Origin: an uncultured Verrucomicrobia subdivision 3 bacterium
GTDB lineage: Bacteria; Verrucomicrobiota; Verrucomicrobiia; Limisphaerales; UBA11358
Assembly: GCA_903872345.1 (NCBI GenBank)
Contig: CAIQKM010000174.1
Location: forward strand, 8,019-72,018
DNA length: 64,000 nucleotides
Direction of reading: 5' to 3'
Every line of letters starts with the position of its first letter. The stretch's first letter is position 1. This document shows positions 1 through 64,000 of the stretch, one piece after another. The notes beneath the pieces were generated by a model. It was not told the origin of the DNA. It searched no databases and saw only the letters and a program-made list of their open reading frames with translations. The position numbers and the translations under genes are program-made.

Positions 1-421
1 GCTGGAACTGGCCACCGTGGCGTTTGCCCAACCCGGCGAAATGCAGACGGAACGCGATTTCAATGAACAAGGCGAAGGCAGCAACCCCGACCGTGTGATG
101 GGCCGCGCCGCCCGGCGCGGCTACAAGTGGTTCTCCTTTGACCTGCCGGTGGATGCCGGCCATCCGATGGCCCTGGTCATCACCTACCACAGTGATGAGC
201 GGTACAAGCGCACCTTCGACATTCTGGTGAATGGCCAACGCCTCGTCAGCGAGGTGGTGCAGAAAAATGGCGAACCCCATTTCTTCGACCGCGAATACGC
301 CCTTCCCGCCGAGCTGGTGAACGGTCGCCAAAAAGCCACGGTAAAATTTGTCGCCACCGGCGGCAATCAAATCCCGGCCGTCTTCGGCATCCGCATGATC
401 CGCGCGGACGCGGCGAGGTGA
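1..421 (+). CDS. 3' end of a CDS entering from upstream. It encodes a C-terminal beta-sandwich-like domain of a probable glycoside-hydrolase-associated protein; a GH127-type C-terminus is only a guess.
   Basis: The frame of ORF 17..421 stays open to the window edge, with stop TGA at 419-421. A terminator-like hairpin lies 100 nt downstream. The family guess rests on a recalled C-terminal pattern (KATVKFVATGG...VFGIRMIR) and is unverified. Confidence 0.6.
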   Translation, partial: LELATVAFAQPGEMQTERDFNEQGEGSNPDRVMGRAARRGYKWFSFDLPVDAGHPMALVITYHSDERYKRTFDILVNGQRLVSEVVQKNGEPHFFDREYALPAELVNGRQKATVKFVATGGNQIPAVFGIRMIRADAAR

Positions 422-520
422 CCGCGCCTTCCGCTGAGAATCCCAACGGGATTCCGGCCCAAAGCCCAGGGTTGCGAGGAACGAGCTACCCTGGGTGTAC
501 GCCCCTAAAAGCATCATCAA

Positions 521-545
521 CCGCAACGCGGTTGCGGCCTTTTTC
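521..545 (+). terminator. Rho-independent terminator candidate
   Basis: Stem-loop CCGCAAC-gcg-GTTGCGG (521-537) followed by CCTTTTTCC, downstream of the CDS ending at 421. Confidence 0.55.
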
Positions 546-591
546 CCGCCGATTTCTGGAACTGGGAACTGAATACAAATAATGGTGTTGT

Positions 592-634
592 CGCTCTCCC
601 TCACCCAACCCTCTCCCCAAGGAGAGGGCTTTTT
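592..634 (+). repeat. Intergenic palindromic repeat, copy A: CGCTCTCCCTCACCCAA + CCCTCTCC-ccaa-GGAGAGGG + CTTTTT
   Basis: 8-bp GC stem (609-616 / 621-628), 4-nt loop, then a T-tract. An inverted second copy lies at 718-755. Confidence 0.7.
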
Positions 635-717
635 CCCTGGCACGTTTTCTGTTCATTCGCCCACCAGTGTGAACAATCCAGCCGCTTGATTTGCGAAAAA
701 GGGCGGCAACCGTTTCC

Positions 718-755
718 CCCTCTCCTCGGGGAGAGGGCCGGGGTGAGGGCGAGCG
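718..755 (-). repeat. Intergenic palindromic repeat, copy B, inverted relative to copy A
   Basis: The reverse complement reads CGCTCGCCCTCACCCCGG + CCCTCTCC-ccga-GGAGAGGG. The stem matches copy A exactly and the 5' flank matches about 14 of 17. Confidence 0.7.
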
Positions 756-785
756 TCACACCAAAATTCCGGCTTCCGATTCATT

Positions 786-865
786 CCGTAGCAGCCGACG
801 TGAGGAGGCTCAAATATTTTCGGGAACTGATTTATTATAGAGCCTCCTCACGTCGGCTGCTACGG
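786..865. repeat. REPIN-like inverted doublet, copy 1
   Basis: Arm CCGTAGCAGCCGACGTGAGGAGGCTC (786-811), a 28-nt spacer, and a perfect inverted arm GAGCCTCCTCACGTCGGCTGCTACGG (840-865). It lies 13 nt downstream of the minus-strand stop at 879. Related copies are at 45118, 57305 and 63985. Confidence 0.85.
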
Positions 866-878
866 CGAAGGAATTGCC

Positions 879-3599
879 TTATTGCCCCGCGAAAACATTC
901 CCGAGCAATTTGGGCTGTTTGGGCAGTTTTACCGGCACATCAAACCGCCGGTCCGGCCAGAACCACACCCCGCCATCGCCGGACAGGGCCACGATGCCCA
1001 TGTCCATGGCGGTGATGGCTACCCAGTCATTATAATTCCCCAAGCGATACGGAACCACCTTGGAACTGTCGGTGTAATCTCCGTCCGGAAAATCCCAGCG
1101 CCAAAGCGAGCCATCCGCATTCAGCGCCACCATGTCATAATAATTGGCCGCCACCGCCACCCAATTGGTTCCCGTGCCGCATTGCTGATCTCCGACCTCT
1201 TGAACTGCGGCCACATTAACAGAATTTGCCTGAAACATCGGCTTGCTCGTCCACAACGTGCCATCCCGATGGATGATGCCCTGCCGCTGGGAAATGGCGC
1301 AGCGGCGGAAATCCACGCCGTCAAAGCGGGCTACATGCTCAATATTTGTTTGGTGGTTGTTGTCATACCGACTGATCCGCCAGGCAGTGCCATTGGCCCG
1401 GGATGCCATGGTAGCGAAGAGATCGCCGCCCAACTCCTGCCAATCGGTGTTGGTATTCATTTGAGCGGGTTTGAAATTGTTCAGGCTCGGCCAGCCGGCA
1501 TTCCAGCCGCTCACGAAGACGTCCCCGCGTGAATTCCAACTCCACAGCGTGCCATTGGTTTTTAACAGGAAAACCCCGGACCAGTTCACCATCACGCGCC
1601 GCCAGTCGCTTTCCGTACCCACTTGGGTCATCCGCTGATCTGTCCAGTTGCCGTCGGCGGACAGTTCCGATATCCAGAGTGAGCCGTCGTCTCGAACGCC
1701 GATCACATGGTAGCCATGGTGCGCCGGGTTGAAATATTCATAAGTGTCCTTGGAAAAGAAATTCAAGGATCGGGCCGCCGTGGAAATCCAATTGGTGCCG
1801 GGCAGCATTGTCTCGGTGCCAACGCTCCTGGGCAACGGAAACAGCAAGATCCGGACAACCCCTTTGAAGATTTCCCAGTGCCGGTCTTCCCGTCCATCAT
1901 ATTCCAGCGCGGTCAAAGGGTCGAACACCGCATCCAGCCAGACCCGGCGATCGGACAGCCGCACACACAAAGTATCCCGGAAGTTGCTGATCGCGGGCGG
2001 ATCGGCCAGCGTGAGCCGCGCCGGCCCGTGCGCGGGTTCGGCCGGCTCCAACACTTCCCACGCGCGGTTATACAGCGCGGTGGAAAGCACGAAACAGCCG
2101 CCCAGCGTGCCCACAATGCCGATCACATTGCGCTGCCACATCCGCTTGCGCTCCTGGAAGTATTTAAAATTGTGCAGGGCCAGCCACGGCAGCAGCCACA
2201 GCCCGGCCAGGACCATCAGCACATACGTGAGCTTGGGACAGAGTTCGATGCCGCCCAGCGTCTCCAATGTATCCACCAGCGGGAACAGGAAGAGACTGAG
2301 CACCGCCGTGACCACCGCAATGCCCAGAGCCTGCAAAAAGTTCCGCGCCAGCGACGAGGCAAATACGCTCACCAGGGTCAAGCCAAACGCCAGCAGCACA
2401 ATGATGGTCCAGAAACAGAATGGTCCCCGGAAATCGAAGACACCGCCGCGACTGTCATTGATTGCCTTGAGAAAATCGCTGGGGATGCCCAGCCCCGCCG
2501 CCACATTCTCCAAGAACATGGGCATCACTCCGCCCAGCACTATCCCGAACACCAGCACCGGTAAAAATTTCAGCACGAACTGGCGCCGCCGCGACACCGG
2601 CAGACAGAACTGCCCTTCAATCACGCCCAGCTTGCGTTCCTCCGCAATGGCCATGCAGCCCAGCACCACCGGCATGACGAGCCAGAACGCCCAGAAAAAT
2701 TCAGAGATAGGCTCCAGCAGCGAACCATTTTCAAAATGCGGGTGCAACGCCCGCAGCAACAGCACCAAGATGTGCAGGATCAGCAGGGTGCCCATGCAAA
2801 ACAGACTGATGCTGTGCAGTTGAAATTCCTTTTTGAGCAACGCCCGGAGCGGCCGGCGACGGCGATGCGATGCCCCGGCTTCCGCCCGGCCTTCAAAATA
2901 GCGCCAGCGCGACAGATTAATAACTCCACCCGTCCAGGCCACATCCTGCGCCCGGTAAAACAGCCGGCGCGCGAGCCAGAATCCGCCCAGCGAATAGCCC
3001 AGCGACAGGACAATGAGAAAGGACGTCCCGAGGTGTTCATCATCCGCCCATTTGGCCGGCACCACGGCAGGCACCACCAGGCTCAAGCCCATGAGGATCG
3101 CCAGCGGAATCAGAAAAGTAATCCAAAAGGCCGCCGACGCCTGGCGCAGCAGCAGCGAGACCCACAGCCCGCCGCTCAACGCAACCAACATGGCAATGAT
3201 ACTGCCGACCAGCCAGACGCCCCAGTCCGACCACGTACGTGCCATGGCCCAATTGACCGCGTGCTCGGACGAAACCGCGCGGTGCAGCCAGAGCGCATAA
3301 CTGGCCACATACGCCACAAAAATGAACCCCGCCGCCGCCGCCAGCACGGTCATCTTGGTACGCCAGATGGTGCGCCGCTCCACCGGCTGCGCCATGAGGG
3401 ATAAAAACGTCCCCCGCGTGAATTCTCCGCCGAACGAGTCCACGCCGATAATGACCATGCCAAAAAACAGGGTCAGCGGCCCGAATATCAGCGTCCAGTC
3501 CTCACCGTTGCCCAGCCAGGGAATCGCCACCTCCAGCAACAGCACCGCCAGCCAGCCGGGCGCCAGCAGCCGCATTTCCTTTTTGGCCAGCACAGTCAT
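879..3599 (-). CDS. ABC-2-type transporter permease (multi-pass membrane domain) fused to a C-terminal RCC1-like beta-propeller of about 400 aa
   Basis: The long ORF is 879..3662. The start chosen is ATG 3599 (MTVLAKKEMRLL), which overlaps the upstream stop as ATGA. The N-terminal ~500 aa are dominated by hydrophobic helices. The C-terminus has repeated DG(S/T)LW.W and (T/N)DW blades (DGSLWISE, NGTLWSWN, DGTLWTSK, DGSLWRWD, DGGVWFWP). Confidence 0.85.
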   Translation of the reverse strand: MTVLAKKEMRLLAPGWLAVLLLEVAIPWLGNGEDWTLIFGPLTLFFGMVIIGVDSFGGEFTRGTFLSLMAQPVERRTIWRTKMTVLAAAAGFIFVAYVASYALWLHRAVSSEHAVNWAMARTWSDWGVWLVGSIIAMLVALSGGLWVSLLLRQASAAFWITFLIPLAILMGLSLVVPAVVPAKWADDEHLGTSFLIVLSLGYSLGGFWLARRLFYRAQDVAWTGGVINLSRWRYFEGRAEAGASHRRRRPLRALLKKEFQLHSISLFCMGTLLILHILVLLLRALHPHFENGSLLEPISEFFWAFWLVMPVVLGCMAIAEERKLGVIEGQFCLPVSRRRQFVLKFLPVLVFGIVLGGVMPMFLENVAAGLGIPSDFLKAINDSRGGVFDFRGPFCFWTIIVLLAFGLTLVSVFASSLARNFLQALGIAVVTAVLSLFLFPLVDTLETLGGIELCPKLTYVLMVLAGLWLLPWLALHNFKYFQERKRMWQRNVIGIVGTLGGCFVLSTALYNRAWEVLEPAEPAHGPARLTLADPPAISNFRDTLCVRLSDRRVWLDAVFDPLTALEYDGREDRHWEIFKGVVRILLFPLPRSVGTETMLPGTNWISTAARSLNFFSKDTYEYFNPAHHGYHVIGVRDDGSLWISELSADGNWTDQRMTQVGTESDWRRVMVNWSGVFLLKTNGTLWSWNSRGDVFVSGWNAGWPSLNNFKPAQMNTNTDWQELGGDLFATMASRANGTAWRISRYDNNHQTNIEHVARFDGVDFRRCAISQRQGIIHRDGTLWTSKPMFQANSVNVAAVQEVGDQQCGTGTNWVAVAANYYDMVALNADGSLWRWDFPDGDYTDSSKVVPYRLGNYNDWVAITAMDMGIVALSGDGGVWFWPDRRFDVPVKLPKQPKLLGNVFAGQ

Positions 3600-4507
3600 G
3601 CGTTCCCCTTTTTTAGAATGTTGGAGGCCACGAAGATTTCTTCCAGTGAAAGCGATTCGCACTGCAATTCTTCGGGCGACTGCGCCTTCAGAAATTCCAG
3701 CAGCGCCTCGCTGTTACCATTCGCCAGCACTTCCACTTCGCGGCCGGTTTGCTTCACGCTCAAGGCACCGGGCAGGTTCAGAGCAGACGGCGCCTGCGCG
3801 AAGCGCGCGCGGATTTTGCGGAACCGGTCGCGTGCCTGATCCGACTCCATCGTCAGCAATTCGCGCCCGTCCTCGATGATGGTGAATTCGTCAATCAGCC
3901 CCTCGAATTCGGAAATCAGATGCGTGGAGACAAACACCGTGCGGTGCTCGGGATCGCCGGATTGATACGCGCCAATGACCGTCTCAATGAATTCGCGCCG
4001 GACAATGGGGTCCAGTCCGCTTGTCGGCTCATCCAGCACCAGCAGTTCCGGTTCCGGCGCAATCGCGCCGATGAGCGCGAGCTGCGTGCGCTGGCCTTTG
4101 GAGAGGCTGGAGGTTTTTTTCAGCGGGTCGAGTTGGAAACGGTTCAGCAGGTCCGTTTCCAGTTCGCGATTCCAATGCTGGCGGAACGAGGCCAGATATT
4201 CCAGGGTATCGCGCACGCTCATCCACGGGTAAAACGCCACCATGTCCGGCACATAGGCCAGCCGCGCCTTCACCGCCACCTCCGCGCGCTGCGGGTTCAG
4301 ACCGAACACGCTGACCGAGCCGGAGTTCGGCCGGAGCAGGTTCAGCAGACACTTGATGGTGGTGGTCTTGCCCGCGCCGTTGCGGCCAAAAAAGCCGTAG
4401 CAGCGGCCGGGTCGCACGCTCAAGGACAGGCCGTTCACGGCGTCGTGCTTGCCGTAGCTGCGCCGGAGGTCCTTGATTTCGATGACTGGATTCGTGGAGT
4501 TGCTCAT
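3596..4507 (-). CDS. ABC transporter ATP-binding protein
   Basis: Walker A GRNGAGKTT, signature LSKGQR, Walker B LLVLDEPTSGLD. The start chosen is ATG 4507 (MSNSTNPVIEIKDL), because the upstream part of ORF 3596..4660 overlaps the GntR gene. The stop is coupled to the permease start. Confidence 0.92.
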   Translation of the reverse strand: MSNSTNPVIEIKDLRRSYGKHDAVNGLSLSVRPGRCYGFFGRNGAGKTTTIKCLLNLLRPNSGSVSVFGLNPQRAEVAVKARLAYVPDMVAFYPWMSVRDTLEYLASFRQHWNRELETDLLNRFQLDPLKKTSSLSKGQRTQLALIGAIAPEPELLVLDEPTSGLDPIVRREFIETVIGAYQSGDPEHRTVFVSTHLISEFEGLIDEFTIIEDGRELLTMESDQARDRFRKIRARFAQAPSALNLPGALSVKQTGREVEVLANGNSEALLEFLKAQSPEELQCESLSLEEIFVASNILKKGNA

Positions 4508-4547
4508 GAATTCCCTTTGGCTTGAAAGTTGACCGGGGTTTGACTGC

Positions 4548-4946
4548 TTAAGTGTTTTCCTGCGACTTGCGTTCGAAATAATCGAGCCGTTCCCGCACCA
4601 GCGCCAGAAACGCCTCGCGATCCACCTGAAGGTGGTGCGCCGTGACCACGGCTTCGTCAATCTCCGTGAGGAGTAGCTTGTGTTTGACCTGCTTGGTAAA
4701 GGGCGACGTGTTCTCCTTCAGAAAACACCCCTTGCCCGGGACGGTCTCGATGACTCCCTGGTTTTCCAGCTCGGTGTAGGCCTTGGCGATGGTGTTGCGG
4801 TTCACCCGCAGTTCTTCCGCCAGCGGCCGGATGCCCGGGAGCGGATCGCCCAACCGCAGCGCGCCCGAGGCCGCCGCGTACCGGATCTGATCCACCAGTT
4901 GCAGGTAGACCGGCTTGCCGGATTTGAAATCAATCTGAAAGACCAT
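4548..4946 (-). CDS. GntR-family transcriptional regulator, YtrA-like short subfamily
   Basis: 132 aa with an N-terminal winged HTH (LPGIRPLAEELRVNRNTIAKAYTELENQGVIETVPGKGCFL) and a short C-terminal helix region. It is first in an operon with the ABC ATPase and permease, the classic YtrA arrangement. Confidence 0.9.
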   Translation of the reverse strand: MVFQIDFKSGKPVYLQLVDQIRYAAASGALRLGDPLPGIRPLAEELRVNRNTIAKAYTELENQGVIETVPGKGCFLKENTSPFTKQVKHKLLLTEIDEAVVTAHHLQVDREAFLALVRERLDYFERKSQENT

Positions 4947-4956
4947 AACGGTAATA

Positions 4957-4980
4957 ACTGTCCTATGACACTAGGACAGT
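4957..4980 (-). promoter_or_regulatory. Candidate GntR (YtrA-type) operator
   Basis: Perfect 9-bp inverted repeat ACTGTCCTA-tgacac-TAGGACAGT, 11-34 nt upstream of the GntR ATG (4946). It overlaps the putative -10 element. Confidence 0.55.
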
Positions 4981-4996
4981 ATTTAAAAACCGTCAA
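4968..4996 (-). promoter_or_regulatory. Sigma-70-like promoter candidate for the GntR-ABC operon
   Basis: On the minus strand: TTGACG (4996-4991), a 17-nt spacer, then TAGTGT (4973-4968). This predicts a very short leader to ATG 4946. Promoter consensus in this lineage is not known to me. Confidence 0.4.
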
Positions 4997-5027
4997 GGGA
5001 TTTTTTTGCGGAGGGTGAATTATGGGA

Positions 5028-5690
5028 TCATTCCCATCCGTGCAGCGATTCGTAGCGGAAGGTCATGTCATTCGTGTCATAGCCCTTGTACCACCGGGCA
5101 TGACCGTCGGAGAAAGCGATGTTCTGGCCCTTGGCATGAGCCTGCCAACCCAGGGCCGGGGTGCCGTTGACGGGGCCGCCGACGCAGTTCTGATCATAGT
5201 CATCCTTGTCGGAATCCACCGGGCTGAAATCCAGGGTGTCGCCGGAGAGCACATAGGCGGTGGGAAACATGATGCGGGATTCCACCACGGCGGCGCGCTG
5301 GTTGCCCGCGTCAATATAAGCGGCGCGGACGCCATTAAAGAAGTTGAAGGCGGACTGCTGGCTCTGGGGAATGAGCCGGTTGGCCGGGCAACGGTAAATG
5401 TTGGTGTTTTGCACGTAGGAAATGATCTGCTGCATCCAGCTTTGCACGGGCGTCACGGGGTCGGTGGCGCCCCAGGGAATGACGCCGGCGGATTCGGGGA
5501 AGCGGCCGCTGTTGTCATCCGCAAACATTTTCAGGCCGAGCGTAATCTGGTGCAGATGTCCCTGGCACTGGGCGCCCCACGCCCTTGTCTTGGCCGACGA
5601 CAGCGCCGGCAGCAGCAACGCCGCCAGAATGGCGATGATGGCAATGACCACCAGCAATTCAATCAAAGTAAACCCGCGCCGGCCTTTCAT
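5028..5690 (-). CDS. Prepilin-type N-terminal cleavage/methylation domain protein with an H-X9-DG motif (type II pseudopilin-like, DUF1559-type)
   Basis: N-terminus [31 protein letters not shown]-terminal [12 protein letters not shown] fits H-X9-DG. Confidence 0.9.
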
Positions 5691-5771
5691 AAGTTATGAG
5701 GTTAGACACCGGGCGGGGGAAAACGTTTCAAATATTTTTGCAGGGCAAGGAGATGGGCGAGGATGGGGAAA

Positions 5772-5806
5772 CATCCAACGCCCAACAGCGAACAACCAGC
5801 ATCCAA
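5772..5806 (-). repeat. Five tandem degenerate heptamers (TTGGNNG type)
   Basis: The minus strand reads TTGGATG CTGGTTG TTCGCTG TTGGGCG TTGGATG. It lies about 80 nt downstream of the stop at 5886. A similar 3-unit array is at 60495-60515 (+). Confidence 0.6.
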
Positions 5807-5885
5807 TGAAGGGAAAAAATCGCGGTACAACTATGGCGGTTACGGGGGGATGGCAAAACAGCCACTCCCCCCATCCAAATTTCAC

Positions 5886-6698
5886 TTAAAACCCGCGCAG
5901 GTCCGTGCTGCTGCGCTTGGGCAGGCCGGGCGCGGGGGTGCGCTTGAGGACGAGGTATTCGATGCCCATTTGCTGGCAATATTCGCGCTTGCCGCCTTTG
6001 TCGCCATCTTCGTTCACGGCGTAGATGTCCGGCTTCAGGCGGCGGATTTCGGGGTCGGCATCCAGCCAGCCATCGCCGCTGGAGATGATCGCCTCTTTGA
6101 CGTATTTGATGGAGCCGACGACATAGCGGCGTTCGTCCTGGGTCAGAAGCGGATGTCCTTCGCCCTTGAGGTGGCGGATATTGGCATCGTGGCCGAGGCA
6201 GACATAGAGGTCGCCAAAGGCGCTGGCCTCCTCGGTGAAACGCACATGGCCGGAGTGGAACCAGTCGTAACAGCCGGTGACGATGACCTTCTTTTTGCCC
6301 GGCGCGGAGGGCATGGGCGGCGGTGCGGGAAAGCCTTTCAATTCATCGGCGCTGAAGACGCGGTAGGCCAGTCCGTGCCGCCGGGCAAAGGCTTCACGGG
6401 CGGCATTGGCGGTGGCGGGCACATCGGCCCAGAGACCGGCCGGCAGATTGGCGGGCAACTCGTCCACGTTGGCGGTTTCCGCCAGGGGGATTACGTTACT
6501 AACGTAGCGAACGGCGTTGAGGAAATAGAGCCGTTCGGCGAGCGGGAATTTGGGGGCTTTGCCGGTAAGCCGGCTGATCGCGGCATCCGGCCAGAGCAAC
6601 ACGGAGAGTGCGCCCAGCTTGGCGGCTTCTTCCAGAAAACGGAGGTCGCGTGATTTGATGTCGTCGAATCCGCCGGAGACAATGATGGGAGTGGGCAT
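5886..6698 (-). CDS. Tandem cytidylyltransferase-fold (HIGH-type nucleotidyltransferase) protein. The N-terminal copy is degenerate; the C-terminal copy has an intact HxGH.
   Basis: The C-terminal half (KKVIVTGCYDWFHSGHVRFTEEA...GHDANIRHLKGEGHPLLTQDER) resembles RfaE domain II, TagD and ECT-type transferases. The N-terminal half (IIVSGGFDDIKSRDLRFLEEAAKLG) keeps the fold pattern but lacks HxGH. Confidence 0.8.
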   Translation of the reverse strand: MPTPIIVSGGFDDIKSRDLRFLEEAAKLGALSVLLWPDAAISRLTGKAPKFPLAERLYFLNAVRYVSNVIPLAETANVDELPANLPAGLWADVPATANAAREAFARRHGLAYRVFSADELKGFPAPPPMPSAPGKKKVIVTGCYDWFHSGHVRFTEEASAFGDLYVCLGHDANIRHLKGEGHPLLTQDERRYVVGSIKYVKEAIISSGDGWLDADPEIRRLKPDIYAVNEDGDKGGKREYCQQMGIEYLVLKRTPAPGLPKRSSTDLRGF

Positions 6699-6702
6699 GG
6701 GT

Positions 6703-7509
6703 TTACTTTTTGGCTGAGGGATTGGTCCGCACCTTCACCTGAAAAGCGCCAGGTACGGGTTCATGAGAAACAACGATCAGGTAGCCGCCGCCGCAGCCGG
6801 AATACATGGCGCCCAGGTACTGGCGTTGATACGCCTTGAGCAGGGCCATGAGGTCCAGCCGAAGCAACGGATGCCGGACAACATGGGGCAGCAACGTCTC
6901 CCAGCATTTCATATTGAGGTTCAGGGAAGCGCCAAGAGCGGCGGCATCGCGCTTCACGATGGCGTTATAGCAATCCTGGCCGGACTGACCGAGCTTGGCA
7001 ACCCACTTGGGCGTAAGATTTTTCTCACCCAGCGGGCTGTAGCCGTCCGGCCGGGGTTCGACCGGGATTAGGTAGAGCACTTTTTCGAGCCAGCGCGCGA
7101 CTTTGGCCGAGTTGCAAGATTCCACGTGCGAGGGGAAGACTCCCCCATGCACGTTGAAATCGTAGTCCAGACGATTCACGCCGGGATAGATGAGCCCGAT
7201 CATGTCCTGCGAGCCGCTGGGGTCGGTCTTGCCCTTATTTTCCGCCTCGTACAATTCGCGGACGAGTTGATCCAGCGGCCGGTTGGGCAGTTTGCCTTTC
7301 CAGAGCTTCATGGCAATCGCGCGGGTGCCGCTGGCAATGCCCGACCGATCCATGGGCCGGAAATCGGCCTCGATCTGCACCACCACCATGGAGCCGGGGG
7401 GCTTGGGGTTGTGCTGCGAAACAAAGGGCTGGTCAATCCAACCGCCCGCCAGTTGCAGGCGGTTGGGAATGGCCCCGAGATAGGCGGCGACCGACGCGGG
7501 CTTCTTCAT
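6703..7509 (-). CDS. GHMP-kinase-family sugar kinase, fucokinase/HddA-like and short
   Basis: RLQLAGGWIDQP matches the N-terminal motif of fucokinase-type GHMP kinases. SGIASGTRAIA is a degenerate motif II. GSQDMIGLIYPG corresponds to the GGWQDQ region. SGCGGGYLIV is motif III. There is a 4-nt gap to the next gene. Confidence 0.65.
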   Translation of the reverse strand: MKKPASVAAYLGAIPNRLQLAGGWIDQPFVSQHNPKPPGSMVVVQIEADFRPMDRSGIASGTRAIAMKLWKGKLPNRPLDQLVRELYEAENKGKTDPSGSQDMIGLIYPGVNRLDYDFNVHGGVFPSHVESCNSAKVARWLEKVLYLIPVEPRPDGYSPLGEKNLTPKWVAKLGQSGQDCYNAIVKRDAAALGASLNLNMKCWETLLPHVVRHPLLRLDLMALLKAYQRQYLGAMYSGCGGGYLIVVSHEPVPGAFQVKVRTNPSAKK

Positions 7510-7528
7510 GATTATTTTTTAATATGGC

Positions 7529-9070
7529 TCAAGGTTGGGCGGCATCCGTGCCGCCGGCCGGTTTCAAATGGGAACCGGTGATTTTCAGCGCGCAAGTATA
7601 GTCACTCACCTTGGTGGCAGGCAATTCTACGGTCAGTCCGTTGGCATCCTGGGTGAACTTGAGTTTGCCCTTGTAGCCAAGCAGTTCCACGCGCTTGATC
7701 TTGTTGACCTCGCCGTCGCCAGTGGAGGCCAGGGCGCGAACCGTCATGTGCCCGGTGTCGGGCCAGCCGAGGGCGATGGCGTAGAGGGTCTTGCCCTTGG
7801 TGGTGAAGCGGATGTCCTCCGCCGTGTACTTGAAGTCTTCCTTGAAGGCGCCGCCTTTGGCTTTCACGGGGCCTTCGCCGGCGATGTACCAGGGACGCGT
7901 GCCATAAATGGCCTCGCCATGGATGGCGAACCAGTCGGAAAGCTGGCCGAGCAATTGTTCCACTTCGGGGTCGAGCGTGCCGTCAGGGCGTTGCACGACG
8001 TTCAGCAGAAGGTTGCCGTTTTTGCTGACGATATCCACGAGCATGGTGACGGTCCAGTTGATGGGGCGGTACTTCCAGTTCTTGTTATAAAACCAGTCGC
8101 CGATGGAGGTATCCGTCTGCCACGGATAAGGGCTGATGCCGCCGCCCACGCCGCGTTCATAATCGCGCACCCAGCGGCCACCGGAATCCTGTTTGCAATT
8201 ATAGACGGTTTCCACGCGGCCATGCCGGTAGGCGGCGCCGGAGTTATAATAATCCGCAATCATGGCGAGGCCCACTTCATTGCCGAAGGGCACGGGGCCG
8301 TCGGAGTAAAGCAAATCGGGATGATAAGTGCGTTCGAGTTCCTCGATTTCCCCGAGCCATTGCTGCTGCCAAAGGGGGTTCTTACTGTACCAGCCTTTGT
8401 CGTTGCTATCGGCAGGGAAATGGTAGAGATCCCAGTTGTTGGAATTCGCCCCGTCATAAGGCACACCCGCGAGCGGGCCGGTCTTATCGGCATGATGACT
8501 GTCCTGGAACCAGGTGAAGCTGGCGCCGAGATGTTCGGAGACACCAAAGCGCAGGCCGTTTTCCTTGGCGGCTTTCTGCCAGGTGGCGACGACATCGCGG
8601 TGCGGGCCGTAGTTCACGGCATTCCAGGAATGGAGCTGGGATTTCCACAGGAAGAAATCGTCATGATGCGTGCCCATGCTGACGAAATATTTCGCGCCGG
8701 CCTTTTTGTAGAGTTTCATCAGGCGTTCGGGATCCCAGTTCTCGGCCTTCCAGAGGGGGATGATGTCCTTCCAACCGTTGGTGGAAGGATGACCATAACG
8801 GGCGAGATGGTCTTTGTAATCGGCGGTGCCCTGCTGATACATCTTGCGCGCATACCAGTCGCCCATCATGGGCACGGACTGCGGTCCCCAGTGGGCCCAG
8901 ATGCCGAACTTGGCATCCCGGAACCATTCGGGGTAGCTGTAGTTGGTGAGCGAATCCATGGTGGGCTGAAACGGCCCGGGCGTGACCGGCAGGTTTTGCG
9001 GAGTAGCCGAGTCGGCCCGGAGATTCGTGGCGGCCAACAGACACAGGCTGAGGAGAGGAATGAGTTTCAT
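7529..9070 (-). CDS. Alpha-L-fucosidase, GH29, secreted
   Basis: PEWFRDAKFGIWAHWGPQSVP...HHDDFFLW is the GH29 core. The start chosen is ATG 9070, giving the signal peptide MKLIPLLSLCLLAATNLRADS. The track ORF extends to 9169. Confidence 0.9.
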   Translation of the reverse strand: MKLIPLLSLCLLAATNLRADSATPQNLPVTPGPFQPTMDSLTNYSYPEWFRDAKFGIWAHWGPQSVPMMGDWYARKMYQQGTADYKDHLARYGHPSTNGWKDIIPLWKAENWDPERLMKLYKKAGAKYFVSMGTHHDDFFLWKSQLHSWNAVNYGPHRDVVATWQKAAKENGLRFGVSEHLGASFTWFQDSHHADKTGPLAGVPYDGANSNNWDLYHFPADSNDKGWYSKNPLWQQQWLGEIEELERTYHPDLLYSDGPVPFGNEVGLAMIADYYNSGAAYRHGRVETVYNCKQDSGGRWVRDYERGVGGGISPYPWQTDTSIGDWFYNKNWKYRPINWTVTMLVDIVSKNGNLLLNVVQRPDGTLDPEVEQLLGQLSDWFAIHGEAIYGTRPWYIAGEGPVKAKGGAFKEDFKYTAEDIRFTTKGKTLYAIALGWPDTGHMTVRALASTGDGEVNKIKRVELLGYKGKLKFTQDANGLTVELPATKVSDYTCALKITGSHLKPAGGTDAAQP

Positions 9071-9193
9071 GGTAGGTCGGACGATTTTGGAGGGGGATAG
9101 GTTATAAAGAAATGCTCCCACCCACCGGCGAGAACCGGTGAGGGGGAGTGGAAACGGCTGTGAAAACAAGGCGGTTGGTGGTTAAGGTTGGGA

Positions 9194-10240
9194 TTAACCA
9201 ATGCCAACGCGTTCGCCGGCCTTGCGTTTCTTATATTGTTCTTTGATCCATTTGTAGGTGGCGGCCAAGCCCTTATCGAGTTTGGTATCCGGCTCCCAAC
9301 CCAGCACCTGCTGGATAAAGGTGTTGTCCGAATTGCGACCCGCCACGCCCTGCGGGGCGTTCAGATCATACTTCCGGTTCATCTTGGTGCCGGCAATTTT
9401 TTCAACGCGGGTGAGCAGTTCATTGATGGAAACCAACTCACTGGAGCCGAGGTTGATCGGCGTGGCGATCAACTCATCGCAATGGGTGATTTTATCAATC
9501 CCCTTCACGCAGTCGTCAATGTACATGAAGCTGCGGGTCTGATCGCCATTACCCCAGATCGTGATGTCCTTGGCCCCGGTATCAATCGCCGCAATCACCT
9601 TGCGGCACAGCGCGGCTGGGGCTTTTTCGCGACCGCCATCCCACGTGCCGTGGGGTCCATAGACATTGTGGAAGCGGGCGATGAAGGTCTTCATGCCGCG
9701 TTCGTGCCAATATTCTTCGCAGAACATTTCGGAGATCAACTTCTCCCAGCCGTAGCCGCGTTCGGCCATCGCCGGATAAGCATCCGATTCCTTGAGCGCG
9801 CGGACCTTCGGGTCCTTTTGCAGCAGCGTGTTGTAAGCACACGCGGAGCTGGAGAAGAAGTAGCGGCGGGCGCCGGCGCGATAGGCGGCTTCCACCATGT
9901 TGGTGTTGATGAGGATGCTGCGGAGACATTCGACACGGTTGCGCTCAATGAAACCCATGCCGCCCATGTCGGCGGCGAGGTTGTAAACTTCCACGGCCCC
10001 TTCGCACACGCGTTTGCAATTGTCCTCGAGGCTGACGTCCAGACAGAGGTTCTGGACACCGGGCACATGCAGATACCATTCATACAGCGGCTTCTTGTCC
10101 ACGGCCCGGATGTTGGTAAAACCCTTCTTCTTGAAATACAGGGCGAGGTTGCCGGCAATGAATCCACCCGCGCCAGTGATGACAATCAAGTCATCCTTCT
10201 GCAGCGGCGGGTCTTTTTCCACGACTCGTTTATGTTCCAT
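9194..10240 (-). CDS. gme: GDP-mannose 3,5-epimerase (plant GME-type SDR)
   Basis: The sequence is collinear with recalled plant GME: ITGAGGFIA, NLAADMGGMGFI, FFSSSACAY, LKESDAYPA..YGWEKL, RFHNVYGPHGTWDGGREKAPAALCRK, GDQTRSF, GVAGRNSDN. Confidence 0.85.
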   Translation of the reverse strand: MEHKRVVEKDPPLQKDDLIVITGAGGFIAGNLALYFKKKGFTNIRAVDKKPLYEWYLHVPGVQNLCLDVSLEDNCKRVCEGAVEVYNLAADMGGMGFIERNRVECLRSILINTNMVEAAYRAGARRYFFSSSACAYNTLLQKDPKVRALKESDAYPAMAERGYGWEKLISEMFCEEYWHERGMKTFIARFHNVYGPHGTWDGGREKAPAALCRKVIAAIDTGAKDITIWGNGDQTRSFMYIDDCVKGIDKITHCDELIATPINLGSSELVSINELLTRVEKIAGTKMNRKYDLNAPQGVAGRNSDNTFIQQVLGWEPDTKLDKGLAATYKWIKEQYKKRKAGERVGIG

Positions 10241-10373
10241 ATCTTTATACTATTTTGATTTCAGCGACAGCAGGGCTGCCGGGAGTTGCGTCATGTTCCA
10301 GGCCACTTTGCACTTGTTTTGACCGGCGGGGAATGTCCATTCTTGACGGGTGCATGTCTGTTTTTGACTTTTT

Positions 10374-11252
10374 ATGAAAAAACCAGCAACAGCGGCCGCG
10401 ACTGCGCCGGACTTTTTCTCGGCACAGGTGGCGCAGGCCAGCCGTTTTTACCTTAATCTCAAACCGTCGGCCAAGGCGCCCCTGACAGTCATCTGCGGCG
10501 GGTCGGAACGGTGCGCGCCGGACTATGCGATTCACCGGGCAACATTCCCGTTTTACTCGATTGAATTTGTGGCGCAGGGCGGCGGGCAGTTAAAAATCAA
10601 CCGCACGGAACACCGGTTGCAGCCGGGCATGGTGTTCTCGTACGGACCGGGGGTGGCGCATGACATCACGACGCAGCCAGGTGAACCGCTGGTAAAATAC
10701 TTCATTGATTTCGCAGGCACGGAGGCGGTTCCCTTGCTGGGCTTGGCCAGGCTGAAGCCCGGGGCGGTGGCGCAGGTGTTCCCGCCCGGCGAAATCCAGC
10801 CGCTTTTTGATGAACTCATCCGCAACGGGCGGCGCGGCACCGTCGGCACGCCGGAAATCTGCGCCCAACTGCTGCGCGCCCTGGCGCTGAAAATCGCCGA
10901 GGCACGCGCGCCGCTGCCCGGGCACGACACGCTGGCCTTTGCCACCTACCAGCAATGCCTAGCCCATTTCCGGCGGCATTTTCTGCGCCTGCGCTCCGTG
11001 ACACAGGCGGCCGGGGAATGCCATGTGGACGATGCCTATCTTTGCCGGCTGTTTAAGCGGTACGACCATCAATCACCCTACCGGTTGCTCATCCGGCTGA
11101 AGATGAATTACGCGGCCGAACGGCTGCAATCGCCCAACGCCCTGGTCAAGCAGGTGGCGGAAGAAACGGGCTTCCTCAACCAGTTTCATTTCTCGCGGGT
11201 GTTCAAATCCGTGTTCGGCATGCCCCCGACGGGGATGGTGAAGATGCGTTGA
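10374..11252 (+). CDS. AraC-family transcriptional regulator (cupin sensor plus HTH)
   Basis: C-terminal AraC HTH (YLCRLFKR...VAEETGFLNQFHFSRVFKSVFGMPP) with an N-terminal cupin-like region. Confidence 0.9.
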   Translation: MKKPATAAATAPDFFSAQVAQASRFYLNLKPSAKAPLTVICGGSERCAPDYAIHRATFPFYSIEFVAQGGGQLKINRTEHRLQPGMVFSYGPGVAHDITTQPGEPLVKYFIDFAGTEAVPLLGLARLKPGAVAQVFPPGEIQPLFDELIRNGRRGTVGTPEICAQLLRALALKIAEARAPLPGHDTLAFATYQQCLAHFRRHFLRLRSVTQAAGECHVDDAYLCRLFKRYDHQSPYRLLIRLKMNYAAERLQSPNALVKQVAEETGFLNQFHFSRVFKSVFGMPPTGMVKMR

Positions 11253-11326
11253 CCATGGGCGGGTTAATCTCCGCCAGTCAGGCCGTTATGGCAAGCCGGA
11301 GGGTTCCGCGAATCCCAACGCCAAAA

Positions 11327-12355
11327 TCATTTGCCCTGGCTCGCCATCTTGGCCATGACCTCGCGCACGAGGCTTTCAATGTCCACGCGCCGGGCGGGAA
11401 CATTTGCCGGCGCCCCCGCCGCGCGCCGCACTTCGCATTCCCGCGCCGCCTCGGCGTAGCCGCATTCGCCCAGGAGGCAGGCCAGCTTGCCTTTTGCCTC
11501 TTCAAGATTGGCAAGTTCCGGCGGACTCAGCGGGAAACGCGGCGGACCGGGATTGAAGCCGCGCAAGGAAACCGCCGCGCGAAAACCTTCCGGGAAATTT
11601 CCCGCCGCAAACATCGCCGCGATGATATCCTGAATTTTGAGCTGCACGCGCCGGCATTCCGCGTGGTTGCCCGACTGGAAATCGTTGTACAATTTCACGA
11701 TCACTTCCGGCATCACGCCGGAACTGGCAATCGTGCCGCCGTCGCCGCCCATGACCAGGCTCGGATACAAAATTTCCTCGGTGCCGCTGAAGCACACGAA
11801 GTCCGGCCGCTGCGGCTTGATTTGCGCCAGCATGGTGCAGAAGCGGGGAAAATCGCGGCTGGAATCCTTGATGCCGATGATGCGCGGACAGTCCACCGCC
11901 AGCCGCCGCACCACCGGCAGGCTGATTTCGTTCGAAAACTGCGGAATGTTGTAGAGGAGAATATCAATCGGCGACTTGGCCGCGAGGTCGCGAAAATATT
12001 TTTCGATGCTCTCCTGGGAAACCTTGTAATAATATGGCCCGGTCAAGCTTACCGCCCGGCAGCCAAGATCCGCATAAAATTGGCACGCCTGCAAGACCTG
12101 ATCCGAATTCGGCTCGGCTGCGCCCGCAAGAATCGGCAGCCGGCCCCGATTTTCCTCGGCCATAATTTTCACCACGCGCAGCCGATCCTCATAACTCAGA
12201 CGGATGAATTCACCGGTGCTGCCGTTGGGATAAAGCCCGTGGACGCCCTTTTCGATGAGCCATGCCGTCAGCCGCCGCAACTCGCCCTCGTTGATCGAGT
12301 GGTCGTCGTTGAAGGGAACAATGTTGGGCGTGTAGATGCCGGATATTTTGGTCAT
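11327..12355 (-). CDS. DHDPS/NAL-family class I aldolase (candidate 2-keto-3-deoxy-sugar-acid aldolase) with a ~45-aa C-terminal extension
   Basis: Family motifs NGSTGEF, LYNIP and IGIKDSS are present. Start ATG 12355 overlaps the upstream stop (ATGA). The track ORF extends to 12430. Confidence 0.85.
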   Translation of the reverse strand: MTKISGIYTPNIVPFNDDHSINEGELRRLTAWLIEKGVHGLYPNGSTGEFIRLSYEDRLRVVKIMAEENRGRLPILAGAAEPNSDQVLQACQFYADLGCRAVSLTGPYYYKVSQESIEKYFRDLAAKSPIDILLYNIPQFSNEISLPVVRRLAVDCPRIIGIKDSSRDFPRFCTMLAQIKPQRPDFVCFSGTEEILYPSLVMGGDGGTIASSGVMPEVIVKLYNDFQSGNHAECRRVQLKIQDIIAAMFAAGNFPEGFRAAVSLRGFNPGPPRFPLSPPELANLEEAKGKLACLLGECGYAEAARECEVRRAAGAPANVPARRVDIESLVREVMAKMASQGK

Positions 12356-13200
12356 TTTATGTTTGCCGCCGCGGCGGTCAGCAGATTTTTTAACTGCACC
12401 GTTTCGGAAATAATATCCACTTCGTTGCAATGCTCCCAGTCAATCCACACATATTCCAATGCAACCCAGCCGTTGAACTTCTGCCTGGCGAGCGCGGTTA
12501 CGACGCGCCGAAAATCAATGGTGTTTTCCTTCAACGGCGCCTGCAACCGGCCCCGGCGCGCGGTGCGTGCGTGCAAATGCGTGGCCAATTGGGTCAAGGG
12601 CTCGATGCGCGCGTCGGCAATGCCGGCGCGGGTGAAATGTGCATAATCCAACGTGAACCCAAGGCCAGGCACGCGCTGCGCCAAACCCAGCGCCCGTTCC
12701 GGCGTGTCGGTGAGCGAACCGACATGCGGTTCGACGGCAAGCTGCAGTTTGGCCGCCTTTGCCTGGGCGACCCGCCAGTTGAGTTCCTCGGCACTGCGCG
12801 CGACGGCAGCCGCCCGGGATTCCTCCGCGAACGTCACGCCCGGCAAAATCGTTACGTGCCCGGCACCGGCTGCTTGAGCATAATCCAGCGTCCGCAAAAA
12901 CTGGTCGCGGGCAAAGACGCGTCGTTTTGCCTCGGGGTGATTGATGGCAAACTCGACGAAACCGGCATGGATCTGCAAGAAAATATCCGATGCCTTGAGT
13001 CCATGAGCAGCGAGGCGACGTTTTAATTTGGCACCGCTGACTTGCGGCCGCTTCAACTCGACACCGGGTTTGAGGTGTCCGTGCCCCTCGAACATGCCAA
13101 TGTCGGCGCCACGAAATCCGAGCAACGCGATGGCTGCCAGAGCCCGGTCATGGTCCAGCAGAGGAAACGAAAAATCGGTGCAGCTTAAATTCAATTTCAT
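12352..13200 (-). CDS. Xylose-isomerase-like TIM-barrel protein (sugar phosphate isomerase/epimerase family)
   Basis: 282 aa with the typical pattern for this family (MKLNLSCTDFSF..., HV.ILPG, LAVEPH, LDYAHF). It sits in an operon with a Gfo/Idh/MocA oxidoreductase. Confidence 0.75.
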   Translation of the reverse strand: MKLNLSCTDFSFPLLDHDRALAAIALLGFRGADIGMFEGHGHLKPGVELKRPQVSGAKLKRRLAAHGLKASDIFLQIHAGFVEFAINHPEAKRRVFARDQFLRTLDYAQAAGAGHVTILPGVTFAEESRAAAVARSAEELNWRVAQAKAAKLQLAVEPHVGSLTDTPERALGLAQRVPGLGFTLDYAHFTRAGIADARIEPLTQLATHLHARTARRGRLQAPLKENTIDFRRVVTALARQKFNGWVALEYVWIDWEHCNEVDIISETVQLKNLLTAAAANIK

Positions 13201-13203
13201 GCG

Positions 13204-14382
13204 TCAGTTGGTTTGAAAATCCCCGCCGCCGCGCGTCCGCGACGCGCGGTAAAGCGCGTTCAGTTTTTCGCAGGTCGCAGCCAGACTGCGACCATCCCTT
13301 AAATATTCCTGCAACGCCTTGCCACCATCGGTCTGCAACGCAACGTAACCGCTGTAGCGCGGCCGGACGATGGCTTCGGTCTGAGTGAGCCGCGTGGCGC
13401 TGAAAAATCCGCCGCACAATGTATCCGCGAATGAATCATCCCAAGCCGCGCGATGCGACGGCTGGCCGCCGGCGTGGACGTAAATTCCTTTTTGCACGTT
13501 ACCACTCGCGACAAACAGCGCGTAGTCGAGCGCGACGGCGACATTGGCGCAATTCGCAGAAATCGCCAGGCCGGTTCCGCCCAGCACGCTGCGCAGGCGC
13601 GGACCGCCGGGTTCCAGGGTAAGCAGGTTGCCAAACCGCAGCGGCTTCGGCGCGAAATGGGGACGCGCGTAGTTGTTGTAGGTGTAGGCGAAGGCGTTCC
13701 ACGCGAAATCATCCGTCGTGGTCATGCGCTCGGCGACGAGAATCGGATTCAATTCGGAAATCTCGGACGGCATCGGCTCGGTCAATTCACGCAGCATCTC
13801 CGCGGCGCGCTGCATGATATCGGCGGGCGCAATTGCCTCATGGTCGGCGCAGGGTTCGGCACCCAGGGCTTTGACCAGCATGATGAAATGCAAAAACAAA
13901 TCGGCGTTAAAGCCGGGAATCACGGCCAGCCGGCGGCGGGCCAGCGCCACCGCATCGGTCCAGGTTTGCGGCGGCGCCACCCCGGCGCGTTCCAGCAAGT
14001 CGGGTCGCCAGCTCGGCGCGGGCGTGGCGGCGTCAATCGGCAGGGCGAGCAGCTTGTCTTGCCAGACATAACTTTCAAAGGTCGGGCCGATGGCATTCCG
14101 TTTCAATTCGGCGAGCGTTTCGGGTGGCGCAATTTTGGCCAGGTCATGCACCAGATTTTTTTCAAAGCAAAATCCGGCCCAGGGATGGTCAATGACAACG
14201 AGGTCGAACTTTTTCACGAGCACGTCGATTGGCGCATGCCCGAATTCATCCAGCGTGCGTTTCTGCCAGTGAATGCGGACTCCGCGATGAGTTTCCTCAT
14301 AGCGCTGGGCGGTCGCCACGAGCGGCGGCAGTGCGCGGCTGTGGTCCCAGGCGATGCCGGTGAGTTGAATGGGCTGACTCAT
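13204..14382 (-). CDS. Family-1 solute-binding-protein-like (PBP2 fold) protein without a signal peptide
   Basis: SBP-like patterns are present: DLVVIDHPWAGF, YVWQDKLLALPIDAATPAPSWRPDLLERAGVAPPQTWTD. The N-terminus MSQPIQLTGIAWDH has no hydrophobic segment. Start ATG 14382 overlaps the upstream stop (ATGA). Confidence 0.6.
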   Translation of the reverse strand: MSQPIQLTGIAWDHSRALPPLVATAQRYEETHRGVRIHWQKRTLDEFGHAPIDVLVKKFDLVVIDHPWAGFCFEKNLVHDLAKIAPPETLAELKRNAIGPTFESYVWQDKLLALPIDAATPAPSWRPDLLERAGVAPPQTWTDAVALARRRLAVIPGFNADLFLHFIMLVKALGAEPCADHEAIAPADIMQRAAEMLRELTEPMPSEISELNPILVAERMTTTDDFAWNAFAYTYNNYARPHFAPKPLRFGNLLTLEPGGPRLRSVLGGTGLAISANCANVAVALDYALFVASGNVQKGIYVHAGGQPSHRAAWDDSFADTLCGGFFSATRLTQTEAIVRPRYSGYVALQTDGGKALQEYLRDGRSLAATCEKLNALYRASRTRGGGDFQTN

Positions 14383-15440
14383 TTTAAATTGCGAAGGGAG
14401 ATGTTTTTTCCGCAGGTGGCGGAGTCGCACGCGGCTTCGATGATCTCCATGGAGGCGAGGCCAAGGTCGCCCGGCGAGCCATTGGAAACGTTGCCGAGGA
14501 TTGCATCAATAAAATTCAACGCGGGGGATTGCGCGGGATAAATTTCGCTCTCGGGAAGAGCGGGAAATTCGGTGCGCCGGTCGGCGAAATCAATCAGCGT
14601 CATTGTGCCGCGCCAGAGTTCCAATTGCAGGATGGCTTGGCTGCCGAAGACGCGGACTTCATAATTCCGTTCACAGAGCGGCGTGGCCCCGGTGCTGGCG
14701 ATTGAAACCAATGCGCCATTTTCCAGCGTAACTGTGAGCGCGTCGTAAATGTCGTTCGGCGAGCCGTCCCGGTCAAAACGGGCAAACACCTCCGCCGCGC
14801 GCAGGCCGGTCAGAAATGTTAAATACGCCGCCGCGTGTGAAACTTGACAGTAAATCTGCCCGCCGCCGGCGATGGCGGGGTCGTTGTACGAACCGTGGCG
14901 CGGCTCGACATAGACGTTCGCCAGACCGTGCGTGGGCGAGGTGTTGATGCCGCGCAGCAGCTTGTCAATGGGATTGGTCATCAGCACGGAAATCATTTTG
15001 ATTTCGCCCAGCGCGCCGGTCTGGATGAGCCGCCGCGCTTCGATGCCGTGACGCGTAAAATGCCAGGGGCAACTTATGACCAGTTGGAGATTTTTCTGCG
15101 CCGCCAATGACACCAAAACCCGGGCCTCGCTGGCGGTGAAGGTCATCGGCTTTTCAATCAACACGTGCCGGCCGCTTTCCAAGGCCGCCCGGGCCTGCGC
15201 AAAATGAACGTTGGGCGTCGAAGCGACAATGACGGCGTTCAGTTCGGGCAGCGCGAGCAACTCTTCGACCGTGGTGCAGGCGTGCTTGGCACCAAAGTCA
15301 CGCGCGATTTTTTCCGCCTTGGCGCGGTCGCGACTCTGCACGGCCACCAATTCCGCCCCGGCGTGTGACCGGACGGCGGGGATGTGGGCGAACGTAGCCC
15401 ACCAGCCCGCGCCAATCACGCCGATACGAACCTGCTTCAT
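14379..15440 (-). CDS. Gfo/Idh/MocA-family NAD(P)-dependent oxidoreductase
   Basis: MKQVRIGVIGAGWWA... is the Rossmann N-terminus, and HVLIEKPM is the family motif. Confidence 0.9.
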   Translation of the reverse strand: MKQVRIGVIGAGWWATFAHIPAVRSHAGAELVAVQSRDRAKAEKIARDFGAKHACTTVEELLALPELNAVIVASTPNVHFAQARAALESGRHVLIEKPMTFTASEARVLVSLAAQKNLQLVISCPWHFTRHGIEARRLIQTGALGEIKMISVLMTNPIDKLLRGINTSPTHGLANVYVEPRHGSYNDPAIAGGGQIYCQVSHAAAYLTFLTGLRAAEVFARFDRDGSPNDIYDALTVTLENGALVSIASTGATPLCERNYEVRVFGSQAILQLELWRGTMTLIDFADRRTEFPALPESEIYPAQSPALNFIDAILGNVSNGSPGDLGLASMEIIEAACDSATCGKNISLRNLK

Positions 15441-15442
15441 GC

Positions 15443-16636
15443 TTAACTCTTAAATGGCGCGAGCAATTCGCGTTTCAGTTCCACGCCAAAGCCGGGTTTG
15501 TTCGGGTCGAGCGTTACTTTGCCGTTCACCGGCAGCGGCTCGCCTTCGAGCACGCTGAAGATCGGCTGGATGTCCCTGCCTTCGCCAACGGAGAGGAACT
15601 CGGCATAGGGCGAATTCGTGTTGGCCATGACGAAATGATAATTATAAACCGATGAACCATGCGGGATGACCGGCATGTCGTACGGCTTGGCCATCGCCGC
15701 GATCCAGCGTGTGGGCGTATAGCCGCCGCACCATTGCATCTCCGGCTGAATGATGTCCGTGGCGTGGTTGTGGATGATGTCGTGAAACGCCTTCGGATGA
15801 TATTCGAGGTTGCCGGTGGCCAGCAGAATGGGCGAAATGCGATCACGCAGGATGCGATTGCTCTCCGTCGCCCAGCCGTTTTGCAGCGGGTCTTCAAACC
15901 ACTTCACATCATAATCGCGGACGCGTTCGGCCACGCGCATGGTAAACTCGATGTCCCACGAGAGATAGCAATCAATCATGATCTCCATGTCGTCACCGAG
16001 GCCGCTGCGGAGTTTGCCGATGAGCTTTTCCATTTTCTTGATGCCTTCGCGCCCGCTTTCCACGCCCCAGGGCGCGGCAATTTTGACACCGAGAAACCCG
16101 CGATCGCGCCATGAGTCCACATAATCGGGGTGAATCGTGACGTAGCAGGGAATGGCTTCCTTCGTCTGGCCGCCGATGATTTTATAGACCGGCAGTTTCT
16201 GCGCCTTGGCCACCAGATCATAGAGCGCCAGATCCACCCCGGCCATCGCCATGCTGGTGACGCCGCCCAGACCATACGGCAACGTCGAGCGGTTCATCTG
16301 ATCCCAAATGAGTTCAATGTTGTAGGGGTCCTGCCCGATGAGGAAACGCTTGAAATGTTTTTCGATGATGGCGCAGGCAAATTCACCGCCGCCGTAATTC
16401 GCGCAGAATCCGCTCACGCCGTCGTCGGTGAAAATTTCAATGACGAACGGGTCCTGTCCCCCGCCCATCCACAGCGAGCGAACGCGCGAATACTTCGGGT
16501 GGACGGACATGGGATTGGAAATCAACGTCTGCGCCTGCCAGCCCCCGCCCCAGTATTGCGATTCGCCCACGGCCGCGCCCCGCGCGCCGGTGTCGCCGGA
16601 TTTGATGGTATAAAGTTTGATGTCGGTGATTTTCAT
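15443..16636 (-). CDS. Enolase-superfamily (mandelate racemase / muconate lactonizing enzyme) sugar-acid dehydratase, L-rhamnonate-dehydratase-like
   Basis: The C-terminal region (IPHGSSVYNYHFVMANTNSPYAEFL...PVNGKVTLDPNKPGFGVELKRE) closely parallels recalled E. coli YfaW/RhmD. There is a 2-nt gap to the next gene. Confidence 0.8.
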   Translation of the reverse strand: MKITDIKLYTIKSGDTGARGAAVGESQYWGGGWQAQTLISNPMSVHPKYSRVRSLWMGGGQDPFVIEIFTDDGVSGFCANYGGGEFACAIIEKHFKRFLIGQDPYNIELIWDQMNRSTLPYGLGGVTSMAMAGVDLALYDLVAKAQKLPVYKIIGGQTKEAIPCYVTIHPDYVDSWRDRGFLGVKIAAPWGVESGREGIKKMEKLIGKLRSGLGDDMEIMIDCYLSWDIEFTMRVAERVRDYDVKWFEDPLQNGWATESNRILRDRISPILLATGNLEYHPKAFHDIIHNHATDIIQPEMQWCGGYTPTRWIAAMAKPYDMPVIPHGSSVYNYHFVMANTNSPYAEFLSVGEGRDIQPIFSVLEGEPLPVNGKVTLDPNKPGFGVELKRELLAPFKS

Positions 16637-16752
16637 GTTGATTTAGGCGGACAGTGTACGGGCGGGAGAACGGCAAACAAATGGAGGCAATGACTTAAAA
16701 AGTGGACTTTTTGCCAAAGCCGTCCATGCCACCTTCCAGAACCAGCAAAGGG

Positions 16753-17646
16753 TTACGCCTTTTTACTGCGGTTACGCCATTGGCTGGGCGTGACATTCAG
16801 TTTTTGGCGGAACAGGCGGGAGAAATAGTGTTCATCCTGAAATCCGGTCTGCACGGCGATTTCTTTGACGGTGAGACGGCTGCCCGCGAGCAAGTTGCGG
16901 GCCCGCACGAGTCGCATTTCCAGCAGATACTGGTGCGGGGCCAGCCCGGTGTGCGTAACAAAGGCGGTGCGGAACCAACTGTAGCTGACCCCCAGTTCCT
17001 GGGCCAGCGTCTTCATGTCCAACTCGCCGCCCAAGTCGCCCTCCAAGCGGGCAATCGCCTGCCCCACCGCATTTGAGCGCGGATTCTCCGTTTCCAGGGA
17101 AGCTTGCTGGGCGGAATAGCAGAGGCCAACCAGGTTGGCAGCGGCGCCCGCCAGAATTTGTTGCAGCGCGGGACGGGTGGCGCGGACGGCTTGGATCATC
17201 CGGCTGAACGTGGCGAGCATGGTGTCCTCGGCATTCACCTTGATCACGGGTTTGGCGGCCGAAATGAATTTGCTTTTGCGCCAGTTGCGCGCGGTGACAC
17301 CGTCGAAACCAATCCAATATTCATGCCAGCCGGTTTGCGCATCCGGCTGGTAACGATGCCAGACGCCGGGGAACAGCAGAAACACGTTGCCGGACTCAAC
17401 GGGCAAGTGGATGTCGCCGTCCGACTCGAAATGTCCCCGGCCGCCGGAAACATAAACCAGGGCAAAACTGTCCAGCACCCGGCCGTGTTGCCAGTCAAAG
17501 GCATATCCTTTGGGATGTCCCACCGGCGGATAGGGTGCCTGCGGGGGAACGCGGGTCTCACCGATGGTGGTCACGAACAGGCCCCATTTTCGGTCACGGT
17601 CGCTGACGGGAAAATAGCGATGGAACGAAAAAAAATTGGTATTCAC
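16753..17646 (-). CDS. AraC-family transcriptional regulator
   Basis: N-terminal cupin-like domain and C-terminal HTH (VKEIAVQTGFQDEHYFSRLFRQKLNVTPSQWR). It lies immediately upstream of the sugar-acid operon and reads in the same direction. Confidence 0.9.
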   Translation of the reverse strand: MNTNFFSFHRYFPVSDRDRKWGLFVTTIGETRVPPQAPYPPVGHPKGYAFDWQHGRVLDSFALVYVSGGRGHFESDGDIHLPVESGNVFLLFPGVWHRYQPDAQTGWHEYWIGFDGVTARNWRKSKFISAAKPVIKVNAEDTMLATFSRMIQAVRATRPALQQILAGAAANLVGLCYSAQQASLETENPRSNAVGQAIARLEGDLGGELDMKTLAQELGVSYSWFRTAFVTHTGLAPHQYLLEMRLVRARNLLAGSRLTVKEIAVQTGFQDEHYFSRLFRQKLNVTPSQWRNRSKKA

Positions 17647-17790
17647 AGGCTGTTAACAATGGTGCCTGCGCTGCCGGCGGGGAATCAAGGAAAAATCATT
17701 TTGTCCACGCCGAATGTCAAATTATCCATTGGCGAAAACAAATGGTCGGTGTTAAATGCTTGTGTACCCATGTCGTAATCTACCTGCACT

Positions 17791-17816
17791 GAGCTGTTCA
17801 CCGAGTAGAACAGCTC
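17791..17816. promoter_or_regulatory. Palindromic site upstream of the giant protein gene
   Basis: GAGCTGTTC-accgagta-GAACAGCTC is a perfect 9-bp inverted repeat, 37 nt upstream of ATG 17853. It sits in the AT-richer divergent region shared with the AraC gene. Confidence 0.4.
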
Positions 17817-17852
17817 ATTGCTAGCAACATAACCCATAATACCCAGAAGCTA

Positions 17853-20800
17853 ATGAAAATCATAAAACAGTCCATCTTGGCCGCGCTCGCCGTCCTCTCG
17901 TTGGTGAACGTCTCCTTTGCCAATCTCGTCGGCAATTACACCGCCGACACCAACACCCTGTTCCTGCTGCACTTTGACCAGTCAGCCGGCGGTTCCGTGG
18001 TCACCAATTATGGTACCAAGGGCGGGTATTTTTACACCGTGAACATCACCAGTCAAACCGCGTCGAATCCGGCGGTAACGACAATGCTAGGAGCACCTTC
18101 TTATGCGAGTGGCCCCACCAATTTTAACTTTGCCATGACCAATGGAACGGGGTCTTTCAATATGTGCGGCTTTGATTTCAATAATAATGGCGCATTTAAC
18201 GCTTATGGCGAGTCGATGAAAATGACCAATCTGGACATTGGAAACGGGGGGCAGTCGCCGTTTACGCTGGAAGCCGTCGTCTGTCCCAACAACATTAACG
18301 CCGGGGAAATCATCTGCACGGACAATGGCGCCTCGGGCGGTCCGGCCAGGGCATTTCTGTTCCGCATGGCCAGCAGCCAAATACAATTTCAATTTGTCAA
18401 CGGATCGCAATCCACTTCGGCCAATATTCCCGCCACGGGCAACGATGCCTTTGTAGCGGGCAACTGGTATCACGTCGCCCTGACTTATGACGGTACGACG
18501 GCGACGATTTACTGGACCTTGCTCAATGGAACCAACGGCGCCGCGCACGTTTTGGGCACACAGACGCTCGCCCTCGGCACCACGCAAGGCGGGACCCTCG
18601 GCGGGCTGGCCATCGGTGGCAGCCCCCGGGCCTCCTCGGCATCGGAAACGTTTCAGGGCAGAATTGACGAAGTTCGCATCAGCAGCGTGGCGCGCGGTTC
18701 CGGCCAGATGCAGTTTTATTCACCGCAAGTATCCATCACGCAAAATCCGGTGAGCCAAAACGTGGACTACAACCAGCCGGCGACCTTCACCGCCGGCGCT
18801 GCCAGCCAGTTTCCGTTGAGCTTTCAATGGCGCTTTAATTCCAACTCCATTGCTGGCGCGACCAATACCTCCTATGTCATCACCAATATTGCGGCGGCAA
18901 ATGCCGGCTACTATGACTGCGTGGTGACCAACACCATTGGTTACACGAACGTGACGACCGAGGCCTATGTCGTTGTCGGGGCGGCAAATTTTCTGGCCAA
19001 CCGTTACAGTTTCAACACCAACTGGGTGGATCCTGCCAGCGGTTTGACCGTCACGCCCGACAGCATCGGCGGGCAAAACGGCACCAACTTTGGGAATGCC
19101 ACTGAGAGCGGTGGCTATTTGGTATTGGATGGCACGGCCAACACATACCTGAATCTCCCGAAAAATTTGTTCAACAGCGCGAACGCGGGTGCCCTTACCG
19201 TTGAGTTTTGGGCAAGCTTTGGCGCAAATACTGCGAATGCCGATGTCTTCTACTTTGGCTACACTAATTATGTTCTGGGGACGCTAAACGCCAACAACTG
19301 TATTTATTATTCCGAAAATACATCTGGCGGACAGGTGGCGGCAGATGTTAACGGCTTTGCCCAATCGGTCACAGCCAGCGGCACACTGGACAACCATACC
19401 GTTCACATTGCCGTAGTCTACGACGCGCCGGATTCACTGATGGCCGTCTACACGAACGGCGTGCTGGAAGCGGTCAACACCAACTTTACGGCCGCCATTT
19501 CCGGGCTGAACGACGTGTTTTCATATATTGGCGGATCGGTTCTCCCCTCCAATCCTGAGCTCGTCGCGAACATTAAGGAGTTTCGCATTTTCCGCGGAGC
19601 GCTATCTCCCATCAGCATTCTCCAGAGCCAGGTGCAAGGCCCGGACATCCCGCTTGCCGGCGGTCCGGCTTCGTTCTTGGCACAGCCGAGCAACACCACC
19701 GTCCCCTTGGGACAACCGGCGACTTTCTCGGTGGCTACTTTGGGTTATCTGCCCATCACCTACCAGTGGTATGAAAATGGCGCCCCGATTGCCGGGGCGA
19801 CAAATTACTCTTACACCTACACTCCGCCGCCGGGAGACAATGGAGCGACTTTCTACTGCCATGCCACCAATACCATTGGCACGACCACTTATTTGACCAA
19901 CAGTGCGAGCGCGACCTTGACGATTTACGTTCCGCCCACCCTTGCCTGGCTGGGAACATCTGATGGTGGGGCGGATAATACTTGGAATACCACCTCACTG
20001 GACTGGACGAATGATTTGGCTGGCGGCGGGATCATCACCTTTACCCAGACCAACGGCGTCTTGTTTGACGATCGCAGCGGCGGCGGCGCCGTGGATCTCG
20101 AATCCGCCATCACGCCATACAATATCACCGTTAATGCCACGTCTGGCTATACATTGACTTCCAGCGGCAGCGCCGGTTCGCTCAATGGCCCGAGTGCGCT
20201 TAACATCCAGAATACCGGCACCTTCACGATTGATCTTACCAACAACCTGACCGGTCCGGTGACCATCTCCGCCGGCAAATTGCAAATCGGCAACGATGAT
20301 TCTGCCGGCACCTTGGGGAGCGGCGTGGTGACTAACAACGCCACCCTGTCGCTCAACCGCGGTGACACGATCCTCAATGTCGGTAATACCATCCACGGCA
20401 ACGGCATCTTGAGCATGGACGGCGGTGGGGCGGTCACAATTTCCGGCAATAGCGACTACACCGGGGCGACGCTGATCAACGCGGGCGTCACTTATCTGAC
20501 CAGCGCGACCGGCCTCGGCTCCTCGGCTTCCCCAACGACGGTTGCCAGCGGGGCGTTGCTCTATGTTACGGCCAATATCAATCTCGCCAATAATCTCACG
20601 CTGAGTGGCGGCGCGCTCGAAAAGGGCGGCGGTGGTTTGACCGTTGAGACCGCGCCCGTCACGCTCGCCGCCGACTCGGCCATCAACCTGGACGGCGGAG
20701 CGACACTGGTGTTGAGCAACACCATAAGTGGCAGCTTTAACCTCACTGCCGGCGGCAGCACCAGCGGCACCCTGACGTTGACCACCAACAGCACCATCGG

Positions 20801-21959
20801 CGGCTTTACCCTCAATGGTCCGGTGGTGAATGTCGGCAGTTCCGGTGCGCTGGGCACGGGGACGGTGGCGGTCAGCGGGCCGGGCCGCTTTGTTCTGGCT
20901 ACCGGGATCAATGTGGCCAACGCCGTGAATGCCACTACGGTTACACCCGGCGCAGTAACCGGCTTAATCATGGTGAATGATAACACCAACGGTACGGTCA
21001 CAACCGTCAGCGGCCCGATTATGTTCGGTGCAGCGGCGGCCAATGGCGGCAACTTTGCGGGACCGACAAGTTCCGGATATTTGAATGTGGTCGGGCCGGT
21101 TACCGCCTCCGGTTTGGCGATTAGCGTGCGCTATGGCAATGCTCGTTTCTCTGGCGGTGGAAATTACAACGAACTGCAGATCCGGGCTAACACCACCAGC
21201 CTTGGAGCTCCCAACGGCATCTGCACCAATGCCGACGTTGACCTCGCCGGCAACGGCAGCCCGACGGTTCCGACTTATCTTGATTTGAACGGATTCAACC
21301 AGACTATTGCCGGGCTGAATAGCGCAGTCACCCCCGCCAACCTCGGCTTGGTGACCAACAGCAGCGCGACGCTCAAGACGCTGACACTCAATCCCGGCGC
21401 TGGATACAGTTATTCCTTCAACGGCGGAGTCGTTGGCAACATCGCCCTCGTGCTGAATTCCGGCCAGCAGATCTTCACCGGCACGGTTGGCACCAATGCC
21501 TACACCGGTAACACCACGGTCAACGGCGGCACCTTGGGACTGGCGAACGCGACGATCGCCACCAATTCCACTGTTGCCATTGCCACCAACGCGATATTGC
21601 AACTGGACTTCCCGACCACCAACCAGATTGCCGCGCTGGTGTTAAACGGCGTCAGCCAGGCGGCGGGCGTCTATAATAGCACCACCAGTTCGTCATTCAT
21701 CGCGGGCTCCGGCAGCTTGCTGGTCGTGCCGCCGGTCAACACCATGCCAACCAACATCATCGCCACGGTCAGCGGCAGCACGCTCACCTTGTCCTGGCCG
21801 GCCGACCACACCGGCTGGTGGTTGCAGGCGCAGACCAACTCCCTGAGCTCCGGTATTGGCACCAATTGGGTTAACATGCCGAACACCAGCGGCACCAATT
21901 CGTACAGCGTCACCATTGATCCGACGGCTCCGACGGTCTTCTACCGACTCGCGGATTAA
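17853..21959 (+). CDS. Giant secreted protein: 2x LamG/ConA-like, 2x Ig-like, autotransporter-associated beta-strand repeats, and a C-terminal FYRL module
   Basis: Signal peptide MKIIKQSILAALAVLSLVNVSFA. LamG hallmarks IDEVRISS and IKEFRIFRGAL. Ig-like YDCVVTNTIG and FYCHATNTIG. Long PATR-type repeat run (GTLGSG..TNNATLSLN, SGNSDYTGATLINAG). C-terminus LSWPADHTGWWLQAQTNSL...VFYRLAD. Confidence 0.9.
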   Translation: MKIIKQSILAALAVLSLVNVSFANLVGNYTADTNTLFLLHFDQSAGGSVVTNYGTKGGYFYTVNITSQTASNPAVTTMLGAPSYASGPTNFNFAMTNGTGSFNMCGFDFNNNGAFNAYGESMKMTNLDIGNGGQSPFTLEAVVCPNNINAGEIICTDNGASGGPARAFLFRMASSQIQFQFVNGSQSTSANIPATGNDAFVAGNWYHVALTYDGTTATIYWTLLNGTNGAAHVLGTQTLALGTTQGGTLGGLAIGGSPRASSASETFQGRIDEVRISSVARGSGQMQFYSPQVSITQNPVSQNVDYNQPATFTAGAASQFPLSFQWRFNSNSIAGATNTSYVITNIAAANAGYYDCVVTNTIGYTNVTTEAYVVVGAANFLANRYSFNTNWVDPASGLTVTPDSIGGQNGTNFGNATESGGYLVLDGTANTYLNLPKNLFNSANAGALTVEFWASFGANTANADVFYFGYTNYVLGTLNANNCIYYSENTSGGQVAADVNGFAQSVTASGTLDNHTVHIAVVYDAPDSLMAVYTNGVLEAVNTNFTAAISGLNDVFSYIGGSVLPSNPELVANIKEFRIFRGALSPISILQSQVQGPDIPLAGGPASFLAQPSNTTVPLGQPATFSVATLGYLPITYQWYENGAPIAGATNYSYTYTPPPGDNGATFYCHATNTIGTTTYLTNSASATLTIYVPPTLAWLGTSDGGADNTWNTTSLDWTNDLAGGGIITFTQTNGVLFDDRSGGGAVDLESAITPYNITVNATSGYTLTSSGSAGSLNGPSALNIQNTGTFTIDLTNNLTGPVTISAGKLQIGNDDSAGTLGSGVVTNNATLSLNRGDTILNVGNTIHGNGILSMDGGGAVTISGNSDYTGATLINAGVTYLTSATGLGSSASPTTVASGALLYVTANINLANNLTLSGGALEKGGGGLTVETAPVTLAADSAINLDGGATLVLSNTISGSFNLTAGGSTSGTLTLTTNSTIGGFTLNGPVVNVGSSGALGTGTVAVSGPGRFVLATGINVANAVNATTVTPGAVTGLIMVNDNTNGTVTTVSGPIMFGAAAANGGNFAGPTSSGYLNVVGPVTASGLAISVRYGNARFSGGGNYNELQIRANTTSLGAPNGICTNADVDLAGNGSPTVPTYLDLNGFNQTIAGLNSAVTPANLGLVTNSSATLKTLTLNPGAGYSYSFNGGVVGNIALVLNSGQQIFTGTVGTNAYTGNTTVNGGTLGLANATIATNSTVAIATNAILQLDFPTTNQIAALVLNGVSQAAGVYNSTTSSSFIAGSGSLLVVPPVNTMPTNIIATVSGSTLTLSWPADHTGWWLQAQTNSLSSGIGTNWVNMPNTSGTNSYSVTIDPTAPTVFYRLAD

Positions 21960-21994
21960 TGGATAGATGAAATTGGCCCAATGCCCGGCATGTC

Positions 21995-22024
21995 GGGGTG
22001 AAAAACCACAATATTTTTCACCCC
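21995..22024. terminator. Hairpin between convergent genes (candidate bidirectional terminator)
   Basis: GGGGTGAAAAA-ccacaata-TTTTTCACCCC has an 11-bp perfect stem. It lies between the stops at 21959 (+) and 22059 (-). Confidence 0.5.
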
Positions 22025-22058
22025 GTAATATTTCGCCGCCAGCCAACCGGCGCGCCCT

Positions 22059-22715
22059 TCATTCGGCGACGGCGGCGTTGGGGATGTGCGTGAACTTGGC
22101 GACCGCCTGCGAGCGCGACCGGACGTGCAATTTCTCGTAAATCCGCCGGATGTGCGTGTTGACCGTCGGCACGCTAATGTGCAGCGCCTCGGCGATTTCC
22201 TTGTAAAGGTAGCCGCGCGCGAGCAGTTCCAAAACCTCGCGTTCGCGCGGCGACAGATTGTCCGGCTCCGCCGGCGAAGGGTTAAACCGCTGGAACGACT
22301 GGACGATTTTGCGCGCAATGTTGCTGCTCATCGGCGAACCGCCGGCATGGACGTCTTTGATGGCGGTCAGCAGTTCGGCGCGCGGCGTACGTTTCAGCAT
22401 ATAGCCGCTGGCGCCGGAGGACAGCGCCTTGAAGATATGATCGGGGTCTTCATAGACCGTCAGCATCACAAACTGCGTGTCCGGCATCTGCGGCTTGAGG
22501 CGGCGGACACACTCAATGCCGCTCATGCCCGGCATGTTAATGTCCATCAGCACCACGGAAGGCTTCTCGCCCGGCAGGGCGGCGAGCGCGACTTCGGCGT
22601 TTTCATGCACCCCGACGCATTTGAAGCCCTCGGCGCCCCGCACCCAATCGGTCAAAATCCCGCGCGCGGGCGCGTCGTCATCCACAATGGAAACGGTGAT
22701 GTTCACGGGCTCCAT
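22059..22715 (-). CDS. Response regulator, NarL/FixJ (LuxR HTH) family
   Basis: REC domain (SIVDDDAPAR...VLMDINMPGMSG...) plus LuxR HTH (LSPREREVLELLARGYLYKEIAEALHISVPTVNTHIRRIYEKLHV). The start chosen is ATG 22715 (MEPVNITV); the track ORF extends to 22904. Confidence 0.92.
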   Translation of the reverse strand: MEPVNITVSIVDDDAPARGILTDWVRGAEGFKCVGVHENAEVALAALPGEKPSVVLMDINMPGMSGIECVRRLKPQMPDTQFVMLTVYEDPDHIFKALSSGASGYMLKRTPRAELLTAIKDVHAGGSPMSSNIARKIVQSFQRFNPSPAEPDNLSPREREVLELLARGYLYKEIAEALHISVPTVNTHIRRIYEKLHVRSRSQAVAKFTHIPNAAVAE

Positions 22716-22875
22716 TTTAGCCCGAACGCGCGGGGAAAGATTGTCGTTAGTTTTCACGATATGGGCGGCTGGCGGGCATGGTTTGAATACCATCACCATA
22801 CGACTGAAACTCAACCACGGCAAATGCAAACGCCGCAAAAAGAACGGCCGGTCAAAAAAGGCGGGAACGTAATGG

Positions 22876-23388
22876 TCACGGCAGCGGCGGGCCCGGTTTG
22901 ACACGGTAAAAACGCCGGGGCGCCGTGGAATTGGTATCCTTCCAGTTGAATGGCAGGACGGGTGAATTGGTGATGAACACGCTGCTCCACTGCGCCAGGT
23001 TGGTGGACACTAGAATCTCGTAATCGGGACCGCTCTGGCCGACGACCTGAAAGCTGAGCTGGTTGCCGGCGACGGAAACATTGCCGATACCCACCGACGT
23101 GAGCGGATTGACGGCGATATAAAAACTTTGCGTGGCACTCAAGACGGGCGAGCCGTTGTCGGAGACTTTCAGCGTAAAATTGTTGGTCAAATTCGCCTGC
23201 GTAACGAGCGGCCGGAAGGAAAACGCGCCGCTGTTGGTGTTCAGTGTGGCGTTGGTGGCGCCGGCAAGCAGCGCATAGGTCAGCGGCGGCGGCGGCTGGT
23301 TGGTGTCCGTGGCGCTGGCGGTGAAGGCGACGGTCTGGCCGACGTTCACCGTGCGATTGGCAATGGCCGCGAGCACGGGCGGCGTGTT
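22876..23388 (-). repeat. Shared C-terminal module (170 aa: cadherin-like plus FYRV domain), copy 1
   Basis: Collinear with 26493..27005 at both DNA and protein level: NTPPVL.AI.NRTVNVGQTVAFT...SGPDYEIL.STNLAQWSSVFITNSPVLPFNWKDTNST.P.RFYRVK.GPPLP. Confidence 0.9.
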
Positions 23389-26300
23389 GGTCTGGGCGGG
23401 CGGGATCAACAAGTTCACGATGGTGTAGGCCGGAACCGTGACGGTGAACGTGTTGCCCAGGCCAGACACGGTGTTTGAGGATATGGGATAGGTCGGATAA
23501 CTATTCGTACCGATAAAATTGGTCTGGCCGAACTGATACCAGATGCCGGAACCCGCCAAGGTTGGCCCGCTGATGTTCACCGTTACCGCGATGGGGATGA
23601 GCGGATCCGTGTTAATGAGCATGACACCCGTTTTCCCGTCCTGACGCGAGCTGGCATGCACGTGGAGATTGGTCGTCGAGGAGGCAATGTTCAGCATCGT
23701 GTCGCCGACGGCGGCGAGCAGGCGCGCCATCTTGGCCCCGTAGGCGGGTCCGAGCAACGCATTATTGGTCGTGCCGGGAGTGCCCGATGCCAGAAATCCG
23801 CTGTGCAATTCCTGGTAATCCACATTGACGGCGCCGTTTTCGATCCACGTCAGCAAAGTGTCTGCGGCGTATTCCGCGCTTCCCCCGCCAAGGACGCCCG
23901 AGCCGGTCTCCGTCACCGCAATCCCCACCTGGTTCGAGCGCGAACCCACATACTGGCCGATCTCCGAACGGCAGGCCGAAACACCGCCGGGAATCTGGAG
24001 GCACGACTGTAATTGTTGCGCATCGGTGCCGCCCGGATACCAGTGGATGACGACAAAATCCACCACGTTGGAGACCGGGGGCAGCGCGGCGGCATTGTAG
24101 GACACCCGGCCCTGATCAAATCCGATACCGCATTTGATGGTGGGATCCTGGGCCTTCATGGCGGTAATGAAGGCAAGCGAATTGGAGCCGTAGGCGGCGG
24201 GCGACAGCGCATACTGTCCGTTCCGGTTTCCGTCATACGGATAGTGCAGGTCATATTCCCAGCCACTGCCGCCGTAGTAGCCGTTGCCGCCCACTTCATT
24301 GCCAATTTCCCAGTATTTGATGCCCAAACCCCTTACATTGTTGGCGTAATTTACCCAGGCGGCGGCTTCGCTGGGATCCGCGCCGCCGTCGCAGGTGACA
24401 CTGGAGCCGTAGTTGACGGTGATGATGGCCTTGGCGCCGGCCGGGATGACGGTATTGTTGATCCAGTTGTCGAAGTTATTGCCATAGGCCAGATAACTGC
24501 CATCGCAGGCGGTATAATTCTGCCAGTGGAACGTGTCGGCATACGAACCGCCCGGGTAACGAATGATTTTAATGCCGGCATTGGAGATGGAGTTGCCGGT
24601 GCCGGCACTGGTCAGGATATTGTCATAAACGGCGCTGGCCACGCCCAGCCCTTCCAAAGGCATCGTCGCCATCGTTTGGGTTGTGTTAAGGGTCACGGTA
24701 AGGGGTGAAAGAACAGTCACGGCAACCACGCTGCTGGTGTAACTTCCGAATCCGTTGGTAACAATGTAATTGTACTGGAAGGCGCCGGTGCCAGGCGGGG
24801 TCGCCGTCAGCGTCGCATTGGTCGCGTTGGGAACATTGGTCAGCGAACCGCTGGCCCCGCCCGACTGCCATTGATAGCTTAACGGAGGACTGCCTGCGCC
24901 GGAGGGCGAGGTCAGCGTGATGGGGGAACCGAGGTAAACGGTGTTGCTCGGCGAGATCACGGGCGTGCCCACAATGATGGTTACGGCGGCCACGCTGCTG
25001 GTGACACTGCCCGAGCTGTCGGTCGCGATGTAATCGTACCGGTAGGTGCCGGTGCCGGGCGGAGTCACCGTCAGCGTCGCATTGGTGGCGTTGGGAACAT
25101 TGGTCAGCACACCGCTGGCCCCGCCCGACTGCCATTGATACGAAATGGGAACATTGTCTATCGCGGCAGAGCTGACGGTGAGCGGGGAACCGATATAAGC
25201 GGTGGCGGGCGAAATGGCCGGCATGCCGGCGAGCAACTGGCTTGAGTTTGTTGACAGGCCGATGACGAAAACCCCGTCATAACCGCCGCTGCTTTCAAAC
25301 GTGATGCCTCCCCCGGCGCTGGGAATCAGGGCGACCGCCCCGCGCGGGTAGAGATTGCCGCTCGCCACCGCCAATCCGCCATAGCCGCTGCTGACCCGGT
25401 GGAAAGAATAGGCATAAGTCGCATTGGGCGCCAGGGGTACGGCGAGATTGGCCCATCGCAGCCAGTCGCCATCCGCATAACTGAACGTGGACGGACTCGT
25501 AAAAGTGGCCACCAAGGTGGCGGCGCTGCCGGACACGGAGAAGATTCGAAGTTGATACGCCTGCGGTCCCAAACCAGCCCCGTTTGAATCCAGCGGCGAA
25601 CTGCCGGTGCGGAGGGAGAGAGTGTTCAAAACCGCCGGCTTCGCTCCCGTGGTAAAAGTCTGCCCCGGCGGAGTGCCATTGTCGGTGAAATAATTAAAGC
25701 TGCCGGTCAGGTGCGCGTTGCCGTTGGTGCTCAACTGCGATATGTCATTTGGCCCCGGAGCCGGATTGGCCGTGCCGATGTCCGTGAGGATATTGGTGCT
25801 CGTCGGTTGCAGGCCAAGATCGAACACCCCGTCAAATTTGTGGCTGCTGCCGGTGGTGATTGCCCCGCCGTTGGTGGGAATCAGCGCCATTTCGCCGCCC
25901 GCGAAGACGTTCGTGGCCACGGCCAGCGCCGCATAGCCGCCGCCAGACGGCTGTCGGCCGAAAGAATACGCATAAGTTTGGTTCGTGCCCAGCGGCACAT
26001 ACAGCCCGCTCCATTGCAGCCAGTCGCCATCGGTGAAACCGGGATTCGCCGCGCTGACCGTCACCAGCGTGGTCGCCGTGCTGCCGCTCATCGAATAAAT
26101 GCTCAGATAATACGTCGGCGTGTTTGTGGGCGTGCCGTAGCCGCCGCCGCTGTCCAACCCTCCCGTCTTGATGGCAACCGACACGAGATTCATTGCGTTG
26201 GTGCCGGTGGTGAAGGTCTGACCGGGGGGCGGATTGTTGTCGGTGTAGTAATTGATGCCGTCAGGCTTGTTCGGGTAGGCCGTGTTGCCCAGGGTCGAGA

Positions 26301-26448
26301 GTTGGCAAATGTCGTTCGTTCCGGGAATTGGCGCGACGGAACCGATGTCCGTCAAGGTTTGCCCGGATAAGCTGCCCGCCAAGCCAATGGCAAAGAGTTG
26401 CAATGCAAGACTGCGAATGGCGGTGTTCATGATAAAACCATAGCCCAA
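22876..26448 (-). CDS. Giant secreted modular glycoside hydrolase: signal peptide, 2x unknown ~185-aa N-module, 2x Ig-like, clan GH-A (beta/alpha)8 core of unassigned family, cadherin-like domain, C-terminal FYRV module
   Basis: The catalytic region has IRYPGGSYADTFHWQ and KYWEIGNE (an NE acid/base-type motif). The N- and C-terminal modules are shared with the next gene. A start at ATG 26448 or at Met7 (MNTAIRSLALQLFAIGLAG) is possible. Confidence 0.85.
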   Translation of the reverse strand: MGYGFIMNTAIRSLALQLFAIGLAGSLSGQTLTDIGSVAPIPGTNDICQLSTLGNTAYPNKPDGINYYTDNNPPPGQTFTTGTNAMNLVSVAIKTGGLDSGGGYGTPTNTPTYYLSIYSMSGSTATTLVTVSAANPGFTDGDWLQWSGLYVPLGTNQTYAYSFGRQPSGGGYAALAVATNVFAGGEMALIPTNGGAITTGSSHKFDGVFDLGLQPTSTNILTDIGTANPAPGPNDISQLSTNGNAHLTGSFNYFTDNGTPPGQTFTTGAKPAVLNTLSLRTGSSPLDSNGAGLGPQAYQLRIFSVSGSAATLVATFTSPSTFSYADGDWLRWANLAVPLAPNATYAYSFHRVSSGYGGLAVASGNLYPRGAVALIPSAGGGITFESSGGYDGVFVIGLSTNSSQLLAGMPAISPATAYIGSPLTVSSAAIDNVPISYQWQSGGASGVLTNVPNATNATLTVTPPGTGTYRYDYIATDSSGSVTSSVAAVTIIVGTPVISPSNTVYLGSPITLTSPSGAGSPPLSYQWQSGGASGSLTNVPNATNATLTATPPGTGAFQYNYIVTNGFGSYTSSVVAVTVLSPLTVTLNTTQTMATMPLEGLGVASAVYDNILTSAGTGNSISNAGIKIIRYPGGSYADTFHWQNYTACDGSYLAYGNNFDNWINNTVIPAGAKAIITVNYGSSVTCDGGADPSEAAAWVNYANNVRGLGIKYWEIGNEVGGNGYYGGSGWEYDLHYPYDGNRNGQYALSPAAYGSNSLAFITAMKAQDPTIKCGIGFDQGRVSYNAAALPPVSNVVDFVVIHWYPGGTDAQQLQSCLQIPGGVSACRSEIGQYVGSRSNQVGIAVTETGSGVLGGGSAEYAADTLLTWIENGAVNVDYQELHSGFLASGTPGTTNNALLGPAYGAKMARLLAAVGDTMLNIASSTTNLHVHASSRQDGKTGVMLINTDPLIPIAVTVNISGPTLAGSGIWYQFGQTNFIGTNSYPTYPISSNTVSGLGNTFTVTVPAYTIVNLLIPPAQTNTPPVLAAIANRTVNVGQTVAFTASATDTNQPPPPLTYALLAGATNATLNTNSGAFSFRPLVTQANLTNNFTLKVSDNGSPVLSATQSFYIAVNPLTSVGIGNVSVAGNQLSFQVVGQSGPDYEILVSTNLAQWSSVFITNSPVLPFNWKDTNSTAPRRFYRVKPGPPLP
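24703..25221 (-). repeat. In-frame tandem duplication (2 x ~264 bp) encoding two Ig-like modules
   Basis: The DNA block ...GTCAGCGTCGCATTGGT.GCGTTGGGAACATTGGTCAGC..ACCGCTGGCCCCGCCCGACTGCCATTGATA recurs with a 264-bp offset (24806 vs 25070). The protein core SYQWQSGGASG.LTNVPNATNATLT.TPPGTG is repeated. Confidence 0.85.
25810..26361 (-). repeat. Shared N-terminal module (184 aa, unknown fold), copy in the GH-A gene. A second, more diverged tandem copy follows at ~25250-25809.
   Basis: QTLTDIGS.AP.PGTNDI.Q.ST.GNTAYPNKPDGINYYTDN.PPPGQTFTTGTNA...YYLSIYSMSGSTAT...DGDWL.WSGL is collinear with 29664..30215. Confidence 0.85.
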
Positions 26449-26492
26449 ATGAGTCTGAAAAACAGTCGTCAGTTCTTATGACACCACCGTCC

Positions 26493-27005
26493 TTATGGCA
26501 ACGGCGGACCGAGTTTGACGCGGTAAAAACGTTGCGGCGACGTGGAATTCGTATCTTTCCAGTTGAACGGCAGTACGGGCGAATTGGTGATGAACACGCT
26601 GCTCCATTGCGCCAGGTTGGTGGACATTAGAATCTCGTAATCGGGGCCGCTCTGGCCGCTGACATTGAAACCAACCTGGCCGCCGGCAAACGTCACGCCA
26701 CTGATCCCCGGCGAGGCAAGCGGATTGACCAGCACGGAGAAACTTTGCGTGGCGCTCAGGCTGGGCGTGCCATTGTCGGAAACTTTCAGCGTGAAACTGT
26801 TCGTCGAGTTCGCCTGCGTGACGAGCGGCCGGAAGCTGAACGCGCCGCTGTTCGTGTTCAAGGTCGCGTTGGTTGCGCCGGCCAGCAGCGCAAAAGTCAG
26901 CGTCTGCGGCGGCGAGTCCGTGTCCGTGGCACTGGTGGTGAAGGCGACGGTCTGGCCAACGTTCACCGTGCGATTGGTGATGGCCCCGAGCACGGGCGGC
27001 GTGTT
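26493..27005 (-). repeat. Shared C-terminal module, copy 2
   Basis: See 22876..23388. Long runs of identical nucleotides occur, for example GAATTGGTGATGAACACGCTGCTCCA.TGCGCCAGGTTGGTGGACA.TAGAATCTCGTAATCGGG. Confidence 0.9.
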
Positions 27006-30000
27006 GGACGGTGCCACCATCCAAAGCACCAGGGCGTTCGCGTTGCCCGAGGAGACATCCCCGCCGGAACTGTTTCCAGGCATCTGCTCAATGAGTGTTT
27101 TGGTGGAACCGGTGGCCGTAAATGCGCCCGTCACACAGACGTTGGAACCCATCTGCCAAGTCTGGGAAACATCGCCGGACAGGTTGGGATCCTGCAAATA
27201 CGCCTGGCGCACATTTTCGGGAGAGCGATCATCCAGTCCGAAAAACATCACGATGTAACGCGATCCAGCCGTGAGATTGGTCAGGGTGACGGTCTTGGGA
27301 CCGCCATCGTAGTTAAATTCGTTGAGCACGGCATCGAAGTTGGCATTGCTGGTATTTCCGGAGAAGGAGCCGGTGGCGGTTCCGTTTCCCGTGGCGGTTG
27401 CCACGGAGCCATTGGCCGTGAAATTGATCTGCGTGCCATTCGTCAGCGTTACCGTGTAGGCGGTCCCGCCAAACGACGCCGCGCCAACCAGAACCGATCC
27501 CGAGGGCGGCGACAGCGTCGCGTCAGCAGTGGTGATGGGGGTGGGAACGGACCAAGTGAAATTGGTCGCGGCCGGCGGCGTGAACGGACTGAGAGTGAGG
27601 GCGATGGTCGTCGTGTGGCTGATTAATCCGCTGGTGGCGGTGACGGTCACATTCGATGTGCCGGAGGTGACGGTGTTGGAGGCCGTGAACGTCAGGGTGT
27701 TCGCACCACCGGTAATGGGATTCGCGCCAAACGTGGCGGTAACTCCGCCGGGAAGATTGGTTGCGCTCAATGTATAACAGCCATTCAAACCGTTCAATGC
27801 CGTGATCGTGACCGTGCTCGTGCCGCTTGATCCGCCTTGCACGGTCAGGCTGGTTGGGTTCCTGGCCACGCTGAAGTCCGGCGCAGCCGTATTCCAAGAA
27901 ATGGAATCAACGTAGCAGGTGTTCGTCCACCCGGCACTGGTGTTAAACTGAAGGTTCAGATATGCGAAGGGCGACACGGCGTTCGCCGGCACGGTATAGG
28001 TGAGCGTGTTCCAAGCGTTCGCCGTGAAACTTCCATAATAGGTGCTGGTCCATACCCAGTTGTGATCCTGTATGATGGGCTGGATGCTGGAGATTTTGTG
28101 GCCGCTCGGAATCCAGACATGAAAGGTGATTGTCTGGCCCGGAAGGGCATTCACGCCGCCAAGCCTCAGCATCGCCGAGGCCCCGCTCGTGCTGTTGAAG
28201 TTCACGGCCAGCGACTGTTTGCCCGCATAGTGCTGGACGGTGGAAGTCGCCACTCCGACAATCAGGTTGGTGCCGTCGGCCGCCCAACCCTGCGGGTCGG
28301 TTTCAAAATTAAATTGCGCGGGATCCTGGTTGACGCCGGTGGTCGTTGCATGAGCTTCCGGTGAATAACCCGTGATCCCGGAGCCGTTGACAGCGACCAC
28401 TTGAAAATAATAAGTGGTGCCGCTGTTGAGATTGGTATCGGTATAGGATGTGCCGGTAATGCCGGTGACGACGGGATTGGTGCCCTCGCCGCCGGATTCC
28501 GCCGCCCGGTAGAGATTGTAGCTGGTGGCTCCGCTGCCGGCAGTCCAGGACAAATTAACATTGGTATTGTTACTCAGCGTCGCAACCAGACCCGACGCAG
28601 CATAAGGAGCGCCATTCGGCGGCGGATACGCCACGCCACCGGTCAACACCCTGACCGCGTCCGAATTTTCGACCGCGCCCGTGACATAGCTGAACGGACT
28701 GTCGCCAGTGCTCCAATAAAAGGGATACATTCCGTGAACATGGGCGGAATCAACCAGATACTTGTTCCAATAATAACAGGAAAGACTGTTCCAAGTCGCC
28801 TCCGTTCCGCTGAGGAAATTCTTCCCCGCCGCCTGGAATTCGCCGATCATCACCGGAATCCCCTTGCTGACATACTGGTCTTCCAGTTGTTGAAAGCCCG
28901 CATCCATCGTGCCTTCTTCACCCCAGGTGGCGTTGTTAGTTGGGGCACCGGCATCGGAATAATGGTAAGCCGGCCCCCAGAAGTAGGGAGTGCCCGCGCT
29001 TTGCGTTTGCGTGAAATCGAACGGCGTGTAGTTGTGATATTCCAACATCAGACGGTTGGTAACCGTGTCCGTTGGCAGGGAATTCAACCACGTCGTGTCG
29101 CCGCCGCCTTGCAGCACCAGCCAGCGGTTGGTGTTATTGCCACCCACAGCCCGAACCGCGTTGACGAAAGTCTGGTAATAATACATCAACGTGCTCATCA
29201 CAGCGGGACTGGCTACGTTGGGTTCGTTCGAGGCGGCAAACAGCAAATGGTTGTCGTAACCGGCAAAAGTGGTGGCAATCTGGGTCCAGTAGGCCTTCAC
29301 CTTCGCGTTAATGACGGGATCCACCGTTGTCCCTATGCTGCTTTCCAGCCACCCGTCGTCCCAGTGGTCGTTGATCATGACATACATGCCCGCCGCGATG
29401 GCCGCGTCCACCGTCTGTTTGACCTGCGCCATATAGGAAGAACTGATCTGGTAGTTGGTAACGCCGCCGCTGATGTTGGTGATACCGCCGCCCAGCTCCC
29501 ACCCGCACGGAATGCGCACGGCGTTGAACCCGTTTTGGACGGCCGAGTAGAACAGTGCCGTGTTGGGCGGCCCCCAGTTCAACTCCAGCTCATTTCCAAC
29601 GTTCATCCCGTAGGTCGGATTCGGAAACGGCATGGAAGCGGGGATGTTGGTGGCCGCCGCCGCCAGGCCGAGATCGAACACCGCGTCATACTTGTGGCTG
29701 CCACCGGTGGTGATCGTGCCGCCGCTGATGGGAACAAGCGCCATTTCGCCGCCCGCGTAGGCGTTCGTGGCCACGGCCATCGCCACATAGCCGCCGCCGG
29801 ACGGCAGCCGGCCGAAAGCGTACGCGTAGGTTTTGTTCGTGCCCAACGCCACGTTCAGCCCGCTCCATTTCAGCCAGTCACCGTCCGTGAAACCGGGGTT
29901 CGGCGCGCTGACCGTGAGAAGCAACGTCGCCGTGCTGCCGCTCATCGAGTAAATGCTCAGATAATACGTCGGCGTGGTTGCGGGCGTGCCGTAGCCGCCG

Positions 30001-30338
30001 CCGGAGTTCAATCCCGCCGTCCTGATGGCGACCGACACAAGCCTCGTCGCATTGGTTCCGGTGGTGAAGGTCTGACCCGGGGGCGGACTGTTGTCGGTGT
30101 AATAATTAATCCCGTCCGGCTTGTTCGGGTAGGCAGTGTTGCCGTTGGTCGAGAACTGGTAAATGTCATTCGTTCCGGGCGTTGGCGCGGTGGAGCCGAT
30201 GTCCATCAATGTTTGCGCGTGAACAAAACCAGCCAGCCCGGAGGCCAGGATCGCCAAAACCAAACGCAGCCAGCCGGTGATTTGACGTAAAAGTAATTCA
30301 GGCGCAAAATTCATGTTAGCAATGGGACTCACTGACAT
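26493..30338 (-). CDS. Giant secreted modular GH5 endoglucanase-type enzyme: signal peptide, N-module, GH5, FN3, CBM-like, Ig-like/unknown domains, cadherin-like domain, C-terminal FYRV module
   Basis: GH5 motifs: GMNVGNELE, FNAVRIPCGW, MINDHWD, LLFAASNEPN (acid/base), LEYHNYTPF, PVMIGEFQA (nucleophile). FN3: NLSWTAGSGATSYNLYRA...YYFQVVAVN. Confidence 0.9.
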   Translation of the reverse strand: MSVSPIANMNFAPELLLRQITGWLRLVLAILASGLAGFVHAQTLMDIGSTAPTPGTNDIYQFSTNGNTAYPNKPDGINYYTDNSPPPGQTFTTGTNATRLVSVAIRTAGLNSGGGYGTPATTPTYYLSIYSMSGSTATLLLTVSAPNPGFTDGDWLKWSGLNVALGTNKTYAYAFGRLPSGGGYVAMAVATNAYAGGEMALVPISGGTITTGGSHKYDAVFDLGLAAAATNIPASMPFPNPTYGMNVGNELELNWGPPNTALFYSAVQNGFNAVRIPCGWELGGGITNISGGVTNYQISSSYMAQVKQTVDAAIAAGMYVMINDHWDDGWLESSIGTTVDPVINAKVKAYWTQIATTFAGYDNHLLFAASNEPNVASPAVMSTLMYYYQTFVNAVRAVGGNNTNRWLVLQGGGDTTWLNSLPTDTVTNRLMLEYHNYTPFDFTQTQSAGTPYFWGPAYHYSDAGAPTNNATWGEEGTMDAGFQQLEDQYVSKGIPVMIGEFQAAGKNFLSGTEATWNSLSCYYWNKYLVDSAHVHGMYPFYWSTGDSPFSYVTGAVENSDAVRVLTGGVAYPPPNGAPYAASGLVATLSNNTNVNLSWTAGSGATSYNLYRAAESGGEGTNPVVTGITGTSYTDTNLNSGTTYYFQVVAVNGSGITGYSPEAHATTTGVNQDPAQFNFETDPQGWAADGTNLIVGVATSTVQHYAGKQSLAVNFNSTSGASAMLRLGGVNALPGQTITFHVWIPSGHKISSIQPIIQDHNWVWTSTYYGSFTANAWNTLTYTVPANAVSPFAYLNLQFNTSAGWTNTCYVDSISWNTAAPDFSVARNPTSLTVQGGSSGTSTVTITALNGLNGCYTLSATNLPGGVTATFGANPITGGANTLTFTASNTVTSGTSNVTVTATSGLISHTTTIALTLSPFTPPAATNFTWSVPTPITTADATLSPPSGSVLVGAASFGGTAYTVTLTNGTQINFTANGSVATATGNGTATGSFSGNTSNANFDAVLNEFNYDGGPKTVTLTNLTAGSRYIVMFFGLDDRSPENVRQAYLQDPNLSGDVSQTWQMGSNVCVTGAFTATGSTKTLIEQMPGNSSGGDVSSGNANALVLWMVAPSNTPPVLGAITNRTVNVGQTVAFTTSATDTDSPPQTLTFALLAGATNATLNTNSGAFSFRPLVTQANSTNSFTLKVSDNGTPSLSATQSFSVLVNPLASPGISGVTFAGGQVGFNVSGQSGPDYEILMSTNLAQWSSVFITNSPVLPFNWKDTNSTSPQRFYRVKLGPPLP
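29664..30215 (-). repeat. Shared N-terminal module, copy in the GH5 gene
   Basis: See 25810..26361. Confidence 0.85.
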
Positions 30339-30491
30339 TATCTAATGCAAATCAACAGCGCCGGCAATCGTCAGTTTTAACGACATTCGCCGCAAAGGGT
30401 ATCTGGATAAAAAGCGTTCCGCGTGTCGTAATTATACATGACGTGACAGCCGTCGCCGGGTTAGTATGTTGTCGCACCCCAAAACTGAAAA

Positions 30492-32435
30492 ATGAAACCA
30501 GCCATGCGCCCCCTTTTCGCCTTCGTGACGTTCCTCGCCGCCGCCTCCTGCCTGGCGGCCGGTGCATCCTTCACCGTGGATGCGACCCGCTCCGCCGGGC
30601 CAGTCAGCCCGAAGCTTTACGGCTTGATGACCGAGGAGATCAACCATTCCTACGACGGCGGTCTTTACGCGGAACTCATTCAAAACCGCGCGTTTCTGGA
30701 CGACGCCAAGTCGCCGGCTCACTGGTCCGCGGTGGCGCAGGCAAGTTCCACCGCTGATATTGCGCTGGACCCGTCTAATCCGCTGAATGATAAACTCCCG
30801 GTGAGCCTGAGAGTTTCCGTAACGCAGGCCACAAAGGACCAGCCGGCCGGCGTGGCGAACAGTGGCTACTGGGGAATTCCGGTGCATCCCAAGACGGTGT
30901 ATCACGCCTCACTGTTTGCCCGGGCGGAAGCAAGTTTCACCGGCCCTTTGACAATTTCCATAGTGAGCGAGGATGGCGGTACGGTTTACGCCTCGGAAAA
31001 AATTTCCGGAGTTGTGTCCGAATGGAAAAAATTTGAGGTTACACTCAAGACCGGCAACGTCGTTCCGACCGCCCAAGCGCGGTTCGAAATCACGCTGGAT
31101 CAGCCGGGAACGGTCTGGCTCAATGTCGTTTCGCTGTTTCCGCCCACCTGGAACGACCGCCCGAACGGCCTGCGCAAGGACATCATGCAGTTGCTGGTGG
31201 ACTTGAACCCGAAATTCCTGCGCTTCCCCGGCGGCAATTACGTCGAGGGCAATAAGATTGAAGACCGCTTCCCGTGGCAAAAAACACTGGGTCCTATTGA
31301 AGATCGTCCCGGCCACGCGTGTTGCTGGGGCTATCGCTCCAGCGACGGCATGGGCCTGCTGGAGTTTCTGGAATGGTGCGAGGACATGCAGGCCGAGCCG
31401 GTCCTGGCGGTCTATGCCGGTTATTCGCTTCAGGGCGGCCACCTCAAGGCCGGCGCGGAGCTGGCCCCCATCGTGGAGGAAGCATTAAACGAGATCGAAT
31501 ACGTTACAGGCGACACCAACACCACCTGGGGCGCGCGCCGGGCGAAGGACGGTCATCCCGCGCCGTTTCAACTGAACTGTGTCGAAATCGGCAACGAGGA
31601 TTTTTTTGACCAGTCCAAGACATACGACGCGCGCTATGCGCAAATTAGCGACGCCATCCGGGCCCAATATCCCCGGCTCAAACTGATTTCAACCATCGCC
31701 GGAGCGCAGTTGAACGGCCGCAAGGCTGACATTGTCGATCAGCACGACTATAGCGCCACGGACGAATTTATCAAAAAGTCGCGGAATTACGGGTCGGATT
31801 TCAACCGCCAGGGACCCGAAATTTTCGTCGGCGAATGGGCGGCGCACGAAGACGCTGCGGTCCGGCCCTGGGACGGGGCGGCGCATAAATTGGCGCCCAC
31901 GCCCACGATGAAAGCGGCGATCGGCGACGGCGTGTTCATGGCCGCGTTGGAGCGCAACGCCGACATCATCAAAATGCATTGTTACGCGCCGCTGCTGGTG
32001 AATGTGAATCCCGGCGCGCGTCAGTGGCGGCCGAACCTGATTGGCTACGACGCCCTTACGGCCTACGGCTCGCCCAGCTACTACGCCATCCAGATGTTCA
32101 GCCGGAATCTCGGCGACGAAATCCTGCCGGTCACCTTCGCGAACACTTCCGTGCAAGGCTGCGCCACGCGTAACCGCCGGACGGGCGAGATCATCATCAA
32201 GCTGGTAAACCCGGAGTTGCGACCGGAATCCCTGCCAATTGAAATCAACGGCGTCACCGCGATTGCATCCAAAGCCACGATCATCACGCTGGCGGGAAAT
32301 CCGGAAGACACCAATTCCACCAGCCATCCAAGAAATGTCGTGCCGGTCACCACCACGCTGCGCGACGTGAAACCCGGTTTCACCTATGCGCTTCCGCCCA
32401 CCAGCATTGTGGTCATCAAGCTGCAGGCTCGCTAA
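30492..32435 (+). CDS. Alpha-L-arabinofuranosidase, GH51 (plant/fungal-like architecture with an N-terminal CBM4/9-like domain), secreted
   Basis: GGLYAELIQNRAF, FLRFPGGNYVEGN..RFPWQKTLGPIEDRPGH, VEIGNEDFF. Signal peptide MKPAMRPLFAFVTFLAAASCLAA. Confidence 0.88.
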   Translation: MKPAMRPLFAFVTFLAAASCLAAGASFTVDATRSAGPVSPKLYGLMTEEINHSYDGGLYAELIQNRAFLDDAKSPAHWSAVAQASSTADIALDPSNPLNDKLPVSLRVSVTQATKDQPAGVANSGYWGIPVHPKTVYHASLFARAEASFTGPLTISIVSEDGGTVYASEKISGVVSEWKKFEVTLKTGNVVPTAQARFEITLDQPGTVWLNVVSLFPPTWNDRPNGLRKDIMQLLVDLNPKFLRFPGGNYVEGNKIEDRFPWQKTLGPIEDRPGHACCWGYRSSDGMGLLEFLEWCEDMQAEPVLAVYAGYSLQGGHLKAGAELAPIVEEALNEIEYVTGDTNTTWGARRAKDGHPAPFQLNCVEIGNEDFFDQSKTYDARYAQISDAIRAQYPRLKLISTIAGAQLNGRKADIVDQHDYSATDEFIKKSRNYGSDFNRQGPEIFVGEWAAHEDAAVRPWDGAAHKLAPTPTMKAAIGDGVFMAALERNADIIKMHCYAPLLVNVNPGARQWRPNLIGYDALTAYGSPSYYAIQMFSRNLGDEILPVTFANTSVQGCATRNRRTGEIIIKLVNPELRPESLPIEINGVTAIASKATIITLAGNPEDTNSTSHPRNVVPVTTTLRDVKPGFTYALPPTSIVVIKLQAR

Positions 32436-32471
32436 TCACGCCGGACAAGTTTGAAATCTCAGCGGTACTCG

Positions 32472-32520
32472 TCCATCCGTCGTAGAGCGACCAGAGCCAC
32501 GACGGGTGGATTTTTTATTT
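32472..32520 (+). terminator. Rho-independent terminator of the GH51 gene
   Basis: TCCATCCGTCGT-(15-nt loop)-ACGACGGGTGGA is a 12-bp stem with one G.U pair on the plus-strand RNA, followed by TTTTTTATTT. Confidence 0.7.
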
Positions 32521-32537
32521 GTCTGCCCAAATTGTCA

Positions 32538-35339
32538 TCATTGCACGGTGATCTTCAACGGCAAATGAATCCGGAGGTCGTCCGACGCCGCGCCAATGAG
32601 AAGCTCATAATCGCCCGGTTCCACCACGTATTGTTTCTTCTGCGTATCCCAGTAGCGGAGCCGTTGAGCCGGAACGGCAATCGCAACGTTCCCTGATTCC
32701 CCGCGACTCAGATGCACGCGGGCAAAGCCGCACAATGCCAGTTGGGGTTGCGCCACCGCCGAGTTGACGTGCCGGTAATAAACCTGCGCGACTTCATCGC
32801 CATCGAGATCGCCCGTGTTCTTCACCGTAAACGTTACGGTGGTCGCGCCATCAGCAGGAATGCTTTTTGACTCCAGCTTGCCATTCTGAAATTTGAAGGT
32901 CGTGTAACTCAGGCCGTGACCAAAGGCAAATTCCGGTTTTCCGCTGAAGTAGCGATACGTGCGGTTGCTCATCGAATAATCAGTGAAGCCCGGTAAGTCC
33001 GTCGTCGAGCCGTAAAAAGTGAGCGGCAGTCGTCCACTGGGATTCACCCCGCCGAACAAAATTTCACCCACGGCGCGCCCGCCTTGTTCGCCTGGATACC
33101 AAGCCTGCAGAATCGCCGGCAAATGTTCCGCTTCCCATGGCATTGCCATCGGACTGCCGCTGCAATTCACCAGAATCAAGGGCTTGCCCGTGCCCGCAAG
33201 CGTTTTGAGCAAATCCGTCTGCACGGTCGGCAGTTCGATCTTCGTCCGGTCACCGCCTTCAAAACCGTCAAAGGCGTTGTCACGGCCCATTTCCTCGCCT
33301 TCGAGCCGCGCGGTGATGCCGCCCGCGAAAATCACCACGTCGGCGGCTTTGGCCATGGCCACGGCGTCGTCAAGGGCCGCCTGGCCGGGCTTGTTCGATC
33401 CGTCCGCGCGCAGCGCCCAAGGACAGCCCGTGGCATGGGTCACTTCAATGCCCGGCCCGGCCAGTTGCCGGATGCCGTCCAAAATCGTCACCGGACGGGC
33501 GGCATGGCCGTTGTAATTCCCCTCCAGCATCCACGCCACATCGGCATTCGGGCCGATCACGGCGATGCGTTTGACCTTTGCCCGGTCCAGCGGCAGCACG
33601 CCGTCATTCTTCAACAGCACGATGGCCTCTTCGGCGACTTTCAGCGCCAGCGTCTCGTGTGCGGGCGTATCGTTCTGCTTGATGTCAATTTTGGAAAACG
33701 GACATTTATCCGCCGGATCAAACAGGCCCAGCCGAAAACGGGTTTCCAGCGTGTAAGCCAGCGCCCGGTCAATTTCCGGTTCCGTAATCAACCCTTTTTG
33801 CACCGCGCGCACCAGCGGGTTGTAATCGCCGCCGCAACACAGGTTGCAGCCGGCTTTCACCGCGGCGGCGGCCGCTTCTTCCGAGGTGCTCACATAATGA
33901 TGCTCGTCCCGGCCCCAAATGTTGTGAATCGCGGCGCAATCCGAAACGATGTAGCCGTCAAAACCCCATTGCTTCCGCAAAATATCGTTGAGCAAAAAGG
34001 GACTGGCGCAACAAGGCACGCCGTAAAGTGAATTGTAAGCCCCCATCACGCCGCCGACGTGTCCTTCGCGCACCGCCATTTCGAACTGCGGCAGGTAAGT
34101 CTCATACAAATCGCGTTCCGGCGGCGCGGCGTCAAAACGATGACGGTCCGGTTCCGGCCCGCTGTGAACCGCAAAATGTTTCGCACAGGCCATTGCCAGC
34201 GTGTAATCCGGATTGTCGCCCTGCAACCCCTTGATAAACGCCACGCCCAGCGTGCCGGTCAGAAACGGATCCTCGCCATAGGTTTCCTGGCCGCGGCCCC
34301 AGCGCGGGTCGCGAAAAATATTGATGTTCGGCGACCAGAACGTCAGCCCGCCAAACCATTTGGCATCCCCGTTGTGGGAGGCCGCGTAATCGTTGAACTT
34401 CGCCCGGCCTTCCATGCCAATGACGCCGGCTTCCTGTTGCAGCAACGCCGGATCCCACGTGGCCGCCGCGCCGATGGCTTGCGGAAACACCGTCGCGTCG
34501 CCGTTGTTCGCCACGCCGTGCAACGCCTCGCTCCAGTAATTGAAGGCCGGCAACCCCAGCCGGGAAATGCCCGGCGCGCCGTTTTGCAACTGCGCGACTT
34601 TTTCCGCCAGCGACATCCGGCGGATCAAATCATTCGCGCGCGCCGCCAGCGGCTGCGCCGGATCACGCCAGATCGGCGGCTCGCTGATTTCCGGGATGTG
34701 CGTGGCCACGGCGGAATAGGCGTCCGCCATTTCGGCGGCAGTGAATGAGACCACCGGCGTGCCCGCCGCGTTTTTTACTTCCAACGTATTGAACTTCGCG
34801 TTGTCCTTGCCCGTCGAAAACGAAACCGTCAGCCGCCCCTTGAGCGAATCATCCTCATGCGCGACCACGCCCGTGATGTAACAGACCTTCCGCGCGGCAC
34901 CGGCGGCAGCGATGATGTCAAAATCCTTCGCCAGAACGGTGTCGCCGGCGGTCACACTGAAGACCCGTTGCCCCGGACCGGTTGACCAGGTTTCCGCCTC
35001 GCCAATGGAGATCGTGTATTTGCCCGCCGGCAAATGCGCGATGGTGACCGTGAAATGTTCCCCGTAAATCTCCTCGTGAAACGCCGCCGCGTTGTTGTCC
35101 GCGCCCTCAATGCGCATGGATGCATCATATTTGCTGTGCGCAAACTCGCCGCTGATGCCGACCTCCTGACCGCAGGCGGCGCAGGTTTCATCCGCCGCCC
35201 GCGCGGCGGGAACCGAAAGGCACAGGCCGGCGGCGGACAGCAGGAGCAACATGGCGCGGGTGGTGATTCGGGCAAACGCCGAACCGGCAGGTCGGGTGAA
35301 TAATTTCGCACTCATTTTTAATTCTCTATTTTGAATCAT
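32538..35339 (-). CDS. Malectin-domain / GH3 beta-glucosidase or beta-xylosidase fusion, secreted
   Basis: GH3 motifs: LAEKVAQL, FNYWSEALHG, FWSPNINIFRDPRWGRGQETYGEDP, CAKHFAVHSG, GYIVSDCAAI. The N-terminal ~200 aa are malectin-like (GQRVFSVTAGDTVLAKDFDIIAAAG...FNTLEVKN). An alternative start is ATG 35315; Met1 at 35339 overlaps the upstream gene by 14 nt. Confidence 0.9.
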   Translation of the reverse strand: MIQNRELKMSAKLFTRPAGSAFARITTRAMLLLLSAAGLCLSVPAARAADETCAACGQEVGISGEFAHSKYDASMRIEGADNNAAAFHEEIYGEHFTVTIAHLPAGKYTISIGEAETWSTGPGQRVFSVTAGDTVLAKDFDIIAAAGAARKVCYITGVVAHEDDSLKGRLTVSFSTGKDNAKFNTLEVKNAAGTPVVSFTAAEMADAYSAVATHIPEISEPPIWRDPAQPLAARANDLIRRMSLAEKVAQLQNGAPGISRLGLPAFNYWSEALHGVANNGDATVFPQAIGAAATWDPALLQQEAGVIGMEGRAKFNDYAASHNGDAKWFGGLTFWSPNINIFRDPRWGRGQETYGEDPFLTGTLGVAFIKGLQGDNPDYTLAMACAKHFAVHSGPEPDRHRFDAAPPERDLYETYLPQFEMAVREGHVGGVMGAYNSLYGVPCCASPFLLNDILRKQWGFDGYIVSDCAAIHNIWGRDEHHYVSTSEEAAAAAVKAGCNLCCGGDYNPLVRAVQKGLITEPEIDRALAYTLETRFRLGLFDPADKCPFSKIDIKQNDTPAHETLALKVAEEAIVLLKNDGVLPLDRAKVKRIAVIGPNADVAWMLEGNYNGHAARPVTILDGIRQLAGPGIEVTHATGCPWALRADGSNKPGQAALDDAVAMAKAADVVIFAGGITARLEGEEMGRDNAFDGFEGGDRTKIELPTVQTDLLKTLAGTGKPLILVNCSGSPMAMPWEAEHLPAILQAWYPGEQGGRAVGEILFGGVNPSGRLPLTFYGSTTDLPGFTDYSMSNRTYRYFSGKPEFAFGHGLSYTTFKFQNGKLESKSIPADGATTVTFTVKNTGDLDGDEVAQVYYRHVNSAVAQPQLALCGFARVHLSRGESGNVAIAVPAQRLRYWDTQKKQYVVEPGDYELLIGAASDDLRIHLPLKITVQ

Positions 35340-37710
35340 TTTGCCCGGCGGCGGGCAGAACGGAGATTTCGGCGGCGCTCGTCCACCCGGCCCCGTTAAC
35401 CTCCTGCAAGGCCGTCAGCCGGAAAAACCGGGCGGTGACCGGGGCAAAATCAACGATTTGAAGCGATGGATTGTTCTGGATGTTCGCGAACCTGCCCACA
35501 ACGATGTTGGTCGTCCAGTTCACCCCGTCCGCGCTGGTTTCAAAACGGTAGTTATCAATGGTGCCGTTGGGATTCCCGTCCTGGCGCGGCAAATAAGTGA
35601 ATCCCGCAATCCGGTGGGCCGCACCCATGTCAACCGTGATGAAATGCGGCATCGCCAAATCATTATTCCAACGCGTATGCCAGAAGGTGGCGGATTTGTT
35701 GTCAATCGCGTTGGCGGCGCCGTTGTCACCCCCGGCGGTTTCCTCGCTGTCCACGGCAACCACTTTCCAGCCGACCGGTATCAGCCCGGCGAACGACTTG
35801 GCGGCCAGAATGCCAAGCTGGCCGTCCGGCAACAGCAACGCCGCCTGCACGGTGCCGCCCGAAATCATGGGGATGGGCGAACCGTAAACCGGCGAATGGG
35901 GAGTGGGCGCGCTTCCGTCGGTCGTATAAACCATCCGGCAGCCGGCGGAGTTGTTGAGCGTCACCAATCCATTCGGTTCGCGATCGGAAATGACGGCCGG
36001 CAGGGCGGACGCGGATTGCCGGTACAGCCCGATTTCCGCGAGCGTCGGTTCCAGGCGCGAACCGGTGATGCGGATGCGAACCTGGCTGGCGGTCACCGGC
36101 GATTTCAGCCGGATGAGCCGGTGATGGCCGACAGTCGTAAGGGTGTCGGACGCGACATGTTCCGGCGCGATCCATACCGAACCGTCCCACATTTCAATGG
36201 CAAAGGATTCAATTCGCTGGCCGCAATGATCCACCGCTTCCTGCAACGAAACGACGTCGAACGTGACGGCCTTGGGCAGCGTCAGCGTCACTGTGCCGGT
36301 GGTTTGTCCCGGCGCGGCTTCCCACCAAGTATCAAGGTTTCCGTCCAGAGCCAGCGCGGGAGTGTTCGTCTCATTGGAACTATCGGCCGTGAGCTGCGCA
36401 CCATCCGCGAGGTTGATGGCGAACGTTTCGTTGACCACCTGCCCCATCCGGCTCAGGGCCAGAACTTCATCGTCGGGTATCAATCCGCGCGTGTCCGGCG
36501 AAAGGTTCAGGATCAAATTTCCGTTGCGCCCGACGGACGAGTAATAGACATCCACCAACTGCGAGACGCTGCGGGCATGCTTCCCGTTCGCCCAAAACCA
36601 GGCGCCATGATCGAGAATGGTGAAATTCACTTCCGCCGGATACCACCAGAGATGCGAACCGGGCGTGAGTTTGTCGCGACCGCCCAGATCGCCATACAAA
36701 TCCGGCCAGCGACATGATTCCGGCGCAGTCGGCAGCGGAATCACGCTCCATTCCGTGGTGCGGCCCACGCCGCCCTCATTGCCCACCCACCGCACGTCCG
36801 GCCCTTTGCCCATGATGACCGCCCCGGGTTGCAGCCGCCGAATCAGGTCATACCACGCGTTGTAGTCGTAAGTCTCGTGGACGCTCGGATCGGGATTCGC
36901 GCCGTCAAACCAGACTTCCCCGATCGGTCCGTATTGCGTCAGCAACTCGTAAAGCTGGTTCAGGAAATAGCGGTTGTAGTCGTCCACGACGTAAGTGAAA
37001 TTCGTGAATCCCGGCGTCGGCGCGCGGCCCTTCGCGGGGTCGCTCTGAAAACTCGCCGGATCGGTTGGAATGGCCGAAAGCACCTTGGCGCTCTCGTTGC
37101 CATAATAACCCGCCGGATTTTTCGGATTCGTCCGCAACTGGTAAAGGTCGGCGGGTGAAAGGTAAACGCCCAGCTTGAGACCGTGGGTACGGGCGGCCTG
37201 GGCCACTTCGCGCACTTCGTCGCCCTTGCCGTCGCGCCACGGACTGGCCGCGACCGAATGCGGCGTGTAGCGCGTGGGCCAGTAGCAAAACCCGTCGTGG
37301 TGCTTGCAGACCAGCACAATCATCTTGCCGCCGAATTTTTGCATCGCGTCGAGCCACTGGTTCGCGTCCAGTTCCTTGGGATTGAAAATCGAGGCGTCTT
37401 CGCGGCCCGTGCCCCACTCCACGCCATTGAACGTGTTCACGCCAAAGTGGAGGAAAAACGTCCGCTCCAGCCGCATCCAGTCCGTCTGGTTGGCGCGCGG
37501 CAGCACCTTCGCCGCCTTTTCCGCGATGACGGTGTCGGAATCGCCGCTGGCAATGACCTGCTCGGTGGCAAAAGGAATTGCCGGGGCCGTCCCTGCGTCC
37601 GCCAGCGCCGGCCCGCAGGCCAGCGCCAGCATGATAAAGATGACTGCCAGGCTTGTCCGCCGGGCTGCGAATTTTTGGACGATTCGATGTTCCATAAACA
37701 AAACCAGCAT
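35326..37710 (-). CDS. Alpha-L-fucosidase, GH29 (subfamily-B-like) with two C-terminal F5/8 type C (discoidin/CBM32-like) domains
   Basis: FFLHFGVNTF...KHHDGFCYWPT is the GH29 core. F5/8-C signatures: ALDGNLDTWWEA and AIDNKSATFWHTRW...ARFFRLTAL. Confidence 0.88.
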   Translation of the reverse strand: MLVLFMEHRIVQKFAARRTSLAVIFIMLALACGPALADAGTAPAIPFATEQVIASGDSDTVIAEKAAKVLPRANQTDWMRLERTFFLHFGVNTFNGVEWGTGREDASIFNPKELDANQWLDAMQKFGGKMIVLVCKHHDGFCYWPTRYTPHSVAASPWRDGKGDEVREVAQAARTHGLKLGVYLSPADLYQLRTNPKNPAGYYGNESAKVLSAIPTDPASFQSDPAKGRAPTPGFTNFTYVVDDYNRYFLNQLYELLTQYGPIGEVWFDGANPDPSVHETYDYNAWYDLIRRLQPGAVIMGKGPDVRWVGNEGGVGRTTEWSVIPLPTAPESCRWPDLYGDLGGRDKLTPGSHLWWYPAEVNFTILDHGAWFWANGKHARSVSQLVDVYYSSVGRNGNLILNLSPDTRGLIPDDEVLALSRMGQVVNETFAINLADGAQLTADSSNETNTPALALDGNLDTWWEAAPGQTTGTVTLTLPKAVTFDVVSLQEAVDHCGQRIESFAIEMWDGSVWIAPEHVASDTLTTVGHHRLIRLKSPVTASQVRIRITGSRLEPTLAEIGLYRQSASALPAVISDREPNGLVTLNNSAGCRMVYTTDGSAPTPHSPVYGSPIPMISGGTVQAALLLPDGQLGILAAKSFAGLIPVGWKVVAVDSEETAGGDNGAANAIDNKSATFWHTRWNNDLAMPHFITVDMGAAHRIAGFTYLPRQDGNPNGTIDNYRFETSADGVNWTTNIVVGRFANIQNNPSLQIVDFAPVTARFFRLTALQEVNGAGWTSAAEISVLPAAGQNDSK

Positions 37711-37724
37711 GGCAGCCGGGAATA

Positions 37725-39347
37725 TCAGGGTTGAATTTTCAGCGCCAGTGCAATTTTTCCGTCAAACGTTTCCGGCAGCTTGACGTGCAATCCGCCGGCA
37801 TCGCGGGTGAATGCCAATTTGCCGCCGCCGAGCAGACGGACCACGCCGATTTTGCCCGGCCAGTTGGCGGCATCATCTGCAAGCGACTTGATGGTCACCT
37901 GGCCGTCCTTTGGAATATCCAGCACGATGGCGTAAAGGACTTTTCCGTTTTTCGATTGCGTGAAACGAATGTCCTCCGCCGTGAACGGCTTGTTCTGCAC
38001 ATCCTTCTGGCCGTCAAACTGACCTTTTTCCGCCACGGCGGTGGACGGGCCTTCGCCGTAAATTTTCCACGGGCGCGTCGCATAAATCGCGTCGCCGTTC
38101 AGCTTCAGCCATGCGCCAATTTCGCTGACGATCTTGATTTCGTCCGCGTCCGGCTGGCCGTCGCGCTGGAGCGGCACGCTCAACATGAGGTTGCCGTTTT
38201 TGCTGACGATGTCCGCCAGCATCCGGATGACGGACGCGGCGGGCTTGTAATAATGATACTTGAATATGTTCTGATCATAATGCCAGGAACCAATGCAGGT
38301 GTCCGTCTGCCACGGCAGCGGCAGAATGCCCTGGGCTTTGCCGCGCTCAATGTCATAGACCAGCGCACGGCGCTGCGTCTCATCCAGCCATTTGCCGTTC
38401 ATCACCGCCCCGGTGCGACCGTGCCGGTCCAGACGCGTGTTATAGAAATGCGCCGCCAGTTTCAGGCCGACCTCATCCGTCACGCCGTGAAACGGCAGCA
38501 CAGTGTCGTCGAAATAAATTTGGTCCGGATGGTAGTCGTCCCAAAGCTGCTTCGTGCGCTTGAAAAATTTCTCCATGTAGGCTGCGTTGGGCACGCTGCT
38601 GCCTTTGGCGGCATTCCATTCCCAATTATACGCCCCCGGCGGGTGGTTTTGCGCGTAAAGTTCCTGCGGATCAAGGCCGTCCCACCAAAGCCCCTTGCCA
38701 TCGGCCTTGGTAAGCTTGACGTCGTAAGGCACGCCCGCGAACGGGCCGGTCTTGTCCGCGCTTTGCGCCGGTTCATACCACATCCACGTGTGCGAAGCGT
38801 GAACGCTCACCGCAAAGCGCAGGCCGTTCTTGCTCGCCGCGCGCGCCCAGCCGCCGATCAAATCCTTGTGCGGCCCAACCGCGACGGAATTCCAGGGCTG
38901 GTATTTCGAATCAAACAGGTCAAAGTTGTCGTGGTGGTTGGCGAGCGCCATGAAGATTTTCGCCCCGTTGTCCTTGTAGAATTTCAGCAGCTTGTCCGGA
39001 TCAAAATGTTCCGCCTTCCACACGTGGATCACGTCCTTGAAACCGTTGGTCGAGGGATGGCCGTATTCCGCGAGGTGCGACTTATAATCGCCGCTGCCCT
39101 CCTCATACATGCTGCGCGCATACCAGTCGCCATGCTCCGGCTCGCATTGCGGCCCCCAATGCGCCCAGATGCCGAACTTCGCGTCGCGAAACCATTCCGG
39201 CGTCTGATAGTTCGTCAGCGAATTCCAGTCGGGTTTGAAAGGGCCGGCGGCAATCTCCGGCAAAGCCAATAAATTTGTTTGCGCCGGCGCGTTCGCGAGC
39301 GAACAGCCCAGCGCCAATGCGGTCAATACGATTCGTCTCATTGTCAT
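37725..39347 (-). CDS. Alpha-L-fucosidase, GH29, secreted (paralogue of 7529..9070)
   Basis: PEWFRDAKFGIWAHWGPQCEP...NHHDNFDLF. It appears about 60% identical by eye to the 7529 gene over the N-terminal half. Signal peptide MTMRRIVLTALALGCSLANAPA. Confidence 0.9.
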   Translation of the reverse strand: MTMRRIVLTALALGCSLANAPAQTNLLALPEIAAGPFKPDWNSLTNYQTPEWFRDAKFGIWAHWGPQCEPEHGDWYARSMYEEGSGDYKSHLAEYGHPSTNGFKDVIHVWKAEHFDPDKLLKFYKDNGAKIFMALANHHDNFDLFDSKYQPWNSVAVGPHKDLIGGWARAASKNGLRFAVSVHASHTWMWYEPAQSADKTGPFAGVPYDVKLTKADGKGLWWDGLDPQELYAQNHPPGAYNWEWNAAKGSSVPNAAYMEKFFKRTKQLWDDYHPDQIYFDDTVLPFHGVTDEVGLKLAAHFYNTRLDRHGRTGAVMNGKWLDETQRRALVYDIERGKAQGILPLPWQTDTCIGSWHYDQNIFKYHYYKPAASVIRMLADIVSKNGNLMLSVPLQRDGQPDADEIKIVSEIGAWLKLNGDAIYATRPWKIYGEGPSTAVAEKGQFDGQKDVQNKPFTAEDIRFTQSKNGKVLYAIVLDIPKDGQVTIKSLADDAANWPGKIGVVRLLGGGKLAFTRDAGGLHVKLPETFDGKIALALKIQP

Positions 39348-39370
39348 TTTAAATTGATCAAGTTTATTTC

Positions 39371-39444
39371 AAATGCTCCCGGCCGGAACCGGCGACCACC
39401 GTCGCGTTACCGGCAAATAGGATTGCACCGAACCGGCGACCACC
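39371..39444 (-). promoter_or_regulatory. Upstream motif cluster of the GH29 gene: a 10-mer shared with the other GH29 promoter region plus a 15-nt direct repeat
   Basis: AAATGCTCCC (39371-39380) also occurs at 9110-9119 upstream of the paralogue, in both cases followed by ACCGGCGA. GAACCGGCGACCACC occurs twice (39386-39400 and 39430-39444), 44 nt apart. Confidence 0.4.
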
Positions 39445-39559
39445 CGCCATGGTTGCCTAATAAAACCGGGATCTCGATGCTCAAACGATAGCCGGTATCC
39501 GCCAAAAAGATTGTCGTCATTTCTCACGATAAAATCCCCCAAGCAGGACTTCACTCCGC

Positions 39560-41947
39560 TTAATGAACCAATTGGACCACCATCTCCTTTTGGTCGCGGG
39601 AGATGCCGATCTTCATCGCGCTCCCGCCGGTCAATGCCGGAGCCTGCCGCCGCAGCGCCGCCGCGTCCGGCGTCTTCTCGCCGTTGATGGCAAGAATGAC
39701 ATCGTTTTTTCGCAGACCGGCTTTGGCCAAAGCGGATTCCGCCGGCACGTCCAGCACCAAAACCCCCGTTACGCCGGGCAGGCCAAAGGCGGACATCTCG
39801 CCTTCGCCCGCGATGTTGCGCACACTGGCGCCCAGCCACGTTGCCGGCGTGGTGTCGCGCACGCTTGCCGCGGCAGCGGGATTTTTTATCGGCGGCAATT
39901 CCGGAACCCGCGCAACGGCCTTGAACTCCGGCTTTTGCACCCCGAATTGATCCATTGGAAAATTGACGAAGCCCAGTGCCAGCGCCGGCGAGCCGTCTTT
40001 TACTTGATAGTCGCCATGCGCCGGATCAACGAATTGCGCGTCGGCCTCAACCGAGTGTTCATCGCGTCCGCTTTGTTGCCGCAACCGCGCCGCCGGCACC
40101 GTCGTCGTCGCGCCATAACTCTGCACCAGATTGAAATCCATTTCCGCGCCCCACGGCGGACGATGCATGCCCGCCGGCCGATAGTCGGTCCAAATAATAT
40201 TCCGATGGAAAATGTCACCACACAGATCGTACCAGACATGCGGATGATAACCATTGTCCACCATGATGTTGTTTTCCACCACGCGCCCGAAACCCTCGCG
40301 GTTCTTGATGCCGCCATGCAGGCAGAGATTGTTCGTGATGATGTAATAGGACGAACCGTCATCGAGGTCAATGTCCCAGCCGTGATCACAGCGCCAGCGG
40401 TTGTTGGCAAGCACATTGGGTTTCACCGCGTCGAGTTGGGGCAATTCCGGAGCCTGCTTCACCCAGGCGTTGACCTCGCCAATATTGGGCCGCCAGTAAC
40501 GGTCGCGGCCCCACGAATTGAATGAGCCGTGATCGCCGGTCTCCTTCACGGTGTCGAAGATGTCGCAATATTCAATGACCTGCCCGCCCCAGCATCCGTC
40601 GCCGATGTTGATGCCCGAACGCGGCATGTCGTAGATTGAGCAGTGGCGGACGGTGATCCCTCGGGCGAGGTCGATTTCAACGCCGGCGGTTTGTTTCTCC
40701 ACGCGTCCGGTCAGGTGAATCAGGCAGTCGTCCACCAGACAGTCCGCCGGGTAATTGTCGGTTTTCGGTCCCGGCGTCCGGTCAATCTCGGCCAGCGCGT
40801 GAACCTGCCCGTAGTTGAACAGCACACTGCGGACCGCCTGCGGGTCCCCGACAAAACAAATCCCGCTCGCGCCCGCCTTGGCGATTTGGGTTCCGCGAAT
40901 AACCACGCGGCGGTTGTAATTATTCACGAATACGCCATTGCCGCCCACCTGGTCCAGAAAGCTGTCCTCGAGCGCGCAATCCTCCGCTCCGTTGAAGAAA
41001 ACCGCGCCGCCGCGATAAATGGCCCAGTCCGAACGCACGAGCGGTTCCTTCGTGTCCATGACCGTGCGCGCCGCCTGCCGGAAAACCAGGCCGCGCAGGG
41101 TAATCCACTTGACCGGGTGTGCCTCGTCGCCGCGAAATTCCACCAGTGTCCGCAGACGCGTGGCCTCCACGACCGCGTTTTTCAAATCCAGTCCGGCGGG
41201 CGGATAAAAATACAGCGTATGTGTTTTAAAATTCAGAAACCACTCGCCGGGCGCGTCCAACTCCTCGAATATATTTTCCACGAACCGGATTTTCTCGTGC
41301 GCCGCCGCGCCGCGGTTATTCTGCCAGCCGCCTTCCAGCGACACCTGATTCTGCGCATCCTTACCCGTGATGCGCCAGGTGAAATCACCCCAACGCGCCG
41401 GATGCATGGCGTGAAAATAGCCGCCCGTCGGATCCGCCCAGCGCGCCGCCCGCTGCGTGGAAATGGCATCGGCGGCAAACCCGTCAAAGTATTGCGCCGC
41501 CGGGTCAAAGTTGGGATACCGCGCCAGGATCTGCCGCTCGCCATTCACGAATATTTCCTCGGTCTGCAAATCCGCCGGCACCTCCGCCTGAAAGATGCCA
41601 TTCGTATAAGGCTGCCAGTGGAGATTCTCCAGCCGGATGCCGCCGCTGATGACCGGCTGCTCGGCTTGATAATTCTGAAAAATTACCGGGGCGTCCTTCG
41701 TGCCGCCGTCTTGCGCGGTGAAGACGAGCGTCGCGGGCAGATAGTAGGTTCCGCCCCGCAAAAAAACGTCGCCACGTCTCTCCCGCGCGGCCGTTTGCGC
41801 GCGTTGCAACGTGGCAAACGGGTGCTCCAGCGAGCCGGAATTCGCGTCGTTTCCCGCCGGCGAGACGAAATACGGCTGCGCTTCGCCGAGGGACGCTAAA
41901 AAAATGGCGCCAGCGCCGGCCAACATTACCTTGAGCAGTGGTTTCAC
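39560..41947 (-). CDS. Right-handed parallel beta-helix (pectate-lyase-fold) protein with a C-terminal PDZ domain, secreted
   Basis: The N-terminus after the signal peptide (PYFVSPAGNDANSGSLEHPFATLQRAQ) is typical of beta-helix carbohydrate enzymes. C-terminal PDZ-like region: GVLVLDVPAESALAKAGLRKNDVILAINGEK. The start is uncertain: GTG 41947 (VKPLLKVMLAGAGAIFLASLG) or ATG 41926 or 42016. The track ORF reaches 42370, inside the upstream gene. Confidence 0.75.
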   Translation of the reverse strand: MKPLLKVMLAGAGAIFLASLGEAQPYFVSPAGNDANSGSLEHPFATLQRAQTAARERRGDVFLRGGTYYLPATLVFTAQDGGTKDAPVIFQNYQAEQPVISGGIRLENLHWQPYTNGIFQAEVPADLQTEEIFVNGERQILARYPNFDPAAQYFDGFAADAISTQRAARWADPTGGYFHAMHPARWGDFTWRITGKDAQNQVSLEGGWQNNRGAAAHEKIRFVENIFEELDAPGEWFLNFKTHTLYFYPPAGLDLKNAVVEATRLRTLVEFRGDEAHPVKWITLRGLVFRQAARTVMDTKEPLVRSDWAIYRGGAVFFNGAEDCALEDSFLDQVGGNGVFVNNYNRRVVIRGTQIAKAGASGICFVGDPQAVRSVLFNYGQVHALAEIDRTPGPKTDNYPADCLVDDCLIHLTGRVEKQTAGVEIDLARGITVRHCSIYDMPRSGINIGDGCWGGQVIEYCDIFDTVKETGDHGSFNSWGRDRYWRPNIGEVNAWVKQAPELPQLDAVKPNVLANNRWRCDHGWDIDLDDGSSYYIITNNLCLHGGIKNREGFGRVVENNIMVDNGYHPHVWYDLCGDIFHRNIIWTDYRPAGMHRPPWGAEMDFNLVQSYGATTTVPAARLRQQSGRDEHSVEADAQFVDPAHGDYQVKDGSPALALGFVNFPMDQFGVQKPEFKAVARVPELPPIKNPAAAASVRDTTPATWLGASVRNIAGEGEMSAFGLPGVTGVLVLDVPAESALAKAGLRKNDVILAINGEKTPDAAALRRQAPALTGGSAMKIGISRDQKEMVVQLVH

Positions 41948-42027
41948 AGCCGTAAGGTTAGCAGTGCGGATGGGAGCTTCAAGCCTGCAGCGTGATGCCT
42001 GCTCACGGGGGCGCATACTGACACTGC

Positions 42028-42173
42028 CGGAGCGCGGCTGTCTCAGCCGCAGCGCGTGGCCAGACCAGATGGCCGCGAAGTTAGCGCGCACTGGGTTGGC
42101 GGGACGACGGGGCATGAGCAGTTCAACCCAGACAGGCTTGGCGGCAGTCTGCGGCTGGGACAGCCGCGCTCCG
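42028..42173. repeat. Pair of inverted 25-nt GC-rich hairpin motifs (GGAGCGCGGCTG-n3-CAGCCGC type)
   Basis: CGGAGCGCGGCTGTCTCAGCCGCAG (42028-42052) and CTGCGGCTGGGACAGCCGCGCTCCG (42149-42173) are reverse complements with 1 mismatch, 96 nt apart. Each arm is itself a small palindrome. A third related copy is at 60540-60568. Confidence 0.75.
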
Positions 42174-42213
42174 ACCGGATGCCAATCGGAGGGCAGTGTC
42201 AAGATGCACCTCC

Positions 42214-45087
42214 TCACGGCACAAATGGACGCGGCGTGCCGGGCTGGGTTTGGATGGTTGCCGTCGCCGGCGCGAGCCCGTCCGCCGTCGCGGTCAATTT
42301 GATTTCGCCCGCGTCCTTGGCGGATTGCACAATGACCTGCGCCAGGCCATTGAACAGGCTCCGCGACCACGGCGGCACGCTGGCGTGCCCGACCAACTGC
42401 AAGGTCACGTTTGGATTCAAACCGCCCTGCGCAACGCTGTTGTAAACGCCCACGGCAATGACGTTGTCGCCGGCGTGAAGATTCTTCTTCACGTCAAAAA
42501 TCGGCTGCGCCTGCCAGTCATGCGATTCGCCGACATACTGGTTGTTCACGAAATACCAGCCATCGTCGTCGCAGCCGGTAAAGCAGATGAGCGCGCCAAC
42601 ATCCTGCAAATCCGCTTCCGTCAGCGTGACATGGGCGCGATAAATCGCCCCCGTTTCCGGCGTTTCAATCGTCGGCCCGCCGCCGCTGACCGGCTTCCAG
42701 GCGGAGTCGTCAAAGTCATTCGCATATGCCGGCACGGTGTCCCGGTTTCTCGGAATGGCCGTCAGCTCCCAACGCCATTTGTCCACGGCCAGGTTGTGCG
42801 CGGGCGCGGTGGCCACATACACGTCCGGCTCGTGACAGCTCGGATCGCCATTGCCCACGCCAATGATATGGCCCGCGCCTTCGATGGAAAAATGAACTTT
42901 GTTCCCCGCCACCGGCACCAAGCGGCCTTGCGCGTCTGCGGCGGAAACGGTGAACACACTAACGTCTTCACCGTCGGCCTGGATCGTTTTGCGATCCGGC
43001 ACGAGTCGGATTTGCGCGGGCTCGCCGGTGGTTTCCGCCTTGGTTTCGGCGACAACCTTGCCGTCCGCATCAAAGCCTTTCGCGCTCAACGTTCCCGGGG
43101 CATACTTCACCTGCCAGCTCAATTTTGAATTAACCGGCATCGCCTGCTTGCCGAGCGACGCGCCGTTCAAAAAGAGTTCCACCTGTTTGCAATTGCTGAA
43201 AGCCTGCACCAAGATTTCCTGACCATCCCGGCCCGGCCAGTTCCAGTGCGGGGCCAGGTGCAGCACGGGGTTCGTCGTCCACCACGATTGATAGTAATAA
43301 AACGCGTCCTTGGGAAAGCCGCAGGTGTCCAGAATGCCGAAATGCGAGTTGACGCACGGCCACCAATACGGCGTCGGCTCGCCGCGATAATCAAAACCGG
43401 TCCAGACAAACGCGCCGGACAGCCAGGGCCGCTCGGCGAAGTAACTCCACCAGCTTTCGGCCGTGGTGGTCCAGCCCGGCCAGACAACATCATAGGCGGC
43501 AACGTAGCCGGCCGAATGGTCGTTGGTATAAACGCCGCGCGTACCCACCACGCTCGCCTGCTCGCTGCCAAAATTCGGCTGCATCGGGTGTGCCGCGTGA
43601 TAACGGTCCATTTGCGGGCCGTAGTGATAATTCCAGCCGCGCACCTCAATGACCGAGTTGATGCCCCGGAACACGTCGTCTTCCGGCGACGCGTAGCTGA
43701 CCGGACGCAGCGGGTCGAGCTGTTTCACAAAATCCTGCATCGTGCGGGCCACGTTCGCCGCCTGCGGCGTGTCCTGCACCATGAATTGCTCGTTCGCGAT
43801 GCACCAGATCGCCACGCTCGGGTGATTCCGGTCGCGGCGGATCTCGTCTTCCCACTTTTTCATATTCGCCGAATCGCTGCCCATCAGCCGGCTCTCGTCC
43901 ATCACCAGCAGGCCGAGCCGGTCGCAGGCGTCCAGCAATTCCGGCGTGGGCGGATTGTGCGACATCCGGTACGCGTTGCAGCCGAACTCCTTCAATTTCT
44001 TCACGCGAAACTCCTGCAACGCATCCGGGATGGCCGCGCCAACGCCGGCGTGATCCTGATGGTTGCACGTGCCATAAAGCTCGTAATGTTGGCCGTTTAG
44101 CAAAAAGCCGTTCGTCGCGTCAAAGCCCACGGTGCGGATGCCGAACGCGGTTTCTTTTTGATCAACCATGTCATCGCCAACGGAAACGGTGGTAATGAGC
44201 TTGTACAACTGCGGATTTTCCGGCGACCAAAGCGCCGGCGACGAAACCTCCGACTTCAATATCGCCGTCTCCTGTCCTCTTCCGGGCACCGCCTCTGATT
44301 GCGTGAAGCCCGCCAACTCCTTGCCTTCGGGGGAAATAATTTTGCCGTTCACCACCGCCGTGGCCGGGCCCGGCAACCGGTTGAGCACGCTGACTTCCAC
44401 CCGGATCTCCGCCTTCCCCGATGGCACGTTGTCCTTGAATTCCGGACGGATATAAACCCCGTCCGGCGCAATGGCCACCGGGGCGGTCTTGTCCAGCCAC
44501 ACATGCCGGTAGATGCCCGCGCCTTCGTAAAACCAGCCTTCCGTTTTCGTCGCATCCACCCGCACGGATACCGTGTTCTTGCCGCCGTAGTGCGCCACGT
44601 CCGTGATGTCCTCGCGGAACGGATAGTAGCCGCCCTCGTGATGGCTCACGCACCAGCCATTGACCCACACCGTCGCGTCGCGAAACACCCCGTCAAATGT
44701 CAGCCAGATGCGCTTTCCCTCGTCCGTCTTCGGCAGTTCAAACGTCCGGCGATACCAGGCGATGCTGTTCGTCGGATACTTTGCGCCCAGCGTGTGAAAG
44801 CCATGGCTGCCGTCGGCGGCCCAGTCGAACGGCAGTTCCACCGCCCAATCGTGCGGCACATTGATGCCGCGCCAAAAGGTGTCGTCAAATCGTTCCGACG
44901 CCGGCCCGGAACCGGTGCCGGCATTTTCCAGGTGCAGCGCATCCGGCCAGTCGTCACCCAGATGAAATTTCCAGTTTGAATCCAGCGAAAGATGCTCGGC
45001 TGGCAAATCGGCGGCGGCCAGCGGTGCAACCCACCACACGGCGCACGCGCCGGCAATAAGGGAGCGAGTAATTGATTTGATCTTCAT
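42214..45087 (-). CDS. GH2 glycoside hydrolase (beta-galactosidase/beta-glucuronidase family), secreted, with a ~140-aa domain inserted in its C-terminal region
   Basis: FWRGINVPHDWAVE, WYRRTF, LTFDGVFRDATVWVNG, NAYRMSHNP, WCIANE and GAFVWTGFDYRGE are GH2 hallmarks. It is a paralogue of 57490..59961. Confidence 0.9.
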   Translation of the reverse strand: MKIKSITRSLIAGACAVWWVAPLAAADLPAEHLSLDSNWKFHLGDDWPDALHLENAGTGSGPASERFDDTFWRGINVPHDWAVELPFDWAADGSHGFHTLGAKYPTNSIAWYRRTFELPKTDEGKRIWLTFDGVFRDATVWVNGWCVSHHEGGYYPFREDITDVAHYGGKNTVSVRVDATKTEGWFYEGAGIYRHVWLDKTAPVAIAPDGVYIRPEFKDNVPSGKAEIRVEVSVLNRLPGPATAVVNGKIISPEGKELAGFTQSEAVPGRGQETAILKSEVSSPALWSPENPQLYKLITTVSVGDDMVDQKETAFGIRTVGFDATNGFLLNGQHYELYGTCNHQDHAGVGAAIPDALQEFRVKKLKEFGCNAYRMSHNPPTPELLDACDRLGLLVMDESRLMGSDSANMKKWEDEIRRDRNHPSVAIWCIANEQFMVQDTPQAANVARTMQDFVKQLDPLRPVSYASPEDDVFRGINSVIEVRGWNYHYGPQMDRYHAAHPMQPNFGSEQASVVGTRGVYTNDHSAGYVAAYDVVWPGWTTTAESWWSYFAERPWLSGAFVWTGFDYRGEPTPYWWPCVNSHFGILDTCGFPKDAFYYYQSWWTTNPVLHLAPHWNWPGRDGQEILVQAFSNCKQVELFLNGASLGKQAMPVNSKLSWQVKYAPGTLSAKGFDADGKVVAETKAETTGEPAQIRLVPDRKTIQADGEDVSVFTVSAADAQGRLVPVAGNKVHFSIEGAGHIIGVGNGDPSCHEPDVYVATAPAHNLAVDKWRWELTAIPRNRDTVPAYANDFDDSAWKPVSGGGPTIETPETGAIYRAHVTLTEADLQDVGALICFTGCDDDGWYFVNNQYVGESHDWQAQPIFDVKKNLHAGDNVIAVGVYNSVAQGGLNPNVTLQLVGHASVPPWSRSLFNGLAQVIVQSAKDAGEIKLTATADGLAPATATIQTQPGTPRPFVP

Positions 45088-45117
45088 TTTAAACGGATGA
45101 TTTACAATTTATAAAAA

Positions 45118-45192
45118 TAGGAGCCGACGTGAGGAGGCTCAAACATCTTAGGACACATCCTATGTTTGGAGCCACCCCGCGTCCGCTGCTAT
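45118..45192. repeat. REPIN-like doublet, copy 2 (decayed)
   Basis: The left arm TAGGAGCCGACGTGAGGAGGCTC is close to consensus. The right arm GAGCCACCCCGCGTCCGCTGCTAT has several mismatches. The spacer forms its own hairpin (AAACAT..TAGGA-caca-TCCTA-TGTTT). It lies 61 nt downstream of the stop at 45254. Confidence 0.7.
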
Positions 45193-45253
45193 CGTAAATA
45201 CAATGTGTTAATTCTCTGTATTCCGGGTATTTGATTTTGATTCCTTCGGCGCC

Positions 45254-46105
45254 TTAATACCCGTTGTCATGACCGTTGGCGGTGGTTGGAACACACCACA
45301 AATCATTTGGGGTGGCGGTATCCATGGCCCACGCCGCCATTGTGGCATAGAGTTCGCGCCCGGCGCTGCCGTCCATCCGGCCTATCTGGGCGGCTTTCCC
45401 GTGCCGCTGGGAAAAATTTGGCTTTTTGACACTCGAACCCGACGCAATCGCTTCCGCCGGGGCATTCGCAAAGTCACCCCATGCGCCTGGCGCCGTGTTT
45501 TTCTCGTCATTCTCCCATTGCAGGATATTTGTCGGCTTTAATTTCGTTATTTTGTAAGGGGCCTGGTCATTTTTGAAGGCCACCACCGCGCCATTCCAGA
45601 CATAGCTGCTGATGAGTTCGTATCGCAGCAAATAAGCCGCATTGACCGCATCCTCGGGACAAAGCAAAATCTTGGGAGCTTTAAGGTATTGATAAAGCTG
45701 CCCGCTCCCGGTCGGGGTCGGACTTCCGGCTTCCTGCGCTTTGATGCCCGTAAACCAGCTTGCCTGCCAGTCGTAGTCTCTCTGAAAATTCGCCGAACTG
45801 TGGCCGGATGTCATCCCGGGCGGATTGGCGGCTGTCACCCAGTTGTCCGAATCCACCGCCCAGCCCGGCGCGGGCAGAAAATCGTTGTTGTCGCCGCAAA
45901 ACATCTGTGCCGCCAGCATGGTCTGCTTGCAGTTGTTAATGTCGTTAGCGGCATAGGCGCGGCTTCTTGCCCTTGTCAGCGCCGGCAGCAGCATGGCCGC
46001 CAGAATGGCAATGATGGCAATGACCACCAGCAGTTCAATCAACGTAAACCCGGAAGGCGGAAGGTTTTTTTTACGGGGTGAAATGACCATACATGCTTTT
46101 TGCAT
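45254..46105 (-). CDS. Prepilin-type N-terminal cleavage/methylation domain protein with an H-X9-DG motif (pseudopilin-like)
   Basis: [27 protein letters not shown]; [12 protein letters not shown] fits H-X9-DG. The start is ATG 46105 or 46090; the track ORF extends to 46201 across two hairpins. Confidence 0.88.
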
Positions 46106-46122
46106 AAGAATTCTGATAAGGG

Positions 46123-46156
46123 CCGCAGGCGCCGGCGCTTTCGCCGACGCCTGCGG
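46123..46156 (-). terminator. Hairpin A (15-bp stem) between the giant gene and the pseudopilin gene
   Basis: CCGCAGGCGCCGGCG-cttt-CGCCGACGCCTGCGG. The single mismatch becomes a G.U pair only in the minus-strand (sense) RNA. Confidence 0.45.
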
Positions 46157-46166
46157 GTTAATAAAT

Positions 46167-46194
46167 GGGGCGCATCCGTTTCCGAATGCGCCCC
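46167..46194 (-). terminator. Terminator-like hairpin B after the giant protein gene
   Basis: GGGGCGCAT-(10-nt loop)-ATGCGCCCC is a perfect 9-bp stem, 10 nt downstream of stop 46204. On the minus strand it is followed by ATTTATTAA. Confidence 0.5.
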
Positions 46195-46203
46195 GTGTCA
46201 TTC

Positions 46204-49200
46204 TTAAGGCTCAACCACGCGGTAGAACACCTGCGGATTGGCCGGATTCACCGGAATGCTGTTCGTGAACCCGCCGCCCACGAACGTGTTCGTGGCCACG
46301 GGCTGCCATTGCGCCACTGGCGTCAGCAAATTCGTGCTGGTCAGAATCCGGTAGCTCTGGCCGAGGTCGAAGCTGGTTCCCGTGATGACCACGTTGCCGC
46401 CCGAAACCGTCACGCTGCCAATTTGAGCGGGGTTGCCCACCGCCTGCACCAGCTGAATTTCCGCCGCATTCACGGCGCACTGCCCGCCCGCCGTCGGGCC
46501 GGGTGCCGCATCCACCGTCAGAACGCCATTGGTGGCCGTCACATTCGTTATGAGCACGCTGGTGTTGCCTTGCACGAAGTAATGATTCTGGCTGTTGTTG
46601 ACGGTGGTGTCGCTTTGGTCACCGTTCGCACCATGCACCGTGAAGGTGGTGCCACGGTCATTCCAATCGGCATCATCGCCGTGGAACGCCAGATTGTATG
46701 TCCCGTTGGGAACATTGCTAAACACGATGGCACTTGCCTGCGATCCGTAATAGAACGTAAATTGGGAGAGCAAACCATGACGGTCATTTGACGCGAAGGT
46801 TGTGCTACCCACAGATACCGAGGATCCGGTAATTTGGCAGGTGATGCCGGAATGGGTGGAACCATTGTCTTGGAAGTCGGAGACTGACGTATAGGTTCCA
46901 TTGGCCCAGTCACCGCCGCCGGGCACCGGGTTCCAGAAGTTGCCGGAGCCAAGCACGCCGGGACCGGAGTAACTTCCGGAGCCATAATAAACACCCCACC
47001 CAATGTTGGCGGTGGCGTTCGTGAGCTGATAACGCGCCGTCCAGATGCCATTGGTCGGCACGATGGCCATACTGACCGTATAGACCGAACTGGTTACGGA
47101 ACCATTGACGTTCGTCAGCACCAACTGATAGTCCAGGTCATTCGCGGAAGAGGACGGGTTAATGGTCAACGTGCTGGAGTTCGCCCCCGAAACCGCACCA
47201 CCGTTTACCAGGTTGTTGAACACACCGCCGGTGCCCGCCTGCCATTGATAGTGCGGTGCCGGCAAACCGATTCCGGAAGCGGTGATCTGCAAGGGAACCT
47301 GCCCGGGATACTGATTGGTGGCCGTGTTGCAACTGATGTCGGACGTGATGGAGGGAGCCGAGCCAATGGAACCGGCACCCGCAATGAACAGGTTTTGAAT
47401 CTGCGCATCGCTCATGGTCTGGCCAAAGACAGCCACTTCGTCAATGGAACCGGTGAAGATATTGTTGACACCGGACGGATCGCCGCCCAGCCAGGTCGTT
47501 CCGACGTTGAACGCTTCCAGCGTGTGGGCCAGCGGGTTGACCCGCTTGAGGACGCTACCCGTGCCATCGCCATTGGTATAGCACAGATAAAGCGTCGCAT
47601 TGGTGGGGGTAATGGTCACCGCCACAAACGACCAGTTGTTAAGCGGCGCAAACAGGCCGGAATGGAAACCCCAAGCGCCGGAATTGTTGTTCCAGTTGTA
47701 GGCCAGCTCAGCCTGTCCATAGGTCGGGGAACTGCCATTGGTGTCCGTGTTGCCGCCAAAGCCCAGGCCGGCTGCGGATAATCCGGAGCGGTTGAACAGC
47801 AACCCGGCATAGGTGGCGGTATTCGCCGTGGGATAAATCCAGGCGGTAATCGTTACATTGGTGGTGGTCAAGCCCAGGGGCGGAACAACCAAAGTGCCGT
47901 TCGCCGTGCCTTGGGTGAAGCTTGCGCCAGTATTGGTGCTTTCAAACCCGACATACGCCGGGGATTGCGGGCCGGCCACGCCGGTAATCACGGCCGAGCC
48001 GTAGGTGGCATTCAGACCATGGCCGCTCGCGTCATAAGCCTGGTAAGTGCCGGTGGTGGGATCAACCACCTCGCTCAGGCGCCAATAGGCCACCGGGCTG
48101 TTGGTATAAACGTCATAAGCATAAGCATTGCCCGCCGTGGGCGCGGCCGGATCGACCTGCACCGTCAGCGTCGCGGGCGTACTGTTCAAATTGCCAACCA
48201 CGTTGGTCGCCACTTCCTGATAGGTGCCAGAGGCCGAGAGTTGAACATTGGCCAGAACCAGGCTCTGATTGGTGGTCGCCGTCAACCCGGTGCCGGTATA
48301 GCCGCCACCCGTATTCACCTGCCACTGATTGGTGATGGGCTGCGTGCCATTGAAAGTCGCCGCAAAAGTCACACTGCCGCCGACGAAGCTGTAAACGTTA
48401 AGCGGAGCCGTGTCTTTGGTCAGAATGGGCGCCGAGGCCGCGTGGACGGTAAGCGTATTGGTCAGCGAAGTGACCGTGCCGCCGGCATTTGACACCACGC
48501 AGGAATAATTAATGGTATAGTCGGTGCCTTGGTCAGCCGGAGTAACCACCAGAGTGGAATTTGTTGCATTAACAATGTTGGTCATGGCGGCATAAGAGCC
48601 GCCATCCGTTTGCCATTGATATGTCATCGGGGTGGAGCTCGAGGCCACCTCTGTCAGCGTCACCGGAGACAGGGCATAAGCGGGATTGGGGCTCAACGTC
48701 GGCAGCGAGGTTATCGGCGTCGGCGGCGTGGCCACAATTTGGAAGCCCAAAAGTTTGCCCGACTGCCATTCGCCGTTTGGTTCGGAGTTGCGAAGGAGAA
48801 TCGCATCGTTGGTGAGGGTATTAAAAACGATGTAGTTTCCCCCGCCGGACGCATTGGCGGAAGTAGTGCAAGACGATGCAACTTGCGTATAGGTTCCGTT
48901 AAATTCGCCGGTATCTTTGCAGAACAAATGCGGCGTTATATCGCCACCGACTTGCATGTTATACGACGTGGCACTGCCGTTGGTCACCGCCTGAACCCAA
49001 TGTTCGCTGGTGCCCCACCAGCCATGCCAGCCCTGCACGTAAAGCACGACAGAATAACTGGTCGCCCCGCCATGCGCCGCCAGCCATGCGTGAATGCCAC
49101 CAATGTAGACGGCCGGCTTTTGACTGCCAGACGCCCCGTAAATATAGGTGGCTGTCCACGGTCCGGGAGGCCCCCCACCCCAGTCGGTCTCGTCGCCGCC

Positions 49201-49584
49201 GTCCATCAATTTTGAATCCGACGTACCCAAAGTCGAATAAGCACCGCCGGAATAGGATCCGGCCGCATCCCACTGCATTTGCAATCCCGAATCGGCCCCC
49301 GTGTAATCAATGATGCCGGAAGTGACGCTGCCATACCGGTCAAAGTTGTTCCAGTTGGTGGTGGCAAAACCGGGAGCGCCGGCCGTTTCAACCGTGGCGC
49401 CGGTCGGATCCATTACCAGGTTAATCAAAGAAGTGGACTGTGAGTTGTCAATGCCCCCGTTGCCGCTGCCAGTGAAGTTCACACTGACGGATTGCTGGGC
49501 GTGCAAGGCGACGGCGCCGCCAATCAGCGCCAAAGTCTTTGCGAAAAGATTTTTTATAGTTTTCATATTGTTGAATGGGTTCAT
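46204..49584 (-). CDS. Giant secreted protein: unknown N-domain, Ig-like modules, LamG domain, unknown beta-rich domain, C-terminal FYRV module
   Basis: Signal peptide (MNPFNN)[23 protein letters not shown]. Ig-like modules: YQWQTDGG...[10 protein letters not shown] and NQWQVNTGG...[10 protein letters not shown]. LamG hallmark [23 protein letters not shown]-terminus [19 protein letters not shown]...QVFYRVVEP. Confidence 0.9.
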
Positions 49585-49837
49585 GCGAGAAGACCGGCGG
49601 TTTCCAAGGTTGGGGTTGGTAACGTTGATTTAGTCATAGTTTGCTGGTTGGGTACTGAACGAATCCGACGCTTGCGCAAAAACCTGCCGTCCGGCCAAAA
49701 TCCCGGTTTCACCATGACAAAGCGGCTCACAGAGCAGAGGGCTTCGCCTGACAGTGGGGGTTTGCATGGTCACACTATTCACCAGTCCACTCCCTGCGTC
49801 ATGTCGTCAAAAATAACGATACTGTAAAATAGCCGGC

Positions 49838-52800
49838 CTAACGCCCCGGTTTTCCGGCCGCCGGCGCCTTGGTTTGCAGGGAAAACACCACCTTCGTCCC
49901 CGCGCCCGGCACGCTGTGGATTTCACAGCTGCCGCCAATCGTCAGCAACCGGCGCCGCATGTTTTCCAGCCCGTTGCCGGAGGCCGGGCGCCCCGGCGTT
50001 GCGGGCGGGCCGCCCGCCTTTTCACCGGCCGAAAAACCGCGCCCGTTGTCCTCGACCACCAGTTCAAATGTTTTTTCCTTCACGGCCAGCCGGATGAGCA
50101 CTTCCGACGCGCCGGAATGTTTCACCGCGTTGTGCAACGCCTCCTTGAAAGCAAGAAAGACATTGTGCCGCACCTCGGAGGTCAGGTGCCATTCGGGAAA
50201 TTGCAGCGGCAGGTCCAGCCGGCAGCGGAAACCCGCCGTCGCCAGCCAGTCGTGCGCGAATTTTTCCAGGTAGGACGCCAGGCTTTCCAGCGTGTCGTGG
50301 CGCGGGCTGACCGCCCAGACGATTTCATCCATGCTCCGCGTCAGCTCCCGCGCCGTGTCATAGATTTTTCCCAGCCCGGCGGCGGCCCGGCCGGGATCCC
50401 CCAGATCCCCGCGCGCCGACTCGCTCATCATCGTGATCCGCGTGAGCTGCGCCCCCAAATCGTCGTGAATGTCCTGGGCTATCCGCGAACGCTCGTGCTC
50501 AATGTCGCGCTGGCGCTCCGCGCGCTCCAGCTTCCGGCGCATCCGCCGCCGGGTGTCAAACCACACCGCCCCGCTCGCCGCCAGCACCGTCGCCAGCCCG
50601 CCGAGAAAATCAAACCACGCCGTCTGCCAGAAATAGGGCAGCACCTGAAATTCCAGGCTCGCGCCGGTTTCGTTCCACACCCCGTCATTGTTGCACGCAA
50701 TCACTTGAAACGAATACTTCCCGGGCGGGATGAAATTGTACGTCGCCACGCGCTTGGCCCCGGCATCCGCCCAATCGGTCTCAAAATGGTTCAGCCGGCA
50801 TTTGAACCGCACCTTTTCCGGCGCCACAAAGCTCAGGCCGTTGTATTCAAATTCAATCCGGTGCCGCCCCGGCGGCACTTTCAGCGGCCCGGCCGCGTTC
50901 CCCTCCGCAAATTTTTTGTCATCCACCAGCATCTGCTCAATCCGCACCGGCGGCGGCAGCGGATTGGTTTTGACCCCCCCCGGATCCACGGCGACCAGCC
51001 CTTTCGACGTCGGAAACCACAACCGCCCGTCCGCCGTTTTGCCGCCCGCCGCCTGCAAGCCTTCCGAACATTCCAGCGTCGGCAACCCGTCATTGATGCC
51101 ATAAGTCAAAAACGCCGCTTGGGGCAGCGTCCCGTCGGCGCAGCGGTTCAAATCCGCTTCCTTCGCGCGCAGAATGCCGCCATACGAACTCATCCAAAAA
51201 TAACCGCGACCGTCCGCTTCGATGTGACCGATGACGCTGTTGGGCAACCCCTGCGCCACATTGATCACGGCAAATTTTCCGCCCTTGAAGCGGTTCAGCC
51301 CGCCGCCGAACGTGCCAATCCACAAGGTGCCGTCGTCCGCGAAATGCAGGCACTCGACAAAGTCGGACGCCAGTCCGTCCGCCTTGTTAAACCGCCGGAA
51401 AGTTCCATTTTCGCGGCAAACCAGCCCGCCGCCCGCCGTGCCAAACCACAACGCGCCCGCCTGGTCCCGCGCAATGGCGCGCACGTCGCCGAACGGCTGC
51501 CCGGCAATCTCGGTGAACCGCTCGGCCTTGCCGTTTTGATAGCGGAGCGCGCCGGCCGGCGTGCCAATCCAAAGCTCGTCCCCCAGAAACAAAAGCGCCG
51601 GCGCCGGCAATAAAAAATTTTCCAGCCCCGGCGCAAAATCAAAGGCGCTGTCTTTTTGCGCAAACAATCCGCCGCCCCAGGTGCCGGCCCAGATTTTCCC
51701 CCCGCCATCGGCGGCGAGCGACCAGATATAGGGATTGCGAATGCCTTGGTCCGGACTGAAATTCGTCCAGCCGCCGTTTTGCAGCCGGTACAGTCCCGCG
51801 CCTTCCGTGCCAACCCACAGCACGCCGTCCGGCATCGGCAGCACGGAGAGCACGGGCCGGCCCTTCCATTTGTCCGGCGGGGAAATGGTTTCCAGGTTGC
51901 TCGGGCGGATGGCCGCCAGCCCGGCCCCGGTGCCGCACCATAGATTCTTCTCCCGGTCCTCCCACGTCGAAAGCACCCAGTCCGAGGGCAACCCGCTGGT
52001 GTGGTCGAAATGCAACGCCGGGGTGTTCGTCTGCCCGGCAGAGAACAGCCACAAGCCGTCCCCCGACGTGCCGCCGACCAGGACGCCGGCGGATGTTTCC
52101 GTCAAGTTCGCCATTACGTCCCATCCCCACGGGGCGGCACCCAAATCGCCGGTCCATTTGCCATCCTTCCATTTGCGAACAGTGCTGTTGCAGGCAACCC
52201 AAAAACCGCCCCCATGAGCGGCACAAATACCCTGCACATAGTCGTTGGTGGATATTACGACCGTTAATTGGGCATCCTTGAGCGCGGACACGACCCCTTC
52301 GCGTTCGACCCAAATCGTCCCTTCCTCGCTGCGCGCCAAGGCCACCACTTTGGAGACGACGCCCGCGGCCGGCGACAGGAGCTTGCCGTCGCGCGCGCAC
52401 GCCAGTTCGCCCGCCTCGTTGAGCAGCCACACATCCCCCGCATGGTCGGCGGTGATGGCGTAAATTTTCCCGCCGCTCCAATTGACGTGCAGCGGCACGG
52501 CGGTGAAACGGCCGTCCTGATATTGCGCCACCTCGCCGCTTTCCGTGCCAATCCACAGCGTGCCGTCGGCGGATTCAAACAGGCTCGTAATGCGACTGCT
52601 ATGCAGGTCCGGCGTGTTGTTTTCGTCGAAAACCTTGAAGCTGACGCCGTCGAACCGCGCCAGTCCGTTGTAAGTGCCCACCCACAAATATCCGTCGTGC
52701 GTCTGCACCACGGCCGTGACCTTGTTTTGCGGCAGCCCCTGCTCGACCTGCCAGGTGCGCGTGAAATAATTCGGCGCGGCGGCGCCGATCCAAGCCAGGA

Positions 52801-52903
52801 ACATGCCAATCGCAAAAAACAGCCGGCACCCGCAACTTTTTATTATTTGGGCGACACAAGGGGACATCACCGCAGTTTGACGGCTGCCCGCCAAAATCCG
52901 CAA
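49838..52903 (-). CDS. Sensor histidine kinase with periplasmic two-component-regulator beta-propeller repeats plus a Y_Y_Y domain, one TM helix, HisKA_3 and HATPase_c
   Basis: Propeller repeats (LWVGTYNGLARFDG, LWIGTESGEVAQY, and others). Y_Y_Y: RIEFEYNGLSFVAPEKVRFKCRL...GKYSFQVIACNNDGVW. HisKA_3: ERSRIAQDIHDDLGAQL. HATPase: EALHNAVKHSGA...DNGRGF...GNGLENMRRR. The exact start is uncertain (52903 or 52867). Confidence 0.92.
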   Translation of the reverse strand: MRILAGSRQTAVMSPCVAQIIKSCGCRLFFAIGMFLAWIGAAAPNYFTRTWQVEQGLPQNKVTAVVQTHDGYLWVGTYNGLARFDGVSFKVFDENNTPDLHSSRITSLFESADGTLWIGTESGEVAQYQDGRFTAVPLHVNWSGGKIYAITADHAGDVWLLNEAGELACARDGKLLSPAAGVVSKVVALARSEEGTIWVEREGVVSALKDAQLTVVISTNDYVQGICAAHGGGFWVACNSTVRKWKDGKWTGDLGAAPWGWDVMANLTETSAGVLVGGTSGDGLWLFSAGQTNTPALHFDHTSGLPSDWVLSTWEDREKNLWCGTGAGLAAIRPSNLETISPPDKWKGRPVLSVLPMPDGVLWVGTEGAGLYRLQNGGWTNFSPDQGIRNPYIWSLAADGGGKIWAGTWGGGLFAQKDSAFDFAPGLENFLLPAPALLFLGDELWIGTPAGALRYQNGKAERFTEIAGQPFGDVRAIARDQAGALWFGTAGGGLVCRENGTFRRFNKADGLASDFVECLHFADDGTLWIGTFGGGLNRFKGGKFAVINVAQGLPNSVIGHIEADGRGYFWMSSYGGILRAKEADLNRCADGTLPQAAFLTYGINDGLPTLECSEGLQAAGGKTADGRLWFPTSKGLVAVDPGGVKTNPLPPPVRIEQMLVDDKKFAEGNAAGPLKVPPGRHRIEFEYNGLSFVAPEKVRFKCRLNHFETDWADAGAKRVATYNFIPPGKYSFQVIACNNDGVWNETGASLEFQVLPYFWQTAWFDFLGGLATVLAASGAVWFDTRRRMRRKLERAERQRDIEHERSRIAQDIHDDLGAQLTRITMMSESARGDLGDPGRAAAGLGKIYDTARELTRSMDEIVWAVSPRHDTLESLASYLEKFAHDWLATAGFRCRLDLPLQFPEWHLTSEVRHNVFLAFKEALHNAVKHSGASEVLIRLAVKEKTFELVVEDNGRGFSAGEKAGGPPATPGRPASGNGLENMRRRLLTIGGSCEIHSVPGAGTKVVFSLQTKAPAAGKPGR

Positions 52904-52999
52904 GTCAAAACCCCGCCGGCCTCATCCATTTTAACGACATGACAAATCCGCCGGCCTTGGCAAAATTTAACAACTGTCACCTCCAAATATTTATACGTC

Positions 53000-55393
53000 A
53001 TGATTGCCTTAAAAATCATTCTCCGGACATGCCTGGTCTGCCTGGCCCTGGCCGCCAATGCCGCCACCCCCCCGATATTAAACGATCCCGTGGACGTCAG
53101 CGGCGACTTCCGCGCCCTCGAGAATTCCTACTATCTGGCGGACCGGCTGGGTGATTTCAATCCGGACACGCACAGCGGAACCATCATTTACCAGCGCGCG
53201 CAGTATCGCGTCCGCCACGCCTTTGACAATGACCTTTCCCTCATCACCCCCGTCCCGCCCAACGAGTTCCCCGAAAACGAGTACGCCGCCAATCCCGCGC
53301 TGCCGTTTTCCGTCGAGTTCGTCTCGCCCCGCGCCTTGCGCATTAAAATGACCAGTGGTCCGCAGACCCATCCCTCGCAGCCGGAACTCATGCTCGCCGG
53401 CGACGTACCGTCGGATGATTCGTGGAAATATGAGAAAATCCCCGGCGGCCACCGTTACACCAGCACCGCCGGTTCCGTGACCATTCGGGAACAGCCATTT
53501 CATTTGGAATTGCGCGATGCCGCCGGCAAATTGCTGACCGCCACCGACCACGCCGACGACAACAAGTCCACCTTCAGCCCCGTGCTGCCCTTTTCCTTCG
53601 TCCGCCGCGCGGCGGACTATTCGCGCAGTTACAACGCGGCATTTACGCTGGCCCCCGGCGAAAAACTGTTCGGCACCGGCGAATCCTTTACCGGCCTCGA
53701 CAAGCGCGGCCAAAAACTTGTGCTCTGGACCGACGACGCCAATGGCATTGAAAACCCGGGCGTTTACAAGCCCGTGCCCTTTTTCATGAGCAACCGCGGC
53801 TATGGCATGTTCCTCCACACCAGCACACCGATCACCCTGGATTTCGGCCACGATTTCAGCGGCCTCAACTCGATGATGGTGGGCGACGACGAATTGGACC
53901 TGTTTGTCTTCCTCGGCACGCCCAAGGAAATCCTGGACGAATACACCAAACTCACCGGCAAAGCCCCCCTGCCCCCGCTGTGGTCCTTCGGCCTGTGGAT
54001 GAGCCGCTGCACCTATAACGCCGAACAGCAGGTGCGCGATATCGCCGCCAAGCTGCGCGATAACAAAATCCCCTGCGACGTGTTGCACCTCGACACCGGC
54101 TGGTTTGAAACCGACTGGCAATGTGATTATGAATTCTCCAAAACGCGCTTCACCGACCCGAAGAAAATGCTCGCCGACCTGAAAAGCGACGGCTTCCGCG
54201 TCTCCTGCTGGCAGTTGCCCTACTTTGTGCCCAAAAACAAACTGTTCCCCGAGCTCGTCGCCCAAAACCTCGTCGTCCGCGACGCCAAGGGCAATCTCCC
54301 CTACGAGGACGCCGTGCTGGATTTCTCCAACCCCAAAACCGTCGAATGGTACCAGGGCAAGCTGGCGAATCTGCTGAATGAAGGCGTCTCCGCCATCAAG
54401 GTGGATTTCGGCGAAGCCGCGCCCAACAACGGCATCTGGGCCAATGGCCGCACCGGCTTCTACGAACACAACCTCTTCCCCCTCCGCTACAACAAAGCCG
54501 TGGCGGACATCACGAAACAAACCACCGGCGACAACATCATCTGGGCGCGCAGCGCCTGGGCCGGCAGCCAGCGTTATCCGATCCACTGGGGCGGCGACGC
54601 CGAAAGCACCGACGCCGGCATGGCGGCGGAATTGCGCGGCGGACTTTCGTTCGGCCTCTCCGGCTTTTCGTTCTGGAGCCACGATGTCGGCGGCTTCACC
54701 GCCACGTCGGTGGATAACATGGACAAAGACCTTTTTGCCCGCTGGCTCGCGTTCGGCATGTTAAGTTCCCACAGCCGCTGCCACGGCATCGCTCCCAAGG
54801 AACCGTGGCTCTACGGCACCGAGTTCATGGCCAAGTTCCGCACGATTGACGAAATGAAGTACAAGCTCATGCCTTACGTCTATGCCCAGGCCAAGGATTC
54901 CTCCGAACACGGCCTGCCCATGGTGCGCGCCCTCTTTGTCGAATTCCCCAATGACCCCGGCTCCTGGCTCGTGGATGACGAATACTTCTACGGCTCCAGC
55001 CTGCTGGTAGCGCCGCTGCTGCACAAAAACGAATCTTCGCGGGCCGTCTATCTGCCGCCGGGAACGTGGATTGATTATCAGACCGGCAAAGCCTATACCG
55101 GCGGCTGGCAGACCATCGAGGCCGGCGCCATTCCGGAAATCATCCTCGTCCGCGATGGCACCGTGCTCCCCCACATCGCGCTGGCGCAAAGCACCGCGCA
55201 GCTGGACTGGTCCAAGCTGGAACTGCGCGTTTACGCCCAAGACGCGACCACGGCGAAGGGCCTCGTGTTCCTGCCCGGCGACAGCGCGGCGCACGAAGTG
55301 TCCGTGACCAAGTCCGGCGACAAATTCAATCTGGACTCCGACCCGCTGAACGGGAAAACCGCGTGGACCATTTCCGCCGGGGAAGTCCGTTGA
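53000..55393 (+). CDS. GH31 alpha-xylosidase/alpha-glucosidase (YicI-like), secreted
   Basis: LHLDTGWF, IKVDFGE and HWGGDAESTDAGMAAELRGGLSFGLSGFSFWSHDVGGF...LLSSHSRCHG are collinear with recalled E. coli YicI. Confidence 0.9.
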   Translation: MIALKIILRTCLVCLALAANAATPPILNDPVDVSGDFRALENSYYLADRLGDFNPDTHSGTIIYQRAQYRVRHAFDNDLSLITPVPPNEFPENEYAANPALPFSVEFVSPRALRIKMTSGPQTHPSQPELMLAGDVPSDDSWKYEKIPGGHRYTSTAGSVTIREQPFHLELRDAAGKLLTATDHADDNKSTFSPVLPFSFVRRAADYSRSYNAAFTLAPGEKLFGTGESFTGLDKRGQKLVLWTDDANGIENPGVYKPVPFFMSNRGYGMFLHTSTPITLDFGHDFSGLNSMMVGDDELDLFVFLGTPKEILDEYTKLTGKAPLPPLWSFGLWMSRCTYNAEQQVRDIAAKLRDNKIPCDVLHLDTGWFETDWQCDYEFSKTRFTDPKKMLADLKSDGFRVSCWQLPYFVPKNKLFPELVAQNLVVRDAKGNLPYEDAVLDFSNPKTVEWYQGKLANLLNEGVSAIKVDFGEAAPNNGIWANGRTGFYEHNLFPLRYNKAVADITKQTTGDNIIWARSAWAGSQRYPIHWGGDAESTDAGMAAELRGGLSFGLSGFSFWSHDVGGFTATSVDNMDKDLFARWLAFGMLSSHSRCHGIAPKEPWLYGTEFMAKFRTIDEMKYKLMPYVYAQAKDSSEHGLPMVRALFVEFPNDPGSWLVDDEYFYGSSLLVAPLLHKNESSRAVYLPPGTWIDYQTGKAYTGGWQTIEAGAIPEIILVRDGTVLPHIALAQSTAQLDWSKLELRVYAQDATTAKGLVFLPGDSAAHEVSVTKSGDKFNLDSDPLNGKTAWTISAGEVR

Positions 55394-55395
55394 AT

Positions 55396-57300
55396 ATGAA
55401 GTTAAACAAGCCATACCTGCTCGCCGCCGCGCTGCTCTGTTCCGCGCTGCTTTGCCGCGCGGGAAATTACACCAACTTTTCCGTCGCCGTTTACATCCCC
55501 ATCCCCGTCGTCCAAAGCTTTGAAAACCCGCAAAAGCTCCAGGCCGACTGGGATTGCATCAGCCGCCAGTTGAAGGTGGACAAAGTCTATATCGAAGTGC
55601 AGCGCGACCGGCGGCTGCTTTCCGATGATCTGACCGAGCGTGTTAAAAAATTCTTCCAGGACCGCGGCGTGCGGACCGCCGGCGGCATGGCGCTGTCCGA
55701 AAGAAACATCGGCGGTCAGTTTCAATCCTTCTGCTACACCGACCCTGCCGACCGTGCCTTCATCAAAAGCGCGGCGGAATTTGCGGCCAGACATTTCGAT
55801 GAAGTCATCCAGGACGATTTCTTTTTCGTCACCACGAAAAACGATTCCGACATCGCCGCCAAGGGCGGCAAAAGCTGGACGCAGTTCCGTCTGGAATTGC
55901 TGGACGACGCGGCGGAAAACCTGATCGTGAAGCCTGCCAAAGCCGTCAATCCCAAGGTGAAAATGGTCGTCAAGTTCCCGAACTGGTACGAGCATTTTCG
56001 GGGTTCCGGCTATGATCTGGACAAGGAACCGAAAATTTTCGACGGCATCTACACCGGCACCGAAACGCGCGACCCCGTCATCACCGACCAGCATTTGCAG
56101 CAATACGAAAGCTACAATATCATCCGCTATTTCGAGCATATCGCCCCGGGGCGCAATGGCGGCGGCTGGGTGGACACCTTCAGCATCCGTTACCTCGACC
56201 GCTATGCCGAGCAGGTTTGGGACACCCTGTTTGCCAAGGCCCCCGAGTTCACCGTTTTCGAGTGGTCGGCCATGACGCGCCCGTTTGAAACCGGCGACCG
56301 CGCTGCGTGGGAAAAACTGCCCACCAGCTTCAATTTTTCCGAAATGACCAACGGCGTTGCCAATCCCACCTGGGCGCGCGTGGCCGGCTATTCGCTGGAA
56401 CAGGCGGATAAATTCCTTGGCCGGCTGGGCAACCCCGTCGGCATCCCCAGTTATCGTCCAATCTCGGGCGGCGGCGAAGATTTCCTGCACAATTACCTCG
56501 GCAATCTCGGCATTCCCATTGACCTGCGCCCGGAATTCCCCACCAACGCCAGCTTGATCCTGCTCACCGAATCCGCCAAGGCCGACCCCGACCTCGTTGC
56601 CAAAATCAAAGGCCAGTTACACGCCGGCAAATCCGTGGTCATCACCTCCGGCCTGCTCCATGCCCTGCAGGATCGGGGCATTGAAGACCTCGCGGAAATC
56701 CGCTGGACCGACCGGAAATTTCTTGCTCACAAATACGCCGGCGGTTTCGGCGCGGGCGATTTCACCACCCTGGACGCCGGCACGAACCATGACGTGCTCT
56801 ACCCCGAAATTGATTTCCTCACCAATGACTCCTGGTCACTCGTTCGTGCCGAGGCCAACGGCAACAGCTTCCCGCTCCTGCTCCTGAACCGTTACTCGCA
56901 CGGCACGTTTTACGTCTGGACCATGCCGGACAATTTCAACGACCTTTACGCCCTCCCGCCGGAAGTCACTGGCGCGGTTAAAAACTACCTCCTGCGCGGA
57001 TTTCCCGTGCGGCTGGATGGCCCGGCGCAAGTGTCCCTCTTCGCCTACGACAACGGCGCCTTCATCGTGCAAAACTTTGCGGACACCGCTGCCGATGTGA
57101 AAATCTCCACGCTCGGCAATTTCGCCAAATTGAAAAACCTCGCCACCGGCGAAACGCTGGCCGGCCAATTGCCGCCACCTCGCGGCTGGAATTGGCGCAA
57201 TGAAAACAACGAAGACCGCGTCGCATTCGCCACCCACCTGCCGCCGCACAGCTACGCCGCATTCGCTCCCGACAACGCGGCGCAAGCTGGCACCCGCTGA
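55396..57300 (+). CDS. Secreted protein of unknown function (634 aa), a candidate uncharacterised glycan-active enzyme
   Basis: ATG 55396 lies 2 nt after the GH31 stop. Signal peptide MKLNKPYLLAAALLCSALLCRAG. I recognise no catalytic family motif. The alternating beta/alpha pattern in the first ~300 aa is compatible with a TIM-barrel-like domain, which is an inference only. Confidence 0.8.
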   Translation: MKLNKPYLLAAALLCSALLCRAGNYTNFSVAVYIPIPVVQSFENPQKLQADWDCISRQLKVDKVYIEVQRDRRLLSDDLTERVKKFFQDRGVRTAGGMALSERNIGGQFQSFCYTDPADRAFIKSAAEFAARHFDEVIQDDFFFVTTKNDSDIAAKGGKSWTQFRLELLDDAAENLIVKPAKAVNPKVKMVVKFPNWYEHFRGSGYDLDKEPKIFDGIYTGTETRDPVITDQHLQQYESYNIIRYFEHIAPGRNGGGWVDTFSIRYLDRYAEQVWDTLFAKAPEFTVFEWSAMTRPFETGDRAAWEKLPTSFNFSEMTNGVANPTWARVAGYSLEQADKFLGRLGNPVGIPSYRPISGGGEDFLHNYLGNLGIPIDLRPEFPTNASLILLTESAKADPDLVAKIKGQLHAGKSVVITSGLLHALQDRGIEDLAEIRWTDRKFLAHKYAGGFGAGDFTTLDAGTNHDVLYPEIDFLTNDSWSLVRAEANGNSFPLLLLNRYSHGTFYVWTMPDNFNDLYALPPEVTGAVKNYLLRGFPVRLDGPAQVSLFAYDNGAFIVQNFADTAADVKISTLGNFAKLKNLATGETLAGQLPPPRGWNWRNENNEDRVAFATHLPPHSYAAFAPDNAAQAGTR

Positions 57301-57304
57301 AGAA

Positions 57305-57381
57305 GTAGCAGCCGACGTAAGGAGGCTCTGAATAGACAAGCGCTTCCAAAGATATTTGAGCCTCCTTACGTCGGCTGCTAC
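57305..57381. repeat. REPIN-like doublet, copy 3 (with a compensatory substitution)
   Basis: GTAGCAGCCGACGTAAGGAGGCTC (57305-57328), a 29-nt spacer, then GAGCCTCCTTACGTCGGCTGCTAC (57358-57381). It starts 4 nt after stop 57300. Confidence 0.85.
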
Positions 57382-57489
57382 GGCGGAAGCGTTTTTCGAC
57401 GGGCTGCCGCCCCCCCTCCAACTCGTTTGTTTTCATGACAAGACAAACGCGATCAAATTGCCCATCCTGTGCCCATTCAAAGACCAATC

Positions 57490-59961
57490 ATGAGACACCT
57501 CCGCCTGACCTTTGTCCTCGCCCTGCTGCTGGGCGCTTTTTCCTCGTTTGCAGAAACCGATTCGCCGCGCGAAAAATTGCTGATGGATTCCGGCTGGCGC
57601 TTTGCCTTCGGCCACGCGACCGACCCGTCAAAAGATTTTGATCCCGCGCCCGCGAGCGAGATGTTCAATTACCTCACCAAGGCCGGCAACGCCCGGGGCG
57701 CGGCCGCGGCGCGTTTCGATGACAGCGACTGGCGCAAACTGGATCTCCCCCACGACTGGGCCGTGGAAGCCCCCTTCGACTGGCGCGGCAGCGGCAGTCA
57801 CGGCTACAAGGCCATCGGCAAAAACTTTCCCGAACGCAGCGTCGGCTGGTATCGCAAGTCCTTCGCCATTCCCGCCACCGACCTGGGCCGCCGCATCACC
57901 GTGGATTTCGACGGCACCTTCCGCGATTCCCAGGTCTGGGTCAACGGCTTCTACCTCGGCCGCGAAGCCAGCGGCTACCTGCCCTTCAGCTACGACATCA
58001 GCGATTATCTCAATTATGGCGGCAACAACACCATCGCCGTGCGCGTGGATGCCACCCTCGAAGAAGGCTGGTTTTACGAGGGCGCGGGCATCTACCGCCA
58101 CGTCTGGCTGACCAAAACCGCGCCGCTGCACGTTGCCCGGTACGGAACGTTTGTCACGACCGAGGTCAAAAAGAATTCCGCCGCCGTGACCGCGCGCGTC
58201 ACCGTCAACAACGACCAGCCGACGAATGCCTTGTTTGAAATACGACAGGCCATTTTGGACGCGGAGGGCCAAACCCTCGCCACCGGCAAGCTCCGGAAAC
58301 TGTCCCTCGCGCCCGGCGAATCCCGCGAGTTTTCCTCCGTCCTCGGCGTGTCGCACCCGAAACTCTGGTCCTGCGAGACACCCACGCTGCACCAACTCGT
58401 CACCACCGTCTGCCAGGGAGATAAGATTGTTGACCGTTACGAAACGCCGTTCGGCATCCGCACCCTGCGCTGGGACGCGAACAGCGGGTTTTATCTGAAC
58501 GGCCGGCGCGTGCAGTTGAAGGGAACCTGCGACCATCAAGACCACGCCGGCATCGGCGCGGCCCTGCCCGACGGCGTGAATGAATTCCGGGTGGAACAGT
58601 TGAAGAAGATGGGATCGAACGCCATCCGCACCAGCCACAACGCCCCCACCCCCGAACTGCTCGATATCTGCGACCGCCTCGGCATGTTGGTCATGGATGA
58701 AAACCGCGAATACGGCATCAACCCGCAGCAACTCGACGGGCTCAAGCGGCTGATGTTGCGTGACCGCAATCATCCCAGCGTCATCATCTGGTCGCTCGGC
58801 AACGAGGAATGGAGCATCGAAGGCGCGGACAAAGGCACGCGCATCACGCAGACGATGCAGACTTTCGCACAGCGGCTCGACCCCACCCGCCGCTTTACCG
58901 CCGCCGACAGCGGCGGCTGGGGCGGGGGCACTTCCGTGAGCATTGATGTGATGGGCTTCAATTACTACTCCCATGGCAACACTGATCAATACCACCGCCA
59001 GTTTCCCAACAAACCTTCCGTCGCCACCGAGGACGGCAGCACATTTTCCACGCGCGGCGTTTACGTCCAGGACCGCGAACACCAGCACCTGACCGCCTAC
59101 GACGTGAACAAGGCGGACTGGAGCCTGCTGGCGGAGGAATCCTGGCCCTACTATGCCGCGCGGCCCTACATCGCCGGGCAATTCCAGTGGACGGGCTTTG
59201 ATTATCGCGGCGAGGAAACGCCCTTTGGCTGGCCCGCCATCAGCTCGCAATTCGGCATCCTCGACGTCTGCGGCTTCCCCAAGGACAATTTTTACTATTA
59301 TCAGGCGTGGTGGTCGGATCATCCCGTGCTGCACCTGCTGCCGCACTGGAACTGGCCAGGCAAGGAAGGCCAGGACATTGACGTCTGGGCGCATGGCAAC
59401 TGCGAGGAGGTCGAACTCTTCCTCAACGGCGTGAGCCAAGGCCGGAAAAACATGCCCAAAAACTCGCACCTGGAATGGAAGGTGAAATATGCGCCCGGCG
59501 CCCTGCTCGCCCGGGGTTACACCGGTGGCAAAGAAATCATCACGGACAAAGTCGAAACCACCGGCGCGCCCCAGGCCGTCCAACTCGCCCCCAACCACGC
59601 CGCGCTCAAAGCCGACGGCGAGGATGTCTCCGTCATCACCGTTTCCGTCACCGACGCCCAGGGCCGCCCCGTGCCGGATGCCGCGAACAACGTCCATTTT
59701 GAACTGGCCGGGCCGGGCAAAATCCTCGGCGTCGGCAACGGTGACCCGTCCTCGCACGAACCCGACGTTTTCCTGCCCACCGGAGATCGCGCACCGGAGT
59801 GGCAGCGCGGCCTGTTCAACGGCCTCGCGCAGATCATCATTCAATCCTGCAAGGAACCGGGCGAAATCAAACTCACCGCACACGCCGACGGCCTGACACC
59901 CGTCACCCTGGTCATCCCATCGCAACCCGCCACCCCGCGCCCGGCGGTCGCCGGCAGATAA
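57490..59961 (+). CDS. GH2 glycoside hydrolase (beta-galactosidase family), secreted
   Basis: The same GH2 hallmarks as 42214..45087 are present: DWRKLDLPHDWAVE, VDFDGTFRDSQVWVNG, NAIRTSHNAP, WSLGNE, GQFQWTGFDYRGE. The start chosen is ATG 57490 (MRHLRLTFVLALLLGAFSSFA). Confidence 0.9.
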   Translation: MRHLRLTFVLALLLGAFSSFAETDSPREKLLMDSGWRFAFGHATDPSKDFDPAPASEMFNYLTKAGNARGAAAARFDDSDWRKLDLPHDWAVEAPFDWRGSGSHGYKAIGKNFPERSVGWYRKSFAIPATDLGRRITVDFDGTFRDSQVWVNGFYLGREASGYLPFSYDISDYLNYGGNNTIAVRVDATLEEGWFYEGAGIYRHVWLTKTAPLHVARYGTFVTTEVKKNSAAVTARVTVNNDQPTNALFEIRQAILDAEGQTLATGKLRKLSLAPGESREFSSVLGVSHPKLWSCETPTLHQLVTTVCQGDKIVDRYETPFGIRTLRWDANSGFYLNGRRVQLKGTCDHQDHAGIGAALPDGVNEFRVEQLKKMGSNAIRTSHNAPTPELLDICDRLGMLVMDENREYGINPQQLDGLKRLMLRDRNHPSVIIWSLGNEEWSIEGADKGTRITQTMQTFAQRLDPTRRFTAADSGGWGGGTSVSIDVMGFNYYSHGNTDQYHRQFPNKPSVATEDGSTFSTRGVYVQDREHQHLTAYDVNKADWSLLAEESWPYYAARPYIAGQFQWTGFDYRGEETPFGWPAISSQFGILDVCGFPKDNFYYYQAWWSDHPVLHLLPHWNWPGKEGQDIDVWAHGNCEEVELFLNGVSQGRKNMPKNSHLEWKVKYAPGALLARGYTGGKEIITDKVETTGAPQAVQLAPNHAALKADGEDVSVITVSVTDAQGRPVPDAANNVHFELAGPGKILGVGNGDPSSHEPDVFLPTGDRAPEWQRGLFNGLAQIIIQSCKEPGEIKLTAHADGLTPVTLVIPSQPATPRPAVAGR

Positions 59962-59986
59962 GGCATTTGTTTTAAGCAGAAGGAAA

Positions 59987-60017
59987 CAAAGGCAACGAAG
60001 AGTCTTCGTTTCCTTTG
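59987..60017 (+). repeat. Hairpin immediately after the GH2 stop
   Basis: CAAAGGCAACGAAGA-g-TCTTCGTTTCCTTTG is a 15-bp stem with 1 mismatch and no T-tract. Confidence 0.55.
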
Positions 60018-60055
60018 CGGACTCCGCACCGTCATGAACCGCCCCAATTTTACGA

Positions 60056-60170
60056 ATTCGTGCTCCTTGGTGAAATTCGTGTCCCGCCCCGTTTTTCCCC
60101 TGCGTTCCTCCGCGTTCTCCGCGCCTCAGCGTTAATCCCATCCCCATTCGTGTTCTTTTGTCCATTCGTG
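60056..60170 (+). repeat. Array of short direct repeats (4x ATTCGTG in two pairs, 3x GCGTT)
   Basis: ATTCGTG occurs at 60056, 60075, 60146 and 60164, with pair spacings of 19 and 18 nt. TGCGTTCC, CGCGTTCT and AGCGTTAA lie between the pairs. The array is upstream of the lipoprotein gene. Confidence 0.6.
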
Positions 60171-60222
60171 GTTAAACCGGCCGGGCCGAAACCATTCATG
60201 CGATTCAGTGTTAAATCACACC

Positions 60223-60453
60223 ATGAAGAAATCGTTCGCACTCTTAATCGCGACCGGCGCAATGTTTCCGGGCGGCGGTTGCACCACCAACCATGGCCAG
60301 GCTGGCACCAAATGGGAGTATCAGGAGGCGGCGAACAGCGCGGAAGCAAATCAGATGGCAGACAAGGGATGGATTGTTGCGGGTTTCAACAAATATACCG
60401 ACGCCACCGGCCAACCCCAGACTGATTACACGATGAAGCGGCCAAAGCAGTGA
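60223..60453 (+). CDS. Small lipoprotein (76 aa), DUF4177-like
   Basis: MKKSFALLIATGAMFPGGGC carries a lipobox. KWEYQ...ADKGWIVAGF resembles the DUF4177 pattern from memory. This is a weak call. Confidence 0.55.
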   Translation: MKKSFALLIATGAMFPGGGCTTNHGQAGTKWEYQEAANSAEANQMADKGWIVAGFNKYTDATGQPQTDYTMKRPKQ

Positions 60454-60494
60454 GGTGGCCAACCTGCCACGCGCCTATTCATCCGTCATGGGCG

Positions 60495-60515
60495 TTCGAT
60501 GTTGGCCGTTGGTTG
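60495..60515 (+). repeat. Three tandem degenerate heptamers (TTGGNNG type)
   Basis: TTCGATG TTGGCCG TTGGTTG, 42 nt downstream of stop 60453. It has the same orientation relative to its upstream gene as the array at 5772-5806. Confidence 0.5.
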
Positions 60516-60539
60516 TTTCAAATTTCGCCCCCCTTGGGC

Positions 60540-60568
60540 GGAGCGCGGCTGTGTTGGAGACCAGCCGC
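60540..60568 (+). repeat. Third copy of the GGAGCGCGGCTG...CAGCCGC hairpin motif
   Basis: GGAGCGCGGCTG-tgttggagac-CAGCCGC. GCGCGGCTG recurs at 60604-60612. Confidence 0.55.
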
Positions 60569-60728
60569 AACGTGGTTAGCAACGGGCGCGTGGAACAATC
60601 CGGCGCGGCTGAACGTTCGGACATTGCTGCTCCTGCGTTAAATCAAACCAAATCAAGCCTGTCGTCATTATTTTTGACGACAAGCTCGCCACCGCTTTAT
60701 AGACTAGCCTTCTCTCAAATCAACCACT

Positions 60729-62342
60729 ATGACAAGCCGCTCATTTCCCATCCACAGCTCCCGCAAATCGCTCGCCATTTGCTGCTTCCTCCTGGCCGCC
60801 GCCGTTACAGCGGTTGCCGGCGCCGCCACGAACGACCTGCCGGCACGGATCATTTCCGCCGACCTCCAGCAGCCCAACGGCCCGCTCAACACCATGTTCA
60901 AATTCTGCGTCGGGGCCGGTCGTGCAAACGAGGGCCTGCGCGCCGACTGGCAGCGCCAACTGACCGTCGCCCATCAGGAATGCGGCTTCCAATACATCCG
61001 CATGCACGGTTTGTTCACCGACGACATGGGCGTCTATCGCGATTACACCGGCAAGCCCGAATACAACTGGCAGTACATTGACGAGCTTTACGATTTTCTT
61101 CACCGCATCGGCATGAAGCCGTTTGTGGAACTCGGCTTCATGCCCCAAGGCCTCGCCAGCGGTTCCAAGACCATCTTTTGGTGGAGGGGCAACGTGACGC
61201 CGCCCCGCGATATGAACAAGTGGGCGGATTTCATCCGCGCCTTCGTCCTCCACGAACGGGAACGCTACGGCGACGCCGAGGTGCGCACCTGGTTTTTCGA
61301 GGTCTGGAACGAACCCAACCTCACCGACGGCTTCTGGGCCGGCACACAGCAGCAGTATTTTGACCTCTACGCCGCGACCGCGCGCGCCATCAAGAGCGTT
61401 TCTCCGGATTACAAGGTGGGCGGCCCCGGCACCGCCGGCTGCGGCTGGATAAAAGAATTCCTTCATTTTTGCGACACCAACCATGCGCCCGTGGATTTCG
61501 TATCCACGCACACCTACGGCGTGGAAAGCGGTTATCTGGACGAGACCGCCACCCACGGCACGGCCCTTTCCCGGAACCCCAACTCCATCTTCGGCGAAGT
61601 GAAACAGGTGCGGCAGCAGATTAGCCATTCGGCCACTCCCAACCTGGAACTCCACTTCACCGAATGGAGCAGTTCCTACACGCCCGCCGATCCCTTTCAC
61701 GACAGCTATCACAGCGCCGCCTACATACTGGACAAGCTCAAAAAATGCGGCGACGCCCCCAATTCCATGTCCTACTGGACCTTCACGGACATCTTCGAGG
61801 AATCCGGTCCGCGCTGGGAGGCCTTTCACGGCGGCTTCGGCCTCATGAATTATCAGGACATCAAAAAGCCGTCGTTTTATGCGTATCAATTCCTGAACCG
61901 GCTCGGCCCCACCGAATTAAAAAGCAGCGATCCGTCGTCGTGGATTTGCACCGACAAAGACGGCGGGGTGCAGGCGTTGGTTTGGGACTTCACCAACACC
62001 TTCCCGGAAAAGGACATGATCAATCAGGTCTTCTACAAACGCGATTTGCCGGCGACGGCCAAAAACCGGGTCACGCTGGATTTGTCCCACCTGCCCAAGG
62101 GCAAATACACCGTCGAGACTTACAAAGTGGGCTATCGTGTGAACGACGCCTATGCCACCTATCACGATATCGGCTCCCCGGCGCAGCTCACCGTGGCGCA
62201 GGTCGCTGAAATCAAATCCAAGAACAGCGGCGCGCCGTTGGAAACCAAGACCGTGAAAATCGGCCGCGATGGAAAGTTCGCGCAGCAGTTCGACATCCGT
62301 GACAACGACGCCGTGCTGGTCACGCTCAAGCCCGTACGGTAA
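60729..62342 (+). CDS. GH39 beta-xylosidase-type glycoside hydrolase, secreted
   Basis: YIRMHGLF, FFEVWNEPNL (acid/base), KVGGPG, VDFVSTHTY, HFTEW (nucleophile region) and SYWTFTDIFEE..FHGGFGL are collinear with recalled Thermoanaerobacterium XynB. Confidence 0.9.
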   Translation: MTSRSFPIHSSRKSLAICCFLLAAAVTAVAGAATNDLPARIISADLQQPNGPLNTMFKFCVGAGRANEGLRADWQRQLTVAHQECGFQYIRMHGLFTDDMGVYRDYTGKPEYNWQYIDELYDFLHRIGMKPFVELGFMPQGLASGSKTIFWWRGNVTPPRDMNKWADFIRAFVLHERERYGDAEVRTWFFEVWNEPNLTDGFWAGTQQQYFDLYAATARAIKSVSPDYKVGGPGTAGCGWIKEFLHFCDTNHAPVDFVSTHTYGVESGYLDETATHGTALSRNPNSIFGEVKQVRQQISHSATPNLELHFTEWSSSYTPADPFHDSYHSAAYILDKLKKCGDAPNSMSYWTFTDIFEESGPRWEAFHGGFGLMNYQDIKKPSFYAYQFLNRLGPTELKSSDPSSWICTDKDGGVQALVWDFTNTFPEKDMINQVFYKRDLPATAKNRVTLDLSHLPKGKYTVETYKVGYRVNDAYATYHDIGSPAQLTVAQVAEIKSKNSGAPLETKTVKIGRDGKFAQQFDIRDNDAVLVTLKPVR

Positions 62343-62433
62343 TAATGTCTCAGATCGTTCCCGCGATTGCAGGTCGCTGGGGTGTTCGGGTACTGACTGC
62401 CAAATCAGGCTGGAAAACAAATTCAATGTTCCT

Positions 62434-63972
62434 ATGAACAAGCTGACGCATCAACTCGCCGCGATCGCCGCCTTTGTCATACTAGGTGTGGCGGCTAATC
62501 TCCCCGCTCAGACCGCGCCGCCCGCGCCCGTCCGCGTGGCGGGCGGATTGGTTCAGGGAACCGCTGAAGACGGATTGGCGGTCTATCGCGGGATCCCGTT
62601 TGCCACGCCACCGGTCGGCGACCTGCGCTGGCGCGCCCCGCAACCCGCCGCGAAATGGGACGGCGTCCGATCCGCAACGCAATTTGGCCCCATGCCCGTT
62701 CAAGGCGGGAATGGCTCCGAAGATTGCCTGTATCTGAATGTCTGGACGCCCGCCAAATCCGCGTCCGACCACCTGCCCGTGCTTGTCTGGATTTATGGCG
62801 GCGGATTTGGCGCGGGCTCGACGTCCGACCCAAACTACAGCGGCGAGCAACTGGCCAAGAAAGGCGTCGTGTTCGTCAGCATCGCCTACCGGGTCGGCCA
62901 GCTCGGTTTTCTGGCGCATCCAGAATTGAGCGCCGGAACCACCAACCACGTTTCCGGCAACTACGGTTTGCTCGACCAGCTTGCCGGCCTGGAGTGGGTG
63001 CAAAAGAACATCGCCGCATTTGGTGGCAATCCACACCAGGTGACGATTTTCGGCGAATCCGCCGGCGCCATTTCGGTCAGCATGTTGTGCGCATCGCCGC
63101 TGGCCAAAGGGCTGTTCCACGGGGCCATTTCGCAAAGCGGCGGCTCCTTCGGCCCTTCCCGCCCCACCACGCTGCCCGGCGAGAACATGCGACCGCTTGC
63201 CGCTGCGGAACAAGCCGGCGTGGCTTACGCCCGGGGTGCGACCATCGCCGAACTCCGCAAACTTACCCCCGACAAGCTTCCGCCCGGCCCCGGCTTTGGC
63301 TTATCCTGGCCGATCATTGATGGCTGGGTGATTCCCGGCGACCAATACCAGCTTTACGCCGCCGGCAAATATAACGACACGCCCGTCCTCATCGGTTACA
63401 ACTCCGACGAAGGTGCCAGCTTCTGGCCGCCGAAAACCCCGGAAGCCTACCTCATCAGCGTCCATAACCGTTACGGCCAGTTCGCCGATGATTTGATCAA
63501 AGCCTATCCGGTCGGCACCAACACGGTTCCTAAAACTGCGCGCGACCTGATGCGCGATACCGCCTTTGGCTGGCAAACGTGGAGTTGGGCGCGACTCCAG
63601 TCGCGTACCGGCAAGTCCAAGGTCTTCTACTATTATTTCGACCAACACGCCGAAAACCAGGCCGGCTCGTGGCACGGCATGGACGTCTCCTATGTCTTCC
63701 ACCATCTCAACCCAAACAACCCGCAGACCACCAAGGCCGATTTGGCGATTTCAGACGCCATGTCCACATACTGGGTAAACTTCGCCAAACACGGTGATCC
63801 GAATGACAGCGACCTGCCCGCATGGCCGGCCTACAGCGACCGCCAGCCGCAAGTGATGTATTTCAGTCAAACGCCCCACCTCGGCCCCGTGCCCGGCGGC
63901 GACTCGCTCAAAGTCCTGGATGATTACTTCGCCTGGCGGCGGACGCCCGCAGGCGCAGCGTGGGCGAAATAG
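62434..63972 (+). CDS. Type-B carboxylesterase/lipase family esterase, secreted
   Basis: YRGIPFATPPVGDLRWRAP, EDCLYLNVW, VWIYGGGF and the nucleophile elbow FGESAGA. The start chosen is ATG 62434 (MNKLTHQLAAIAAFVILG); the track ORF begins inside GH39. Confidence 0.9.
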   Translation: MNKLTHQLAAIAAFVILGVAANLPAQTAPPAPVRVAGGLVQGTAEDGLAVYRGIPFATPPVGDLRWRAPQPAAKWDGVRSATQFGPMPVQGGNGSEDCLYLNVWTPAKSASDHLPVLVWIYGGGFGAGSTSDPNYSGEQLAKKGVVFVSIAYRVGQLGFLAHPELSAGTTNHVSGNYGLLDQLAGLEWVQKNIAAFGGNPHQVTIFGESAGAISVSMLCASPLAKGLFHGAISQSGGSFGPSRPTTLPGENMRPLAAAEQAGVAYARGATIAELRKLTPDKLPPGPGFGLSWPIIDGWVIPGDQYQLYAAGKYNDTPVLIGYNSDEGASFWPPKTPEAYLISVHNRYGQFADDLIKAYPVGTNTVPKTARDLMRDTAFGWQTWSWARLQSRTGKSKVFYYYFDQHAENQAGSWHGMDVSYVFHHLNPNNPQTTKADLAISDAMSTYWVNFAKHGDPNDSDLPAWPAYSDRQPQVMYFSQTPHLGPVPGGDSLKVLDDYFAWRRTPAGAAWAK

Positions 63973-63984
63973 GGCGTTGAAGAA

Positions 63985-64000
63985 GTAGCAGCCGACGTGA
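63985..64000. repeat. REPIN-like element, copy 4 (left arm only, cut by the window end)
   Basis: TGAAGAAGTAGCAGCCGACGTGA shares both the arm and the 5' flank TGAAGAA with copy 3. It lies 12 nt after stop 63972. Confidence 0.7.

Follow-up and report, generated by a model that had tools for sequence, protein, structure and literature searches.

The locus described here raises the question of why a gene for a GDP-mannose 3,5-epimerase (hereafter GME) should share an operon with a fucosidase-family glycosidase, a sugar kinase and a nucleotidyltransferase, and in which direction a sugar handled by these proteins would flow. The window, the whole 64,000-nucleotide stretch analysed (contig CAIQKM010000174.1), comes from a freshwater verrucomicrobium and contains the operon genes all on the minus strand, together with a regulator gene divergent from them.

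9194..10240, minus strand: GME, 348 amino acids, phmmer match to plant GME structures
7529..9070, minus strand: GH29 glycosidase, Pfam Alpha_L_fucos and Fucosidase_C, a variable operon member
6703..7509, minus strand: GHMP-fold sugar kinase, 268 amino acids, assigned from its family profile and AF2 fold
5886..6698, minus strand: tandem cytidylyltransferase (CT)-fold nucleotidyltransferase, 270 amino acids, assigned from Pfam CTP_transf_like and its AF2 fold
10374..11252, plus strand: AraC-family regulator, divergent from the operon, cupin-type ligand domain and HTH_18

The open reading frames reproduce the four co-directional genes, coordinates and gaps of the first-pass annotation (123 nucleotides between GME and GH29, 19 between GH29 and kinase and 4 between kinase and transferase), and the identities given there hold for all four: GME, GH29, a GHMP kinase with fucokinase motifs and a tandem CT fold. 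The idea of a conserved four-gene unit stands for the GME-kinase-transferase core and falls for GH29, which is variable, and the AraC gene (Pfam AraC_binding, 1.2e-12; HTH_18, 1.2e-16) is to be added, so that the real unit is a three-gene core with a divergent AraC gene. The linkage of the three core genes is tight in related and unrelated genomes alike. All three occur together in 10 of 10 loci of relatives. Among 80 further loci from several phyla, 74 reach far enough upstream, and in 55 of these loci of the window's clade GME sits directly upstream of the kinase; the transferase lies downstream of it in 70 of 77. The operon is distributed over at least five phyla (Verrucomicrobiota, Acidobacteriota, Planctomycetota, Latescibacterota and Alphaproteobacteria), with Rhizomicrobium electricum DSM 21034 and Limisphaera sp. 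VF-2 as cultured carriers. Where no GME is adjacent, one is present elsewhere in the genome (5 of 5 tested). Of 69 loci with sufficient upstream DNA, 25 have a divergent AraC orthologue upstream of GME, and GH29 orthologues (62-76% identity) accompany the operon in 13 of 80, in varying positions and often missing, with up to four GH29 genes in one related locus. The arrangement is far from chance.

By its sequence the operon epimerase is a true GDP-mannose 3,5-epimerase homologue with the catalytic motifs kept. The phmmer alignments with the plant structures 8sg0 and 2c59 (E 6.6e-83 and 1.6e-82) cover residues 18-341, and the segments SSACAY (SSACxY), YGWEK (YGxEK), GGREKAPAA and GRNSDN match the plant enzyme. 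The equilibrium between GDP-L-galactose (GDP-L-Gal) and GDP-D-mannose favours the GDP-mannose side, and to our knowledge bacterial GME has so far been discussed only as an enzyme of LPS or antibiotic biosynthesis. Residue roles in GME were reportedly set out by Major et al. in 2005. Catalytic roles are described for the cysteine, the Tyr-x3-Lys and a second lysine, and for a verrucomicrobial homologue GDP-mannose 3,5-epimerase activity is proven (PMC6678494). The source genome has a second GME copy of 95% amino acid identity beside an exosortase/EPS locus, and the operon GME is therefore an extra, separately regulated copy. At least three related genomes contain GME orthologues (83-85% identity) with neither kinase nor transferase, in housekeeping or glycosyltransferase (GT4) contexts, so that in this lineage GME has a role of its own, probably in biosynthesis.

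The kinase is, by family profile and modelled fold, a trimmed GHMP kinase from a fucokinase-like family that has not been catalogued. Neither Pfam nor NCBIfam has a model that hits it at E 0.01; two distant relatives exceed the GHMP_kinases_C cut-off of 21 bits (29-31 bits; 3.7e-7 and 1.3e-6), and others match below it. The family comprises 7210 relatives (clusters at 90% identity), or 657 representatives at 50%, nearly all unnamed or "hypothetical." Searched against the PDB, the family profile places the fucokinase domain of Fkp (9iip) first at 1.4e-16, with heptose kinases at 1e-7 and mevalonate kinases at 4e-5 behind it, and the fucose-contact residues are kept, which bears out the fucokinase-type motifs first read from the sequence. 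The AF2 model (pLDDT 94.3) has the two-domain GHMP fold, and the Foldseek top 50 are GHMP members throughout (probability 1.00), led by the heptokinase WcbL, HddA-like kinases, the Fkp kinase domain and mevalonate kinases, with WcbL (1.2e-7) marginally ahead of and practically level with Fkp (4.7e-7). Heptokinases have GGGTD at the motif where Fkp has the fucose-stacking tryptophan. HMMER alignments to 9iip equate R17, W24 and D26 (PNRLQLAGGWIDQP) and Q101 and D102 (SGSQD) with Fkp R592, W599, D601, Q761 and D762; across 43 diverse relatives W24, D26 and D102 never vary, and the conservation of R17 and Q101 is 90% or higher. In Fkp the catalytic residues are the base Asp762 and Arg592, while Trp599, Asp601 and Gln761 contact the sugar; among them these Fkp residues bind fucose O2-O4, stack on C4-C6 and serve as the base (PMC11982464). 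The kinase is predicted to be an anomeric (C1) kinase for an L-galacto-configured sugar. Fkp strongly prefers L-fucose (Km 34 uM, versus 3.3 mM for L-galactose; PMC11982464), and its likeness alone is therefore no pointer to L-galactose.

The transferase is, by profile matches and model, an ECT-like tandem CT fold of the pseudo-dimer type, predicted to act as a sugar-1-phosphate nucleotidylyltransferase. The tandem HIGH-type enzyme first proposed is recognizable as two CT-fold halves with HSGH in the second only. Pfam CTP_transf_like covers residues 139-231 only (1.7e-12, 48.1 bits against a cut-off of 21) and includes H148-S-G150-H151, invariant in 25 sequences; the first half is degenerate, with FDDIKSRD where HxGH is expected, and can be aligned to single CT domains. 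Profile matches include ECT in two stretches (2.6e-24) and TagD through residues 5-94. The AF2 model (pLDDT 93.2) superposes over its whole length with human ECT (4xsv/3elb; Foldseek E 5e-16, TM 0.75), and HldC is also among the structural matches. The best NCBIfam model, TIGR02199 (rfaE domain II, heptose-1-P adenylyltransferase), scores 74.6 bits, below its equivalog cut-off of 181.5. The characterised relatives found (ECT, TagD, CCT, Fom1 and HldC) are all CTP or ATP users, and we know of no CT-fold enzyme that uses GTP.

The GH29 protein belongs to the alpha-L-fucosidase/alpha-L-galactosidase family by its domains (Alpha_L_fucos, 2.7e-81, 274.2 bits against a cut-off of 25.2; Fucosidase_C, 1.6e-13) and is putatively secreted, the ATG start being followed by an N terminus that by eye resembles a signal peptide; the frame is open back to a TTG at 9169. 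Its closest solved relatives, 7snk (3.6e-87) and 7ljj (4.7e-86), are both BpGH29 of B. plebeius, the only solved exo-alpha-L-galactosidase, and the next best stands at 5e-60. The BpGH29 similarity cluster is not isofunctional and includes true fucosidases (PMC11189522). The source genome as a whole has about 35 GH29 genes, a ManC homologue, a FucP-type symporter outside the operon and FucI-like genes for ordinary L-fucose catabolism. The pyrophosphorylase domain of canonical Fkp (PF07959) was not found in the 94.6%-complete source genome or in the four operon proteins, in keeping with the absence of a canonical fkp/fpgt that a replacement by the CT-fold enzyme would imply.

The neighbours of the kinase differ on the two sides of a 99% supported branch, GME being linked in 63 of 92 rows for the window's clade versus 3 of 52 for a sister clade in which the two enzymes are joined in CT-kinase, tandemCT-kinase or RhaM-CT-kinase fusion proteins. 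The gene for the fusion with RhaM, an L-rhamnose-type mutarotase, is followed by an MFS transporter and GH29, and the fused clade repeatedly has FucP-like MFS, RhaM and GH29 genes next to it. In the window's clade, operons contain FucP above the equivalog cut-off, and one locus reads LacI-GME-kinase-tandemCT-RhaM-ABC transporter. These mutarotase, transporter and GH29 neighbours speak for a free sugar as the substrate. The gene after the transferase is of ManC type in five loci, that of the cultured R. electricum among them. Paralogues of the CT-kinase fusion are found in O-antigen, GT2, GT4, GT9 and exosortase loci, in one case with a GME paralogue, and the tandemCT-kinase fusion P0163 lies amid the LPS-core genes GT9, LpxD, LpxI and Kdo kinase. 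Of five fused-clade genomes tested, four are missing GME and none has Fkp, so that there the product would have to be used directly.

Taken together the locus probably encodes a route that activates scavenged L-galactose (or L-fucose) to a nucleotide sugar and links it to GDP-mannose. The reading we prefer, with a probability of roughly one half, is a Leloir-like route from L-galactose through L-Gal-1-P and GDP-L-Gal to GDP-mannose, in which a split, non-orthologous counterpart of Fkp is coupled to an epimerase. Secreted GH29 enzymes would free alpha-linked L-galactose or L-fucose outside the cytoplasm, and a FucP-type symporter, encoded in the operon of relatives and elsewhere in the source genome, would import the free sugar. 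The short GHMP kinase would phosphorylate the anomeric hydroxyl to give beta-L-Gal-1-P or beta-L-Fuc-1-P, and the active second half of the transferase may then join the sugar 1-phosphate with an NTP, probably GTP, to form GDP-L-galactose. GME would epimerise this to GDP-D-mannose, the thermodynamically favoured side, and a ManC-type guanylyltransferase, a phosphomannomutase and an isomerase could take GDP-mannose into central metabolism, or it could be used for glycans. From the observed genes, folds, residues, fusions and neighbourhoods we infer L-galactose rather than L-fucose as substrate, GTP as nucleotide and the net direction of flux. Adjacency and fusion speak for a functional link of kinase and transferase, the kinship of the operon GH29 with BpGH29 for L-galactose, the ManC-type genes here and in relatives for the exit step, and the separate second GME copy, the FucI-like genes and the many GH29 genes of the source genome for the catabolic direction. 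The earlier phrase that the cluster links degradation to glycan biosynthesis is unsupported as written, since a sugar-regulated operon with its own GME fits conversion of GDP-L-Gal to GDP-mannose at least as well; against the catabolic reading, ManC and GME in one operon also fit de novo GDP-L-Gal synthesis. No paper was found that describes an L-galactose nucleotide-sugar route through a fucokinase-like kinase, a CT-fold enzyme and GME. In its fullest form the proposal is tentative, at rather less than even odds: a new Leloir-like L-galactose pathway to mannose phosphates with minimal GHMP L-galactokinases, the first GTP-using CT-fold member and a GME working catabolically in reverse, spread horizontally among polysaccharide-degrading Verrucomicrobiota, Planctomycetota, Acidobacteriota, Latescibacterota and some Alphaproteobacteria.

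The strongest competitor, possible although in our view doubtful, is the reading of the first-pass annotation, namely Fkp-like salvage for the cell's own glycans, in which kinase and transferase would make GDP-L-Fuc or GDP-L-Gal from scavenged L-fucose and/or L-galactose for direct use by glycosyltransferases and GME (in some operons with ManC) would be a parallel de novo supply of GDP-L-Gal. Instead of funnelling sugar into catabolism, the operon would then gather several routes that all end in GDP-L-Gal. Bacteroides Fkp provides a precedent (PMC11982464), and the stand-alone GME orthologues and the copy at the exosortase/EPS locus suggest that GDP-L-Gal is a native glycan precursor. The fused paralogues in O-antigen, glycosyltransferase and exosortase loci, the fused-clade genomes devoid of GME and Fkp in the proportions above and the position of ManC next to GME, which fits de novo synthesis, point the same way. 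However, with a chosen query set no glycosyltransferase was found in or beside the window's operon or in the 80 related loci, and the separate GME copy would already serve biosynthesis in the source genome. A GME co-expressed with uptake and activation genes would moreover drain GDP-L-Gal towards GDP-mannose, and the AraC and LacI regulators, the transporters and the multiple GH29 genes per locus resemble a nutrient-utilisation locus. An unlikely variant keeps the pathway logic and replaces GTP, the product being a CDP-, ADP- or other NDP-L-sugar and the GME homologue acting on that NDP-sugar or on an unrelated pool; the CTP or ATP use of all characterised transferase relatives found argues for it, whereas the end-to-end match of the epimerase with plant GDP-mannose 3,5-epimerases (E 1e-82), the proven activity of the verrucomicrobial homologue and the ManC-type guanylyltransferase in five operons argue for GDP. 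It is very improbable that the pair activates a different sugar, for example a heptose or some other sugar phosphate, and so forms an HddA/HldC-type hybrid that serves LPS or EPS, with the GH29/GME link incidental or serving other GDP-sugar chemistry, because the Foldseek lead of WcbL followed by HddA-like kinases, the rfaE domain II model and HldC match of the transferase and the P0163 fusion among LPS-core genes are countered by sequence profiles that favour Fkp over heptose kinases by nine orders of magnitude, by the invariant counterpart of the fucose-stacking tryptophan, by an rfaE score far under its cut-off and by ties of the window's clade to GME, FucP, GH29 and AraC rather than to LPS genes.

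The Leloir-like reading gives a large and nearly unannotated kinase family, for which there is no Pfam or NCBIfam model, a specific and testable function. If true, it would add a bacterial nucleotide-sugar route for L-galactose, a second case of Leloir logic assembled from other components, and would give a bacterial GDP-mannose 3,5-epimerase a catabolic role. It would also account for the fate of L-galactose from plant, algal and invertebrate glycans in those freshwater and soil glycan degraders that carry dozens of GH29 genes, and genomes "lacking Fkp" would remain able to produce GDP-fucose-type donors through salvage. The enzymes are small and may be of use in GDP-L-sugar biocatalysis.

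Among known systems, Phocaeicola vulgatus and Luteolibacter sp. LG18, the latter also a verrucomicrobium, catabolise the same rare sugar. Their routes are oxidative, from L-galactose through L-galactose dehydrogenase to L-galactonate and D-tagaturonate (PMC12632266), and unlike the proposed one involve no C1 phosphorylation, nucleotide sugar or GME. Human ECT (PDB codes 3elb and 4xsv), the best whole-length match in both sequence and structure, likewise has tandem CT domains forming a pseudo-dimer in one chain, but it acts on phosphoethanolamine with CTP, the identity is about 18%, and the first domain of the window's transferase has no HxGH. The HldE/HldC and HddA/HddC systems also pair or fuse a sugar kinase with a nucleotidyltransferase, HldC being a CT fold that acts on a sugar 1-phosphate and HddA/WcbL the nearest GHMP relatives after Fkp; in contrast with the window, the HldE kinase has a PfkB fold and HddC an NTP-transferase fold, the heptose phosphates are made de novo and are not free sugars set loose by glycosidases, and the genes stand in an LPS or capsule context instead of beside GH29, FucP and AraC. 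Fkp of Bacteroides fragilis (PDB codes 5yys, 9iip and 9iit) and eukaryotic FUK with FPGT share with the proposed route an anomeric GHMP kinase followed by nucleotidyl transfer, starting from a free L-galacto-configured sugar. The kinase is a homologue of the Fkp kinase domain that keeps the catalytic and sugar-binding residues, and the sister clade has a kinase-transferase fusion as well, whereas in the window two proteins carry the two activities and GME is coupled to them. The system would work like Fkp without being a member of it: the kinase is shorter by about 100 residues and has no Pfam or NCBIfam match, and the transferase has an HxGH fold in place of the PF07959 NTP-transferase/beta-helix fold. 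The Leloir pathway (GalM, GalK, GalT and GalE) has the same succession of mutarotase (RhaM-type, in relatives), GHMP kinase, nucleotidyl transfer and SDR epimerase at one regulated locus. It differs in using D-galactose and UDP rather than L-galactose and GDP, 4-epimerisation rather than 3,5-double epimerisation and a GalT-type exchange enzyme rather than a pyrophosphorylase-type transferase, so that the likeness is one of logic, apart from the shared GHMP and SDR superfamilies.

The arrangement of the locus shows four minus-strand open reading frames at exactly the coordinates claimed in the first-pass annotation, with a divergent regulator gene upstream of the first.

10374-11252, divergent from the epimerase gene: AraC-family gene
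9194-10240, minus strand: epimerase (GME, for GDP-mannose 3,5-epimerase)
7529-9070, minus strand: GH29 glycosidase
6703-7509, minus strand: short GHMP-fold kinase
5886-6698, minus strand: tandem cytidylyltransferase-fold transferase

The gaps along the four-gene run are 123, 19 and 4 nt. A signal-peptide-like N terminus is seen by eye in the GH29 protein only, the other three proteins being cytoplasmic-looking. Promoter and terminator sites in 5600-10500 are no commoner than in shuffled sequence, and the scan does not inform the operon boundaries. Directly downstream (5028-5690, minus strand) lies a gene for a prepilin-type N-terminal methylation motif/DUF1559 protein, a type typical of Planctomycetota-Verrucomicrobiota genomes; its position beside the operon is not conserved in most relatives. 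The neighbouring minus-strand operon (11327-16636) has genes for a DHDPS-family aldolase, a TIM barrel resembling xylose isomerase, a protein of the SBP fold, an oxidoreductase of the Gfo/Idh/MocA type and a dehydratase of the enolase superfamily, the best solved relatives of the last being L-rhamnonate dehydratases (1e-76), and looks like a putative non-phosphorylative deoxy-sugar-acid route. A long plus-strand ORF at 11249-12646 has no family match and is probably spurious.

The host is a freshwater verrucomicrobium with a genome of 6.5 Mb (94.6% complete), its nearest named relatives being 'Verrucomicrobia subdivision 3' and Limisphaerales MAGs, and the stretch is present in lake-water metagenomes from several studies. 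In one lake-water metatranscriptome library, a lone 198-nt contig has the same sequence as 7301-7498, within the kinase gene; the library also has a few diverged pieces matching GME that belong to relatives. The contig hints weakly at in situ expression, but is not enough to establish transcription or co-transcription, and RNA libraries can carry DNA.

The kinase as a single sequence gives nothing significant against Pfam, NCBIfam or the PDB and is identified only through its family profile and fold. Its relatives number 7210 at E <= 0.001, and among the matches listed, which are more than 80% identical, almost none is named. A profile built from 43 diverse relatives reaches 1.4e-16 with the fucokinase domain of Fkp, the Bacteroides fucokinase/GDP-fucose pyrophosphorylase, compared with 1e-7 for heptose kinases and 4e-5 for mevalonate kinases. 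The AlphaFold model (pLDDT 94.3) is assigned by Foldseek to the GHMP kinases, with the heptokinase WcbL and Fkp practically level on top. In the Fkp crystal structure Arg592 and Asp762 are catalytic and L-fucose is held by Trp599, Asp601, Thr602 and Gln761 (PMC11982464); HMMER alignments place Arg-17, Trp-24, Asp-26, Gln-101 and Asp-102 of the window kinase on these catalytic and fucose-contact positions, all five being fixed in the kinase family or conserved there to 90% or more. The kinase is probably a trimmed member of the fucokinase branch, about 100 residues shorter than its Fkp counterpart, and is predicted from its sequence to keep what is needed to phosphorylate an L-galacto-configured sugar at its anomeric hydroxyl.

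The transferase has a Pfam cytidylyltransferase match in its second half only, which bears the HSGH motif with His-148 and His-151. The first half, a diverged copy, aligns to single cytidylyltransferase domains and has FDDIKSRD at the expected HxGH site. Along its whole length the model (pLDDT 93.2) finds a match in human ethanolamine-phosphate cytidylyltransferase, a tandem pseudo-dimer, with a TM score of 0.75; taken singly, its domains have matches in TagD, HldC and a Thermoplasma RfaE-like protein. Since the characterised relatives are all users of CTP or ATP, the use of GTP is argued for only by the link to GME and to a ManC-type gene; if it does take GTP, it would be the first guanylyltransferase with this fold known to us. 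A joint fold prediction of transferase and kinase (score 0.01, mark 0.32) is uninformative on binding, either way.

The genes of the operon are not equally bound to one another. Epimerase, kinase and transferase occur together in 10/10 loci of relatives, whereas GH29 shifts or is absent. Among 80 further loci collected with the kinase profile, with denominators given as loci with enough flanking DNA, GME lies directly upstream of the kinase in 55/74, a tandem transferase lies downstream in 70/77 and a divergent AraC gene is found in 25/69; GH29 occurs anywhere in the locus in 25/80. The linkage proposed earlier for four genes therefore holds for three, GH29 being only loosely attached. These loci belong to members of the Verrucomicrobiota, Acidobacteriota, Planctomycetota, Latescibacterota and Alphaproteobacteria, among them the cultured Limisphaera sp. 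VF-2 and Rhizomicrobium electricum DSM 21034, the latter with its kinase orthologue at L085:8001-8780. Where GME is not adjacent (13 loci), no conserved alternative gene is seen upstream of the kinase; five of five such genomes examined have GME elsewhere. Five operons carry a ManC-type guanylyltransferase gene directly after the transferase, followed by FucP. Several 'binchicken' MAGs titled 'uncultured Bifidobacteriaceae bacterium' (loci L040, L043, L050, L067 and L098) also bear the operon, which in L040, L043 and L050 is 82-87% identical to the window; in the kinase tree they fall within Verrucomicrobiota, and the labels look wrong.

The wider kinase family, 657 representatives at 50% clustering, has several architectures in which the kinase stands alone, behind one or two cytidylyltransferase domains, behind an L-rhamnose-type mutarotase (RhaM) plus a cytidylyltransferase domain, or behind glycosyltransferase or nucleoside-phosphorylase-like domains. 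Further forms are GT2 plus kinase (P0197), DXD-glycosyltransferase plus kinase (P0183), GT-like plus kinase (P0167) and PNP_UDP_1 phosphorylase plus cytidylyltransferase plus kinase (P0228). A maximum-likelihood tree splits the window's clade, with separate kinase and tandem transferase, from the clade of fused proteins by a branch with 99% support, the GME-linked rows being 63/92 in the former and 3/52 in the latter. In 50 fused-clade loci, from Bacteroidota, Ignavibacteriota and others, genes of the FucP-like, RhaM and GH29 types turn up repeatedly. The Fkp pyrophosphorylase domain is found in 0/5 fused-clade genomes searched, and GME is missing in four of the same five. The mutarotase-fusion gene is followed by genes for an MFS transporter and a GH29, and in two operons from the window's clade the same type of transporter passes the equivalog cut-off for FucP. 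One long-read contig has the gene order LacI, GME, kinase, tandem transferase, RhaM and ABC sugar transporter. As Rosetta-stone evidence, the fusions indicate consecutive action of kinase and transferase and, with the FucP, RhaM and GH29 neighbours, point to a free-sugar activation route that would do the job of Fkp from different parts. With a probability of roughly 0.8, kinase and transferase activate a free sugar of the L-Gal/L-Fuc type as a non-orthologous Fkp. GH29 enzymes would set the sugar loose; after import and mutarotation it would be phosphorylated at C1 and then activated with a nucleotide.

Fused paralogues with 35-40% identity to the window kinase also occur in surface-glycan loci (L023-L027, from the relatives G001, G010, G035, G017 and G011, and L029-L031) among genes for GT2, GT4, GT9, Wzy_C, WecG, exosortase and Bac_transf; L025 also has a GME paralogue (59% identity). 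Another fusion, of a tandem cytidylyltransferase with the kinase, has genes for LpxD, LpxI, Kdo-kinase and GT9 around it. In a Sedimentisphaerales MAG (L132:4165-8806) a GME homologue (56% identity) is flanked by two different cytidylyltransferase-kinase fusions, followed by a FucP-like MFS gene, and the two fusions may be separate activation enzymes for L-Fuc and L-Gal.

The identity of the sugar is addressed by the GH29 protein, which has a Pfam match of 2.7e-81 and whose two best solved relatives (~1e-87) are both the exo-alpha-L-galactosidase BpGH29 of B. plebeius, the next reaching only 5e-60. As the BpGH29 similarity cluster also includes fucosidases, this closeness in sequence is a pointer to L-galactosidase specificity, not proof. 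The host genome carries about 35 GH29 (Alpha_L_fucos) genes, several in tandem, for example at window positions 36433-39254 and on contigs C119, C130, C187, C197 and C200, a set of fucosidase/L-galactosidase genes that is unusually large among freshwater bacteria. Both of its RhaM-type mutarotase genes have GH29 genes a few kb away at most, one at C140:45259-45582 (GH29 at C140:47859) and one at C108:101221-101547 (GH29 at C108:99552 and 106717), which hints that these enzymes serve L-fucose or L-galactose.

The alignment of the operon epimerase to plant GDP-mannose 3,5-epimerases runs from one end to the other (E 1e-82), and the protein keeps the segments SSACxY, YGxEK, GGREKAPAA and GRNSDN; GME interconverts GDP-L-Gal and GDP-Man. 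A second copy in the host genome (G000:C96:33519-34562; L204:7517-8563, minus strand), with 95% amino acid and 88% nucleotide identity, adjoins genes for exosortase EpsH, a DUF3485 (EpsI-like) protein, a TPR protein and a DUF4114 protein, and at this exosortase/EPS locus is probably the biosynthetic copy, making the operon GME an extra copy under sugar-type regulation. Co-induction of GME with uptake and activation is sensible if it acts after activation. The chemistry of GME and its co-induction, the extra GME copy, the L-galactosidase-like GH29, the ManC-type gene in five operons, the FucI-like genes of the host genome for ordinary fucose catabolism and its roughly 35 GH29 genes all count for L-galactose and a flow to GDP-mannose, and the chances of the full Leloir-like reading are evenly balanced. 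A serious rival is salvage for glycans in place of this catabolic flow. It is kept because at least three related genomes have stand-alone GME orthologues without any kinase, beside housekeeping or GT4 genes, because fused kinase-transferase paralogues are located in O-antigen/exosortase loci, and because ManC with GME is also readable as de novo GDP-L-Gal synthesis. The exosortase context of the second GME is not common to the stand-alone genes of relatives at the similarity tested. Passage of GDP-L-fucose through GME as a catabolic route is rejected, since the product would be GDP-6-deoxy-D-mannose, for which we know of no onward path, and L-fucose is served by the FucI-like genes; to our knowledge GME yields no useful product from GDP-L-Fuc. 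The first-pass annotation, a non-canonical L-fucose/L-galactose activation tying degradation to glycan biosynthesis, is thus supported in part, for its activation step, with glycan biosynthesis as destination belonging to the rival.

Bacterial GME has been discussed in the literature only as an enzyme of LPS or antibiotic biosynthesis, and an active enzyme has been demonstrated for a verrucomicrobial homologue (PMC6678494). In full-text literature searches, neither an L-galactose kinase nor L-galactose salvage nor a Leloir-like L-galactose route came up. The window system would share its function with Fkp and falls outside that family, the PF07959 pyrophosphorylase domain being found neither in the four proteins nor in the 94.6%-complete genome. 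The likeness to the Leloir pathway is one of logic only, and the known bacterial routes for L-galactose are oxidative (PMC12632266).

Follow-up and report, generated by a model that had tools for sequence, protein, structure and literature searches.

What does a verrucomicrobial cluster of largely secreted glycoside hydrolases degrade when it lacks the usual Bacteroides uptake proteins, and how is it controlled? We regard it as fairly probable that the genes from about position 22059 of the window (the whole 64-kb stretch of DNA analysed) to about 3 kb beyond its end form one regulated glycan-utilisation locus, whose main target is most likely xyloglucan, decorated forms included. The xyloglucan interpretation is supported for the conserved core of the cluster. 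A two-component sensor encoded in the cluster itself appears to control it via a DNA palindrome nearly absent from the rest of the genome.

Gene content and backbone enzymes

Every enzyme family that an earlier note had listed for this DNA was recovered with Pfam where that note had placed it (Table 1), and the cluster continues past the window end with a GH12 and a second GH3 (GH3b). The HK/RR pair, the GH-like gene at 55396-57300, this GH12/GH3b extension and the operator-like palindromes were absent from that note. Hydrophobic leaders, judged by eye at the N-termini, were visible in GH5, GH51, GH3a, GH29a, GH29b, GH2a, GH31, the GH-like protein, GH2b, GH39, GH12 and GH3b, as well as in the beta-helix protein and the esterase when read from an internal start, in agreement with the earlier description of nearly all enzymes as carrying signal peptides.

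Table 1 Genes and palindromic elements of the locus and its surroundings (window coordinates).
Feature	Position	Strand	Evidence and remarks
Second prepilin-type N_methyl protein	5028-5690	-	Pfam
Third GH29	7529-9169	-	Pfam
LamG/Ig/PKD giant	17853-21959		Pfam
NarL/LuxR-type response regulator (RR)	22059-22904	-	Pfam Response_reg 5e-24, GerE 3e-19; NCBIfam alignments start at residue 69; true start probably ATG near 22715
Palindrome GTCGTTAGTTTTCACGAT	22743-22760	.	strict; ~27 nt upstream of likely RR start; same site in G024
PKD/Ig giant secreted protein (PKD1190), 1190 aa	22876-26448	-	Pfam K319L-like_PKD, Ig
Palindrome-like GTCGTCAGTTCTTATGAC	26465-26482	.	between GH5 and PKD1190; 2 mismatches vs consensus
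GH5 giant endo-glucanase, 1281 aa	26493-30338	-	Pfam Cellulase 1.4e-43, fn3
Palindrome ATCGTCAGTTTTAACGAC	30367-30384	.	divergent GH5/GH51 spacer; 38 nt from GH5 start
GH51 alpha-L-arabinofuranosidase, N-terminal CBM4_9-like domain	30492-32435	+	Pfam ASD1_dom 1.7e-32, Alpha-L-AF_C 1.7e-31
GH3a, N-terminal malectin domain, nearest to beta-xylosidases	32538-35339	-	Pfam
GH29a, two F5/8 type C domains, GH29-B (alpha-1,3/4-fucosidase) type	35326-37710	-	Pfam
GH29b, Fucosidase_C domain, GH29-A type	37725-39347	-	Pfam 2.6e-79
Palindrome GTCGTCATTTCTCACGAT	39513-39530	.	strict; upstream of GH29b
Right-handed beta-helix protein, C-terminal PDZ, distantly GH141-like	39560-42370	-	Pfam Beta_helix, PDZ_2
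GH2a beta-galactosidase	42214-45087	-	Pfam; NCBIfam GalA 1046.9 bits (cut-off 900)
Prepilin-type N-methylation-motif protein (pseudopilin-like)	45254-46201	-	Pfam N_methyl 1.3e-7; NCBIfam IV_pilin_GFxxxE
LamG/Ig giant secreted protein (LamG1126), 1126 aa, FYRV end	46204-49584	-	Pfam Laminin_G_3 1e-13, I-set, Ig_3
Palindrome GTCGTCAAAAATAACGAT	49803-49820	.	strict, 1 mismatch vs consensus; upstream of LamG1126-pilin-GH2a string
Sensor histidine kinase (HK): Reg_prop beta-propeller repeats, Y_Y_Y, HisKA_3, HATPase_c	49838-52903	-	Pfam Reg_prop 3.4e-34, Y_Y_Y 1.3e-12
Conserved element CTCATCCATTTTAACGAC	52921-52938	.	96-bp HK/GH31 spacer; 70 nt ahead of GH31 start
GH31, YicI/5f7c-like, candidate alpha-xylosidase	53000-55393	+	Pfam 7.5e-85
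Secreted GH-like protein, about 634-645 aa	55396-57300	+	Pfam 38.1 PF28584/PF27250/PF28585 (ESM Atlas family names)
GH2b beta-galactosidase	57469-59961	+	NCBIfam GalA 1140.7 bits (cut-off 900)
Palindrome GTCATTATTTTTGACGAC within longer TGTCGTCATTATTTTTGACGACA	60664-60681	.	64-68 nt ahead of GH39 start
GH39, beta-xylosidase type	60729-62342	+	Pfam 1.2e-111; PDB 8i0j GH39 beta-xylosidase 2e-146
Type-B carboxylesterase	62269-63972	+	Pfam COesterase 1.1e-108; true start likely internal Met ahead of signal peptide

The GH5 giant is composed of a signal peptide, an N-terminal module, a GH5_4-like domain (about residues 243-547), fn3, a PKD-CBM44-like region (residues 628-815), an Ig-like region and a C-terminal FYRV module; the two end modules are common to PKD1190 (77-80% identity), which also ends in FYRV. 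PDB comparison gave CjGH5D (5oyc, 5.6e-62), an exo-xyloglucanase (4w8a, 2e-44) and the BoGH5A-type 3zmr (1.9e-39), with the xyloglucanase 2jep (3e-30) further down the list; the alignment covers both catalytic motifs, NEP and GEF. The domain is therefore GH5_4-like, the subfamily named earlier as an example, and its closest solved kin are dedicated GH5_4 xyloglucanases. CjGH5D itself strictly requires branched xyloglucan, according to the accessible part of its description, which also speaks against our main reading in that the family includes promiscuous glucanases (PMC5816542). Residues 628-815 match 2c26 (3.4e-17), described as the PKD-CBM44 of CtCel9D-Cel44A (PMC2954218), and the top PDB matches of GH12 are xyloglucan-specific GH12 enzymes (1.4e-12).

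The organism is found in lake-water metagenomes, where the supply of xyloglucan is uncertain, which likewise speaks against the main reading; the stretch itself is present in lake-water or freshwater metagenomes of 13 studies, four runs of one of which are a possible origin of this DNA. This distribution, the GH5_4 promiscuity, a GH31 without the YicI specificity residues (see below) and the fucosidases reported as plentiful in freshwater Verrucomicrobia at large (PMC5615132, in the part available) would fit a non-plant, unbranched beta-glucan-type or fucose-rich lake-water polymer, such as algal or cyanobacterial exopolysaccharide or mixed-linkage glucan; GH5_4 would then be a broad-range endoglucanase and GH31 an alpha-glucosidase. 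We consider such a target improbable, since the solved structures nearest to GH5 and GH12 are those of xyloglucan-specific enzymes, the GH5 protein carries a CBM44-like module and the gene set is close to known xyloglucan loci.

Side-chain enzymes

GH31 is the single YicI-like GH31 gene of the genome. It matches 5f7c (3e-136; labelled just 'Alpha-glucosidase' in the PDB table) and YicI (1e-108) and keeps the equivalents of YicI D416, D482, K414 and R466, catalytic Asp residues included. At the specificity positions C307/F308 it has T/G, with a gap at W380, resembling the 5f7c chain, and with the NCBIfam alpha-xylosidase model it reaches 501 bits, the cut-off being 606. The earlier description as YicI-like thus holds, whereas the alpha-xylosidase activity assigned with it is one that we infer from context, because of the T/G pair and the score below cut-off. 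The adjoining GH-like gene begins 3 nt past the GH31 stop. Its product, which had no match in local Pfam, NCBIfam and PDB sequence searches, belongs to an uncharacterised family; the AF2 model (pLDDT 92) has a fold like GH164/GH42/GH151 and a barrel like Cwp19/PgaB.

GH3a is closest to beta-xylosidases (7zb3, 5e-122), although its NCBIfam Xyl3A score, 834 bits, does not reach the cut-off of 1250, and the top NCBIfam match of GH3b is an arabinopyranosidase model, far under cut-off. Since GH3a and GH39 best match beta-xylosidases, and GH3b only this model, no clear beta-glucosidase is apparent in the locus.

Three GH29 genes had been counted, one of them in a neighbouring cluster, and all were confirmed. 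PDB comparison assigned GH29a to the B type (8ayr, 1.6e-116; the alpha-1,3/4-fucosidase 3mo4, 1e-98; 3eyp) and GH29b to the A type (7snk, 4e-76; the exo-alpha-L-galactosidase 7ljj, 2e-74; 4ni3, FgFCO1, 6e-52). Of the GH29 proteins in the locus, just GH29b is akin to a xyloglucan-active GH29, and the genome has at least five GH95 genes, all outside the locus. The proposal of a fucosylated target consequently keeps the relationship of GH29b in its favour and has the type of GH29a and the location of the GH95 genes against it, leaving the fucosylated aspect weak. The beta-helix protein, whose ORF begins too far upstream (residues around 145 resemble a signal peptide), matches 9rx2 (8e-27) and BT_1002 (5mqp, 3.5e-16).

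Conserved core, regulators and palindromes

Comparison with fetched loci of 11 relatives showed that the NarL-type regulator, propeller-type HK, GH5, GH31, GH3, GH2, GH12, GH39 and GH-like protein recur together. Orders include RR-GH5-HK-GH31 (G004), RR-giant-HK-GH31 (G016; in G022 followed by the GH-like homologue and GH3b), GH3b-GH12-GH5 (G014) and GH31-GH3b-GH-like homologue-GH2b-GH39 (G012), and in G024 the order is near-identical to the present one. RR adjoins GH5 or HK in G004, G022, G016, G024 and G001, HK and GH31 are divergently arranged in eight relatives' loci, and the GH-like homologue lies directly beside GH31 in six. Among 24 relatives' contig loci with a GH-like homologue at least 64% identical, homologues of one or more locus genes were present in 17, and GH31 in seven.

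Moreover, an operator-like 7-4-7 palindrome, GTCGTYA-N4-TRACGAC, lies in strict form upstream of RR, GH29b and the LamG operon. Weaker versions of it precede GH5/GH51 (with a second, weaker palindrome at 30424, 67 nt ahead of GH51), GH31/HK, PKD1190 and GH39. The strict pattern has three unique sites in the 6.54 Mb genome, all three in the window (shuffles: 0, 2 and 2 strand-hits), and with up to one mismatch three of ten genomic sites fall inside the 64-kb window. Half-site matches were intergenic in 7 of 13 cases, the intergenic share of the window being only ~5%. Palindrome positions are kept in G024, G014, G012, G022 and L042: ATCGTCAGTTTTAACGAC has counterparts upstream of GH5 in G024 and G014, GTCGTCATTTCTCACGAT one between the beta-helix gene and GH29a in G024, and GTCGTCAAAAATAACGAT lies 41 nt ahead of G012's own GH39. 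The HK/GH31 element was found in all eight relatives' loci with HK-GH31 adjacency, and its pattern, TC[GA]T-N2-ATTTT[GA]A[CT]GAC, occurs once in the genome.

This syntenic core and an almost locus-unique palindrome of conserved position argue against chance clustering without functional unity, already disfavoured and in our view extremely unlikely, even in a genome rich in CAZyme genes (the GH95 genes, for example) and with giants of shared end modules on many contigs.

A composite island is a more serious alternative, though still an unlikely one: only the core (RR, HK, GH5, GH31, GH-like protein, GH3b, GH2b, GH12) would serve xyloglucan, while the block of GH51, GH3a, GH29a/b, beta-helix and GH2a, together with GH39 and the esterase, would act on other plant glycans, e.g. 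arabinoxylan oligosaccharides, arabinogalactan proteins or alpha-1,3/4-fucosylated glycans. Consistent with this, GH3a and GH39 resemble beta-xylosidases, GH29a is of the B type and the beta-helix protein distantly resembles the RG-II fucosidase BT_1002. Furthermore, of the loci examined, just those of G000 and G024 have the block between GH5 and HK, GH29b is missing from its position in G024, and L038, L039 and L041 combine the GH-like gene, GH2a and GH3a with a different HK (50% identical). To our knowledge, however, each linkage cut by the block enzymes and GH39 occurs in some xyloglucan side chain. GH39 also belongs to the Flavobacterium XyGUL as partly described, and palindromes of the same type precede GH29b, the LamG-pilin-GH2a string, GH51 and GH39, which therefore favours one regulon.

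The xyloglucan-type target proposed earlier thus gains from the GH5_4-like backbone enzyme, GH12, the YicI-like GH31, two GH2, core synteny and the palindrome, and is weakened by the GH31 specificity, the fucosylated part and the beta-xylosidase-like GH39/GH3a. For the single locus that we favour, the secreted GH5_4-type giant, with its CBM44-like and FYRV modules, would cleave the beta-1,4-glucan backbone extracellularly, as would the small GH12, and oligosaccharides would enter the periplasm by a route without SusC/D. There, exo-enzymes with signal peptides may remove side chains and backbone: fucose or L-galactose (GH29, beta-helix protein), galactose (both GH2), arabinose (GH51), beta-xylose (GH39, GH3a), acetyl (esterases), alpha-xylose (GH31) and glucose (GH3b), the GH-like enzyme coupled to GH31 joining in oligosaccharide breakdown. 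The periplasmic propeller/Y_Y_Y domain of HK may detect an oligosaccharide, whereupon, we infer, the NarL-type RR would bind the palindromes ahead of GH31/HK, GH5/GH51, PKD1190, its own gene, GH29b, LamG-pilin-GH2a and GH39.

Uptake and comparison with known systems

SusD_RagB had zero matches across the 94.6%-complete genome, and TonB_dep_Rec had four, three over the cut-off and none on this contig, so that the earlier characterisation as SusC/D-less stands; transporter genes were absent from the locus, which counts against our main reading. The accompanying idea that giants and pseudopilins substitute for SusC/D is unsupported, no evidence tying pseudopilins to uptake. The pseudopilin-like gene lies directly downstream of LamG1126, a candidate surface glycan binder with homologues beside GH31 in G011 (40% identical) and in L073 (32%).

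The usual Bacteroides uptake proteins are not present in this locus. As the functional analogue of the Bacteroides loci proposed earlier, it is less unusual than had been implied, because xyloglucan clusters without SusC/D are known in Thermotoga and in Cellvibrio, the latter with a TonB-dependent transporter as far as the accessible account goes. The new element is instead the palindrome. The gene set nearly matches that of the Flavobacterium XyGUL, for which the available part of the source gives a GH5_4 close to CjGH5D, GH3, GH39, GH31, GH2 and an esterase (bioRxiv 10.1101/2024.06.03.597110).

Gene content, uptake and the predicted backbone enzymes

Open reading frames of the window (G000:C174:8019-72018) were listed in six frames and assigned to families by Pfam and NCBIfam scans, and every enzyme family named in the earlier note was recovered where it had been placed. 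Three genes had been passed over: a sensor histidine kinase (HK) and a NarL/LuxR-type response regulator (RR), which flank the two ends of the minus-strand block, and a 634-aa secreted protein, the product of what is called here the 645-aa gene. A GH12 gene and a second GH3 gene (GH3b) lie immediately beyond the window end, and past these, on the fetched locus L007, are genes for a 1058-aa rhamnogalacturonase-A-like beta-helix protein, an 860-aa Melibiase_2-like protein and two Peptidase_C39_2-like proteins. Signal peptides were called by eye on the N-termini, with no predictor used.

Features of the locus and of related stretches (window positions unless a contig or locus is named)
Feature	Position	Strand	Remark
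REP-like element	794-860; 45123; 57311-57376; 63985-64000		
Prepilin-type N-methylation proteins	5028-5690; 45254-46201		the second is the pilin-like gene before GH2a
Third GH29	7529-9169		
Sugar-acid-type catabolic cluster	10374-17646		flanked by two AraC regulators
LamG/Ig/PKD giants	17853-21959; 22876-26448; 46204-49584		the second is PKD1190 (-)
RR	22059-22904	-	Pfam
GH5	26493-30338	-	Pfam/NCBIfam
GH51	30492-32435		Pfam/NCBIfam
GH3a	32538-35339		Pfam/NCBIfam
GH29a	35326-37710		
GH29b	37725-39347		
Beta-helix protein	39560-42370		GH141-like; C-terminal PDZ domain
GH2a	42214-45087		
HK	49838-52903	-	Reg_prop propeller repeats, Y_Y_Y, HisKA_3, HATPase_c
GH31	53000-55393		
634-aa secreted protein	55396-57300	+	starts 3 nt past GH31 stop
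GH2b	57469-59961		
Lipoprotein-like small ORF	60223-60453		76 aa
GH39	60729-62342		
Type-B carboxylesterase	62269-63972		
Palindrome, strict	22742		before likely RR start
Palindrome, strict	39512		before GH29b
Palindrome, strict	49802		before LamG giant, pilin-like gene and GH2a
Palindrome, <=2 mismatches	26465		before PKD1190
Palindrome, <=2 mismatches	30367		between GH5 and GH51
Palindrome, <=2 mismatches	60664		before GH39
Palindrome, <=2 mismatches	63361		within esterase gene
Palindrome, perfect	C43:316		locus L114
773-aa protein	C43:704-3025		
CE4 polysaccharide deacetylase	C43:3027-4139		next gene
Genes past GH12/GH3b	L007: 6226-9402; 9604-12186; 12038-14675		

All four giants of the window (the pair spanning 22876-30338 and the two other LamG/Ig/PKD proteins) end in FYR[VL], and the N- and C-terminal modules of the GH5 and PKD giants, which are about 77-80% identical, recur in dozens of giant ORFs genus-wide. 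A pilin-like gene follows just one of the four, and the proposal that pseudopilin-like proteins take part in uptake gained no support from the analysis. The spacer between GH2b and GH39 is unusually long (767 bp), and the small lipoprotein-like ORF (MKKSFALLIATGAMFPGGGC...) is found there.

The description of the region as SusC/D-less is correct, since the genome (94.6% complete) gave no SusD_RagB match and its four TonB_dep_Rec matches all lie off this contig; neither Pfam family matched any scanned ORF of the window. The adjacent SusC-like transporter and SusD-like protein of a Bacteroidota-type PUL or XyGUL sensu stricto are thus absent from the locus.

The best PDB matches of the GH5 domain were CjGH5D of Cellvibrio (5.6e-62), the exo-xyloglucanase 4w8a and 3zmr, with the xyloglucanase 2jep lower down; some of the top matches bear the titles xyloglucanase and 'GH5-4 broad specificity endoglucanase'. 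The motifs NEP (acid/base) and GEF (nucleophile) align with those of CjGH5D, and the Glu pair of clan GH-A together with closest likeness to GH5_4 enzymes makes it probable that the domain belongs to subfamily 4. CBM44 modules bind xyloglucan, and a stretch of the GH5 protein (residues 628-815) matches PDB 2c26. The available part of one source describes CjGH5D as a GH5_4 enzyme with a strict need for branched xyloglucan and counts both BoGH5A and promiscuous glucanases in the same subfamily (PMC5816542); the available part of another identifies 2c26 as the PKD-CBM44 pair of C. thermocellum Cel9D-Cel44A (PMC2954218). For GH12, xyloglucan-specific enzymes were the best PDB matches, at a weak 1.4e-12. 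By homology, these matches of GH5 and GH12 point to a predicted endo-xyloglucanase activity.

The alpha-xylosidase identity of GH31, the sole YicI-like gene of the genome, is less clear from its sequence. Its best PDB matches were 5f7c (3e-136), titled just 'Alpha-glucosidase', and YicI (1e-108), and its score with the NCBIfam alpha-xylosidase model, 501 bits, falls short of the cut-off (606). Equivalents of YicI D416, D482, K414 and R466, the catalytic Asp among them, are kept. YicI C307 and F308 reportedly have a role in xylosidase specificity; GH31 carries T and G at these positions, as does 5f7c, and the W380 region is gapped. A literature search on 5f7c/BT_0339 returned nothing relevant.

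The conserved core and a candidate operator

The whole GH5 protein found matches in 22 of 41 genomes (the organism's own, G000, counted) at E <=1e-30, mostly to N- or C-terminal modules of other giants, and its catalytic part in five (G000, G024, G001, G014 and G004); GH31 orthologues were present in 13 of the 41 at E <=1e-100. Synteny was compared in 20 stretches from 11 relatives, onto which the window proteins were mapped by tblastn. The orders include RR-GH5(491 aa)-HK-GH31 (G004), RR-giant-HK-GH31 (G016), the same followed by a homologue of the 645-aa gene and GH3b (G022), GH3b-GH12-GH5 (G014), GH31-GH3b-645aa-GH2b-GH39 (G012), 645aa-GH31-HK-RR (G001) and GH2a-GH3-GH31 (G023), and, in a relative with 80-93% identity (G024), beta-helix-GH29a-GH3a-GH51-GH5-RR and HK-GH31-645aa-GH2b. 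These gene orders define a conserved core of the two-component system, GH5, GH31, the 645-aa gene, GH3b and GH2b, which GH12 and GH39 often accompany. Among the loci examined, only G000 and G024 had the GH51-GH3a-GH29-beta-helix-GH2a block between GH5 and HK, and in G024 it lacks GH29b. The host organism is known from metagenomes only; in named records, the close relatives were MAGs of Verrucomicrobiia and 'subdivision 3'. Metagenomes of lake water and freshwater from 13 studies contain the HK-GH31-645aa stretch, and four runs from a single one of these studies may be the source of this DNA; no RNA run is among the listed datasets that contain it.

The HisKA_3 kinase, the receiver-GerE regulator and inverted repeats in promoters of locus genes are those of a NarL/LuxR two-component system. 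The complete motif, GTCGTYA-N4-TRACGAC, is an inverted repeat of 7-4-7 layout that recurs in intergenic regions. Its half-site GTCGT[ACT]A[AT][AT] matches 13 times in the window, seven of these in the intergenic share of about 5%. Across the whole 6.54-Mb genome, the strict form of the motif (T[GA]TCGT-N8-ACGA[TC]A) matches at exactly three unique sites, all three inside the window; mononucleotide shuffles (n=3) gave 0, 2 and 2 strand-hits. Allowing up to one mismatch to the consensus gives ten sites in the genome, of which the window has three; allowing up to two gives 110, of which the window has seven, and the one within the esterase gene is probably due to chance. The distance from site to start codon is 64-70 nt for GH31, GH51 and GH39. 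Moreover, the position of the palindrome is kept in relatives, before GH5 (G024, G014), before GH39 (G012), near RR (G024, G022 and locus L042) and between the beta-helix gene and GH29a (G024). A weaker element between HK and GH31 (TC[GA]T-N2-ATTTT[GA]A[CT]GAC) occurs once in the genome; it was present in the spacer of all eight relatives' loci with adjacent HK and GH31, and also before GH31 in G012.

The NarL-type regulator would be the protein that binds this palindrome, and we know of no published site that matches it. The motif was also considered as an ECF-type promoter, a reading that was dropped because inspection by eye gave no matching -10 element at the right spacing. Palindrome-like sites at C135:14974 and C24:2168, which have no CAZyme neighbours, and at C126:34457, within a 3428-aa ORF, are probably chance occurrences or unrelated. 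Overall, a conserved, co-regulated core of xyloglucan type is probably present, as judged from sequence.

A perfect copy of the palindrome (GTCGTCAGAATTAACGAC) was found on another contig of the genome (C43), 388 nt ahead of a gene for a 773-aa fn3/CBM44-like protein. Part of this protein shares 60% identity with the CBM44-like region of the GH5 giant, and a weak Atlas lead connects it with GH44-like or arabinofuranosidase-like clusters; the C43 genes may be additional members of the regulon. A separate REP-like palindromic element with the core GCCGACGT[AG]AGGAGGCT has 92 core matches on both strands of the genome, on 48 contigs. It forms long hairpins behind genes, for example behind the 645-aa gene, and accounts for the short multi-contig matches at the last bases of the window.

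Side-chain enzymes and the protein encoded behind GH31

The earlier note had matched the enzyme set to xyloglucan of a fucosylated and arabinosylated kind, with other substrates kept as possibilities. The xyloglucan-type part of this reading is favored by the conserved and likely co-regulated core; the refinement to fucosylated and arabinosylated forms gained no support from the analysis. At least five GH95 genes were found in other parts of the genome. GH29a matched PDB 3mo4 ('Alpha-1,3/4-fucosidase', 1e-98) and 3eyp (4e-80), and with its AfcB/BT_2192-type likeness and two C-terminal F5_F8_type_C domains (Pfam) it falls in GH29-B (alpha-1,3/4). GH29b was closest to 7snk and the exo-alpha-L-galactosidase 7ljj and more weakly to Fusarium FgFCO1 (4ni3), a xyloglucan-active GH29 according to the part of the source available (PMC7711723). 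Less probably than the xyloglucan-type reading holds for the core, the decorated side-chain enzymes may serve other plant glycans.

Both GH2 proteins score above the NCBIfam GalA beta-galactosidase equivalog cut-off. GH3a and GH3b stay under every equivalog cut-off, the nearest models being beta-xylosidases for the former and arabinopyranosidase and beta-glucosidase for the latter, and GH39 has beta-xylosidases as its best matches. The beta-helix protein, distantly GH141-like, matched 5mqp (BT_1002) only in part (3.5e-16, residues 163-284), and 9rx2, an unnamed parallel beta-helix protein, matched better. It carries a DegP-type PDZ domain (residues ~846-930), to our knowledge an unusual fusion for a carbohydrate-active enzyme. 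In the sugar-acid-type cluster elsewhere in the window, a dehydratase of the enolase superfamily comes closest to L-rhamnonate dehydratase, with 302 bits against a cut-off of 393. Further genes encode a GFO/IDH/MocA oxidoreductase, a solute-binding protein and a xylose-isomerase-like TIM-barrel protein, and the cluster may process deoxy-sugars freed by the fucosidases.

The 634-aa protein had no match in local Pfam, NCBIfam and PDB sequence searches. Its ESM Atlas clusters carry the Pfam 38.1 families PF28584 ('probable glycosyl hydrolase, catalytic'), PF27250 and PF28585, and at least 7492 homologues were found in 8000 scored candidates, with 1380 cluster representatives at E <=0.001; no paper was found on SSO3021, PF28584 or PF27250. 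The AlphaFold2 model (pLDDT 92.3, pTM 0.91; 56-sequence alignment) shares, by Foldseek, the TIM-barrel, alpha/beta and beta-sandwich architecture of the three-domain glycosidases GH164, GH42 and GH151 over the whole chain (E ~1e-21, TM ~0.6, ~10% identity; 6t5o, 2e-21). In VIA-align, GH42 chains gave Z ~20 against the whole chain, and the barrel was most like Cwp19 (Z 23.1, rmsd 3.4, 276 aligned), followed by PgaB (GH153; Z 19.6), again at a sequence identity of ~10%. Catalysis in clan GH-A relies on a Glu/Glu pair, which the invariant residues of this protein (D141, K193, E223, R225 and D260 in the 56-sequence alignment) do not resemble.

Among loci with a homologue at least 64% identical to the 634-aa protein, 17 of 24 held a homologue of another locus gene and 7 of 24 a GH31, as against 7 of 56 and 0 of 56 among loci at 62% identity or less. 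The gene is tied to GH31, GH2, GH39 and the kinase solely in close Verrucomicrobiia relatives. More distant contexts were also considered as a clue to its function and set aside, the neighbours being mostly housekeeping genes (Pfam, 78 flanking proteins, 22 loci). On four Acidobacteriota-type MAG contigs (L074, L075, L085 and L112), three tandem genes for lactonase-like 7-bladed propellers lie upstream of the homologue, a context quite unlike the verrucomicrobial one.

Two new elements are of most use: the candidate operator together with its two-component system, which is defined and directly testable, and the widespread, uncharacterized GH-like family, for which assays can now start from a concrete substrate context. 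The predicted giant modular endo-xyloglucanase is furthermore a model for the handling of polymers at the cell surface by SusC/D-less verrucomicrobia. A more far-reaching and rather doubtful proposal is that the locus forms a self-contained xyloglucan regulon, independent of TonB/SusCD, in which a propeller HK and NarL-type regulator would act through the undescribed GTCGTYA-N4-TRACGAC operator, and in which the GH31-coupled 634-aa protein would found a new GH family (PF28584/PF27250/PF28585) for a xyloglucan-oligosaccharide step in this verrucomicrobial lineage.

Comparison with known xyloglucan systems

The use of xyloglucan has been studied in detail in Bacteroidota, Cellvibrio and Xanthomonas. 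For Verrucomicrobiota, no described xyloglucan locus, and nothing specific to one, came up among the entries listed by the literature search, and the word 'xyloglucan' is absent from a freshwater Verrucomicrobia genome paper (PMC5615132).

As described in the available part of the source, the Flavobacterium XyGUL combines GH5_4, GH95, GH3, GH39, GH97, GH31, GH2 and CE20 with XusCD (bioRxiv 10.1101/2024.06.03.597110). This 'hybrid' locus and the Bacteroides ovatus XyGUL have in common with the present one the clustering of a CjGH5D-like GH5_4 with GH31, GH2, GH3, GH39 and an esterase, as well as a periplasmic-sensor regulator. In contrast, the locus here has no SusC/D (XusCD) pair, GH29 in place of GH95, a 1281-aa modular giant as endo-enzyme, an uncharacterized GH-like gene coupled to GH31, and a classical HK with a separate NarL-type RR instead of a hybrid two-component protein. 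The Reg_prop repeats and Y_Y_Y domain ahead of the kinase core are shared with the Bacteroides hybrid sensors (Pfam), whereas HK has a HisKA_3 dimerization domain and neither a fused receiver nor an AraC output; the output is a separate GerE/LuxR-type regulator, with the 7-4-7 palindrome as its proposed operator.

SusC/D-less xyloglucan systems are already known outside Bacteroidota, in Cellvibrio and Thermotoga, as far as the available parts of the sources describe them. Cellvibrio japonicus has GH5_4 enzymes and a cluster of GH31, GH35, GH95 and a TonB-dependent transporter (PMC5816542), of which the transporter has no counterpart here. In Thermotoga maritima, GH74, GH29, GH31 and GH42 genes adjoin (PMC12144081), and its GH29 is paralleled here by the GH29 genes, its GH42-fold enzyme by the GH42-like architecture of the 634-aa protein. 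Unlike the Thermotoga exo-enzymes, which are without signal peptides, those of the present locus all carry them, as judged by eye, and regulation differs between both of these clusters and the locus described here.
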